Positions 1 through 64,000 of a DNA stretch of 64,000 nt are shown piece by piece; the stretch's first letter is position 1; each line of letters opens with the position of its first letter. Under the pieces are notes generated by a model. It saw only the letters and a list, made by a program, of their open reading frames with translations. It was not told the DNA's origin and ran no database searches. The stretch is taken from NCBI GenBank assembly GCA_051362555.1, contig CM120645.1:16244001-16308000 (forward strand), written 5' to 3'. The position numbers and the translations under genes are program-made. The DNA is from Lingula anatina (lineage: Eukaryota > Animalia > Brachiopoda).

Positions 1-237
1 ATCGATCTAGCCCCGTAGGGAGTCTCACTAGATTACTGTCAGATAATCCGGCTTAAATGTCCGTCCCGCCTACTACAAGCTGTAAGGGGGTAATTAACTT
101 TCGTGCCCGCTTGGCTGACAGCTATTTAGCGTGAACCCCCAGGGAGTAAGGTCGATCTAGTTTGGATCGATCTAATCTCTGGGAATGGGGTCTAAGATGC
201 AATGCTCCTTTTTGAAATAACCCTTTGATGTCATCAG

Positions 238-480
238 GTAACAGCTAAAGATGAAATTCGACTTGCTGATGTTGGGCTGACAAAACTGCAGAGTGACATC
301 ACTGGTACACAATGTGGAACATTGGTTTATATGGCACCAGAAATCCTGAGGAAGGAAAAGTACGGGGCACCTGCAGATATGTACACTGTTGGGGTCATGA
401 TTTGGGAAATGTGGTACGGAAAACGCATCTACAACCTACCTTGCTTCGAGAGCTTTGAAAATATATCAGATATTTTGGAG
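238..480 (+). CDS. Penultimate exon of a protein kinase gene (DSTYK-like invertebrate family); gene starts upstream of the window
   Basis: cag|GTA acceptor and GAG|gtgagt donor, 81 codons, phase 0/0. Translation VTAKDEIRLADVGLTK...GTQCGTLVYMAPEIL...ADMYTVGVMIWEMW covers kinase subdomains VII-IX (DVG at the DFG position, APE intact). Confidence 0.9.
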
Positions 481-1549
481 GTGAGTTATGAAATTATTAC
501 ACAGAATGAGTAGATGTTAATTCAGTGCAAACTGAATATCATTCAAAAAAAGTATATCGACTAAAACCATTTACATCATAAAATTCATCGTACAAAAGGG
601 GGAAATGTTCTCACTCGGGTTTAAGAGTCGGTATCTACTGGAAGCCACCTTTACAATGTAATATATTGGGCAGAGATGGTAATATCCTTATTCTGAATCT
701 CATGGTGACTACCGTCAATGTATTCATTTACAAGTGCATGGATTTTGCCAGATTTTGTGGATTTTTAGTCTTCGTTTGATCGTTTTATTTCATATGGTCT
801 AAATGAGAAATGAAAAGTGAGCGATAAGAAAACGCAAGCTAAGTTTTCAAGCACTTCAGTTTTACAACCTTCACTCATTCATTTAAATATTTGGGTTTCA
901 AATACATGGATTTACCCTTCTCAATCTTCCATAGGCCAATAAACCATTTTAACCCAATATTGATCCACACTAAAAAAACTTGTCTAAACTGAAGCACGAA
1001 AAAAAATTAATCGGGATTAAGAAAGCCATGATTGTAAACCATCATTATTAGTATCCTCTACCAGGGCCACAGATTGATTTTGCACACGGTATTCACAGAT
1101 AAGTTTTAAGATAAATAGACGGCTATTTTACTATCTCTGACTCTGCCCTGAAACCGCCAGGTTAATTACATGACTGGTAATTCTATGCATAACAGCTCAG
1201 GCACTGCCACTTAACGGGCCCAAGCCAAGTCCCCTTGACAGCAATCTAGACAGTTAATTGCTCAGATTTTAATCACTTTTTTTTTGACAAATAAATATAA
1301 CCCCTAAATGGCTTGTTACTAAAGATACTTACTAAAATTTCCTGCAGTAGCTCCCCACAGAGTGGGCACAATGTCATCTTTGCGCATGCATATTTAATTG
1401 CTTCCGTCTGGCCAAAAGTTACAGGGAGGCTTTTGGAAATTTTGCCCTTAATATCTGCCACCCTGCTAGAAGATAATAATTTAACACATTTTCCCATTGT
1501 TAATATTTTATATTGTGAGGAAAGGTTAAACGTTTATTTTCATTTCCAG

Positions 1550-1717
1550 CTTGATTGGGCATCACTTATTACCCTTGAGGGTTTTACACCGCCGCCTCCT
1601 ATATGGTGCAAGAATTTAGAAAAACTGCTTTCCCCCACACCATCTGAAAGACCAACCGCAAGCAAAATGGAGAAATTCCTCGAAGAGGAAACCCGCAAAA
1701 GATTCCATTATAAGTAA
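1550..1717 (+). CDS. Last coding exon of the plus-strand kinase gene (subdomains X-XI)
   Basis: ttttcatttccag|CTT acceptor, in frame with the previous exon. LDWASLITLEG...WCKNLEKLLSPTPSERPTASKM contains the subdomain XI Arg and ends in TAA. Confidence 0.85.
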   Translation, partial: LDWASLITLEGFTPPPPIWCKNLEKLLSPTPSERPTASKMEKFLEEETRKRFHYK

Positions 1718-1916
1718 TTTCCAGAAGATTGTGGATGAAATAGTATATTATAAATTTTAATTTTTCGTGGTTATAGTTGGTTGTTGGCACTGTTTTTAAT
1801 GTGAAAAGTAGACATTGCTATGTCGTAGTAGTACCGTTACAGGAAACGACAGTTGTTCAGGGATCTGAAGGACGAAAGGACTGAGGTTAATGTTTTGGAG
1901 GGGAGAGGAGGAAGTT

Positions 1917-4530
1917 GAATGTATCGTCGACATAAAGATATTGTGCGTAGCGGGCGCGCGCATACACACACTGGCAACAGTAATTGTTTTGATTGATATA
2001 CTGCAATATTTTAAGAGGTTCATTATTTTTATGCTTGAATTTAAAAATATGTCATGAATTTAAAAGCGCATTTTACTCAAAATTTATTTTTAAAAAGCTA
2101 CAATATGTCAATCAATATATGATAAAGTTTCTATTCGTTTATTGCATGATATAATATCCTTCATTTTATTACCTAAAGCATGTGATAGGTGGCAGGAGTG
2201 ATAGATGTTCTGTCGAACACACCAAATATACTAACATCCCACATTGTTTTTTGTTTGAATCAGATGTATTGGGCTATGTAAGTTGTAAGGTGTTTTTGAA
2301 ATTTTCTTAAAATTATTCTTCAACTTCTTAAAGGTTACAAAAATTCTCTGTTATTCAGAAATTTACATTCTAATCACCAGGTTCATTGGATATTTTTTGT
2401 GCAGAAAATTATTAAATTATGAGTCATATATCGGTTTTTAATGAACAGAAATTCATAACCAGTAGGAGGTTAACTGTTGCAGAGTATTATTTTTTCAAAA
2501 AAAAAAAAATTTTTTTTGATGAAAATTGCTGAATTTGTTTTGAATTTTTTAATTTATCTTGCACCATTTAACTAACCTAGATGTCATATTTCTGTTCCTT
2601 TGAATAACTTTTAGTTAAACCGATGCATACATATACATGCTATCTTTGATGCCTAGTATTGCCAGTTTTGAAAATTAAGGATATGCATGTGAATGTATCG
2701 TAGACATAAAGATATTGTTTGTAGATGGCACTAGGACACACACACAACAGTAATTGTTTGGGTACGAATCCATACTGTTGACATGGAAATATTTTCAGTA
2801 ATCGGTTCATTCTTTTATGCTAGATTTTATTTATATAACTTATTGATTTTAAAGTGCTTTTCCTTAAAATTTATAAAAAGTGACAGTTTATCGATCTATG
2901 AGAGATTTTTTCCACGTGTATCGCATGATATATGATATCTTTAGAATCTATTTTATTATCTATATGTGATTGGTGGCAGGAGTGATAGATGTTCTCTAAA
3001 ACACACCGAACATAATAACAGCCAAGACGTTGTTTCTTATCTAAATCTGATACATTGCACATGTAGGCCTACCTTGTAAGGTTTTTTCCAATTTTCCAAA
3101 AAAATATATTTCATCTTCTTAAAAGTTACTAGTCGTCTCTTTTATTAAAATATATATAAATTGCAATCACCAGGGGCCGGTTTCACAAAGCAGTAGTTAG
3201 TTAGCGATCGGTAGTTAGCCCCTCGCTAGTTATGAGTGCCGTTTCACGAAGCAATCGCTAGTTCTCTCGCTCGTTATTGTCTCGTTGTTGCCTTGGATAT
3301 TTAACGACTGGTCAGACCAGTCGCTAACTCTAGAGTTTCATCGTACGCATGCGTAATGAGTGAAATAAAAAGGTTGCTTAGTTATCGTTGTCTGTCGTTT
3401 GTCTTTGTATCCAATTATGGCGGCTACCTTTCTTGCTACAATCGGCAATCCTCGGCTCATTCCGCAAGCTCCATACTAACCTCGGATGTGATAGGCGGAG
3501 AAATATGCACCAAATCCATGCATTTTGTCCGCCGGAAATGCCTTCTCACTCAATTCGATTATCCCGCTCATAAAGATGGCTGTCAATACCCCTGATTTTT
3601 ATGATGCTTTACAGTTTGCCAAACAATGCACTAAGATTGACTTTGATTTAAAAGATAAATAGATACAGGCGTTGAAAGAATTAGGTTTAAATTAGCGCGA
3701 GGTTGAAAGTAGTTCCTTCCCAACAATCAACAATCAAATATGGCTGCCTCCGTATTACGTCCGAGGTTATTGTCGAGTGCGGAGACATCCGAGTAGTTCC
3801 GAGTGTTCTTGCTATCCGTACCGCCAGACGGCAACGTAGACTACGACGTTTTCATGAAAGGCAGAATCTATTATAATATACATACGATGATGCAATTTAC
3901 GAGAGGTTGCGCTTAGCTGTGACAAAAAGAGCGGCAAAAAGGTGGTGGAGATCCTTTACGACGACCTCAAAGCAGACGTTCTTATGCATTTCCAGAAACC
4001 AAAAATTGGAGAGTTAGTGCTTTCGTGACACATTTACGCAAGAGTTCCACTTCCGGCAGATGGTTTCGAGACTACGGTGAGTAACGAGAGAACTAGCGAC
4101 CGAACTTTACGACTGAACTTAGCGATAAGTTAACTGCTGCATCGTGAAACACCCCTCGAAAATCGCTAAGTTTGCTCGTTAGCGAGGTAGTTCAGTAGTT
4201 AGTTGTTCTAACTAACTACTGCTTTGTGAAACCGGCCCCAGGTAGGGGCCTACATTCGGCATTTTTTTGTGCAGATAATGATTAAATGTTTAGGCCTAAT
4301 CCCATATCGTGTTTTTAATGAAAAGAAATTCAAAACTATTAGGAGGTTCACTGTTGCACAATATGCTTTTTGAAAAAATCATTCATTCGTCATTTTGTTT
4401 ATGAAAATAACTGATTTTTTAGAATTAATTTTTTTACCATTCAACTAACATACAGTAGATGTTATTTATTCTGTTTCTAAATGCATCTATATATGTTATC
4501 TTTGATGCCTAGTATTGCCAGCATTTGAAA
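1917..4530. repeat. Diverged ~775-bp tandem duplication downstream of the kinase stop; second copy interrupted by a MITE
   Basis: gaatgtatcgt(c/a)gacataaagatattgt at 1917 and 2691. Both copies end with tctttgatgcctagtattgccag (2643 and 4499). Confidence 0.8.
3174..4238. mobile_element. Non-autonomous PIF/Harbinger-type element (MITE) with CAG target duplication
   Basis: TIR gggccggtttcacaaagcagtagttagttag / ctaactaactactgctttgtgaaaccggccc. CAG at 3171-3173 and 4239-4241. The empty site atcaccagg is present in the first copy of the duplication (~2373). Confidence 0.85.
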
Positions 4531-7500
4531 ATTAGCTCTATGTCAGTGGTTGTCTGAATTTTTTGTCAAGTCACCATTATCATTGACTGAAGTGGTAAAG
4601 TCAAAGTTAGTCTAATTAGTAACTGAAATGTTTATAGCTGGCTGTTTGGACACTTTGTTATTTTAGCACTGTTAGTTTGGAGACTTAGGTGGTTTTTCAC
4701 ATTTTTAAATTTTTATTTATGCTGAGGTGATCACGCTGTGCACTTTTAAAATTAAATGTAACGCTTCTGTATGAACTTGTATCTTGATTTCACAACAACA
4801 CTGACCATGAAATCCAATTAATTAAATGTTAAATTACAGAGATGCAACGATGATTCTGATTATCTTAACAGGAATGTTGGAAACAAAATAACTATAGGCT
4901 TACTATTCTAACAAACGACAGCTTCGGGAAACGGGCCCCAGGTTATGAACAAATTCAGTATTAACAAGTAAAAAATTTAAGCTTTAACTACAGTTAAGGA
5001 CTCATCAACCCCAACCCCCATGTATTTTTAAGAAATTGTACCACGTAACTTTAAGTATCATCCCCTCCTTCAAGATAAGTGCCAGTTTCTCCCGTAAGTT
5101 GGACTGACATTATGGCTGCCACATTCACAGTTAAAATTCCGAGTAATCAATTCAAAAACAAAGAACTATTTTTTAATCAAAAAGTGCACTAAATAATTTC
5201 AGTACTGGCTAGCAGACTCGTGTGATTGTCACTTTCCATTTCATCAAGTCTCACATGCTTCAGGAAGGTTCAGGGAATTTGATATTTTGTTTGTAACATT
5301 ACAGCAACAGGTACAGGCATCACTGCCTAATTTCCATTATTACATGAAACAATACATAACACATAAAACATAACACGGTAAAAATAAAAAACAGGGCATA
5401 ATGCCGTAAGAAACAAAAAGCAAACCTTTTCGTATTCTTAGAAAAAAAGCATTTAAAAAGCAGTAGAAAACATTGTGCACTCTCACACTTTAACAGGAAT
5501 AAATACCAAACCATGGGCACTTTTATCTGTGCACTGTAATGGTCCCAATAGCCCTGCCCATATCATTAAAATGTGTTATAAGGTACCATTCATAATTTTC
5601 TTACATTTAACATTTAATTCTTAGTCATTTCACTTGAACTAAAATAATACTGTTTAACTTAATCCGGTATTCAAAACTGACATAAGCTATCATGTCTGCA
5701 AAAGGACAGCACATGCAGTAACTTTCAAGTCTGTTATCCATCCAAAAAACCTCAAGATAAGCATAGCCCGTGGATAAGTAAAAAATCTAGGCCCTGTTTC
5801 ACACAATATCTAAAAAAGTGAAACTTGGTCTCAACTTCCTGGCCAATACTTTTTATTTGACCCAAGATAAAATCAGTAGTAGTCCAATGAATTAAATATT
5901 TTATCTGGTAAATATTCCCCAAACACCTTGTTATTGTACAGAATATATATATGAAAAGCTACCAGCAATGTTTCTTTCTCGGCTAGTTCATCTTTACGAT
6001 CTGCAATCCAGTCATTTTGCTTTGTGAAGGTATTCTGCCGTGACTTGATAACCTGATCTTTGTAAAAGTTCACTCTGTAGTGCATCAATGGCAGACGGGT
6101 GCCAGACAGAAGCAGAATCTGTTAACAGATACATGTATATTGTTAAGCCTACAGAAAACAAGTTCTAACATGTGTACTAAATTTTTTGTTATAAATTTTC
6201 ATAATCCATAAAAATATTTATGCTTCAGAATACTGAAAAAATTATTCGTTGTAATACCTAAACAATCAAAATTCAAAATTCGGTGTTGAAATTTTTCTAA
6301 GCATTTTGGCAAATTTTAATTGATGACATAGTGAAATGCAGTATGCATACATATCAAAATGTTAGACTACCAGCTGATTGACCCAATGTCAAAATGATAC
6401 TTGCTAGTCATGAGCTATCGTGAAAAATAATACAAATATACTTCATGTTTTCAACTGCCTTTTCCTTATTGGTGACATTGATGATTTAAATCAATATTAA
6501 AATGAAAATGATGAAAAACCATGATATGCCACCGTGTGTGACTTTAAGCTTACCCCCTCCTGTACCTCATGTACCCTCACCCCCCCCCCCCCCCCCTCAG
6601 AGAATTTTCTGTCATAAAAAAAATCATAAATATTTCAGATAGCCACTACATGTACCTATTTTATCGTTAGTAATATCAAATTATCATCATCAGGCCGTCT
6701 TTCGTTACCAAAGATTACTGGGTTGAGCTAGAGGCCTTGCACAAGCATCTTGTGGGATGTGAGACCCGCTTGGGATTTGCAGAAATGCTGAGATCTTTTG
6801 CATAGGAAATTGCTTGAACTAGCAATGAGCACGTTGGTATTTGGCTGACAAAGCCTTTCCAAGAACAATGATACAACCTACACCTAACAAACGTAGATAT
6901 TCTTTAAAATACAGTTATAGGTCTAGTGCTCATGCCACACATCAGATTAATCTTGAAACTTTTAAATACACTTAATTTTACCTTTCGAACTTTACGAACT
7001 TCTTTCACAAGTTTTATCGCCCAGGGGGTTCCCTCTTCACAAAGCCTCATAGACTTTTAAACTTGAGAACTTACAATGCAATGCAATGCCAATCTATTGT
7101 TTTGATTTCAAAATGAATGTTACAATTCATCCAGTTGTGTTTTAAACTTAATTAAAGAAAAAAATTAAGCTGATACTGGATCACCTGGGGACCTTTTAAG
7201 AAGGTCGAAATGTAGTGTATCGGATTAAATATTCCCTTTACTTTAACTATTATTTGGATGTTCTCGCAGCTAAAAGAACTTGGCAAAAGAAGAAAGATAT
7301 CAATTTTTTATGGATAAGCAGGCCCGGGAGAAGGTCCGCTTTTTCAGCTGGGTCAGTTTGTGTATATTTTAACGTAAACTGATTAAGTCTACGTTTAAAA
7401 ACAATTAATACAGACAATGACCGATTTAAAATGATCGGTAACTCGGTTACATTTGAAACAAGCTTCGTCCCATGACAACATTAACATACATAGTGCTCAG

Positions 7501-8139
7501 GACGGCACTCAAATAGGGACCCAGTGTGGTTTTGTCTTAGGCATTTTCTCCTTGTTGTTTACTGCAATCACTACCCTACATCAATGGAAATAAAAAGGCA
7601 ATTATGAGATGGGGCATGTGCGTGAATGAACTTACCTAACGTTCTAACGAAAGGAAAGAGAGAAATGTCTGATCCATTGCAGAAGACAAGTACAGCCCAG
7701 TGTCATCAGATTCCACAGATTCATTATGCTGTCATCATATTCTACAGACTACGCATTACAAACGCTGGATTCGTTTCTGCTGTAACACAGCACAGATTTC
7801 GTATTCTATTTGCCACTTACCGTCGAATTCACCGTCTTTGTATGCTAGCAGAGAGGTAAAATAATGATTACATAAATGTAACTATGACGATCTTCCTTTG
7901 CTGTTTTGAGTATACATGTACATTGTAATTTTCATAACACCATTGAATATAGCAAAAACAATTCTGATGCTTAGAAATCAGTGTCGTGTTTTGAAAAGAC
8001 TATTCTGGCAACCAAAAAATAGTGTCGTTTTTTTAAGAGCCTGACAACTTGAAACAAGGGCGTCTTTTATCAAAAACGATTCTGTACACTGATGTTTTAA
8101 TAAAATGGATTTTACAGTCAATGACATGACAATGAGCCA

Positions 8140-8620
8140 GAAAGTGAAGTTCATTCCTCGGTATACTGAAAATGCAACTTCTGTTCACTCATCAAGCCAG
8201 GGGCAGCAACCTTAATACCTGTGCAGCAAATAATTATTTTAGAGTGACTAAATAATGAAAACGATTCAGGCACACAAGTTCTGTTATTTTCCCTTGATGG
8301 AACAGTTTTAAGGAGTCATAGCATCGTGCAGAGTACATGGACAAATGTCAATATGGTACCGTATTTCTGACAGTACTACCTTACTTTCGTAAGTGTTATA
8401 AAAATTCGACCTTCCAACAAAATCTTTATTATTTTCCCAACCATAATAATAGCTCATATCACTGGAGAACCGCCTTACATAATTTTACAGCAGTAGAGTA
8501 TATATTTCTATTTGTAAGGCCGGTCTCCAGGCAAATTACCTCATCTTTCAACGATAATACGAGTAAACTTCTCTTTTTAAGTCTTCAAATCCTTTAATGC
8601 CTTTTTTTATTTGACAAATA
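8140..8620 (-). pseudogene. Degenerate ISL2EU-type (PHIS superfamily) transposase relic
   Basis: Broken minus-strand frames read ETGL..., TVPSRENNRTCVPESFSLFSHSKIIICCTGIKVA and FSVYRGMNF. These resemble the ISL2EU PS-x-P-x-F-x-RIILDCTEI and YSxYxGxN segments. Many stops and frameshifts. Confidence 0.5.
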
Positions 8621-11414
8621 ACTTCCTGAGGTGGTGTTTCTGAAATGCGTGCTGCAGAAATCGAGCCGCAGAGTGCTTTGCCAGGTCAGCCCGATTCAGA
8701 TCAGATTCACGATTTATTGTAGATAGTATATACACATCCAACATGTAAGACTTACATCAAACACTTTTTGCTTTGTAGAAGCACTGTTAGGTTTAAAATT
8801 GATAATGGCTCTCAAGTGAATAATTAACTGAAACATGTATTTGACTCCATTAATCATGTAGCCGACCTGTAACCCAAAAGTAAGAATGGTCAGTTATAAG
8901 AAAACTCAGTGAAATCTATACGTCAAAGTGACACATTTTATAAAACATTTGTTGAAAAATAAGGAAACAGTTACTAAAATTGGCCTGCTGTGTTACTTAC
9001 AACACGCTAATAATCGATTTTCAAGTCAGACTTTGTGTGCAGTTCGATTGTACAGCTCCTCTTTGTGATCTTAAGGTTATCGTCACCCTTTGCCCCAAAC
9101 TCCTTAATTACTGCCTTGCATACATTCTTTTGGGTAATAAATGAATCATCGGTGTCCAGTGCCTAAATTAAGTGACATTTACACATATGTCATATAACAG
9201 GTGACGTAATAATCACGATTTGGGGGTAAAAACTGAAAAATTGGTTTCTCAAATTTATCTTAAACCTGAGCACCAACGATCACCGTTTTAACGCCATTTT
9301 AATGACACTATTTAGTACTGCAAACCCTGCTAGCGATTTTTCATAGAATTCTTAGTTCAGATTTTATCGTTGATAAAGAAAAACAATGCCTTTGTTTAAC
9401 GCAAATCTGTAAATGGGGACTCATAACCCATAACAAAAACATGTTAACCAAACTGACGGCACAGAATTGTAGTCTGGACAACTTCGTTCTTCAACAGTGG
9501 CCACAGTAAACAGATAACATGCCATTTTTATTCATTTATTTATTTATTTCAGTTTGTTTAAATCGAAGATAATAACGCACCATAGGGTTTTCTTCACGCA
9601 CCGCTCAGATCGCAGTGTTTAAACGAATTGTCGCCTTGTCACAGACTACGTGGAAATGTGCAATTTTATAATTTCGCTGTCCTTGAGCGATACTGGCTAT
9701 AGGAACCACTAAAGAAGTTAAATGCGCGTAGGTACTGGGTTTACTTTCATTTTGTGGAGATAAACGTCCATCGTCGGTCGCACCTCATTCCGTCCACTCC
9801 CGATTCTGGTTTCTGAGCGTCAGGACCGTTACATATAGTGTCTGGTTACCACAATCGTTTTGAAAAAAGTAAATGAATTTCTGGGTGCCAGGTTCCTTTT
9901 TCGAAAACCAAATTTTTTTTTTCGACAAACAGGATTTTTTTTTCAATTTTTTTTATGAAAAATTATATAAAACTAAAATTTTACTCCAGACAGAAGTGTT
10001 GCATCGCAGGTCACGCCTTCACCTCTCCTCACCCCCCCCCCTCTCCCTCATACACACAAAGAACACTTCGTCAAAAACGACACTAGCTTCTCAGTGACAG
10101 AGTGTTTTTTTCAATTGTATTTAATCAAACTTAGCACCCCACACCCACCCAGCAAAACGAGTCACCCAAGGCCAGTTAATCCTCGACCACCGACCTTAGA
10201 CAACGTTCGGCAGCGATCTAAGCCAGTCCAAACGACAAAAAGAGACCGTGATACCGTAGGCACCGATTTCACCTCCCAGCACGGCGGTTGCCCCTGACCC
10301 CCCCCCCCCCCCCCCACACACACATACACACCCAAATGATTCTAGCAACTAAGCATAGTAATATGTAAATTTTCCACGCTCCAGTAGAAAGGAAGAACGT
10401 ATACTGTTTTGTTACCAAAATGTTTATTCCTGCAGCCTTAATTTACAATTACAATAACTCTTATCATGTCACATTCCCATACATCGATGCATCAAAAATT
10501 TTCTCTGGTTTCCCAAAACTTTACATTCTAGTCTTCTCTTCAGTCTACTTTCACTTCTTTGCTAATGGTAGTATGTTTTACGCTTTTACATAATATATTT
10601 TATTATTATTTTCTCCATAAGTATTCATTAAAAGCGAATAATAAGCGCTCAATCAAACTATTTTAATTCTCTTCATCCCAACATAAAAGAATGATTTTAA
10701 TCTTTATGTTACTATTTTTTACTTCTCGTTCGTTGCACTATTTGATTCTTTTATCCCCACACTCTGGCTCATTGAAATAAGACTCGGATCATAGTCGTTG
10801 ACTGTAAAATCAATTTCACTAAAACAACAAAACAATAGTAATTGATTTTCATTACGATGAAAGTGCTAGAATCGTTTTTGAAAAACACCAATAGTTTCGA
10901 ATTGCTAGGTTCCTTCTTTAAATATTTGCAGTGAATATTTTCTTGAGTTAATGAAATTTTTAAAAAACATTTCCCATAAACAAACAAAACATTACATCAT
11001 TGCTGAATATTGCGATTTATATAAGGGTAGGATGTATGCTAATCATATACAATGCACTAAGTCTTAAAGTTGCGTGTCTATCTCCATACGGAACCAAATG
11101 CCATCACTGTACACAAGCTAGCGTAGGTTTCTAGCAGTTAGAGTTTTTCTAGATAAAAACATTATATATGTGTTTCCAAAGAATATTACTGAAAATACGA
11201 ACGTTATTATGTGAAAAATAGTAGTGTACAAGTCAATGGACAAAATCTAGGAAATTAAATCAACAGCTACATTGCATACTCTCTTTAATAAATATCATAT
11301 TTAAAGATCAAAGTACTCTATATTAAATACGTGCCCATTTAATAAAAATATGATTACTTGTTCTGCCGTTCCAGAAAAGGCATTTGTTAACATGTTTGAT
11401 AACAATTAACACCA

Positions 11415-11834
11415 TCACACAGTAATTTCTTTTCGGTTCAGTAAATCCTGTATTCCATGCATCCGATCTTTGCAGTCTTTTATGGCTATTTCCCCGGAGA
11501 GACAAGCCCTCATGGTCTTCTCCCAATATGCCTCCAAGGTCGGATCCATTTTACCACTTTCAAACTTCAGAGGGAACTTGCCCCGCCTGATTCCAGCAGA
11601 AAAGACGCTTACTTCAAGATTTCTGTGAATTTTGTACGCATGTTCATTATGCCATATCTCCCACATCATGAGCCCAAGGGCGTAAATGTTGGCATCTGCA
11701 TCGTAAGGTTTGGTGCCAGCAAGGACGCTGTAGGGTAGATAAACCATAGACCCTATGGGGGAGTTGGGATCTGGGGGTGGCATCGTGACAGGTTTGCTGA
11801 TGTTCACTAACTTCACAGTTGTATCCCTCCCAGC
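11415..11834 (-). CDS. Coding exon 8 (last): pseudokinase C-lobe
   Basis: ttttatag|GCT acceptor. AGRDTTVKLVNISK...GSMVYLPYSVL...ADANIYALGLMMWEIW...TGA. The DFG position reads NIS and the APE position reads PYS. Confidence 0.88.
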   Translation of the reverse strand, partial: AGRDTTVKLVNISKPVTMPPPDPNSPIGSMVYLPYSVLAGTKPYDADANIYALGLMMWEIWHNEHAYKIHRNLEVSVFSAGIRRGKFPLKFESGKMDPTLEAYWEKTMRACLSGEIAIKDCKDRMHGIQDLLNRKEITV

Positions 11835-14800
11835 CTATAAAAAATATAAGAGATCGTTCAGAATGAATCTTGTCGCAAAAGCACTTACTCCTCGGGGACC
11901 CTCGCTGAATGCAATCAGATTAACAGACTAACACGCCTCCTCTTGACGATGAGTAAAATAGGGAGAATGAGTACGCCAGTCACGTTAGAAAAAAAGAGGA
12001 TTAAGCAAGTGCTACCGTGAAGTTAATGTGCATGAACTATTGCGACCTAACTCCCCTAAGTGAACAGGTATATGTGTAAACAGGTATGTGTAAAATTTCT
12101 AGTAATTTCCTTTACATATTACTAGGCGATTCTCCGTGCCACCATACAACTATATCTTTCTTTTGGAATACCATTACACATTACACACGGTCAATTCCAC
12201 AATGTACACCAGATTCCAGGACAATCCCCCCCCCCCGTCAATACCCCCCGGACAGCCCCCCACCCCCCCACCCCCCACCCCCGAGTTGAGTACAAGTAGA
12301 GAAAGTATTATTTAATATTCAATCAAAGTATAACCACATATTCTCCAGGTAAAGGTGGGGTAAACATATGAACAGTTTAACAGGTAAACATTTTTAATTC
12401 TATCTTTTTGTACGGCGGGAATTGAGTAGGTGGATAGTAGTCAATCAATTAAAAGTGACATATAATCAAAGGGATACCTGTATGAGTGAGAGAATCTGTT
12501 TACCCAACCTCTCCCTAGAGATGCAACTTGGTGCAAGGCTTACTTAATCAGGGGCAGGGGTTTAATTAAGCAATTAAAAGTAACACTTAATTCATCAAAA
12601 GGTTACCTGGATGTGTGAGATAATTTGTTTACCTCACTTTACCAGGGAGATATACTTTGATAAGATTTTTAATAAAATTTTCTTTATTTCTATTTCTGAA
12701 ATTTTCTGTACTTGTATTCCATGAAAATAATTTGTTTCATGAATTAAATATCTTCTATCTTTGAGTTGCATTATCACACTAAGAAATATTCATACAATAG
12801 ATGAAAAGATTTGAGTTTCATACTCTTTACTTTATATTTGAAAATAATTATATATTCTTCGGGGGGGGTGGGGGGTAGTCTGGGGGGGGGGAGATTGTCC
12901 AGGGAGGGAATGTCCGGGGGAATTGTCCGGGGAGATTGTCCTGATACCTGTACACCATATCTTGTACAAGGCTGTGGGTTCGCGACTGTTTATTTGTTTC
13001 TTGTAATGTTCTTTGCGCTCTATGTCAAAAAGCAACAAAATCAAACTAAATCACAAGAGAAAAGATAATTCAAGATAAAATTCGATATGTCTTTTTTATA
13101 TAAATACTCACGGTAATCATAACTGTATCCATAGACAAATCCAGACAGACGAAGCCATTCTTGTGCAGGTAGGCCAAGGCGTTCGCCAGTTGGATTAGAC
13201 AATCTATCGGTGCTTTGAGTAAATAATGTACCAGCTCATCCGGTAGGAATTTATGACTGAGCTTGCCTCTGCTGAGGACCCTCAAACTGGTCAAGCGCGG
13301 GTACATGATAAGAGCTGGCAGTTCGTTTGTTGGATCCAAATAAGTACCCAGTATGAAAGGAATGAATATCCTCTTTTGTTGCTTCATTTTTCTGGAAAAA
13401 ATAATTTGTCCTTGTGTTATGTCCTATTCAATGTATGATTAAGAAAGAAAAAACTGAACTGAAGTTAGCATAGAGAATGTTTAAGACAAACAAGAGTTAA
13501 CTTCTTATTTCTACACACCTCATTTCAATGATTTCCTCACGTACTCGCTTTTCACATGTAGCCCCTTCATATCGTTTTACAGATATTTGGAGGGATTGAC
13601 CCTTTGGAGTTTTTAAGATGGCAGAGAAAACTTTGGTCCAGTTCCCTTGATACGACAGTTGTCCTTTCACAGAATTGACGTCTTCTTTCACATCTGTCTC
13701 GTTAAAATCAAAAAGATGTGTAATAGAAAAATCGTCCAGCGCACTGTTAATTGTGGTAAACTTCTTGACGACAGGGTCATAGGTGTCGATAAGGTGATCC
13801 TGTTGTTCTAAAAGAATGATATTTTGAGTTGATGATATAAGCTGTGGGATGGACTCGCGCATCTTTTGCAAATGATCCCTGGCCTCTTCAAATTGGGCAT
13901 CGACAAAGGCTTTTGTGACATCACGCTCAGCCATTATTTTCAATGCCTCGGATGATCTGTCTCGAAGAAATTCACATTTCTTCTGGTCATATTGCTTTAA
14001 GATTTGTTTCTCTTTTCTCTTCATTACATGTTTTTTTACCTCACCAAAAAAAAATGCCGGTGATGCAAGAAGCATACCCAACGCACCAATGGGTAAAATG
14101 GTTGGTGAAAATAAACTGAGTGCAATTTTTTCACCTAGGTTAAAGTCTGTAATCGTCAGGTTGTTCACCTCATTTTCTATTAGGTCTTGTAATTCCATAA
14201 AGGCTGCCAAATCTCGTTCCCTGGAATCTGTTTCCGAAGACCTTTCCAACATGTTTTCAATCATGCGCAGCTCATATTCAATCAATTGGAATTCTATAGT
14301 GAATTTCTTGAACAAGTCTTTCTGCAGGGTTTCAAAATGTTTTTTCTCCATTTCCCAAGAGCTGATGGCATCAATGATTCTTTTAGAGATGGCATCTTCT
14401 ATTCTTCTTTCTAAATCGTTCCAACTACTCCCATAAGGAGCTTCGGCATTGGTCCAAGAGGTAACTCGGGCAAAGACAGGATCGCTGCTAAGATATTTAG
14501 ATAGAGAATCAGTTAGGATTTCACACTTATTATAAAGGTGGTCTTCTAGTTGGTTCAAAATTTCTTCCGACTTTTTCTCAAGTCTGTCCAACCGTTTCTT
14601 CTTTGAATTGTGCTGAGCCTCAAGTTCATCCCAAGTCAAATTGGCAGAGTTAAGGTACTGCTGGGCATAATCTATGGTGCGCTCTACCATACGTTTGCCC
14701 CATCTAAATATAAACATATGTCAAAATCTTACTTGATTGCTTCTCTTAGCAAGATCTTACTTGTATTATAAAAATATTTTATACAGCCCAAGATCTGGCC

Positions 14801-17800
14801 TAGAATCTTTACGATATATATATAAATTTAAACGTACACTACAACATTGGTCAAGGGGTTGTACCACTTAAATTTGACAGTATTTTTTCGTCATTTTCTT
14901 CATTTTTTGGATCATGACCTGTAAACATAAATGTCAAATCAATTTTACGGGGTAAGTTGACCCCTCCAAAATACAGGGTGAGACCTTGACAACTGCTCCA
15001 GAGATTGCAATTGCCTGAGCGGGCAGGAAACCGACATGGGTACCCGAACGCTTGTCACTTTTCAACCCTATAAAGCCTGGGTTTCGGTCTTGTACCTCAT
15101 CCTCCATACCCTAGACAACAACAGAAGTTATTTTATAAGAAACTCTGACAATGCCACGTGCAACAAGCACTGGGGTACGTAACAAGATGATTGCTTTTAG
15201 AGCTGCAGGCCTTACCCAGACAGAAATTGCCAGACGCCTTAGTGTATGTAGGAAAACAGTCACCGGGTCCTGAAAAAATGCTCTGCGTGGAAATATTGAA
15301 ACTGAAAGATCCACTTGTCGTCCACGAGCCACCACCCCTCGCCTGGACCGCACACTGCTCAACATTGCATGAAGAAACAGGAAATTGTCAGCCAGAACCA
15401 TTGCTTTGCAGTTGCAGGCACGCCGTTTGGTGATGATTTCTCGGGAAACCGTGAATCGCAGACTCCTGCAGTTTGGATGCAGATCCAGGCGTATGGCCAA
15501 GAAACCGCCACTAAGACCCAGACATGTCACGACACGGCTACGGTGGGCACGTAGGCATTGGAACTTGACTATCCATCACTGGAACGATGTTGTCTTTGCT
15601 GATGAATCAAAGTTTGTGCTGTACCCCACCGATGGGCGAATGAGTGGCCGTAGACTTGTTGAGGAACGTCTGTTGGCCGTGTGTGTGCAGGAAAATGTCG
15701 CCGGTGGTGGAGGGTCAGTTGTTGTTTGGGGAGTAATCCATGCCCATGGTCGTAGCAGATTGGTTCTTCTGGAACAGAATGTGAACGGGGCAACTTACCG
15801 TGACATTCTCGAGAATCATTTCATTCCCTTTGCCAGAGGTGACTTTCAGGACAATTTCAAACTGCAACAGGACAATTCCCTTGCTCACAATTGTCGTTTG
15901 GTGAAGGATTTTGTACAGAGGAGCAATATTCAAATGATGGAGCAACCACCTTTAAGTCCTGACGCCAACCCTTTTAAACATCTGTGGGATCAATTTGGGC
16001 GCGCGGTGCAAAGGAGAGACAACCCACCTACTAATCTGGATCAACTCTGACAAACACTCCAGGAAGAATGGGGAAATATCCCAGAAAACTCACTCGTGAC
16101 CCTTGTTGAAAGCATGCCGCGCCGCTTACAGGACATTATTACAGCACGTGGAGGGCACACGCGCTATCAGTCACGAAATTTTGATAGATTACATTCCGAT
16201 GATACTCCTTGGTGATATTTGGTGGTATATTTTCATTTTATGGGCATTTCTTTTGCGGCTGTACAGCATCTGTATTAGGACAGATTTGAGGAATTATGTG
16301 AAATAAATCCTAATAAATGTTAAAAGGTGTATTTATTTACACCAGTATTGTGTTCAATCGTACACTTGGTCACGTTTGATATCGGGATTAGAATAAAAAT
16401 AGCCATTTGAAATGGTTTACAGCTGTCATGCAATCATTTGTAAACATAAAAACATGCGATTTAGGGTGGGACAACCTTTTTGACCAATCTTGTACATTTA
16501 GATACGGGTTTAATATATCTCAATTTGGTGTCTTATTTCACAGAGGCACAGACTAATTTCGATAAAGTTTACTTGAATGCATGAATGAGTAAATAAATCT
16601 TAAACGCACCGGTGCGCATGTTCCGTCCTTCTTTGCAAACTCACTGGAATCAGGTCTTCGATGCCTCTGACTAGTCGCCTGTAGTCGCGAGTCATGTACC
16701 CAGCCTGACTGTGCTGCCACGCCTTTTTAGCAGAAAGCGTAAATATCTGCTTTGATGAATCCATGGGCCGGTTCCAGCCCTCACTCACTGCCAAACGCAC
16801 ATTCTCTAAAGCCTTTTCCCTTGCGTCCTCTGGCACTAGATCCCAGCGGTTGCAGACAAAAATAGCACAGCCAGGGTCAAATATTGGCTCTCCAGAGGTA
16901 TCCTTCATATCTTGAAGTTGCCGCAGCAATTTTTGGAGCTAGAGAAAGAAAACCAGAAAAGGCACATGCTATCTTACGGTTTTTACACACTTGAAATCGT
17001 TTTATTTAATCTCACATCTTCAAACGAGAAACAAAAGGCTATCACACATATTAGATTAAAAGGAACGTGTTTAAAGTGAGCTGAAAGCAATGTCTGAAAA
17101 CCAAAATAATTTTAAATAATAACAATTTAAAAATATTAAAGTCAATTTAGCAAAACAATATTATTTCTGACTGTTGGTGGCAACTTTCCTCTGCACATGA
17201 GAGCTAAAATAGTGGTATAATTAAGCGTTATTCATAAGCATTAGGCAGTTTTTTTTAATAACCTGTTTCTCAAGCTCCGCCGACCTCAAAATAGCCAAAA
17301 TAGAAAAAAAATACAATTGAAACCAAAAATATTTTTCTTTTTTCCCCGACTTCCGACTGATCCTACTGTTCGATCGTAAACACGAAACCTAACAAGTTTC
17401 ACGGGACTCCCGCGTCACATGACTGCCTACAAGTTCAAAACGAAGGGTATTTAAGCCAAAGTAAACGATTGGTTCATTTCCTCCAGCTTCCGGTTTTTAA
17501 GCCAATCAATGCTTCGCTGATATTTTACACTGCATGTGTCAAATTAATGCAACATGGCGGGAGACACATACTGGAGTAGCTGTCTCTACTAAGGCAGGAA
17601 ATTGACCACTGTTGTGTGGCTCAGTGTTATAGTGAAGGAAGGACCAAAGATATTATGCAAAAAGGTCTGTCCGGCCAGTATTACAGACGTTTTAGGCCAT
17701 TTTATTGACTGCTTTCTGTCAGAAATGAAAATATCAACTGCAACACTTTTCACGTGTGGAAGGTTTCAACAGGGAGCAAAAATAGGTTCTGAACTGAATG

Positions 17801-20800
17801 TTAGAATGCCGGTCACTACGGTGGTAGATATTGACATTAAGTGCATTCAGATAACAGTTGGCAGTGAACACCAAAAGATGCAGGCTCAACTTAACTCTCT
17901 GAGAACATCCAAATACAGAGCGCATGCAGCACTCGCGTAGGCCTACTTCTGAAAGTCTCCAGAAATGATGTGAGTATTTTTTTCCGTTTTATCAGTCTAG
18001 AGTGTCAAAGTTTTTAAAGGTGAATGTATTTCAGGCATTGATATGTTGGTAAATAAATGTCCTTTTTTGCACTTTCACAAAAACGTATGTTAAATGCTAA
18101 TTGCTCGCTCACAACAGCAGATGTTTCTATACTGAAGCAACATGTCTTTGACATTTTTTTTATTAAATTAAGGCAGGTAATAGCTGTAAACTATCAAGTG
18201 CTTTGGATAATGAGCCTGTCAACATGAATTCATAGTTCAATTAAGTTTTCCACCAAGTTTTTAAGGCGTATATAGATAAGTTTAACCAGGCCTGTAGCCA
18301 GCAATTTCAAAAGAGGGTTCTTTTTCTGAAAAAGTGAACCATTTACCATAAAACCTTCATGCACCTAGATCGATTTTGATCCAGAGCAGACCTTTTCCTG
18401 ACAAAAAGGGTGGATCATTCAATAATATGAAATAAGTTAAGTTGTTGCTGCCATTTAGATTTAATAAAAATTAAGACCACAGTTCCATAACAGGCCATAT
18501 TACCCTTGCTGGTTTTTGTATTTTCAACATTCTGGCTAAGCAATTGTTTGCTGTCTTTTGAATTATACAATTCCTATGCAACTAAGAGAAGTCACACATC
18601 CAACTCGGGTAACTTATCTGAAATATATATATATATTTTTTTAGTGAATCCCCAAGTAATGCAAGGCAGGCAATGTATAATTCCATCTCGCAAGTAGTGG
18701 AAGACTTCAATCTTTGTCTTCAGGCTGGACAGGCCAAAAATCTTGGAAAACGCATAGCAGAGACACTGACAGAGGAGCTACGGTATAGAAGCCCATATGC
18801 AGAGAGAGAGACTGGCTAGTTTAGTGCAGCTGCCATAGTGACCATTTAAGGAAGGCCATTTAACAAGATGATTCTCAAACTTATTGAAAGATTCAAAGGT
18901 CTTAAATATAGCCTGATTGGATTCTTTTTATGGAAGCAATGCTGTTTTTGTGAAATGGTCATTTTTCATATACATGTATTGGTGATTTCAGTGTGGGACT
19001 TGGAACTCACATGGGCATGAAGCCATATTGTTTCTGGATGGCCATGTTACATGAAGTAGATAATTTAAATTTGATGATTTTCCACTTAATCGTTAAATCA
19101 TACATAATATTGCATCAAGGTTGACAAAAAACTGTTTTGTGCACTGCCATCATGAATGCATAGAAAGACAAACTGTGATTTTTGTTTTGTAATTTACAAG
19201 AATGATTCATTGAATTGACATTCATTTAGACAAATAAAACATTGAAAATGAATTGCTGTTTTTATCCAAAAATTGCTATACTGTGTTAAAACCAGTATTT
19301 ACCATTGTCTAACGTAGTTTTGAAAATGAGTGACCAAAAAGTCATTATTTTGAAAAATATTTTTTTATTTTTCCCCCCTCCGACCTCTGACAAAAATAAA
19401 AATCGTTCGAGAAACAGGTAATTAAAAAAAAACTGCCTTATATGTACACTCTGATAAAAATGGAATATTTCAATGGAATACCACAACTGCCATGAAATCC
19501 CGCAAAATATATTGCTTATTAGTATATGACTGAATTATAAGTACAGTACATTTTTCTAACGGACTACTTCTGGTGACCAATTATGGCTTTGGTAAATAAT
19601 CGCCAATTCATTTGGAAAAGTTTATACCATGATCAAACTTGATCAATCTTGCCTCAGCTCATCCAGTGTAGTCGGCCAGAACTCTCTCCTTCTCGCAGCA
19701 CAGCTTAGAGCATCCCAACAATGCACTATGAAATTCAAATAAGGAGAAAAAGCAGGCTATTTGCCCCATTGGCCATTGATGAATTGTTGTGCTTTGTGAC
19801 GTCGATGGAGAAAGACCAAAATGGACTTAAGCAAGTCGCACCGCTTTTGTCGCGACGTAAAGGATGAATGCTGATAAGAGAGTAAAAGTCCCCACCTTTG
19901 TACATGAAAAATAGATTGTGAATGAAATTAAAAAATGATACCAAATTAAAATTAAGGTCTACACTTTTATGATCCACTGTATTTTTTTTAATTTCAAAAT
20001 GACCTTGCCAAATATTCATGAAAATGTGTGTTTTAGGGGGGTTCTGAAATACATTGCTACTTTTCTATAGTTGTAATAGGGTCACAACTGTGAAATATGG
20101 TAATTGGGAACAGAAAGTGCCAGTTTAAAAAAGGAGGCAGTAAGTGGTCATTCAATGCTTGTGATCAATATTTTGATTGCTTTATTCTTACATGTAGTGT
20201 TGATTGAAAGACTAATCACACAATGACTTGAGGATAAAAGATGTTCTTTTTATATGAGACCCTGCCTTAGACAAGCTTTCTTTCATGGTTGAAAAGACAT
20301 GTATATAAGGTGAGATATATTTGAAAATCAGTTTGCCTTATACCCCCGTCACATAACAGGCAGAATGAGCAAGAATGCCGTCGGAAAGACAATGCTTTGT
20401 GCATTCCTGGATATTCAAGGAGCATTCTAAAATTTCCCAGTGCATTTCAAATATTCATATACCATTTCAAAGGTACCTCAAATGATATACGAAGTGAACT
20501 CAAATGCAGTCAAAATGCTCCCAGTATGGCTGCCAATGATGGTTTCAAATATAAAGAATTCAAACAGAATGCAGTTGAAATATCTAAAACACTTAAAATT
20601 ACTTTCTAACATGTTTAGAATGTAACACGATGCCCAGAGTGTATAAATAATGCCACCGGAATGGTAACTGATCAGAATGTTCCTAATGCTGTTGGAATGC
20701 CGTTAGAACATTTAAAATGCAGTCATAGTGCAGTTAGAATACTGTTCAAATGTCATTCGATAATTTTCCACTTGGAATGCACTTCGAAAGTTTTTGACAT

Positions 20801-23800
20801 GAGCAAAACATTCGAGCCGGCCACAAGAATGGGTAAAAATATTTGGAATGCACTCGGAATTTTTAGCTCTTCGAATATCCAGGAATGCACAAAGAATTAT
20901 ATTTCCGATGCCATTCTTGATCATGCCACCTCAAGTGTGACTGGGGTATAAAATCCGCCAGAATGTTTCGAATGTGCCTCGAATGAGCTGAAATATTAAT
21001 TTAGAGAGCAACTGAACTACATAAGTACGCCATTCAAGGTATATTCTAAATATTCTGACTGCCTTCTGACAGCATTATAGATATTCCTAGTTTTCCAACT
21101 ACATTCGAACTGCATTTGAGAGCTAACACAGCCGAAAGTGCATTAATCATTCCAGGCGAATTCAAGCGCATTCTGCGTATTCCAACGGTTTTCTTACAAG
21201 AATTAAAGCAATAATAACTCTTCCTTTGAGATTCAAAATTCTCATCAGTTAAAATATCCATCAGTTAAAATCTCTTAAGAGATTTTAACAAAAAACCAAG
21301 CGTTTAGGAAAAAAAACCTGGACTACCTTTGAATGCAGGAATGGGGTCATTTGCCGTTGGTTTGTACGGTAAAATTACCGTTTACGCCAGGAAAATCCTA
21401 TTTTTGTCCAAAACGAAGAGTTATTATGACTTTAAGGTCAATTTCAACTTTTTCCCGAATGTGGTGCGAATTTTGAAAATTCTTCATTCAGGCTCATTCT
21501 GCTTGATCCCTGCTGATTCCGAATAAGTGTGACGGGAGCTTTAGGGTTGGGCTTGTTATCTACTCAAAATTGTATGGACATTTTCAGTCAATATGCTAGA
21601 AGCCGACCATGTATATTCCTGCCATGGGGTAGCTGCTACGTAACATGGTTACATGCGATGGCTAGACAGATAAACTGAATCTTTTGTTCAAAAAGAACAA
21701 CCCTAAAAGCCATAGGTCTTTGAAAGGGAAGCAGGGGTCAGAATCAGTAAAATATTTTCAGTTGCAAGCAGAAATAGAAAATTCATTTGCATGTAATGCA
21801 TGCTATCAAAAAGGGAAAGTATGCATGAGAAATGGAGTCTAAGACTGGGTACCCATGCCTAGATGGATCCATGATGGATCCAAAGGAAATATATAGGAAA
21901 TAGTTTATATATTTATATATATATGTGTGTTTTGGGCAGCACATCTGATTTTAATATATATTAAGTCCAAACATTCAGAATTTATACACATTATCTACAG
22001 GGAATCTCTCTGCATGCCACAGTGGCAGCAACTTATTTAAATACTAATTGCAATGCAATAGATAACAAGTGAGTGAAAGTTATATCAGTTCTACTTATCA
22101 GGTATACCTATACAGAGGATGATAAATATTCATTCAAGACTGAAGTAAGGTGAATGATAATATGCTGTTCGAATGTAGTTGGAAAACTAGGAATATCTAT
22201 AATGCTGTCAGAAGGCAGTCAGAATATTTTGAATATACCTTGAATGGCGTACTTATGTAGTTCAGTTGCTCTCTTAATTAATATTTCAGCTCACTCGAGG
22301 CACATTCGAAACATTCTGGCGGATTTTATACCCCAGTCACACTAGAGGCGGAATGATCAAGAATGGCATCGGAAATATAATTCTTTGTGCATTCCTGGAC
22401 ATTTGAAGAGCTAAAAATTCCGAGTGCATTCCAAATATTTTTACCCATTTCTGGCCGGCTTGAATGTTTTGCTCATGTCAAAAACTTTCGAAGTGCATTC
22501 CAAGTGGAAAATTATCGAATGACATTTGAACAGTATTCTAACTGCACTATGACTGCATTTTAAATGTTCTAACGACATTCCGACAGCATTAGTAACAATC
22601 TGATCAGTAACCATTCTGGTGGCGTTATTTATACACTCTGGGCATCGTGTTACATTCTAAACATGTTAGAAAGTAATTTTAAGTGTTTTTAGATATTTCA
22701 GCTGCATTCTGTTTGAATTCTTTATATTTCAAACCATCATTGGCAGCCATACTGGGAGCATTTTGACTGCATTTGAGTTCACTTCGTATATCATTTGAGG
22801 TACCTTCTTACATACTTCAGCCTGTATTCGACCAGCAGTTAAACCAAACTCGTAAGGCATTTGAATTTCATTCGGAATAATCTGACTGCTTTCTAAGAAC
22901 ATCCACAATATTCCTACAGTATTGCAACTACAATTTGAAATTACCTCCCGATTATGGCACGAATTTTTCAATTAATTTCTTCCAACTGGTTCTGCTGGAT
23001 TCCTGCTGGTTCCGAATAAGTGTGACGGGGGCCTTAAATCACGTGCCATTTCGAATATCCCTCGAATGTGATCAGAATGTTTCGACTGTTGCCAGAATGC
23101 AGTGAGAATATTTAAAATGCAGCCATAGTGTACCCTGTAGTTAGAATACTATTCAAATACCATTCAATAATTTTCCACTTGGAATGCACTTCGAAAGTTT
23201 TTAACATTCGGGCCGACCACAAGAATGGGTAAAAATATTTGAAATGCACTGGGAAATTTTAGAATGCTCCTTGAATATCCAGGAATGCACAAAGCATTGT
23301 CTTTCCGACGGCATTCTTGCTCATTCTGCCTGTTATGTGACGGGGGTATAAGGCAAACTGATTTTCAAATATATCTCACCTTATATACATGTCTTTTCAA
23401 CCATGAAAGAAAGCTTGTCTAAGGCAGGGTCTCATATAAAAAGAACATCTTTTATCCTCAAGTCATTGTGTGATTAGTCTTTCAATCAACACTACATGTA
23501 AGAATAAAGCAATCAAAATATTGATCACAAGCATTGAATGACCACTTACTGCCTCCTTTTTTAAACTGGCACTTTCTGTTCCCAATTACCATATTTCACA
23601 GTTGTGACCCTATTACAACTACAGAAATGTAGCAATGTATTTCAGAACCCCCCTAAAACACACATTTTCATGAATATTTGGCAAGGTCATTTTGAAATTA
23701 AAAAAAATACAGTGGATCATAAAAGTGTAGACCTTAATTTTAATTTGGTTTCATTTTTTAATTTCATTCACAATCTATTTTTCATGTACAAAGGTGGGGA

Positions 23801-26800
23801 CTTTTACTCTCTTATCAGCACTCATCCTTTACGTTGCGACAAAAGAGGTGCCTTGCTTAAGTCCATTTTGGTCTTTCTCCATCGACGTCACAAAGCGCAA
23901 CAATTCATCAATGGCCAATGGGGCAAATAGCCTGCTTTTTCTCCTTATTTGAATTTCAAAGTGCATTGTTGGGATGCTCTAAGCTGTGCTGCGAGAAGGA
24001 GAGAGTTCTGGCCGACTACATTGGATGAGCTGAGGCAAGATTGATCAAGTTTGATCATGGTATAAACTTTTCCAAATGAATTGGCGATTATTTACCAAAG
24101 CCATAATTGGTCACCAGAAGTAGTCCGTTAGAAAAATGTACTGTACTTATAATTCAGTCATACACTAATAAGCAATATATTTTGCGGGATTTCATGGCAA
24201 TTGTGGTATTCCATTGAAATATCCCTTAAATCACGTGCCATTTCGAATATTCCTCGAATGTGATCAGAATGTTTCGACTGTTGCCAGAATGCCGTGAGAA
24301 TATTTAAAATGCAGCCATAGTGTACCCTGTCGTTAGAATACTATTCAAACGCCATTCAATAATTTTCCAATTGGAATGCACTTCGAAAGTTTTTAACATT
24401 CGGGCCGACCACAAGAATGGGTAAAAATATTTGAAATGCACTCGGAAATTTAAAAATGCTCCTTGAATATCCAGGAATGCACAAAGCATTGTCTTTCCGA
24501 CGGCATTCTTGCTCATTCTGCCTCTAATGTGACGGGGGTATAAGACAAAGTTGGTTCGTGGGCGCGGGTTGCTAGCAGGGTACGGCAGCATTTGGTACAA
24601 CGTTATCACATACGGTAGGTGAAGAGTGTAACGTCGTACTGCAATGAGATTCATCACGTCGACTTCAAAATTCATCCTCTTTAGAATAAATAAACAGTCC
24701 CGGGTGTTGGCATAAAATGACTCCAGTTGTACTCGGTCTCGGTCCTTGATTGGCGGGCCTTCTGTCACACGTTTTATAAATGATCAAGCCACTAGCGATC
24801 CATGTCCAAATCTGCTTTTTAGCGCCTTAAAGCTACGGCATAAGCTGCTCCGTCAATTCCATAACCTTAAATGTGCTGCTTTACTAAACCTGTTACGCTA
24901 AACTGGAGAAGCCACATACGTCGATTGTCTTTGAAATAGGGTTGTTTGTGACTTGCGCGTAAAACAACGCTGCAAATCGTGGCCAATCAAGGGCTTATCC
25001 GCTGAATTGGGATCCGCTATTGAAGCTCGGGATGCGTACTTTTCTAGCATACATCAGAAAAGCAATTATTCGTAAGTCTTTTTTGAATGTTCATTAGACG
25101 TAAGTAAAACCGTCTGATAATATGGTTTGAGCTCATCTATCCATGCGTCCATTGGTTTTGGTGTCGCAGTAGGTGACACGAAGGGCTCTTGGACTGGCTT
25201 CGGGAGTTCTTTATTTACGTGATTAATCTCGGAAATTTCCCGTCAACAGTCAGCACACGTTTCTATAATCTGAGATAGTCTATGGGTGTTTGTCGTTTCT
25301 TCTTGAATCAACTGCTCTTAATACTAGTTTTGTGAAAGAAGCGAGGCGCCCCGTTCTTACGGCTTTCAATCTTCTCTCCCCCATGCCGTTGGTGTTGATA
25401 TCCGGCTCGCGAGACCAAATGTTGAGGATGTTATCGGATATTTAAAACAACAAGAGTAAAAATGAAATAAATAAATAAATAATAATTTAATGTGACGCAA
25501 ATAAATGTACAAAGATGTTGAAAAAATATAAATAGAAAATTGCTGCTATTAAGTCACTAAGCTATGGGCTGGTGGATCGTGCCGCAGCTGTCGGGTCGTG
25601 CCGTGGGCTGCTGAGGCGAGGTACTGCTGAGCCGAGGAACAGTAGACCGTGACACTGCTGTCGGGTCGTTAGCCGTAGGCTGCTGCGACGAAACGTAAAA
25701 AAAACACTAAACAAAAAGTTGAATAAAAATAGATATAAATGGAAAGTTGATGCCATTAAGTCACTAAGCTATGGGCTGGTAGATCATGCCGCTGCTGTCG
25801 GGTCGCTGAGACGTGGCCGGTAGACGGTGCGCTGTTGACTGCTCAGACGAGGCCGCTGAGACGTGACCGGTAAACGGTGCGCCGTGGACTGCTAAGACGA
25901 GGTACTGATGACCCGAGGAACGGCAAATCGTTCCGCTGCTGTGGGGTCGTGAGCCGTAGGCTGCTGAGACGAGGTACGGCTGAACCGTGGCAGGTTAATC
26001 GTGTCGCTGCTGCTGGACCGAGTCGCTGAGGCGTGGAAGCTCATGTGGAAGATAAGACTGGGCAGTAAAAACTGCCCAACTTATATATGTGCAGCTGGTG
26101 GCAAACTGCTCCTCTTCGGAAGAGTTAAAAAACGATGGGCACTTTGCCAAAGGTTACCAGCACTCCAGCCCCCGTCTACCAGCCCCCGTCACACTTATTC
26201 GGAAACAGCAGGAAACAAGGGAAGAAATTTCAAATTGACCTAAATTCTTGTAAAAATGCCGTTGGAATACTCAGAATGCGCTTGAATCCGCCTGGAATGA
26301 TTCGTGCACATTTTGGCCGTATTAGCTCTCAAATGCAGTTCGAATGTAGTTGGAAAATTAGGAATATCAATAATGCTGTCAGAATGCGGGCGGAATATTT
26401 AGAATACACTTCGAATGTAGTACGAGTGTAATTCGATTGCTGGCTGAAATAGGATCGAAATGCATTCGAGTTGCATTCCGACTCATTCTAGCAGGATTTG
26501 AAGTGTATTGCCATTTCGGTTCTCCCTCGAATGTAATCAGAATGTTTCGAATGCTATTGGAATGCCGTGAGAATGTGTAGAATGCAGTCACGGTGCAGTT
26601 ACAGTGATTATTCAAATGCCATTCGATAATTTTCCACTTGTAATGCACATTGAAAGTTTTTTAACATGAGCAAAACATTCGGACTGGCCACAAGAATGGG
26701 TAAAAATAATTGGAATGTACTTGGAATTTGTAGAATGCTCTCTAATATCCAGGAACGCACAAAGAACTGTCTCTCCGACGGCATTCTTGCTCATTCCGCC

Positions 26801-29800
26801 CCTAGTGTGACGGGGGTATTAGACACTTTTGCTTGGTCACATGATGGTTCGACCTTCATAATGACTGAAACTGAATACGACTACCACCGTTGGCAAGCTC
26901 TCACCCAAATGTCTTCAGCAAACCTATCCCAAACAGGGCCGTAGCCTGAGTAAAATGCCGGGGGGGGGGGGGGGGGCAGTAAGTGGTCACGAGGGGGCGA
27001 AGCCCCCGAGGGGGGAAGGTGGAAGGTGGAGGGGGGAAGTGTGGACATTTTTTAAAAAGTGTATGTATATTACTGCATTCTGGTCCATTTTAACTGTTAT
27101 TTATTGGTCAATCAGAAGGCAGAAATTGTGGGTTCATTTTGCCATAAGTACATTCATTTTTTCAACACAACACGCCAATTGGCCTGGGGGATAGCTCCCT
27201 CAGGGAGGGTGAGCTTTTTGGCATGAACTGAGTTGGCTAAAAACAGTACACCTTTGTAAACAGATTGTTGAATGATTGTCTAGTGGCCATGAGTGCCTTT
27301 TCTCACAGAATTGATACTTTGCAATTATTTTTTTTTACCTTTGCGATTATTTTTCTTTGCACCCCAATTTACAGGGGGGGCAGCTGCCCCCCCCCCTGCC
27401 CCCCCGGAGGCTACGGCCCTGCCAAAATTGACATCGAACAAGAAGAATTATGGACACCATGAACAAGTAGTTTCATTTCATTAGAAAACCAAACATGCAC
27501 CCAGTGGCGCACTTGAAAGTAACGAAGAGTCCATTTTGGCGGGAGGTTTTCCCTCTGTTGGGTGGAGAATTTTTCTTATAGGTATTTCTTGGCCCTAGTC
27601 ATTCAGGAGTCTGCTAAAAGTCTTTTTTGGGACTGGTTGTTACCATTTGGCCTACTGAGAAAAAGCTGGCAATCTCGCAGAGTATGCAATACTTCCAGGT
27701 TGTAATCCTAGGGGAAAACCACTGCCGACGCCTAATCACACATATTTCTTTGACCGCTGCCGGTGGGTGACATAACGGTTGATTGGTTCAAACGGAAACA
27801 GCAAAAAAAAACCTTCTGTTTCCGACCAGACAGTACATCCAGAAAACTCACCAAGATCTTTTAGTCGAAACTGTGCCAAGCTATAACTGCACTGGACAAA
27901 GCTGACTTGCAACCATAGCACCATAGGTTAGGTCAAAAAGCTCATGTGACCCATTACTGTGAGGAGATGTGTTGCATTGGCATGATTTAATCAAATCCAA
28001 TCTACCACTGTGTATTAAGAAGGTATTCATGACAGTTATGCCACTATTTAGTGAACTTAATTAGCGGACACTTCAGGAAGTTCATGTTCACTACGCAAGG
28101 TTTTTTCGCAACTTTAAGTATGTTCACTTGAATAATTTTTAATCAATACACACTCAAAAATGTTTTGATGCAATTTTGTCAGGGGAAAACTGCACATGTG
28201 TATTGCCTGGAGTATTATTGGAAAATCGAGAAAACCATAAATACAATATGAGTGGAGAAACTTACTGCATTCAGCTTACCCTATCTTCTTGCACTCCGCC
28301 TGACTTATCAGTCATAATGACGTAAATGAAGGCAAAGACGTCATTGTTGGCAATGAAGTTAAGAACCACGTCATCCATGACACCACTTTCACCAATACCA
28401 GGGCTGTCGATGATATACACACCACTCTAAGGGTATAATACAATTTTGTTTATGTATTTTGTGGATACTTAATGCATCTTACCTCAAACAGAAAGTTTGA
28501 AAATTTTCATTTGAAATTATTGCATGTATATACCAGTACCCAATTAAGTTTCATGTCACAATTCCACATGTCGAACTCTAAGAAATATGGCCTGACTTCA
28601 TGAAATACTACATTACCTTTAACAGCTCCAATGGCAAATAAACATCGACCATGCACTTTTTCGGTTCACCCTCCCTTGCTGCACCCTTAGGGAATAGATC
28701 ACGCTCCAAAGCCGAGCACAAATCATCAGGGTTCTTTACTTCTACCTGTTTTTGCTCGCCGTCAGGTTGTTGTACCAGAACTTTAGGTTCTTCCCCATAC
28801 TTTATTCTTGTGATCGCAGCTGTACAGCTTAAATGGGCTTCCGGTAGGATTTTCTTGCCAAGGAGAAGGTTCAAAAAGGTGCTCTTCCCCGAAGAAGTTT
28901 CGCCTTGAATGTGAAAAAGTTTGTTAGAGAAAATAACATTATAGAGCCTTCATATCACATTGGTAACAATGCCTTGACAAAGCACAACATAAAATACATG
29001 GATGTACTGATAACATAATGCAAATATAGAAAAAATAAAAAGTTAATAAAAAATGAACGACCTAATCGAGAAACACGCGAGTATATGGGCAAAGAAAAAA
29101 TGCTGCAATGAGTAACCCAACTATTTTCTGACGATAACACAGTGAGCAAACATCCATAATTTTTTGTTAATTTATCGCAATCCATTCATAAAAGAAATAT
29201 AAAAAGTTACCCGTTAATGTGTAAAAAAAAATAATTTTTGGTAATGTATCATTACTTCTGAGCTCAACAGTGTATACAATGACATACAGAGTTGACATTT
29301 AATATGGAGTTTTTCGCTTTTAAAGGTATGCCTACGTAAAAATGCTTACTCCCACCTCATATCAGATATGTGAAAGGAGAAGTGTGTAGTCAGGTGTGTG
29401 GATAGCAATTAACCGACAAGGTTGCACTGCTGAGGTCGTCTGGTATGCAGTTATTTAATTGGGAAGTGCTCCTTTTGTTTTACAGAAGTGTTAAAGACAT
29501 ATAATGCTAGGCAGATTACTGCGCCAGAAGAACGGTCCTCACAGTTTTATAGAGTAATGCCCAGACTAAAGTACCTGCACAGAGGCCACACCCAATGTAT
29601 CACCAGAATTAGGACTCACTTTCCTTCCAGATATGCTGCTGCAAGTAAACAAAAGACCACCCATTCCGTACAGAATAAGAGACAAAATGCCACCACAACG
29701 TCTTTTTCCAAGGCCCTTTGCGCACATCAATATTGTTTTAGCAGGTTATAATACCAGACAACCTCTGAGGAAGCCACTGTAAACAGCAGAACGTCGTCGT

Positions 29801-32800
29801 CTACTTCTCTAATGAATAGGGGACCATGGCCGTTTCTGGGTAGAACACTGAAGGCTTTCTTATAGAGGTCATATTTCACCTGTACCACTCAACTAGTCAA
29901 AACAGAGTTTACAGACATCTAGAAGAGGCTTATGATGAAAGCGTGTGCGGCATGTAAAGTGACCAGGGTCATTGACATCGTATTTGGCGGATACCACACT
30001 GCTGCCAAAACACCAATGGTAGTCATCAATGAAAACCTGAACCAGATCAAATAAAGGGAATCTGGGAATTACTTGACTATAATTTGAAAGGGGCACCTAA
30101 GGAACAATTTTAGGTTGCGTGATGAGATTGCCGGTTCACACATAGCACGTCTCATAGCAGATAGCGTACAGAAACAAGGGAATGAGCAGCTACATTGGTC
30201 ATCAAAATCATCAGGTTTGAACCACACAGACAATGTGTGGGTGAGTCATTACACGCCGAATCAACGATCTACATGTCCTGCAACAAAATGAACCAAATCA
30301 GACAAGTTTTGACCGATGCCTGAAATGTTATACCAGATTAAACTCTAAAACCCTATTCCAAGAAATGCCTCGCCGCTTGAGAGCCCTGGTGGTAGCCTGA
30401 TGAGATCAGGCGTAACTGCGACCGTTTCTGTGATTAGACACTGATATGAGGGTCCTTTGTGGGCCGTATAACTCTTTTACAGATGATAATTTGATAAATA
30501 TGGAGATCCAAAATATCGGTTTTAATGGTTGCCGTATGACTTATAATGGTCATAGTATTTTGTTTGCTTCACTGACGAATTCAATTAATGAACTGATGTC
30601 ACAAGAACACCAAAGAAATAATTAAAAGTTATTAAAACACGATTTTAATCCTTATTTTCATTTATCAGTCAGAAAAATAGAATACTGATGAAAACTGATT
30701 TGGAAAAAATATTCCAATTTAGATGTCAAGTCTGTATAAGCAGAGGACGAGTACTAACTGGCCGATCATTTGATTATAAACATTGACTTATTTGATTGAT
30801 AACTCCTACCTGCGACAAGTATTGGACAGTTGCCAGTTTCGAGCATGTCGATCCTCTTTTCTACGCTTATTTTTGCGTTCTCAGCTACAATATTCTCTGC
30901 TTCCAGTCTCTTTAAAATGTTCGGGTCAAGTAACGGTAGGGACTCCTTAATGGTTTTAAGGATCGACTGAAGTGCAATTCTTCTTTGTTTGTCATTTTCT
31001 CGTAATTCAGTGAAAACATCAGCAGCCTAAAGTTATAAATATATATATATATAAAGTCACTGTTCTATTTTATTATGATTTTGTGTGCACGTTCTTAAAG
31101 CCCCCATCACACTTATTCGGAATCAGCAGGAATCAAGCAGAACCAACCGGAATGACTTAATTTAAAAAATTCGTTTTACATTCGGGAAAAAATTCAAATT
31201 GACCTAAATTCTTGTAAGAATGCCGTTGGAATAAAGTCAACATGCGAAGGGACAAACTGAATAAGTCACTCGATCAGCCATAAAAGAGCTTTAGACTGCA
31301 ATTTTCTTAATTATACTGTTTGAAACTATTTGCTGGCATTTGGTTGGTTTTTGTGGCAAAAAATTGACTTTGTATGCATCTTTAATAGGCCTATTTTAAA
31401 TGGAAGGAAGGACACCAAGCATTCGAGGAGGCTGCTCCATGCCTTCAACAGCTCCACACGTTTACAAAGGGAAGTGTTAAAGATTCATACAAAGTCAATT
31501 TTTTGCCACAAAAACCGACTAAATGCCAGCATATGATTTCAAGTAGTAAAATTAAGAGAATTGCCAAAAGGCATTGTTTAATATTACCCGAAAATGATGT
31601 TTGAACGAATTTTTTATGCTAGCATCTATGCTGTATATCAATAGAGCAGAAACGTAGGTCACGGAAGTAGGTTCAATTTCTGACCAAAAAATTCAAGAGC
31701 AGCCTAAAGCTCTTTTATGGCTGATCGAGTTATCTATTCAGTTTATCCCTTGGCATGTCGACCTTATTTGAGACGTATAAGAAACTAGTAGAAATGGTTT
31801 ACATGTGTTACAGGGAATCCACGCTCCACCGATGCTTGGTTCATATGTACCTTTAATTAATAATCCAAATAACAAAGAACGTTTTCACGACGTTATCAGA
31901 TGGTAAAATGCTGGAAATGGTATAGATGAACATTATGGTAACGCTATGGCTGTTTTTAACTCCATGCAAAATGATGTATAGTTACGTTATAATTTGTAGA
32001 AAGATTCAAAGACCGTTTCTACAAAATTTTATAATAACATTATTTTGTGGAGTTTTATCACCATCAGCATTTATATAATGTTTTGAAAAGCTTTTTATTT
32101 TTATAAATAATCAAAACTCGTCTTATTTTGTTTAAACTACAGTTAGCGGTTAAAATGGGCTTGGGTGGTCGGCGACTAGAGTGGTGCGAATTGTAGAATA
32201 TTCGGACTATCGGTACCGTAATAACCAGCATGTGACGTAAGCTTAAATAAACAATTTTATAAATACCCCACCATCACCATCATTACTTCCGGAAAAAAAT
32301 AAATAGACATCAATACCGTAACGCATTTTATCAGAATATGAAAAAAGGTGTTTTAAAATAAAAGTGAATGTTATTTCGCGTCTTTACTGAACTAGTGAAC
32401 TTTCCTATCTTGTTTTTCAGGAATACATTCCAATAAACCTCCTCGCAGGGTCAGCTAGCACAAGGATGAATAAGTTCAGCTGTAAAGATGATGATGTGAA
32501 GTCAACGATGTTGACAGTTCACGGTACCCTGTTATAGATAGAGATAGCTATAGCAGTTAAAGGTGACCATGACTGTGTGCGTGTGTGTGTGTGTGACTAA
32601 AACAGTTGAAACCCTTAGCACCTAAAAGTAAAACAAATACACCCTACATTTATTAGGCATCAAACACGTCATACTGATAAAATACATTCGGTCTAAAAGC
32701 GTGTAACATGTTAAGGAGCTTAACGTGCTTAGGAGCTAAACGCGTCAAAAAAATGAGACAAAATAGGCGCTTAGAAATGTGTTTAGGAGCTAAACACTGT

Positions 32801-33687
32801 TTTCACAATGTAGGATCGAGATGCATTCGAGCTGCATTCCAGCTCATTCTAGCAAGATTTGAAGTGTCTTGCCATTTCGATTCTCCCTCGAATGTGATCA
32901 AAATGTTTCGAATGCTGTCGGAATGCCGTGAGAATATTTAGAATGCAGTCATAGTGCAGTTAGAATACTATTCAAATGCCATTCGATAATTTTCCACTTG
33001 GGATGCACTTCAAAAGTTTTTAACATGAGCTGTTTTAACAAGAATGGGTAAAAATATTTGGAATGCACTTGGAATTTTTAGAATGCTCTTCGAATATCCA
33101 GTAACGCACAAAGAATTGTATTTCCGACGGCATTCTTGCTCATACCGTCTCTAGTGTGACGGGGGTATTAGTAGTTGACTTTATATTTTTAATTACAATA
33201 CCTCTCAAATCTAAAATGTAGATAGACCTCAAATATTACTCATAATGATGAAGTTATAATAGTAAATGTCGCAATATGGTTGTTTTCGTGTGTTTGCGTG
33301 TGTTTGTGTGTGTGTGTCTACATCTGCATCTTGAAACTATATGACAATATTACAGAACGCACTGAAATGATGAGATAATTTGTGAATGATTATGTTCCTT
33401 TGAAGAACTTAAAACATACACGTATATGTTTACGATACAAACGATGGAATTTGAGGATCCATACAAGAAAAATACAATCCAAGAAGAAAATATATATACT
33501 ATACCTTTTCCATCCTTGTAATTTGAGAGTGTTTTGCCTCAAAATGTAAGCAAAGCCTCTCTTTTAGATCTTGTAGATCTTCAATGTCGTCAGTGTATAT
33601 ATTTAAACCAACGCAAATACGAAAGCCATCCTCTAAGTCTTCCAAAGACTCGATGGTGTCTGGGGTTATGTCACTTACGTTAGCCAT
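11415..33687 (-). CDS. Dynamin-like (mitofusin/BDLP-type) GTPase - pseudokinase fusion protein, DSTYK-like architecture, 8 coding exons, about 1015 aa
   Basis: Exons 33687-33505, 31026-30810, 28903-28617, 28426-28280, 16938-16610, 14703-13519, 13391-13112 and 11834-11415 join with GT-AG sites and matching phases (0,1,0,0,2,2,0) into 3048 nt with no internal stop. G1 GETSSGKST, G2 LSCT, G3 DSPG, G4 NRWD, G5 LSAK, then a degenerate kinase fold. Confidence 0.88.
12212..12948. mobile_element. Mutator-like (MULE) non-autonomous element in intron 7
   Basis: 9-bp TSD tgtacacca at 12203-12211 and 12949-12957. Ends gattccaggacaatcccc / ggggagattgtcctgatacc with short subterminal ggacaa/ttgtcc repeats. 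Confidence 0.8.
13112..13391 (-). CDS. Coding exon 7: pseudokinase subdomains IV-VIb
   Basis: ttccag|A acceptor, ACC|gtgagt donor. IQLANALAYLHKNGFVCLDLSMDTVMIT, where HRDLKxxN is replaced by CLDLSMDT. Confidence 0.88.
13519..14703 (-). CDS. Coding exon 6: helical stalk, hydrophobic hairpin and kinase N-lobe
   Basis: 1185-nt open exon. Coiled-coil-rich, with hydrophobic IALSLFSPTILPIGALGMLLASPAFFFG and then QGNWTKVF...QISVKRY...EEIIEM. The donor ATGAG|gtgtgt was chosen because it is the only nearby GT giving the phase needed by exon 7. Confidence 0.88.
14842..16492 (+). mobile_element. Tc1 (DD34E) DNA transposon, full length but defective, in intron 5
   Basis: Imperfect ~27-bp TIRs caacattggtcaaggggttgtaccac / gtgggacaacctttttgaccaatcttg, flanked by TA on both sides. 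Confidence 0.9.
15151..16167 (+). pseudogene. Tc1 transposase pseudogene
   Basis: MPRATS...TQTEIARRL helix-turn-helix, VVFADESKF, LQQDN, SPDANPFKHLW (third catalytic E replaced by K at the D34 spacing), SMPRRLQDIITARGGHTRY. Frameshift/stop near 15270 and premature TGA at 16048. Confidence 0.9.
16610..16938 (-). CDS. Coding exon 5: GTPase G4/G5
   Basis: ttctctag|CTC acceptor, CG|gtgcgt donor. AIFVCNRWD and IFTLSAKKA. Confidence 0.9.
17244..19437. mobile_element. Non-autonomous DNA transposon with TTA target duplication (PIF/Harbinger-like)
   Basis: TIR ggcagttttttttaataacctgtttctc / gagaaacaggtaattaaaaaaaaactgcc, with TTA on both sides (17241-43, 19438-40). Subterminal ccgac motifs. No intact ORF. 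Confidence 0.75.
19465..24222. repeat. Long inverted repeat in intron 4 (arms ~19465-21110 and ~22168-24222, ~1.05-kb spacer)
   Basis: 19465-20462 is the reverse complement of 23228-24222, and 20471-21110 of 22168-22805. Near-identical ORFs appear on opposite strands (19735-20019 and 23604-23930). Confidence 0.9.
24544..26180 (-). mobile_element. BEL/Pao LTR-retrotransposon relic (gag/DUF1759-like fragment plus repetitive upstream region)
   Basis: Minus-strand frames give QFSG*ALDWPRFAALFYAQV and SFIKRVTEGPPIKDRDRVQLESFYANTRDCLFILKRMNF, which resemble BEL gag. A ~208-bp internal duplication (25548/25756) and gctgagacg repeats lie upstream. No LTR found. Confidence 0.55.
26181..26818. mobile_element. 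Full-length copy of the dominant GAAT-rich MITE family (TIR CCCCCGTCACAC, TWA target)
   Basis: agcccccgtcacacttattcgg ... ctagtgtgacgggggta. Related copies or fragments lie at ~20341-21540, 22170-23350, 24224-24543, 31098-33167, 44851-44930, 46531-47192 and 55560-56684. Confidence 0.8.
26934..27421. mobile_element. hAT-like MITE with 5-bp TSD
   Basis: TIR cagggccgtagcc / ggctacggccctg, with CCAAA duplicated at 26929-33 and 27422-26. G/C-run subterminal regions. Confidence 0.75.
28280..28426 (-). CDS. Coding exon 4: GTPase G3 (not in the ORF track)
   Basis: cccttag|AGT acceptor, AGG|gtaagc donor. SGVYIIDSPGIGESGVMDDVVLNFIANNDVFAFIYVIMTDKSGGVQEDR. Confidence 0.9.
28617..28903 (-). CDS. Coding exon 3: GTPase P-loop and G2
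   Basis: cattcaag|GC acceptor, AAG|gtaatg donor. (G)ETSSGKSTFLNLLLGKKILPEAHLSCTAAITRIKYG...VDVYLPLELLK. Confidence 0.92.
29276..30745 (+). mobile_element. Second, highly degenerate Tc1-like element in intron 2
   Basis: TIR remnants catacagagttgacatttaatatggagttttt / aaaaatattccaatttagatgtcaagtctgtat. Relic motifs WSSKSSGLNHTDNVW (~30195-30240) and EMPRRLRALVVA (~30362-30398). Confidence 0.65.
30810..31026 (-). CDS. Coding exon 2: helical region preceding the P-loop (not in the ORF track)
   Basis: aactttag|GCT acceptor, GCAG|gtagga donor (phase 1). AADVFTELRENDKQRRIALQSIL...KRIDMLETGNCPILVAG joins exon 3 to make ILVAGETSSGKST. Confidence 0.9.
31098..33167. mobile_element. GAAT-rich MITE copy expanded by nested insertions, including a hairpin element at ~31231-31768
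   Basis: TTA-aagcccccatcacac ... gtgtgacgggggta-TTA. The nested element has inverted arms ctcgatcagccataaaagagctttag / ctaaagctcttttatggctgatcgag and an inner inverted pair at 31331-31383 / 31478-31531. Confidence 0.75.
33505..33687 (-). CDS. Coding exon 1 (start codon; N-terminal acidic helical module)
   Basis: gcaATGG start, in-frame TGA upstream (33730-32), splice acceptor ttttag| at 33738 and AAG|gtatag donor. MANVSDITPDTIESLEDLEDGFRICVGLNIYTDDIEDLQDLKERLCLHF. Confidence 0.78.
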
Positions 33688-34507
33688 TGCTACTAACGCC
33701 TCATATCTCCGAGTATTAGGTGTTTTCGGTCATTTACCTAAAATGATAAAGCGTGTAAATGGGTCTATGTTTAAAAGAGAAAAGGTACTAATATCTGTGT
33801 CTAAATTAGATTAAAAGATTTATACACCTCCCACTGGCCTTGAAACAAATACAAAAACGCTGGTGATTATACGAGCACGTTGGAAACAAAAGTAAGGCGC
33901 GTTTATCTCAAATAGCAAGCTTGAGTGGAGAAAATGGAGAAGCTCAAGGTCTAAAAACTGGAGAGGATGAGAATGAGGAAACACATCCAAATACACAAGG
34001 TGAAACAAATGTGAAAGAGCCCTATGAAGAGACAAGCACGAAACCAAGACATGAACACGAAGAGACAGATAGGGCATTGAATACCCCCATCAAACTACCA
34101 AAAAATGTACCTACAGCAATAACAGCATCCAAGCAGTCATTTTTGCTGAAGGCTGAATCAGTCAAGCAGAGATGGTCAGATAATTGGACTGAGAACCTTA
34201 AATCTATAAACAAAGCCCTTGTCAATTTGGAGGCCAGCCAGACAGAACTCATTAAAGTCTTACAGACAAACAATGAGAGACGAAGCACTGAGAACAAAGA
34301 GATGAGAGATACTATCAAGCAACAGGCAGAAAATATAAACAATCTGAGAGATACTGTCAAACAACAAACAGAGAAGATAGACAGTCTCACCCTTCAGAGT
34401 AATCTGCTGCAAACGGAGTTGAATGAAATGAAGAAAATTGTTAAAGAGAATGTGGAAAGGAATGGAAAGAAAGAGCATCCTGTAACACACTCAAACTCTC
34501 AAAAAAT

Positions 34508-34681
34508 CATGAAAGAAAAACCGCCTAATATTTTAATAGTCTCTCCGCCTCTCACACGCCTCCCCATGTGTCGTCCCAATGGAGCCGAGATTTAATGATT
34601 GTCCCCCCGCAGGGACGACGTGTAGGGAGGCGTGTGAGAGGCGGAGAGACTATTAAGATATTAGGCGTTTTTTCTTTCATG
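34508..34681. mobile_element. Short palindromic (hairpin) MITE-like insertion
   Basis: ~70-bp arms catgaaagaaaaaccgcctaatattttaatagtctctccgcctctcacacgcctccc / gggaggcgtgtgagaggcggagagactattaagatattaggcgttttttctttcatg. Confidence 0.75.
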
Positions 34682-36081
34682 TACGACCGCCATATTTAGT
34701 CCCCAGGATTTGTAAAGCCTGGCTCAACTCGTTGTGAATGCGATCATGGACTACCTCGACTATTACTTCATAACAAACACTTGCTAGGTGTGCACATATC
34801 TGGACCCCCCCCCTTCCATGAAGACAATGCTTGCAAATCAGAAAAGGGGTAGAGAATTACCCTTGTTATACAGACCCGCAGAGATGTCAAACCTGTTAAC
34901 ACACAAGACAACTACAGGCGTCGGCCATATGGAGACTCTGGTCACTTACTGTCCCCGCAGTCACATCATCACCAAAGGCAGTGGGGAAAAACAATGCTTC
35001 GTGGAAATACCGGTATATAAGCAGAAGAGAACCACAGCCGTACACCCATGACAGGCAGCTACGACATGACAGGGATGAGAGACATAGTCCATATAGCGGA
35101 CAACAAATTTTCTCAGGCATCCATTTTGACACTCGCTCATGGGACTAAATGTGCATATACAAACATACTCAAAATATTAAGGATAAGTTATACAGATATG
35201 TTTAAAAAGTACACAAAATGTCCATGTTATTATTTACTTTCATCCAGTTCCATCTAATTCAGTAAGTACAGAGCAATTTATTTATTTATTTATTTATTTA
35301 AACTTTACTAATTAGAAACGTAAAGAACCTAAGTTGTTTAAATACAAAAGCCAAGAGAAACTCAGGTGAGATTGTAGCATTTTTTACAAAATCAGTAACT
35401 GCTGGAGTTACCAAGTTACAAAACAATTGTGAAGATATTCTGATACTGAGATTGAGCAAACTCTACTTTGGGTTTTGGCGTGATGCCATCCTTGCCACAG
35501 CCTACACAGGTTCCCCCAACTCAATGAGAATGCAAACACATACGATAGACTAACAGCTGAACTTGCAACAGAGTCAGCTAACTGTAATATAATTATCCAA
35601 GGGGATTTCAATGCCAGAACTAAAGTTAACTCAAATTTCCTTGTAGATGACAGCACATAATTTACATCAGTTTTTGGAGCCCATTATCTCATGCATATAG
35701 CCAGCCCCCTCCTAGAAACTCAATGGACTCCCAAAAATCAAATGCATTCGGTGGAAAGTTGCCACAGCTATGCAAAGATTGCAATTAAAGAATTGTAATC
35801 GGTCGTAAACTAGTTGATTTACTTGGCAAGTATATTTGTTATCAACCAGCTGGTAACAGCGTTGTTGATTATGTTATCTACAGTGCCACTTTTTACAGCA
35901 GCATCCCATACTTTCGCGTAAATGATTTGTCAATAGAGAGTTTTGGCAAGGCCTTCCGTATGACGTGTAACGTATAGATCAATACGTAATACGTTATACG
36001 TACGCGAGATAGCTAGAAGTGGTTTTGGCAGGTCTCACTCCGTATGCGTTTTTTTTCCCGCCAGGAGCCGCTAGTTCCAAA

Positions 36082-37155
36082 ATGGCCGCGCCCTGGACAT
36101 CCAAGCGGAAGTTGATTTGTGCACAAATTTTCGACTTTGACGTAGAAAATACGCTCGTCTTCGCAAATTACAAGCGACGAAGAGACTCCACATATGATCC
36201 TGACTATGGCAAGTTTGTTTTTTATGACCAAACTTCGGCAAAAATATGTTCTATGACAAGATTTCAAAAGGATGACATTGGCAGACTTCAAAATGCATTG
36301 GGCATCCCTGACGTTTTGATCTGTTCAGATAGAACTGTATCAACCGGAGTAGACGCATTGTGCATATTGTTACGTAGATTGGCATATCCAAATAGACTGT
36401 GTGACCTCGAAGAAGTATTTGGCAGACCATCTTGTGCCCTTTCCCAAATATTCACTACAACTCTTGATGTTATCTATGAAAACAATGGACATATCCTACA
36501 ATCTCTGCGTGACCAAGAATGGCTGACAGAGGGATATGAACTATTTGCTGCAGCTATCCAAGCTAAGGGGGCTGCACTTGCTAACTGCTGGGGCTTTATA
36601 GACGGCACTGTGCGGCCTATGTGTAGGCCTCAGGAAGGGCAACAAGTGTGCTATAATGGACACAAACGGACACATGCCCTGAAATATCAGAGCATCACTG
36701 CACCAAATGGATTAATAGCAAATATGTTTGGTCCAGTTGAAGGATCGAGACATGATTCTGCCTTACTCCGCATGAGTGGTATAATGCTGGAACTCTCAGA
36801 AATTCAGATAAATGGAGAACAAGGCTGCATCTATGGGGATCCAGCATATCCTTTACGACCAGAAATACAGGTTCCATTCAGAAATCCAACACCTGATCAA
36901 CAGATGTTCAATGCCTCCATGTCAGCTGTTAGAATATCTGTAGAGTGGACATTCGGCAAAATTGTTGAAAACTTTGCCTTCCTAGACTATAAGAAAAACC
37001 ATAAACTTTGTCTTCAACCTATTGGCAAGATGTATCTGGTTGCAGCTCTATTAGTTAATTGCCATACCTGTTTATATGGATCAGAAACGACTGATTTTTT
37101 TCATATTGATCCACCAAGTTTAGAGGAATATTTGCAATATTATGATTATGAATAA
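36082..37155 (+). CDS. Harbinger-type DDE transposase (DDE_Tnp_4/HARBI1-like), intact, 357 aa
   Basis: aaaATGG start. LLRRLAYP helix-turn-helix region and the catalytic triad CWGFIDGT, IYGDPAY, RISVEWTF. Also YNGHKRTHALKYQ and GSRHD. No stops. Confidence 0.93.
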   Translation: MAAPWTSKRKLICAQIFDFDVENTLVFANYKRRRDSTYDPDYGKFVFYDQTSAKICSMTRFQKDDIGRLQNALGIPDVLICSDRTVSTGVDALCILLRRLAYPNRLCDLEEVFGRPSCALSQIFTTTLDVIYENNGHILQSLRDQEWLTEGYELFAAAIQAKGAALANCWGFIDGTVRPMCRPQEGQQVCYNGHKRTHALKYQSITAPNGLIANMFGPVEGSRHDSALLRMSGIMLELSEIQINGEQGCIYGDPAYPLRPEIQVPFRNPTPDQQMFNASMSAVRISVEWTFGKIVENFAFLDYKKNHKLCLQPIGKMYLVAALLVNCHTCLYGSETTDFFHIDPPSLEEYLQYYDYE

Positions 37156-37324
37156 TAAATAAGAAAACACAGTATTCAAAATTGAAAAATTTATTATAAA
37201 ATGAAACTGTGTGAAAAAACTTTAAACTTTCAAATTGAAATAAACTGTATAAATAAAATTCTCTCTTCCTTTTAATTAGCAAATGGCATGATAATTACTG
37301 ATCAGTAGTAGAGTTCTCCAAATA

Positions 37325-38914
37325 TTATATGTTGCTCTTTTGATTAATCAGTGCACCAATAAGGGCCTTTTGATTTTCAGACTCCTGCTTTCTGATTTCA
37401 AGTTCTTGCATTTTACGCTGTTCTTTTAGTTCATCAAGCTCCAGCTTTCTCGCCAAGATGCCAAGCAAGGGGTCCTCTTTTGCCTTTTTCTTTATCTTCT
37501 TTGGTTTTGGAGGTTCCACATCACCAGCTGGAATCATCATGCAATAAGATATATAAGTAAGATTCAAACAAGAAAGGTGGTGATGATAGAAAAATGACTT
37601 CTTTAAGATAAAAAATATATTTTTTCTATAGAAAATGATTAGGGGCCTATAAGAAAAACCTCTCCCATTCATAATGACTAGTAACCAAGTCAAAATAATA
37701 TCTACTTACTGTCAGAATCCTGGTTCTCGGTTTCTTGTTCTGGCCTTTCATTCATCTCATCTTTCACACCTGAAATATTTGAATTAAACAACCTTAAAGG
37801 GACACAAAAGAGGATTCTGACTGTAATGAAAAAGCATGAATCGAGACTTGTTGAACTCACCTGAGGTCAATTAAAACTTTTAAAACATAAATTGACAAAT
37901 AGATCACCTTAAACAATACCAAAAGACATAGTTATATTCACTGTCCCCTATTCAAATATAAGTAGTCAGCTATTGGGACAAAGCTGCGCTTAAGTGCGGG
38001 TTTTGATGTTCGCCTTTTTTCCAAAATTGTTACAGATGTATGGTGAGTGTCTGAAATGGAAAATATAAGGTGGGCAAGTTGGGGGAAAATGCCATTTTAC
38101 TCCGGAAAAATTTGTCTAATATTAGTTTTGGCAGGAAAATCCTCTTTAACCCCCAACTCTAACACCCTTTTGGCATTTCAATGTCCTAATCAAAATGTAG
38201 TATCTTACCATCCAATTTTCCTTTCTTAGAGAAGCACAGCAGTGCTTTATCTCGAACTGCTTTTCCCTCTTTAAGTTTTTCTGTGTCAGTTTTTGCTTTC
38301 ATTTTAGGATTCGTTGTCTTTCTTTTTTCAGCAATTTCTATTTCTGCCTCCTTCTCTAATTCAGTCACATCAATCATCAGTTTCTGTAACTCTGTGTAAT
38401 CTTGTTGAATGCCACTCCTATAATAACACAAAAATTATTTATTGATCAATGCATAATCATCTTACAAATTTCTTTTCTACAGAGAAAACCTATTGCCCAT
38501 AACATAGGATACAATGTGTTCATATCATAAAATAAAAGAGGAACACAGAATGAAACCTGCAAAATTATGCCATCTTAAATTTTAAAAAATAATCTAAAAA
38601 TAAAATTTTCTGTAAAGATGCGTAAGACATGTCAGTTGAATTTGCAAATTAAAAAAGTCCTTGATTGATATATTCAGTTACTCACGCTTTTTGGGATGCA
38701 AGTTCACTACTTTTCCACTTAGCAAGAATCCTGACAGTTCTTTCTTTCACAGTTCTTGCAGTGCAAGGGCTTGTTAACTCTAACAGATCAGTCAAAGATT
38801 CAGCTACTTCTGTCCAGCGAGCTGGGGTTTTAAATGGGTTGTAATAATTTACCTCCTTTAATAGAATCTCATCGATGTCATCATTAAATATAACAGATTT
38901 TTTTTGGCCGACAT
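37325..38914 (-). CDS. Harbinger accessory Myb/SANT-like DNA-binding protein, 4 coding exons, with an apparent 1-nt frameshift in an A8 run after the ATG
   Basis: Exons 38914-38686, 38417-38209, 37769-37710 and 37527-37325 with GT-AG sites and matching phases. FNDDIDEILLKEV...RWTEVAESL...RTVKERT...SQKASGIQQDYTELQKLMIDV, then a C-terminal coiled coil. Probable non-coding exon ending at 39300. Confidence 0.8.
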
Positions 38915-40986
38915 ACTAGGTTATGATTATCTGCAATTCAAAGAAATAAAATGATAAGGGTATAGGCCTACTGTATATATATGGATTACACGAACATGGG
39001 GCTGCTTAATGATTCTTTTTAGATAGATGAATAATTAAGATGTTGAATGGAATGTGTTATTTACGTCAATTGATGCCGCAGATCCTGTTGTTTATGAAAA
39101 AAAATCAACTTAAAATTAATTTGATGCTACTACGGACGACTGATTGACTGTCTCTTTTTCCGCCTGTTTTCACAGAGTATTTCTACCGACAGCGTCTAAA
39201 AGTGATTCAGTGGAATCTTAACACCCTATATATTCCTCTGCAGTATGTTAAACTTGAAAGAAATAAGCGTAAATCTATTAAATTCGATACGTTTCTTACC
39301 TACGTGTAATCTCTACTTTATACGTAGTGCCGTATGACGTATGACTTGTCCTTGAGAAAAACTACGCACAAAGTGATGACGTCGCACGTTATACGTCGTA
39401 CGGAAGGCCTTGCCAAAACTCTCTACTATTCTCTGACCACGCCCTGCTTGAACTGTACTGCAAAACTATACTAGCTGATGCCAAAGTCGACTAAAATCAT
39501 TGGGGAAAATAATTCTCATATTAAATGTGTTGAGGCCCTGGGTGACATGAAAACAAAACAAAAGGTTGATTACTTTATGTCACAAGCTCTCTCTCTTTAA
39601 GAGACATTACCCTTAGTACATAAAATATTCACAACTGCTGCTGAAAAGGCTCTTAAATCAAGAAAATACACCTCGGTCCACCCTCCATAAAAGGGCTACA
39701 TGGTACAGCAATGACTTAAAATCTCTGAGGTCCCACTTAAAATACTTAGCAAAACTTAGGAGCAAGAAACCCCTCTGACAATTCAGTCAATGCATCATAC
39801 TACCAAACATTTAATCGATATAAGAGAGAGGATGTAAAAAAACTTCAAAAGTTGCAACCCATGGAAAATGCAAACCCCAAATATTTCTGGAAAGCAGTTA
39901 AAGATTTAAACATGGAGTCTACACAAACTGAATTTATTGAACCAGGTGAATTTTATGAATATTTTAAAAAGCCTTTGCGAAGAAACAGAATCGAGTCAAT
40001 TTAATTTTGATCAAGATTTCAAGTGAGATATAAAAAAACTAAGGCAAAGTGAAATGAATTCTCCAGACAAAACTGCACTTGACCATGACATTAGTGCTGA
40101 TGAGCTCGTGAGCAATATAAAAAAAATTGAAAAAATGGCAAATCAGCTGGGGAGGACAAGGAAACCAATGAAATGATCAAATCGGGAAAGGATTTTCTTA
40201 TAGGTGTAATTGTAAAATTGTTCAATATCATATTCAAAGGTACTAATATAAGTACCCATCAATATGGAACAAGGCATAGTTATTGACTGCGGCAAGTTAT
40301 TGACTGCAAATTGCATGGTAGATTTTCACATTGTATTTCAATGGGCTGGATTAAACGTGATTAAAACTTGAAAAAGACCACGGGTAATTACAAAAACATT
40401 TTATTTTAACATATTTGACATATATGAACAAGAAATGTAAAAGGACTATAAAAAAACTGCTTTAAAAGTGAGAGTTACAGGTACTACAAAAGTACCAGTC
40501 AGTCACCTCCAAAAAATTTCACGACAATTTTCAAACAAAGACAAATTGACCACTTAATTTACCCAAATATGCAATAGCAAACTTCAAGCCAGCAGTAACT
40601 TGTCTCTCTTCCGTATACTTAACCAAAAATGTAGCAAGGCAACTTATGTTGATAAAATAACAAATTATGACACTTTGTCAACCCTTGCTAAGCTACGTCT
40701 TGGGCGGCACACCAGGTCAAAAACTGAAAGGTGCGACAGAATCTGTCGCCTGTGTACCCAAGGGGTAATTGAAGATGAATACCATTTCATATTCCAATGC
40801 CCAAAAAACAAAGCAAACCGAGACACCTTTCTTAGTAAAATCTCAGCCCTAAATAAACTGATACAAGGTCACCAGACAGTCAATTATGCCAAGTATTTAA
40901 CAGTGCCAACAAGATATTTTACTGTCCCCTTATTTTATAATAAAATCATTCAAGATTTGCTTGGTAACTCTTAGCATATCCCTTTT

Positions 40987-41625
40987 AAAATGTCAGTGTA
41001 TGGTCCCACTGTTGTGAGAAGAGACTCGGCAGTGGGACTGAACATGGCACATAGTTAACAGCCACAATATTTATATCTGTGTAACTTATTTACTTACCTA
41101 TGTCTTTATGTAATTGTAGGTCACCCTCCCTTGTAAGTTTGAACAACTCCTTTTGTGTAACATATGATTGTACCCATATGTTTATGGTATTATTTTGGTA
41201 AATTTATAATCACACCAAGGTTTATCTCACCGCTTAGAGAGAATATTTTATGAGTAGTGTAAGTAGTACATCTGTTCATTATATAAAGATATTTTTTCAT
41301 TCACAAAATGTCAGTGTATGGTCCCACTGTTGTGAGAAGAGACTCGGCAGTGGGACTGAACATGGCACATAGTTAACAGCCACAATATTTATATCTGTGT
41401 AACTTATTTACTTACCTATGTCTTTATGTAATTGTAGGTCACCCTCCCTTGTAAGTTTGAACAACTCCTTTTGTGTAACATATGATTGTACCCATATGTT
41501 TATGGTATTATTTTGGTAAATTTATAATCACACCAAGGTTTATCTCACCGCTTAGAGAGAATATTTTATGAGTAGTGTAAGTAGTACATCTGTTCATTAT
41601 ATAAAGATATTTTTTCATTCACAAA
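40987..41625. repeat. Two apparently identical tandem copies of a 318-bp unit at the LINE 3' end
   Basis: aaaatgtcagtgtatggtccc starts at 40987 and at 41305. Both copies end attttttcattcacaaa. Confidence 0.9.
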
Positions 41626-44600
41626 CAGGCTACACAATTACCAACTACAGATCTAGAAATGGTAATGCACCAATTGTATTGTCATTAGTATATTATATTG
41701 TACAAGGTCATGATAATCTATGTACCATTACAGAAATAAGTTGAATTAAAAAGTGAATTGTTTATCTGTTTATCATTTTACTGTCCTTTGTTATCAGTTA
41801 TTTTATCCAATATGAATTTTTCCGTAGTCACAAATTGAACTAAGTGTTGTTTGTTTGATTAACATGCATGAGCGTCAGCCTCAACCTGTCTCAAAAAAAA
41901 TCTTATTGCATTAATTTATAGATGTATAATTTATTTTTAAACTTACTTTATTTAAATATTTATAAAACATGAATGATAATGAATGAGGAATAAGGAAAGA
42001 AACAGCGAATAGAATTTTCAAAAAGAAACAATATATGGCAAATATATTACTTGTACTATACTTATGATATAATACTGAAATTAAATGAGGTGCATTGACA
42101 GAGGCGCAAGGACAATCCAACTCCAACGTGCAACAGGGGGAATTTAAGTCTGACTGTGTGATCACACAATATATGAAGGTACGATCAATTAAAAGTGTAA
42201 ATCATCAGTTAAAGAGGAGGGGGTCTTACTTTAGATCGCTATCTATTGTTAAACGCGACTGTTATTATCTCTCGAACAAGCTCAAACCATGCCTATACAA
42301 TTACTGTGTCTCCGGCTAGCTGCCGTGCAAAAACGTCATGTCGAACATATTTTGCTACAGTTACAAACAGGGTACACTAGCGACTTGTTTTAGATCACTT
42401 AAGTAAGAATGCATACATGCGACACCTGATGAAAAACAATCAAGTATACAACTGGTCTATTAATTGCAATTGCACAGTGCATGTTACTAGACCTTTGTCC
42501 TAACTCAGTAGGTAGGAATAGTATGCTTGGACAAAAAGCTTCTATTCAACTCGCTTAGACCTAGGGCGTGATGCTACTATCATCCGACGAAACACCTACA
42601 CTGAACCCTCTACCTGAACATGAACATGAACCTGAGCCTGAACATTTTTTAATCGTCAAATGCTTTGTGGTTTCATTGAACGTCTTTGATAGAAAACTTT
42701 CTAGTGACAATAACCGCACCGTGTGCATATTATTTATTAAAGCGTAATTGAGTTTATTCATCATGATCTATTTTGTAAACGATACTTGCCTAGTTGGATT
42801 GATCATCGTCACTGTTAAGCTACTCACCTATAATGCATGCTGAACGACAGACAACTTATACATGTTATCTGTGTTACTGTGTAAATGAACACGTTTAGTA
42901 AAATTATAACGAGGTTGGTGATTTAATCCATTCAACATATTTATATTTGTTCTTTTAAAACCAGTGTCAGATTACCACCAAAGCAAACCTTGCAGACTGG
43001 TTTGGTTTAAATTGTCGTAAATTAAGTAAAGTTAAGTAAATCCTGTTTCTACTTCACAGTGTTCATCCCAGCTATAAAACTGCATGAAGGATAACAAGAC
43101 TCCGTAGCGAATTAACTTTCACAATGTCCTGTGCTTCAGGTTCCCAAGAGTCCCGTGTAACATAGTAATATCAAAGAGTATGACCTGAGAGTAATACAAA
43201 TATGAGGCCGTGCATGAAAAATTTTACAAATTAGAAATTCAATAATTTAAACATGCTACAGGTAGGTACATGCACATCACTTAATAAGTCATTTCACAAA
43301 AATTGCATCTAATTTAGATTAAGTTAACCTCTACTTGCATCGATCTCATCGCCTTGTCTGATCCACCTAAAAGAAATATAGTGAACAGGAGGAAAAGTAA
43401 CACGTTTACATGCAGGCGAAGGAGGTATACTTCAATATTAATTGCAAACAATATCAACAGCGTTGCCTGTCTTTCACACTTTTACACAAGCACACGAGGG
43501 TTTAATAAAGGGAGTCGCGTCGTGATATCTATCTCTTTCCTTCGAACAAGCAAAGGGCTGACCCGAAGTAAGCTTACTAAACTAATTTACTTTATATTGT
43601 ATATTGTAATTACTCCACTTGCTCGCCTCCATTGTCTTGTACAATAAAAGTGACAAAGAATGTGTTGTATTCACACACGAGTTGAAAGAACTTTGCATAA
43701 CTCCTTTGCCTTGTTGCATAATGTCTTTCTCAAGGTTATAATTAGTGTGAAGAGGATGTCTTGTCTCACTTAAAGGATTTGCGCCATACCGTCAGAATGG
43801 CCTGAACGGAACATATTCTTCATAAAACATGTCCAACTAACGATATCTTTATCCAAGTACACAAATTAAAAGCTCATTTTTTTTAATTTTTGGCTTTAAA
43901 AAGCGTCCTATTTGCTCGGCCTGGGACTACGTGGTCACGTGGTCCGATGACAATCGTGCCACCGGAGAACAGAGCGTGTTTAGCTGTCAAACTGAGCTGC
44001 ATTGTCTACCTGTAAGATGACTTCTCTGGCTTCAGATAAAAGTTTATACTCATTCAAATCTCTTACCCGAGGGGTCTAATTCTTTAACAAGCATTTAATT
44101 ATGGTTATCCCAAGTTGTATAAAAACACTGCATTTGAATGAGTTAAGGGTACTGTTGATTATTGCATATGAGGTCCATGTTATTTGTGAAATTCAATTAA
44201 TTTTATTAAACCGCTGACACTCCGTCTTGCATACTTGTATTAAATTGAGGTAAACAATGCCCGTAACCTTCACAAGTCCTATCTTAATCATTAATCTGAC
44301 TGGATCTTCCTTTACCTCTTAATTAGAGGGTTAAATGGCATTCAATTCTCCTGTAGCGAGTATGTATCTGGCGATATTTATCTCAGGTAAAAATCTACCA
44401 GTGCGTTAGTTTCAAAGAGCAGCTCCCGCAGACCTGGGGGTACTAGATATAATCTGAACACCAGGTTTACCGAGGAGCTAAAGAAACAAAGGAAGAATTT
44501 TTCCTGCACAGCTTCATAGGAATTTTAACATGGACTTGATCCAGCTTAGACCTCCAAACTAACAGGGTGACATGAGCAATTTTCACAAACAAATAATAAA

Positions 44601-45551
44601 ACTATATTTCAGTTAGCCTCCTTTTAAATAAATATACCGTTCTGGGTAAATTAGAATATTTATTAAATCGCGAGAATATTTTTAACTTAAATGATGATTT
44701 TATTATTAATGGAAATTAAACTACTATATGAGGTACATTTGCTGTGATTACGCTGTCCTGCATGTTTTGCGTTAGTCTACATTTTGCTGTACGTGCTTGT
44801 ATTTTTTTTAATCTGTGCGTACAACTTTTGCAGGTCTGGTTACGCCCCTGCTTCGAATATCCAGGAGCGCACAAAGAATTTTCTTTCCGACGGCATTCTT
44901 GCTCATTCCGCCTCTAGTGTGACGGGGGTATTAACCCTCCTATTTGTACCCTGAGTGTCAGCTACCTTGTTAACTTTTCTAACTTTTTCATGAAATACTC
45001 TATACAAGATGTAAAATGAAAAACAAATAATATATTTTAAAAGAAAAAGATATACTAGATGTTATAGTAGTTTTTGCATTGAAATGAACAAACGATCATG
45101 TGACAATGACACACACTACCAATGAAGGATTTTGTTAGCTTTTACCAAAAACTCCTTGCTTCACGTGCATTCATTTAGATAACAGAACAATTTGTCACCT
45201 TGATGGGTGAATGGATCTAAACACAATAAAGAGCTTCTTAAGTTATTCAGGCGTTAATCCTGGCGATTTTGATGTCTACGCTGGTAGAACAGTCATTATA
45301 TACTGTATCACGAGCGTTAATGCAGACTTTTGTGCTAGTCTTTATAATCACCACATTATTTTGACAGGGAATCCCATAGAGTGGACTTTTTGATGCAATT
45401 GATCTCAAAGCATTCTAACCCCTTTCATACGCTTGGAAAAATAAACTTGTATTTACATGCCATTTGCACACCTGGATGTGCCGTTGCAAAAATAATAATA
45501 ATAATAATAAATTGCCCAGGTTATTGTTTTACAAATGATGGCGGCTTATCT

Positions 45552-46530
45552 CAAGGGCGTAACCAGACCGTTAAAAATTGTACGCACAGATTTTTAAAAT
45601 TCCCAGCAAAATGTAGACTAACGCAACAGATGAAGGACAGCGTAATCACAGCATATGTGCCACACATCGCAGCTTAATTTCCATTAATAATTAAATCAGC
45701 ATTTAGTCAGAAATATTTTCGCAATTAAAAAAGTTTCAATATTCTTATTAACCAGAACGGTATATTTATTTAAAAAAGGCTAGCTTCGCATATGTGGAAC
45801 CCCCTTCAAATAATCCTGGATCCACCTCTGCGTTGAACTAACATACGGTTTCATTCACCTTACATGTGGATGCATGGCTCCCAAAAACAACCAATTGTAC
45901 GACACGACAGAGCTCTGATACATCTAAGTTTAATTATTTGTTTGTAAAAATTGCCCATGTCACCCTGTTAGTTTGGAGGGGTAAGCTTGGTCAAGTCCGT
46001 GTCAAAATTATTTGAAGCTTTGCAGGAAAAATTCTTCCTTTGTTTCTCTAGCTTCTTATTAAACCTGGTGTCCAGATTTTATCTAGTGCCCCCAGGATTG
46101 CGGGAGCTGCTCTTTGAAAATAAGACTCAGGCAGATTTTTACCTGAGATAAATATCGCCAGCGAGAATGCGTTCAATATTCTCAAGAAAGAGGCTACAAG
46201 AGAGTTTAGGGCCACTGAACCCTCCAATTAAGAGGTAAAGGAAGTTCCAGTTAGATGGACGATTAAGATATGACCTGTTAAGGTTACAGGCATTGTTTAC
46301 CTCAGTTCAATAAAAGTATGTAAGACGGGGTGGGGGTGGGGGGTGGGGGGCAGAACAATTGTGACTTTACAATTGTTACAGAGGATTTGTACATACAGGT
46401 GAATTTAATAAGCAGAGGATTTTCTTTTATATTCCGTGAAAAATACACTAAATTTATATAAAATAATATCATGGTTGGCCAAAAAATTGTACGCACAGTG
46501 CATCCGTGCGTATGCCTAGTTACGCCCATG
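45552..46530. mobile_element. ~980-bp hAT-like MITE (TIR CAnGGGCGTAAC, 5-bp TSD); sister copy inverted at 53771-54756 and a diverged truncated copy at ~44220-44850
   Basis: Ends caagggcgtaaccag / cctagttacgcccatg. AGATA flanks the element at 53766-70 and, as TATCT, at 45547-51. The empty site cccagataagcc is at ~51915. Confidence 0.75.
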
Positions 46531-48403
46531 CGAAGAGCATTCTAAAGTTCCGAGTGCATTCTAAATATTTTTACCCATTCTTGTGGCATCCCGAATGTTT
46601 TTGTCATGTCAAAAACTTTCGAATTGCATTCCAAGTGGAAATTTATCGAATGGCATTTGAACAGTATTCTAACTGCACTATGACTGCATTCTCAATATTC
46701 TCACGGCATTCCGACAGCATTCGAAACATTCTGATCACATTAGAGGAATATTCGAACCTACAAGTGACTTAAAGCCCCCGTCAAACTTATTCGAATCATT
46801 CCACCTCCAGTGTGACAGGGATTTTATATCCTGCCAGAATGTTTTGAATGTGCCTCGGATGAGCTGAAATATTTATGTTGCCAGCAATCGAACTACACTA
46901 GTGCCCCGTTCAAAGTATATTCTAAATATTCTTACTGCCTTCTTACATTATCATAAATATTCCTAGTTTTCCAACTACATTCGAACTGCTTTCAAGAGCT
47001 AATTAATACAGTCGAAAGTGCACTCATCATTTCAGGCGAATTCAAGGGCATTCTGAGTATTCCAACGGTACTCTTACAATAATTAAGGTCAATTTGAAAT
47101 TTTTCCCCGAATGTGGTGCGAAATTAAAAAATTCTTCGTTCAGGCTCATTCGTCTTCATTCCTGCTGATTCCGAATAAGTGTGACGGGGGTATAACGCAT
47201 GAATTACTTTAGACGCTCTTATTGTGTTTAGAGCCATTGACCCATCAAGGTGACAGCCCAGTCGGTTTCTTTGTCACCTTGGTTATCACTATGGCAATGT
47301 AGTCGAGGTTAAGAGATTAGGTGAGGTGCGTTGCACATTGAAAAGAGGGGTTACATGGTGTCATATCATATAACCGAGACCAACCACGCATGTATATTTG
47401 TTTTTGTTGGTTCTAGTATGTATGTCGCTGACTTAAATCACAGATAGGTGTACAGGTACCTGTAGGTCTATTCTAGATCTGTTAAGGGTGAAAATATACT
47501 TATTCTCCCCGGTGGTTTTCATATTGTGTGTTTTGTTGAGACACTCACTTTACAAAAGCGAAAAAAGCGACTGGGCGTAAAATATAATTTATTTTCGAGA
47601 ATAAGTTGTTAAATTTGGATGATTTTTGGAGATTTTTGAAGGTCCTTTCACGATAACAAAAGACTGAAAGCTTCACTAGTTCCGATTTCGGATTAATCAT
47701 GTAAAATCCTTTCCACAAATTCACTGCTTTTCAAATATCAAATGGTCGACAACAGTATGTTTCCCTTTCCAGAGGAGCTGAAGAAACAACAGAACATTCA
47801 TTCTGGTATTGTGCGGTTACCCAAAAATTACTGGCCAATTTGGTAGAATATATATTATCCAATACTCAAGTTACTCTACCTGTCTCAAGAAAGAATTGCT
47901 TAAGCCTCGGTCACAATCGGTGTGGCAGGAGTGCACGTCCTAGTAATGCAAGTCCGCCCGGACCTGGAAATGCAAGTCCTAGGGCATGCATTGCTAGGAA
48001 TGGAAGTCGAAGGGCATGTATTACTAGGATTCAATGTCCGTAGGACAAAGGCTCCCAAGTAATGTAAGCCCTACGTGTAGTAATGCGTTCCTGACATTTT
48101 AGTAACGCATGCCCTATACAGTTTACACCGAGAAATGACATGAATAAAAAGATATAGAGACATACTAGTTTTAGAGATAAAATAAGCGTTTCCTTTATTC
48201 CATGTATATGACATTTTATCTTTATATTTTACAATGTTTTTATTTTCCGATAGGTGGTTTATATGCATATTAATGAAGTAACAAAAACAAATTATTTATT
48301 TTATGTGTATTTTTCATCTACTAAACGCAAATTTTTATGTATTAACACATATTTTTGGCATACTCCTCCATCAGTACACAATATGTATGATCCTGGTTTG
48401 CCC

Positions 48404-48438
<35 letters not shown>

Positions 48439-49319
48439 ATAAGGCACCATCCAAAGGCATCCCTTATTTTCCTCCTTTGAGGTATATGTACAGTGTTTTT
48501 TATTTCATGTCCTTTTCTACTGGGGTGTACCTTTTGTGTTTTGCGTCGAAATTCTTATTTGGTCTCTCTCTCTCTTTTTCAAAACCTTATTCCTAAGAGA
48601 AAAATCACTTTTCCCAAAACGCGGCATCTCCGTTCTTAGATTTATTTTTCGGTTTACACTCGCAGAAATTGAAAAATAACCTCAAACTCTAGGGAAATTT
48701 GCTCTTGGAAAGTATGGGCTGAGATTTAAGACAAATCAAGACAGTTTAGAAATTGAAAATTGCAATATATGTATATATAATGTTCTGTAATAAACCTTTG
48801 CTATTTTGGTGCTTTGACACTTAAAAAACAAAACAAAAAATAGTTGTCAATGTAATAAGCACGGAATTTCGAACACATTAGACATTAAAAACACCACTAA
48901 ATATTTTACTACAAGTAATAAATGGGGGGAGAGGGGAGGGGGGTAAAGGTCATGTCAAAGGTAGGTCTCAAACCCATAGATTTAACAGAACAGTTCATGA
49001 ATTTTTACCATACGGCCTTGCACGATAACCACTGCACAGACGAGCTGAAATTGCAAACCTCTCATTTTTGTCTGATATATGGCTCACCAGAAGGATTTCA
49101 TATACATTTATAGTTGTATCATTTAACCGTATTATTGCCTAAGGATAGGACTTTCAAATGGCCGGACTTGTATTACTTTCATAGATGGAACAGGAATAAA
49201 AGTCCGACAGTAATACAAGCCCTACCTACTCTAAGTATGAGCCAGGAACCTAAGTCCCTGTAGGAGTACTATTCCCAAGTAATGTTAGTCCTACGGACAA
49301 TCATTACCAGGAACCGAGG

Positions 49320-51065
49320 TCCTACGCAATTTAGAGTTTGCAGACAGCCCGTTAGCACGTACAGAGGATGCTGGACATGTACAAAAGATTCTACGAATAG
49401 CCTGCGAACAACGAGGCCGCAAGCGTAACTTGCTCCCCTCGCACGGAGTTAGCAAGAGAGACGCGCGTTGTGCAAGACGCACGTCGCAAGCAATAAAGGA
49501 GCAAGTGCCCTTTGCTTGTTGAGTAAGGCGCACGCCCACACAACTAACGAATAAAGTCGAGAGCACACGGGAATGCATCGCACGTGCGTTACCCCCACGC
49601 CTGGTGTATGAAAGGCGTGCTCACGAAGCACGTTCGTGTCTTTACAATGAACGTCGACTGTCTTACTTGTAAAACAATTATCAAAATTTTCCAATTTTGG
49701 CTCAGTTATGTTTCTAATATGCCTCCAAAAGTCAAGAGAAAGAAGCTTAAAGCCTCGGTCCCAACCGGACGCACGATTTTCAGGATCGTACGTCCCCTTC
49801 GATTTTTGGGTGTTGCGGAAGTCGTGGAGGTGGTGGAGGTAGAGGCCAGTCTGCCTTGCGAGTCGCAAGGGCCACTTGAGATGTCCTTTCAAGCAGGGAC
49901 GCTAATTGCAAGGAACGATGGCCGTGGAAATTGTACTCATTTCTTGAGTTTGTCTTGCTTCTTGTGTACATGGCACACTCACCGCTTAAGAAGGGAATTC
50001 AACGCACGGCGAAAGTAGTGCCCTTTTGCGTCAGTTTTGCTTCACACCTGCATCACACGTTTGTGGTGACGTACTGACGGCGTACGTCAGTTTTGATTCC
50101 TGTTCTCCTCTTCTTTCTTCTTCCTCCTACCTTTTTTCTACTATGTAAGCTTCTTTCTCTTGCCTTTTGGAGGTATATTAGACACTAATTTGAGCAAATA
50201 TATGAACATTTAGAAAATTGTTGTACACGTTATACGTTCGACGTTCATTGTAAAGACACGAGCGCGCATCGTGAACACGCCTTTTATACATCAGGCGTGG
50301 AGGTGACGAACGTGCGACGCATTCCCTGTGTGTTCTCGACTTTGTTCGTTAGTTGTGAGGGAGTGCGCCTTACTCAACACGCAAAGGGTACTTGTTCCTT
50401 CATTGCTTGCGACGTGCGTCTCGCGCAACGCGCGTGTCTTTTGCTAACTCCGTGCGAGGGGAGCAAGTTACGCTTGCGGTCTCGCTGTTCGCAGGCTATT
50501 CGTAGAATCTTTTGGACATGTCCAACATCCCCCGTACGTGCTTACGGGCTGTCTGCGAACTCGAAATTGCGTAAGAAGCACTTGCGTGGGACGTGAGATT
50601 CTGCGCAAAATTTGGACGCAAACAGCCGGTAAGAGCCCGTACAGCCGGTTGTGACAGAGGCCTAAACAGTAGAAAAAGGGGAGGAGTAAGAAGAAAGAAG
50701 AGGAGAACAGGAAGCAAAACTGACGTACGCCGTCAGTACGTCACCACAAACGTGTGAGGCAAGTGTGAAGCAAAACTGACGCAAAAAGGCACTACATTGG
50801 CCCTGCGTTGCATTCCTTTCGTAAGTGGTGAGTGTGTGCGACGTACACAGGAAGCAAGACAAACTCAAGAAATGAGAAAAATTTCCACGGCCATCGCTCT
50901 TTGCAATTAGCGTCCCTGCTTGAAAGGACATCTCATGTGGTCCTTGCGACTCGCAAGGCAGACTTTCCTCTACCTCTACGACCTCCACGGCCTCCGCAAC
51001 ACCCAAAAATTGCCGGGGACGTACGATCCTGAAATTCGTGCGTCTGGTTGTGACCGAGGCTTTAA
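49320..51065. repeat. CpG/ACGT-rich interlocked inverted repeats (A, B, A-inverted, B-inverted); duplicated at ~58775-60520
   Basis: A 49320-49748 pairs with 50148-50575, and B 49749-50143 pairs with 50660-51063. B is bracketed by AAGCTT. Confidence 0.8.
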
Positions 51066-51541
51066 ACCTGGGTCCCAACCCAACGTACGGGCTTCTACGT
51101 CTGGTCTGCGACCAAAGAAATTGGGGGAAAACGTGGGATTTCCTGCGTGAGGAACACGTCCATCGTGAAAGTTTTGGAGTTCGCAGACAGCACGTAGAAA
51201 ATTTTCGACGTGATCAATAGCCGCTGCGTGCGGTCTACGAATTCTCAAAAAATGGAAGAAAGTACGACATGCGAATGTGTAGGACGTCATGTAAAAACTT
51301 ATACAAAAACCTTATTGAAACGAATATTGGCACAATATAAAGTAGGATTATATGGGTACGTTTAGGTGGCCTTGGTTTGAAAATTGGTAACGTTTCTACT
51401 CCCTTTCTATATTAATTCTTTACGCACCAAGTCAGCGTTTTGTTGCGCAACCTGCTAATAATAAGCAACGTATAGGCCCTATGCCCAGTATCATTTATAT
51501 CATTTGACTTTTTATTTGAACTTAGAAGACTGTTTAATTTT

Positions 51542-51572
<31 letters not shown>

Positions 51573-54500
51573 TTATTATTATTTTTTTTTTTTTTTTTTT
51601 GTCAGATTGTGTTATCCACGTGCAAATAGGTTCGCTGGTTATTTCGTATTTCAGTCAATATTACAAAATAAGGCATAAAACTTACCTTTGCTGATTTACA
51701 TGACTTTTTATGTGAGCTTAAAAGCCTGCTCGGAATTTTCCATTTTTTGTCAGACTGCGTTATCCACGTGCTAATAGGGTCACTATATATTTCATTTTTC
51801 AGTCAATAGAATTACGCATAATACTTAGCTTTTTTGGACGAAATATTGCCTACAACGAAGGATAAATGAACTCAACGATCTTCCAAGAATGTTACACTTC
51901 AATTAAATCGACACCCAGATAAGCCGCCATCATTTGTATAACAATAACCTTTTTTTGCAACATCCAGGTGTGCAACAGCATGTAAATACAAGTTTATTTT
52001 TCCAAGCGTATGAAACGGTGTTAGAATGCTTTGAAATCAATTGCATCAAAAAGTCCACTCTATGGGATTTTCTGTCAAAATAATGTGGTATTATAAAGAC
52101 TAGCACAAAAGTCTGCTATAACGCTCGTGATACAGTATATAATGACTGTTCCACCAGCGTAGGCATCAAAATCGCCTGGGTTAACGCCTGAATAACTTAA
52201 GACGCTCTTTATTGTGTTTAGATCCATTCACCCATCAGGTTACAGATTATTCTGTTATCCAAATGAATGCACGTGAAGCAAGGAGTTTTTGGTAAAAGCT
52301 AACAAAACCCTTCACTGGTAGTGCGTGTTATTGTCACATGATCGTTTCTTCATTTCAATGCAAAAAATACTATAACATCTGGTATATCTTTTTCTTTTAA
52401 AATATATTATTTATTTTTCATTTTACATTTTGTATAGAGTATTCCATGAAAAAGTTAGTTAACAAGGTAGCTGACACTCAGGGTACAAATAGGAGGGTTA
52501 AGACATGAATTACTTAAGGCGTTCTTATTGCGTTTAGAGCAGTTTAGTTGACAGTTTAGTTTGCGTTTAGGTGACAGCCTATCACTGAATACTGAAGATG
52601 TTATCCAAATGAATGCACGTGAAGCAGTAAACAAGGAGTTTTTGGTAAAGGCTAACAAAAGTCTTCATTGGAAGTGCGTGTTATTGTCACATCGTTTGTT
52701 CATTTCACTGCAACACCTCGGCGGAGAAATATTGTCTCTTACTTTTGGACCTATCGTCCCCATTGAACACAGTGCATCTTCAGGTACCTACATGTATACT
52801 GCTATCATGTCTTGAATATAGTACGGGGTTAAAGATAAGGTGGTTAACCTAAATTATTTTTTATCAAATGGGTTAATACATGTATCATACTAAGTTCCTT
52901 TATTTGAAATACTTAGATCACGACAGAATTTCCCATTTTTAATCCTTGCGTTGCATTACAACAGCCCAGACGGTCACTCCCACCATCAGTTTATTGGCAA
53001 ACAAGCAGAAATGAGCACTTACCATCTATATTATCGTAAAAATTGGCTAAGGATCTGTACAGTCTACTTTTGCAAGAAATTAAGTGTACCCATTTATAGA
53101 TCCCGTCATTTATACGCAATATGATTTACATGGCGTGACTTTTCATTTGAACCGAAAAGCCTGCTCAAGATTGCTATTGTTTTGTCAATCCACTTTATCT
53201 AAGTGAAATTATGGTCACTTGGTAATTCGTATTTCAGTAAATATAACAGAATTATGCATAAAACTTACCTTTTCTGGACAAAAGTGGGTTAAAACGAAGG
53301 ATAAATGTACTCCATCATGTAATTCTTTTTAGTGAAGAGACTGCACATGTCTTCCAAGAATACGCGACTTCCATTAAATCGACCCCCAGATCAGCTGCCA
53401 TCATTTGTATAACAATGACTTAGCTATAGGTCAAAGTAGCTTTTGCAACGGCATATCCAGGGTTCTTTAAAAATGAAAATATATATCTCTTTTGTTTACT
53501 GTGGGCGTTGTCGAGAAAGAGGGATCTCCGGAGGAGACAACATTGCCAAGGTTAGCTGCCGTATCGACGATCCTTGCCTTAGCGTCAAAAAAACAGGATC
53601 CGTTCAGCTTTTGTTTTATTTACCAATAGGGTCACTATATATTTCATTTTTCAGTCAATAGAATAGGCATAAAACCTTTTGGACAAAATATTGCTTACAG
53701 CGAAGGATAAATGAACACCACGATGTAATTCTTTTCGGCGAATGTGGCACTTCGAATCGACCCCCAGATACATGGGCGTAACTAGGCATACGCACGGATG
53801 CACTGTGCGTACAATTTTTTGGCCAACCATGATATTATTTTATATAAATTTAGTGTATTTTTCACGGAATATAAAAGAAAATCCTCTGCTTATTAAAGCC
53901 ACCTGTATGTACAAATCCTCTGTAACAATTGTAAAGTCACAATTGTTCTGCCCCCCACCCCCCCCCCCCCCCCCCACCCCGTCTTACATACTTTTATTGA
54001 ACTGAGGTAAACAATGCCTGTAACCTTAACAGGTCATATCTTAATCGTCCATCTAACTGGAACTTCCTTTACCTCTTAATTGGAGGGTTCAGTGGCCCTA
54101 AACTCTCTTGTAGCCTCTTTCTTGAGAATATTGAACGCATTCTCGCTGGCGATATTTATCTCAGGTAAAAATCTGCCTGAGTCTTATTTTCAAAGAGCAG
54201 CTCCCGCAATCCTGGGGGCACTAGATAAAATCTGGACACCAGGTTTAATAAGAAGCTAGAGAAACAAAGGAAGAATTTTTCCTGCAAAGCTTCAAATAAT
54301 TTTGACACGGACTTGACCAAGCTTACCCCTCCAAACTAACAGGGTGACATGGGCAATTTTTACAAACAAATAATTAAACTTAGATGTATCAGAGCTCTGT
54401 CGTGTCGTACAATTGGTTGTTTTTGGGAGCCATGCATCCACATGTAAGGTGAATGAAACCGTATGTTAGTTCAACTCAGAGGTGGATCCAGGATTATTTG

Positions 54501-54756
54501 AAGGGGGTTCCACATATGCGAAACTAGCCTTATTTTAAATAAATATAACGTTCTGGTTAATAAGAATATTGAAACTTTTTTAATTGCGAGAAAATTTCTG
54601 ACTAAATGATGATTTAATTATTAATGGACATAAAGCTGCGATGTGTGGCACATAGGCTGTGATTACGCTGTCCTTCATCTGTTGCGTTAGTCTACATTTT
54701 GCTGGGAATTTTAAAAATCTGTGCGTACAATTTTTAAAGGTCTGGTTACGCCCTTG

Positions 54757-55051
54757 GAGTAGTTCCGAGTGCATAACCGTACACAAAGAAAGCATGGAGT
54801 ATATCGGAATTGAAACCAGAGCAGTATGATGCCCAGCATCATTATCTACTGAGGGATGATGTATTTTGCGTGCTGCCCACAGGTTACGGCAAGTCCCTGA
54901 TATTCAGCCTTATCTTTGATTGGTCCGGATTTGAACAAAGCGCGCTTTGACTCGTTTGCGTTCATTGGCTAGATCGTTCAATGAGTCATTGAGTGCGGGC
55001 TTTAAATTTGATTGGCGGGCGGCGGGGGCACTCGAATCTGGTCAGAGGTTA
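54757..55051 (+). pseudogene. RecQ-like SF2 helicase N-terminal fragment, probably an Academ-type transposon relic
   Basis: ISELKPEQYDAQHHYLLRDDVFCVLPTGYGKSLIF (Q-motif plus Walker A) at ~54800-54906. A possible element terminus ctcgaatctggtcagaggtta ends at 55051. Confidence 0.55.
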
Positions 55052-55559
55052 CTTGACACGATGGAGCTAGGCTACAGTGAAAAGGTTAGTGTCAAGTTAG
55101 CTCTGAAGCTCAGGGTGACTCTATGGGATTCCCTGTCAAAATAATGTGGTATTATAAAAACTAGCACAAAAGTCTGCATTAACGCTCGTGATACAGTATA
55201 TAATGACTGTTCTACCAGCGTAGACATCAAAATCGCCTGGATTAACGCCTGAATAACTTAAGACGCTCTTTATTGTGTTTAGATCCATTCACCCATCAAG
55301 GTGACAAATTATTCTGTTATCCAAATGAATGCACGTGAAGCAAGGAGTTTTTGGTAAAAGCTAACAAAATCCTTCATTGGTAGTGTGTGTCATTGTCACA
55401 AGATCGTTTGTTCATTTCAATGCAAAAACTACTATAACATCTAGTATATCTTTTTCTTTTAAAATATATTATTTGTTTTTCATTTTACATCTTGTATAGA
55501 GTATTTCATGAAAAAGTTAGAATAGTTAACAAGGTAGCTGACACAAATAGGAGGGTTAA

Positions 55560-56684
55560 TACCCCCGTCACACTAGAGGCGGAATGAGCAAGAATGCCGT
55601 CGGAAAGAAAATTCTTTGTGCGCTCCTGGATATTCGAAGAGCATTCTAAAGTTCCGAGTGCATTCTAAATATTTTTACCCATTCTTGTGGCATCCCGAAT
55701 GTTTTTGTCATGTCAAAAACTTTCGAATTGCATTCCAAGTGGAAATTTATCGAATGGCATTTGAACAGTATTCTAACTGCACTATGACTGAATTCTCAAT
55801 ATTCTCACGGCATTCCGCCAGCATTCGAAACATTCTGATCACATTAGAGGAATATTCGAACTGACAAGTGACTTAAAACACCGTCAAACTTATTCGAAAT
55901 CAGTAGGAATCAAGCCGGAATTACTAAATTTAAAATTCGTACCATATTCGGGAGGGAATTTCAATTTATCATAATATATTACAGCTTTGTAAGAATGCCT
56001 CTGGAAAACTAAGAATGCACATCGAACCCGCCTGGAATGATTCTTGCACATTCCAGGTATATTACCTCTCAAATGCAGCTCGAATGTAGTTGGAATACTG
56101 TAGGGATATTGCGATAAATTTCTTCTTGGCATGCACTTCGAAAGTTTTTGACATGACAAAAACATTCGAGCCGGCCACAAGAATGGGTAAAAATATTTGG
56201 AATGCACTCGAAAATTTCATAATGTTTTAGAATGCTCTTCGAATATCCTGGAATGCACAAATAATTGTATTTCAGACGCCATTCTTAATCATTCCACCTC
56301 CAGTGTGACGGGGATTTTATATCCCGCCAGAATGTTTCGAATGTGCCTCGGATGAGCTGAAATATTTATGTTGCCAGCAATCGAACTACACTAGTGCGCC
56401 GTTCAAAGTATATTCTAAATATTATTACTGCCTTCTTACATTATCATAAATATTCCTAGTTTTCCAACTACATTCGAACTGCTTTTGAGAGCTAATTAAT
56501 ACAGTCGAAAGTGCACTCATCATTCCAGGCGAATTCAAGCGCATTCTGAGTATTCCAACGGTACTCTTACAATAATTAAGGTCAATTTGAATTTTTCCCC
56601 GAATGTGGTGCGAATTTTAAAAATTCTTCGTTCAGGCTCATTCTTCTTCATTCCTGCTGATTCCGAATAAGTGTGACGGGGGTA
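55560..56684. mobile_element. Composite GAAT-rich MITE (rearranged halves)
   Basis: TAA-tacccccgtcacac ... gtgtgacgggggta-TAA, with internal terminus-like motifs at ~55881 and ~56303. Confidence 0.7.
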
Positions 56685-59600
56685 TAACGCCTGAATTACT
56701 TTAGACGCTCTTATTGTGTTTAGAGCCATTGACCCATCAAGGTGACAGCCCAGTCGGTTTCTTTGTCACCTTGGTTATCACTATGGCAATGCAGTCGAGG
56801 TCAAGAGATTAGGTGAGGTGCGTTGCACATTGAAAAGAGGGGTTACATGGTGTCATATCATATAACCGAGACCAACCACGCATGTATATTTGTTTTTGTT
56901 GGTTCTAGTATGTATGTAGCTGACTTAAATCACAGATAGGTGTACAGATACCTGTAGGTCTATTCTAGATCTGTTAAGGGTGAAAATATACTCATTCTCC
57001 CCGGTGGTTTTCATATTGTGCGTTTTGTTGAGACACTCCCTTTACAAAAGCGAAAAAAGCGACTGGGCGTAAAATATGATTTATTTTCGAGAATAAGTTG
57101 TTAAATTTGGATAATTTTTGAAGATTTTTGAAGGTCTTTTCACGATAACAAAAGACTGAAAGCTTCACTAGTTCCGATTTCGGATTAATCATGTAAAATC
57201 CTTACCACAAATTCTCTGCTTTTCAAATATCAAATGGTCGACAACAGTATGTTTCCCTTTGCAGAGGAGCTGAAGAAACAACAGAACATTCATTCTGGTA
57301 TTGTGCGGTTACCCAAAAATTACTGGCCAATTTGGTAGAATATATATTATCCAATGCTCAAGTTACTCTACCTGTCTCAAGAAAGAATTGCTTAAGCCTC
57401 GGTCACAATCGGTGTGGCAGGAGTGCACGTCCTAGTAATGCAAGTCCGCCCGGACCTGGAAATGCAAGTCCTAGGGCATGCATTGCTAGGATTCAATGTC
57501 CGTAGGACAAAGGCTCCCAAGTAATGTAAGCCCTACGTGTAGTAATGCACGTCCTAATGGGACGTGCGTTCCTGACATTTTAGTAACGCATGTCCTATAC
57601 AGTTTACACCGAGAAATGACATGAATAAAAAGATATAGAGACATACTAGTTATAGAGATAAAATAAGCGTTTGCTTTATTCCATGTATATGACATTTTAT
57701 CTTTATATTTTACAATGTTTTTATTTTCCGATAGGTAGTTTATATGCATATTAATGAAGTAACAAAAACAATTTATTTACTTTATGTGTATTTTTCATCT
57801 ACTAAACGCAAATTTTTATGTATTAACACATATTTTTTGGCATTCTCCTCCATCAGTACACAATATGTATGATCCTAGTTTGCCCGATTTTTTTTTAAAC
57901 AAAATAAGGCACCATCCAAAGGCATCCCTTATTTTCCTCCTTTGAGGTATATGTACAGTGTTTTTTATTTCATGTCCTTTTCTACTGGGGTGTACCTTTT
58001 GTGTTTTGCGTCGAAATTCTTATTTGGTCTCTCTCTCTCTTTTTCAAAACCTTATTCCTAAGAGAAAAATCACTTTTCCCAAAACGCGGCATCTCCGTTC
58101 TTAGATTTATTTTTCGGTTTACACTCGCAGAAATTGAAAAATAACCTCAAACTCTAGGGAAATTTGCTCTTGGAAAGTATGGGCTGAGATTTAAGACAAA
58201 TCAAGACAGTTTAGAAATTGAAAATTGCAATATATGTATATATAATGTTCTGTAATAAACCTTTGCTATTTTGGTGCTTTGACACTTAAAAAACAAAACA
58301 AAAAATAGTTGTAAATGTAATAAGCACGGAATTTCGAACACATTAGACATTAAAAACACCACTAAATATTTTACTACAAGTAATAAATGGGGGGAGAGGG
58401 GAGGGGGGTAAAGGTCATGTCAAAGGTAGGTCTCGAACCCATAGATGTAACAGAACAGTTCATGAACGGACTAGCACGATAACCACTACACAGACGAGCT
58501 GAAATTGCAAACCTCTCATTTTTTGTCTGATATATGGCTCACCAGAAGGATTTCATATACATTTATAGTTGTATCATTTAACCGTATTATTGCCTAAGGA
58601 TAGGACTTTCAAATGGCCGGACTTGTATTACTTTCATAGGTGGAACAGGAATAAAAATCCGACAGTAATACAAGCCCTACCTACTCTAAGTATGAGCCAG
58701 GAACCTAAGTCCCTGTAGGAGTACTATTCCCAAGTAATGTTAGTCCTACGGACAATCATTACCAGGAACCGAGGTCCTACGCAATTTAGAGTTTGCAGAC
58801 AGCCCGTTAGCACGTACAGAGGATGCTGGACATGTACAAAAGATTCTACGAATAGCCTGCGAACAACGAGGCCGCAAGCGTAACTTGCTCCCCTCGCACG
58901 GAGTTAGCAAGAGAGACGCGCGTTGTGCAAGACGCACGTCGCAAGCAATAAAGGAGCAAGTGCCCTTTGCTTGTTGAGTAAGGCGCACGCCCACACAACT
59001 AACGAATAAAGTCGAGAGCACACGGGAATGCATCGCACGTGCGTCACCCCCACGCCTGGTGTATGAAAGGCGTGCTCACGACGCACGTTCGTGTCTTTAC
59101 AATGAACGTCGACTGCCTTACTTGTAAAACAATTATCAAAATTTTTCCAATTTTGGCTCAGTTATGTTTCTAATATGCCTCCAAAAGGCAAGAGAAAGAA
59201 GCTTAAAGCCTCGGTAACAACCGGACGCACGAATTTCAGGATCGTACGTCCCCTGCGATTTTTGGGTGTTGCGGAAGTCGTGGAGGTCGTAGAGGTAGAG
59301 GCCAGTCCGCCTTGCGAGTCGCAAGGGCCAAATGAGATGTCCTTTCAAGCAGGGACGCTATTTCCAAGGAACGATGGCCGTGGAAATTGTACTCATTTCT
59401 TGAGTTTGTCTTGCTTCCTGTGTACATGGCACACTCACCGCTTAAGAAGGGAATGCAACGCACGGCGAAAGTAGTGCCCTTTTGCGTCAGTTTTGATTCA
59501 CACCTGCATCACACGTTTGTGGTGACGTATTGACAGCGTACGTCAGTTTTGATTCCTGTTCTCCTCTTCTTTCTTCTTCCTCCTACCTTTCTTCTACTAT

Positions 59601-61624
59601 GTAAGCTTCTTTCTCTTGCCTTTTGGAGGTATATTAGACACTAAATTGAGCAAAAATATGAACATTTAGAAAATTGTTGTACACGTTATACGTTCGACGT
59701 TCATTGTAAAGACTCGAGCGCGCATCGTGAACACGCCTTTTATACATCAGGCGTGGAGGTGACGAACGTGCGACGCATTCCCTGTGTGTTCTCGACTTTG
59801 TTCGTTAGTTGTGAGGGCGTGCGCCTTACTCAACACGCAAAGGGTACTTGTTCCTTCATTGCTTGCGACGTGTGTCTCGCGCAACGCGCGTGTCTTTTGC
59901 TAACTCCGTGCGAGTGGAGCAAGTTACGCTTGCGGTCTCGCTGTTCGCAGGCTATTCGTAGAAGCTTTTGGACATGTCCAACATCCCCCGTACGTGCTTA
60001 CGGACTGTCTGCGAACTCGAAATTGCGTAAGAAGCACTTGCGTAGGACGTGAGATTCTGCGCAAAATTTGGACGCAAACAGCCCGTAAGAGCCCGTACGG
60101 CCGGTTGTGACCGAGGCCTAAACAGTAGAAAAAGGGGAGGAGTAAGAAGAAAGAACAGGAGAACAGGAAGCAAAACTGACGTACGCCGTCAGTACGTCAC
60201 CACAAACGTGTGAGGCAAGTGTGAAGCAAAACTGACGCAAAAAGGCACTACTTTCGCCCTGCGTTGCATTCCTTTCGTAAGTGGTGTGTGTGTGCGACGT
60301 ACACAGGAAGCAAGACAAACTCAAGAAATGAGAAAAATTTCCACGGCCATCGCTCTTCGCAATTAGCGTCCCTGCTTGAAAGGACATCTCATGTGGTCTT
60401 TGCGACTCGCAAGGCAGACTTTCCTCTACCTCTACGACCTCCACGGCCTCTGCAACACCCAAAAATTGCCGGGGACGTACGATCCTGAAATTCGTGCGTC
60501 TGATTGTGACCGAGGCTTTAAACTTGGGTCCCAACCCAACGTACGGGCTTCTACGTCTGGTCTGCGACCAAAGAAATTGGGGAAAACGTGGGATTTCCTG
60601 CGTGAGGAACACGTCCATCGTGCAAGTTTTGGAGTTCACAGACAGCACGTAGAAATTTTTCGACATGATCAATAGCCGCTGCGTGCGGTCTACGAATTCT
60701 CAAAAAATGGAAGAAAGTACGACATGCGAACGTGTCGGACGTCATGTAAAAACTTATACAAAAACCTTATTGAAACGAATATTGGCACAATATTAACTAG
60801 GATTATATGGGTACATTTAGGTGGCCTTGGTTTGAAAATTGGTAACGTTTCTACTCCCTTTCTATATTAATTCTTTACGCACCAAGTCAGCGTTTTGTTG
60901 CGCAACCTGCTAATAATGAGCAACGTATATATATGGCCAGTATCATTTATATGATTTGACTTTTTATTTGAACTTAGAAGACTGTTTATTTTTTTTTTTT
61001 CTTTTTGTCAGATTGTGTTATCCACGTGCAAATAGGTTCGCTGGTTATTTCGTATTTCAGTCAATATTACAAAATAAGGCATAAATCTTACCTTTGCTGA
61101 TTTACATGATTTTTTATGTGAGCTTAAAAGCCTGCTCGGAATTTTCCATTTTTTGTCAGACTGCGTTATCCACGTGCTAATAGGGTCACTATATATTTCA
61201 TTTTTCAAAATATTGCCTACAACGAAGGATAAATGAACTCAACGATCTTCCAAGAATGTTACACTTCAATTAAATCGACCCCCAGATAAGCCGCCATCAT
61301 TTGTATAACAATAGCCTTTTTTTTTTCAACATCCAGGTGTGCAACAGCATATAAATACAAGTTTATTTTCCAAGCGTATGAAACCGTGTTAGAATGCTTT
61401 GAAATCAATTGCATTAAAAAGTTCACTCTATGGGATTCTCTGTCAAAACTAGAGGATCAGAGAGGCGATACCGCCTCCAAATATTGTACCACCAGCTGGA
61501 GCAAGCGCATTCATATAGACCCCCACACACACAAAATAAGGGACACAGCCACCAGTCTTTTGCTTGACAAGCTGTAAAAATGCAATCAACAAGAATTTTC
61601 AAAATATGCAAAAAAATATATCAA

Positions 61625-63523
61625 AAGTTCATCAAAAGGTAGGTCAAAGGTCAATGTCACATTAAGATTGCCAGTATATGACTTCCTATTCAACTTCAAA
61701 AGTAACTTTGGACCTATCTCTGCCAGTTTGGGAGATAAAAGGGAAGCAAAATTTGCAAAGTTCAGTTCATGGTGAAAAGTAGGTCAAAGGTCAATTTTAA
61801 GGTCACATAAAGATTGCCAGTGTATGGCTTCCTATTCAACTTCAATATGACTATGGACCTATCTCTGCCAGTTTTGGAGATAAAAGGGAAGCAAAATTTG
61901 GAAAGTTCAGTTCATGGTGAAAAGTAGGTCAAAGGTCAATTTTAAGGTCAAATTAAGATTGCCGGTATATGACTTCCTATTCGACTTCAATAGTAACTTT
62001 GGACCTATCTCTGCCAGTTTTGGATATAAAAGGGAAGCAAAATTTGCAAAGTTCAGTTCATGGTGAAAAGTAGGTCAAAGGTCAATTTCAAGGTCACATT
62101 AAGATTGCCAGTATATGACTTCCTATTCTAGTTCAATAGTAACTATGGACCTATCTCTGCCAGTTTGGGAGATAAAAGGGAAGCAAAATTTGCAAAGTTC
62201 AGTTCATGGTGAAAAGTAGGTCAAAGGTCAATTCAAGGTCACATTTAGATTGCCAGTATATGACTTCCTATTCAAGTTCAATAGTATCTATGGACCTATC
62301 TCTGCCAGTTTTGGAGATAAAAGGGAAGCAAAATTTGGAAAGTTCAGTTCATGGTGAAAAGTAGGTCAAAGGTCAATTTCAAGGTCACATTAAGATTGCC
62401 AGTATATGACTTCCTATTCTAGTTCAATAGTAACTATGGACCTATCTCTGCCAGTTTGGGAGATAAAAGGGAAGCAAAATTTGCAAAGTTCAGTTCATGG
62501 TAAAAAGTAGGTCAAAAGTCAATTCAAGGTCACATTTAGATTGCCAGTATATGACTTCCTATTCAAGTTCAATAGTATCTATGGACCTATCTCTGCCAGT
62601 TTTGGAGATAAAAGGGAAGCAAAATTTGGAAAGTTCAGTTCATGGTGAAAAGTAGGTCAAAGGTCAATTTTAAGGTCACATTTAGATTGCCAGTGTATGA
62701 CTTCCTATTCAAGTTCAATAGTAACTATGGACCTATCTCTGCCAGTTTTGGAGATAAAAGGGAAGCAAAATTTGGAAAGTTCAGTTCATGGTGAAAAGAA
62801 GGTCAAAGGTCAATTTCAAGGTCACATTTAGATTGCCAGTGTATGACTTCCTATTCAAGTTCAATAGTGTGTATGGACCTATCTCTGCCAGTTTTGGAGA
62901 TAATGAAACAAAATTTGCAAAATTCAGTTCATGGTGAAAAGTAGGTCAAAGGTCAATTTCAAGGTCACATTTAGATTGCCAGTGTATGACTTCCTATTCA
63001 AGTTCAATAGTAACTTTGGACCTTTCTCTGCCAGATTTGGAGATAAAAGGGCAGCAAAATTTGCAAAGTTCAGTTCAAGGTGAAAAGTAGGTCAAAGGTC
63101 AATTTTAAGGTCAAATTAAGATTGCCGGTATATGACTTCCTATTCGACTTCAATAGTAACTTTGGACCTATCTCTGCCAGTTTTGGATATAAAAGGGAAG
63201 CAAAATTTGCAAAGTTCAGTTCATGGTGAAAAGTAGGTCAAAGGTCAATTTCAAGGTCACATTTAGATTGCCAGTATATGACTTCCTATTCAAGTTCAAT
63301 TGTAACTATAGACCTATCTCTGCCAGTTTTGGAGATAAAAGGGAAACAAAATTTGCAAAGGTTAGTTCATGGTGAAAAGTAGGTCAAAGGTCAATTTCAA
63401 GGTCACATTTAGATTGCCAGTATATGACTTCCTATTCAAGTTCAATAGTAACTATGGACCTATCTCTGCCAGTTTTGGAGAAAAAAGGGAAGCAAAATAT
63501 GCAAAGTTTAGTTCATGGTGAAA
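61625..63523. repeat. Tandem array, 145-146-bp unit, ~13 copies
   Basis: ggacctatctctgccagttt recurs at 61710, 61855, 62001, 62147, 62292 and onward. Confidence 0.95.
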
Positions 63524-63525
63524 TT

Positions 63526-63756
63526 TAGTCAGGCGGCTAAGTCCAAATTTTATCCAGAATTCTGCAAAAGATGATAAAAGCATGAAATTTTCCACAATGA
63601 ATGACCATTGGGTGTTTGTCAACCCCCCGATCCAAAATAGACGAACACCCAATGGTCATTCATCGTGGAAAGTTCATGCTTTTATCATCTATTGTTTCAT
63701 GCTTTTATCATCTGTTGCACAATTCTGGATAAAATTTGGACATAGCCACCTGACTA
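63526..63756. repeat. Hairpin/palindromic element terminating the array
   Basis: tagtcaggcggctaagtccaaattttatccagaatt...gaccattgggtgtt / aacacccaatggtc...aattctggataaaatttggacatagccacctgacta. Arms ~95 bp with a short loop. Confidence 0.8.
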
Positions 63757-64000
63757 TACCGTACTGCACATTTTGCTTTCACCATCAATATGTACTTTTT
63801 GATAGCGTAACTCGAAAACCGTCTGGAATACAAAAAAACGGAGACCGCTTCCAGTGTTGGGCTTTACATGCTCTACAAAATGCAAAAAAGAATGGGTCTC
63901 TAGCATTAACGGTTTTCCGAATTAGAGACAGTTTTCAGTTTCGGCATCTTATGGCCGCTACTCCCGTGAAAATGCACCGATTGACCCCAAATTCACGGAG

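Follow-up and report, generated by a model that had tools for sequence, protein, structure and literature searches.

The window, a 64,000-nucleotide stretch of Lingula anatina DNA, carries on its minus strand (11415-33687) an eight-exon gene whose predicted product joins a dynamin-type GTPase and a long helical stalk to a degenerate kinase fold. Tail-to-tail with this dead-kinase gene there is likely the tail of a second dynamin-kinase gene, with intact kinase motifs (238-1717). The features are as follows, with P0001 and P0192 denoting Lingula relatives described below.

238..480, plus strand: second-last exon of the neighbour; intact DVG, APE and DMY..G; Pkinase 6.5e-15; 80% identical to P0192; splice sites found
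1550..1717, plus strand: last coding exon of the neighbour; kinase C-terminus and stop; tblastn of P0192 gives 66% identity at 1529-1711
33505..33687, minus strand: exon 1 (aa 1-61); start codon and three-helix N-terminal module
30810..31026, minus strand: exon 2 (aa 62-134); neck helices before the GTPase domain
28617..28903, minus strand: exon 3; P-loop GETSSGKST and switch I LSCT; Dynamin_N 1.5e-12; RNA joints on both sides
28280..28426, minus strand: exon 4; G3 DSPG; best-conserved exon, 48/49 residues as in P0001
16610..16938, minus strand: exon 5; G4 NRWD and LSAK; end of the GTPase domain
13519..14703, minus strand: exon 6; extended helical stalk with its hydrophobic tip, then the return helices and the N-lobe of the kinase; RNA joints on both sides
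14043..14126, minus strand: hydrophobic stalk-tip segment (aa 581-608), then a basic stretch; predicted membrane paddle, of low model confidence
13112..13391, minus strand: exon 7; degenerate catalytic loop CLDLSMDT replacing HRDLKxxN; RNA joints seen
11415..11834, minus strand: exon 8; pseudokinase C-lobe, Asn for the DFG Asp, no APE, stop codon

Spliced together, the eight exons give an open reading frame of 3048 nt encoding 1015 aa, with no internal stop and GT..AG at all seven introns, as the initial annotation had proposed. The GTPase motifs that it named are all intact where it had placed them, with LSCT at 28832-28821, DSPG at 28408-28397, NRWD at 16851-16840 and LSAK at 16737-16726, while the first codon of GETSSGKST is split by intron 2 and the motif ends at 28878; G1-G4 and Dynamin_N are all present. 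Searched exon by exon, Pfam matched Dynamin_N in exon 3 and gave kinase models in exons 7 and 8 that were weak and under the cut-off; no Rfam match was found in the window. The introns of the gene are enlarged by transposon remnants.

Raw polyA reads of the same species, from several runs, join exons at five of the seven introns (E7-E8, 18 reads; E6-E7, 31; E5-E6, 7; E3-E4, 33; E2-E3, 18), the comparison covering all but E4-E5; the E1-E2 joint is absent among the RNA joints listed, outside which stand 33 further joints. At 21 of the 23 non-synonymous codons examined the reads carry the residue of P0001, so that they show expression of this sister copy and not of the window copy. The exon junctions first proposed are therefore confirmed at five introns, but by reads that derive from a copy about 83% identical. 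P0001 is LOC106174708, an independent RefSeq model from L. anatina that is 83% identical over 1027 columns with 8/8 exons matched in order, and it is present at low depth in the polyA RNA of several runs. Separate GTPase and kinase genes are ruled out by the read-linked exons 5-8 and by full-length relatives such as P0001, in keeping with the single gene originally described.

It is very unlikely that, within an otherwise real family, the window copy is a duplicate, silent or in decay, whose kinase has simply eroded. No reads of the window copy were seen among the codons examined, its transposon-enlarged introns would suit decay, and the protein is 12 residues shorter than P0001 with the segment at aa 681-690 replaced. 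Nevertheless, the frame is open throughout with canonical splice sites, the GTPase (89%) and the kinase C-lobe (90%) are closer to P0001 than the rest of the protein is (69-83% identity), and the dead-kinase pattern is common to 42 other aligned rows across phyla.

The window kinase fold keeps the beta-3 Lys (K764), the alphaC Glu (E781) and Asp867, but has lost the GxGxxG glycine loop, the catalytic Lys and Asn, the DFG Asp (now Asn) and APE, losses that rule out an active protein kinase. Judged by these residues, the C-terminal fold is a pseudokinase and cannot on its own be a working signalling kinase; of the built-in signalling or sensor domain envisaged earlier, the kinase fold stands while its catalytic residues are gone. 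The dead state is common to an old branch with brachiopod, amphioxus, hemichordate and mollusc members, in which the DFG Asp occurs in 0/43 rows and the catalytic Asn in 2/43, with substitutes of the ELSxDT/KLxxxPR type conserved, a shared pattern that rules out recent decay of the kinase. The GTPase motifs G1, G3 and G4 are intact in 48/50 dead rows and 43/45 active rows.

The structure was modelled on P0001, with an overall pLDDT of 75.8 and values below 50 at residues 546-622. Foldseek with this model returned as its top match the bacterial dynamin-like protein BDLP (2j69; E 5.5e-18, TM 0.55 of the target, 744 columns), with BDLP, IniA, MFN2 and MFN1 leading and kinases beginning at rank 35, bearing out the BDLP/mitofusin-type layout of the initial annotation. 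In Pfam, Dynamin_N of P0001 is over the cut-off (3.6e-20), BDLP-type neck and trunk helical bundles are present in the model, and Pfam, model and Foldseek agree that the C-terminal 290 residues of P0001 form a kinase fold. The tip (aa 581-608) has a best 19-residue Kyte-Doolittle mean of 1.83 and is followed by seven K/R in aa 609-628; its hydrophobicity is a property of the sequence, the segment being of low confidence in the P0001 model. As such the 28-residue hydrophobic segment reported earlier holds, whereas its hairpin shape falls in the region of pLDDT below 50, and the segment occurs in only about half of the family: tips with a mean of at least 1.6 occur in 23/50 dead and 21/45 active rows and are mostly missing in the branches of the scallop pair. 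From the P0001 model, the protein is predicted to have a BDLP-like neck and trunk, to bear the hydrophobic segment where the trunk ends and to continue after the return helix into a kinase fold.

The initial annotation missed a three-helix N-terminal module encoded by exon 1, which is common to the dead and active classes in a 27-row alignment and has a model pLDDT of 86. The module has VIA matches at Z 5-6 (best 6.0) to the C-terminus of T4 endoVII, Rho-N, CDNF, SAP and LEM, which serve as a lead, and many chains of the helix-extension-helix type stand among the top 25. No Pfam family is common to two of the 27 members, Foldseek gave no match at E <= 0.001, the Atlas search gave no usable match and a profile search returned designed repeat proteins only. 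On the model, the exon 1 module may resemble a helix-extension-helix fold of the SAP/LEM/Rho-N type.

The family comprises 105 clusters at E <= 1e-30, at least nine loci being named for Lingula in the draft annotation, and its members carry database labels such as TEC, NEK7, MAP3K and Fer kinases; among the named matches there is no vertebrate, insect or nematode name. This agrees with the little-studied invertebrate family first suggested, and shows it to be multi-copy. No description of the family turned up in the literature searched, one search being poorly aimed, and a survey of immune genes in Lingula by Gerdol et al. (2018) may bear on its novelty. In a tree of GTPase and stalk columns only, 19 active rows fall on one side (82/98) and a core of 12 dead rows from brachiopod, amphioxus and mollusc forms one branch (95/96), with a single clade of all 19 dead rows not rejected on the same columns (p-AU 0.35). 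In a larger FastTree of these columns only 38/48 dead rows fall in one branch and the label switches six times, while the paired dead gene of amphioxus has no firm position in two trees. By these sequence comparisons the split into dead and active classes is old. The outgroup member P0118 had no source in the viral contigs scanned and one distant 27% piece in the metagenome contigs scanned; when prokaryote genomes were scanned from the alignment of the active class, by a generic kinase pattern and over 1/64 parts, the matches were ordinary kinases only, a result silent on bacterial relatives.

The adjacent active-kinase paralogue also escaped the initial annotation. Two of its exons lie inside the window and the remainder upstream of the window start; its relative P0192 (Lingula LOC106174710, 1017 aa, Dynamin_N plus kinase) shares a contig of 335,094 bp with P0001. 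Two paralogous genes of the dynamin-like protein (DLP) type thus probably stand side by side at the window, and, by consecutive identifiers and shared contigs and not by coordinates, dead/active neighbours are found elsewhere twice in Lingula (LOC106174708/710 on one contig and LOC106163465/463 on one contig), in amphioxus (BRAFLDRAFT_81322/81321) and in scallop (XP_069141270/271-272, one chromosome). Such adjacency is documented for only 4/29 named dead-class records, those with neighbours listed. Dead/active pairing thus seems to recur in the genomes of brachiopod, amphioxus and scallop.

One possibility, serious but unlikely, is that these proteins are lone homo-oligomeric defence GTPases, the dead kinase serving them as scaffold or as decoy for sensing pathogen kinase inhibitors or effectors, and that tandem arrays bring about the linkage to the active paralogue incidentally. 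Same-class neighbours also exist (LOC144871209/210, ACJMK2_017072/076), so that the classes could stay linked through tandem arrays alone, and full GTPase motifs in both classes, fast divergence of copies (down to 69-83% identity except in the GTPase and the C-lobe of the kinase) and presence/absence variation of a dead-class member (below) would all suit this reading. However, both Lingula pairs show the same branching order and are co-duplicated on the tree (dead/dead support 99-100, active/active 100; identities 37% and 35%), which together with dead/active neighbours in three phyla exceeds what an array needs, and between 1717 and 11415 nothing coding-looking besides the pair was seen by eye among ORFs of at least 70 aa.

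Defence genes are often absent from some individuals. Among dispensable genes of Branchiostoma belcheri, PF00350 is enriched (7/31, FDR 6.7e-6) and the dead-class LOC109464110 is missing in 41/100 amphioxus animals, according to the available part of that study, in which enrichment in B. floridae is slight (2/21, fold 1.08) (PMC12373286); the PF00350 set includes other dynamins. Bacterial DynA delays phage lysis (PMC8844932, in part), DSTYK is described as phosphorylating STING at late endosomes (PMC11933320, in part), and a mussel transcript labelled DSTYK/RIP5, its identity being based on the label, was tolerised after Vibrio (PMC6697025, in part). The passages of PMC11789081 available hold no mention of a kinase or DSTYK, the accessible part of bioRxiv 2026.08.17.745176 concerns Mx only, and the literature searched shows no induction of a verified family member by infection. 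An immune role of the dynamin-pseudokinase may be inferred, with genetic hints.

Slightly less probable still would be a DSTYK-like housekeeping system of endosome/lysosome traffic or organelle shaping, expanded in marine invertebrates and without immune function. It would accord with the low-depth polyA RNA of the sister copy, the late endosomal location of DSTYK given in part of PMC11933320, and the standing of the DSTYK clusters as nearest named look-alikes. Copy-number turnover, a protein divergence of 17% between near copies and 23 non-synonymous against 21 synonymous differences in the codons examined between window copy and P0001 are all unusual for housekeeping genes, as is absence from 41 of the 100 amphioxus, and the named matches include no vertebrate, insect or nematode.

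The preferred reading, which we put a little short of an even chance, is that the gene supplies the dead kinase to a hetero-oligomeric membrane machine of two proteins, in which its partner is the neighbouring paralogue whose kinase motifs are intact. The hydrophobic tip would insert into the target membrane, and GTP-driven assembly, modelled on paired bacterial DLPs that are on only when mixed, would unite dead and active kinase domains, with the pseudokinase gating its partner's activity or serving as its substrate and switch. The purpose may be cell-autonomous defence, in which a membrane that is damaged or encloses a pathogen would be coated, repaired or ruptured in step with a phosphorylation signal. 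A broader and rather doubtful proposal is that animals have retained a paired dynamin system of bacterial style, one kinase live and the other dead, that predates the divergence of protostomes and deuterostomes. This self-contained sensor-effector would assemble on infected or damaged membrane, remodel it and emit a kinase signal only on co-assembly. Brachiopods, molluscs, hemichordates and amphioxus would have duplicated and lost it as a cassette, and DSTYK, the late-endosomal kinase of STING, would be a GTPase-eroded cousin that vertebrates kept. Databases mislabel this large family of animal dynamin-like GTPases as kinases, and its dead/active pairing offers a design open to test, in which two DLPs of the fusion type form a heteropair and the kinase switch is built in. 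Should this hold, shellfish and basal chordates would gain a further branch of cell-autonomous defence, animal immunity would be tied architecturally to the anti-phage dynamins of bacteria, and the N-terminal region of DSTYK, so far uncharacterised, would be predicted to be a dynamin-like membrane module.

DSTYK (Dusty, RIPK5) is a single conserved gene that, like the animal family, has a long helical N-terminal region and a C-terminal kinase at a similar length. With a language-model feature score of 0.91 (208/256 features), the DSTYK clusters are the nearest look-alikes, as the initial annotation held of the architecture, but they form a separate cluster. That the window gene is a plain DSTYK orthologue is extremely improbable: length, language-model features and a JGI outgroup cluster labelled RIPK5, a synonym of DSTYK (PMC9573974), would speak for it, whereas none of the DSTYK clusters, a distinct cluster from molluscs among them, has Dynamin_N, and the dynamin-kinase family is multi-copy, with Dynamin_N present and the window kinase dead. 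In the available part of PMC11933320 DSTYK is catalytically active, which the window protein is not, and has an endomembrane and innate-immune link.

The mitofusins MFN1/MFN2 and Fzo1 have the GTPase and neck fold in common with the animal family (Foldseek E 3e-11 to 1e-9), but the sequence match is weak (E 0.004) and the animal family is multi-copy, fast-evolving and ends in a kinase fold, which rules out an orthologue of mitofusin with its C-terminal membrane anchor, HR2 and no kinase. Mx and GBP are large GTPases of cell-autonomous defence, and ROCO proteins join a GTPase to a kinase. They were rejected as no GED, GBP_C, Roc or COR stands among the six Pfam families of P0001 at E <= 0.05, and the fold matches of P0001 point instead to BDLP/mitofusin. 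Pairing of a pseudokinase with a kinase is known from JAK JH2/JH1, KSR/RAF and MLKL/RIPK3, with MLKL coupling a pseudokinase switch to membrane attack. These systems, like the family, combine a dead kinase fold with an active relative, but are not known to be fused to a dynamin-type GTPase, whereas in the animal family both partners bear GTPase and stalk.

The bacterial DLPs (Nostoc BDLP, PDB 2j68/2j69, Campylobacter DLP1/DLP2, 5owv, and Mycobacterium IniA, 6j72) share with the animal family the GTPase-neck-trunk layout with, by prediction, a hydrophobic tip, and provide the best sequence match (E 8.8e-12) as well as the best fold matches. Paired bacterial DLPs are encoded by genes in pairs, hetero-oligomerise and require their partner both to hydrolyse GTP and to bind lipid, as described in part of PMC6104087. 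The animal genes are spliced and add the putative N-terminal SAP/LEM-like module and the C-terminal kinase fold, and, in contrast to the bacterial pairs, the animal partners differ by a dead versus an active kinase.

The window gene is a real gene. In-silico splicing of its eight exons across seven GT..AG introns gave 3048 nt encoding 1015 aa with no internal stops, bearing out the eight-exon, ~1015-aa gene of the initial annotation, and the spliced translation placed the GTPase motifs and a 28-residue hydrophobic segment (aa 581-608, 14126-14043 on the minus strand; the tip) where these had been claimed. Five of the seven joints (E7-E8, E6-E7, E5-E6, E3-E4 and E2-E3) were seen at the exact predicted sites in raw RNA reads carrying the same species label and mostly 90-95% alike to the window, with E1-E2 and E4-E5 backed by the match to P0001, the protein of the Lingula sister copy LOC106174708, rather than by RNA joints among the matches listed. 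P0001 is 83% identical to the window protein over 1027 columns with all eight exons matched. The objection that GTPase and kinase exons might belong to separate genes is answered by RNA reads chaining exon 5, encoding the GTPase G4 motif, to the kinase exons. From 1311 listed read-versus-window differences, 80 were examined, 46 of them exonic, with 21 synonymous and 23 non-synonymous codons; at 21 of these 23 the reads carried the residue of P0001, such that expression is proven for the sister copy and not for the window copy. Judged by protein likeness, the source is most likely a lingulid brachiopod.

The fold model built for P0001 from a 26-row alignment (pLDDT 75.8, pTM 0.59) runs from three short N-terminal helices through neck helices, GTPase domain, long trunk, tip and return helices to a two-lobed kinase fold, with pLDDT below 50 in the tip region (546-622). 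Foldseek with this model returned the Nostoc bacterial dynamin-like protein BDLP (E 5.5e-18), IniA, MFN2, MFN1, Fzo1, SynDLP and the Campylobacter pair on top, with kinases appearing from rank 35. BDLP was also the best sequence match, in keeping with the BDLP/mitofusin-type layout first proposed. Exon 1 modelled alone (pLDDT 86) had top structural neighbours mostly of the helix-extension-helix type (T4 endonuclease VII C-terminus, Rho-N, CDNF/MANF, SAP and LEM; Z 5-6), a lead that its module may be of this type.

The kinase is dead and, judged from sequence, has long been so. The window kinase fold retains the beta-3 lysine, alphaC glutamate and catalytic aspartate and has lost the glycine loop, catalytic-loop Lys and Asn, DFG Asp and APE; the annotated kinase fold stands, as an old pseudokinase rather than a working kinase. 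The family comprises 105 clusters at E <= 1e-30 (50%-identity representatives), with named members from a brachiopod, amphioxus, hemichordates, bivalves, gastropods and nemerteans and one cnidarian-dominated Atlas cluster. Among 103 rows of 780-1400 aa scored for kinase motifs, 45 were active, 50 were not and eight had no kinase aligned; G1, G3 and G4 were all intact in 43 of 45 active and 48 of 50 dead rows. In a larger tree (19 rows added, eight kinase-less rows and three fragments removed), the kinase columns placed 43 of 48 dead rows on one branch (support 100), while the GTPase and stalk columns placed 38 of 48 on one branch (support 97) with six label changes. Within the 43-row branch DFG Asp occurs in none and catalytic Asn in two, and the replacement motifs are conserved. 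In a second tree of 41 rows, built without the kinase columns, 19 active rows fell on one side (82/98) and 12 dead rows of a brachiopod-amphioxus-mollusc core grouped together (95/96); a single clade of all 19 dead rows was neither rejected nor proven (p-AU 0.35). Given these groupings across phyla, the dead class likely predates the protostome-deuterostome split. Three members with active kinases (P0118, P0119 and P0145) form a distinct outgroup branch. The P0118 cluster, of JGI/IMG genes labelled RIPK5 (896-971 aa, contigs up to 14 kb), possibly comes from an intron-poor eukaryote; no genomic context was found for P0118 in the metagenome or viral contigs searched.

Other features of the window are as follows.

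Features surrounding and within the window gene
238-480 and 1550-1717, plus strand: neighbour-gene kinase exons, intact DVG and APE motifs
15373-16050, plus strand: Tc1/mariner transposase remnant, intron 5 (HTH_Tnp_Tc3_2, DDE_3)
19462-24225: nested inverted repeats, intron 4; outer arms ~1 kb, 98-99% (I1, I2), inner ~0.65 kb (I3, I4, I12)
33867-34595, plus strand: 242-aa open frame, half coiled-coil-like, immediately upstream of exon 1, opposite strand
36013-37155, plus strand: open Harbinger-type transposase frame, 380 aa, upstream of exon 1 (DDE_Tnp_4, 3.6e-24)
40987-41604: exact tandem duplication, 318-nt spacing
49449-51311 and 59106-60699: two similar copies of a ~2-kb element, near-identical ORF translations

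The intron 4 repeats, further copies of which are spread across the window, look like nested miniature transposons; the 242-aa frame had no Pfam match above cut-off and is probably transposon-derived.

A tblastn side match at 304-468 resolved into the two exons of the neighbour, a convergent kinase gene whose end lies 9.7 kb from the stop codon of the window gene, the interval containing no evident coding gene (ORFs of at least 70 aa, by eye). Its closest relative (80% identity) is P0192 (LOC106174710), a 1017-aa protein with Dynamin_N and an active kinase that shares a contig with P0001. Another dead/active pair lies on a second Lingula contig: LOC106163465 (a partial model, assigned to the dead class by the tree) and the active LOC106163463. 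Across the two pairs, the dead genes branch as sisters and so do the active genes, with comparable depths (37% and 35% identity), which is what duplication of the pair as a unit would give. In amphioxus (BRAFLDRAFT_81322/81321) and scallop (XP_069141270/271-272), too, dead and active members carry consecutive identifiers. In all, adjacency is documented by consecutive identifiers or shared contig for 4 of the 29 dead-class records with names, the 4 whose neighbours could be traced; same-class neighbours exist as well, and the pair orientation, convergent, is known from the window only. The Lingula model P0014 (LOC106164177) is chimeric, its first 567 aa being 59-71% identical to P0192 and its last 139 aa 77% identical to P0001, with the switch at an intron position common to both classes. 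This reflects either faulty merging in the model of a further dead/active locus or a genuine exchange of tails, which an inversion within a tail-to-tail pair would produce.

JAK, KSR and MLKL are precedents for a dead kinase fold that gates or is switched. Fusion-type dynamin-like proteins frequently work as heterotypic pairs, and those of Campylobacter gain GTPase activity and lipid binding only upon assembly (PMC6104087). By analogy, the dead and the active protein would assemble together at a membrane via tips and G domains, bringing together both kinase folds, such that the dead fold might gate the live one or be switched by it. Only around half of the family members have a hydrophobic tip, and membrane insertion is thus not a trait of the whole family.

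We infer a defence purpose for the family from genetic, indirect evidence. The family shows copy turnover, and the window and sister copies diverge fast outside the catalytic cores. PF00350 is enriched among dispensable Branchiostoma belcheri genes (7/31, FDR 6.7e-6) and only weakly enriched among those of B. floridae (2/21), and the dead-class LOC109464110 is missing from 41 of 100 B. belcheri animals (PMC12373286). All 41 animals without LOC109464110 also lack LOC109464099, the entry in the row before it (S1 File rows 336-337), which is missing from 73 of the 100 (PMC12373286). In bacteria DynA delays lysis by phage (PMC8844932), and late endosomes are where DSTYK phosphorylates STING (PMC11933320); a reading of the dead/active pair that includes a DSTYK link is tentative and rather doubtful. 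The consecutive, opposite-strand B. belcheri models 003820R and 003830F, labelled Nek7 and Mitofusin-2 in a supplement, change in step, by about 10 log2 units, over the LPS time course (PMC5731807). Matched by label only, they are a lead as candidate active and dead members, and presence/absence between animals could explain their swing.

No account of the family or of its dead/active pairing turned up in the literature covered, which includes few subscription papers. Readings of the window protein as a mitofusin, Mx, GBP, ROCO or DSTYK orthologue were rejected. DSTYK, originally given as the closest named animal architecture, does provide the nearest named look-alikes of the family (score 0.91); its clusters, including their own molluscan cluster, are separate and lack Dynamin_N. 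By domain and by fold, the latter from the P0001 model, the window protein is a dynamin-like protein of the BDLP/mitofusin type.
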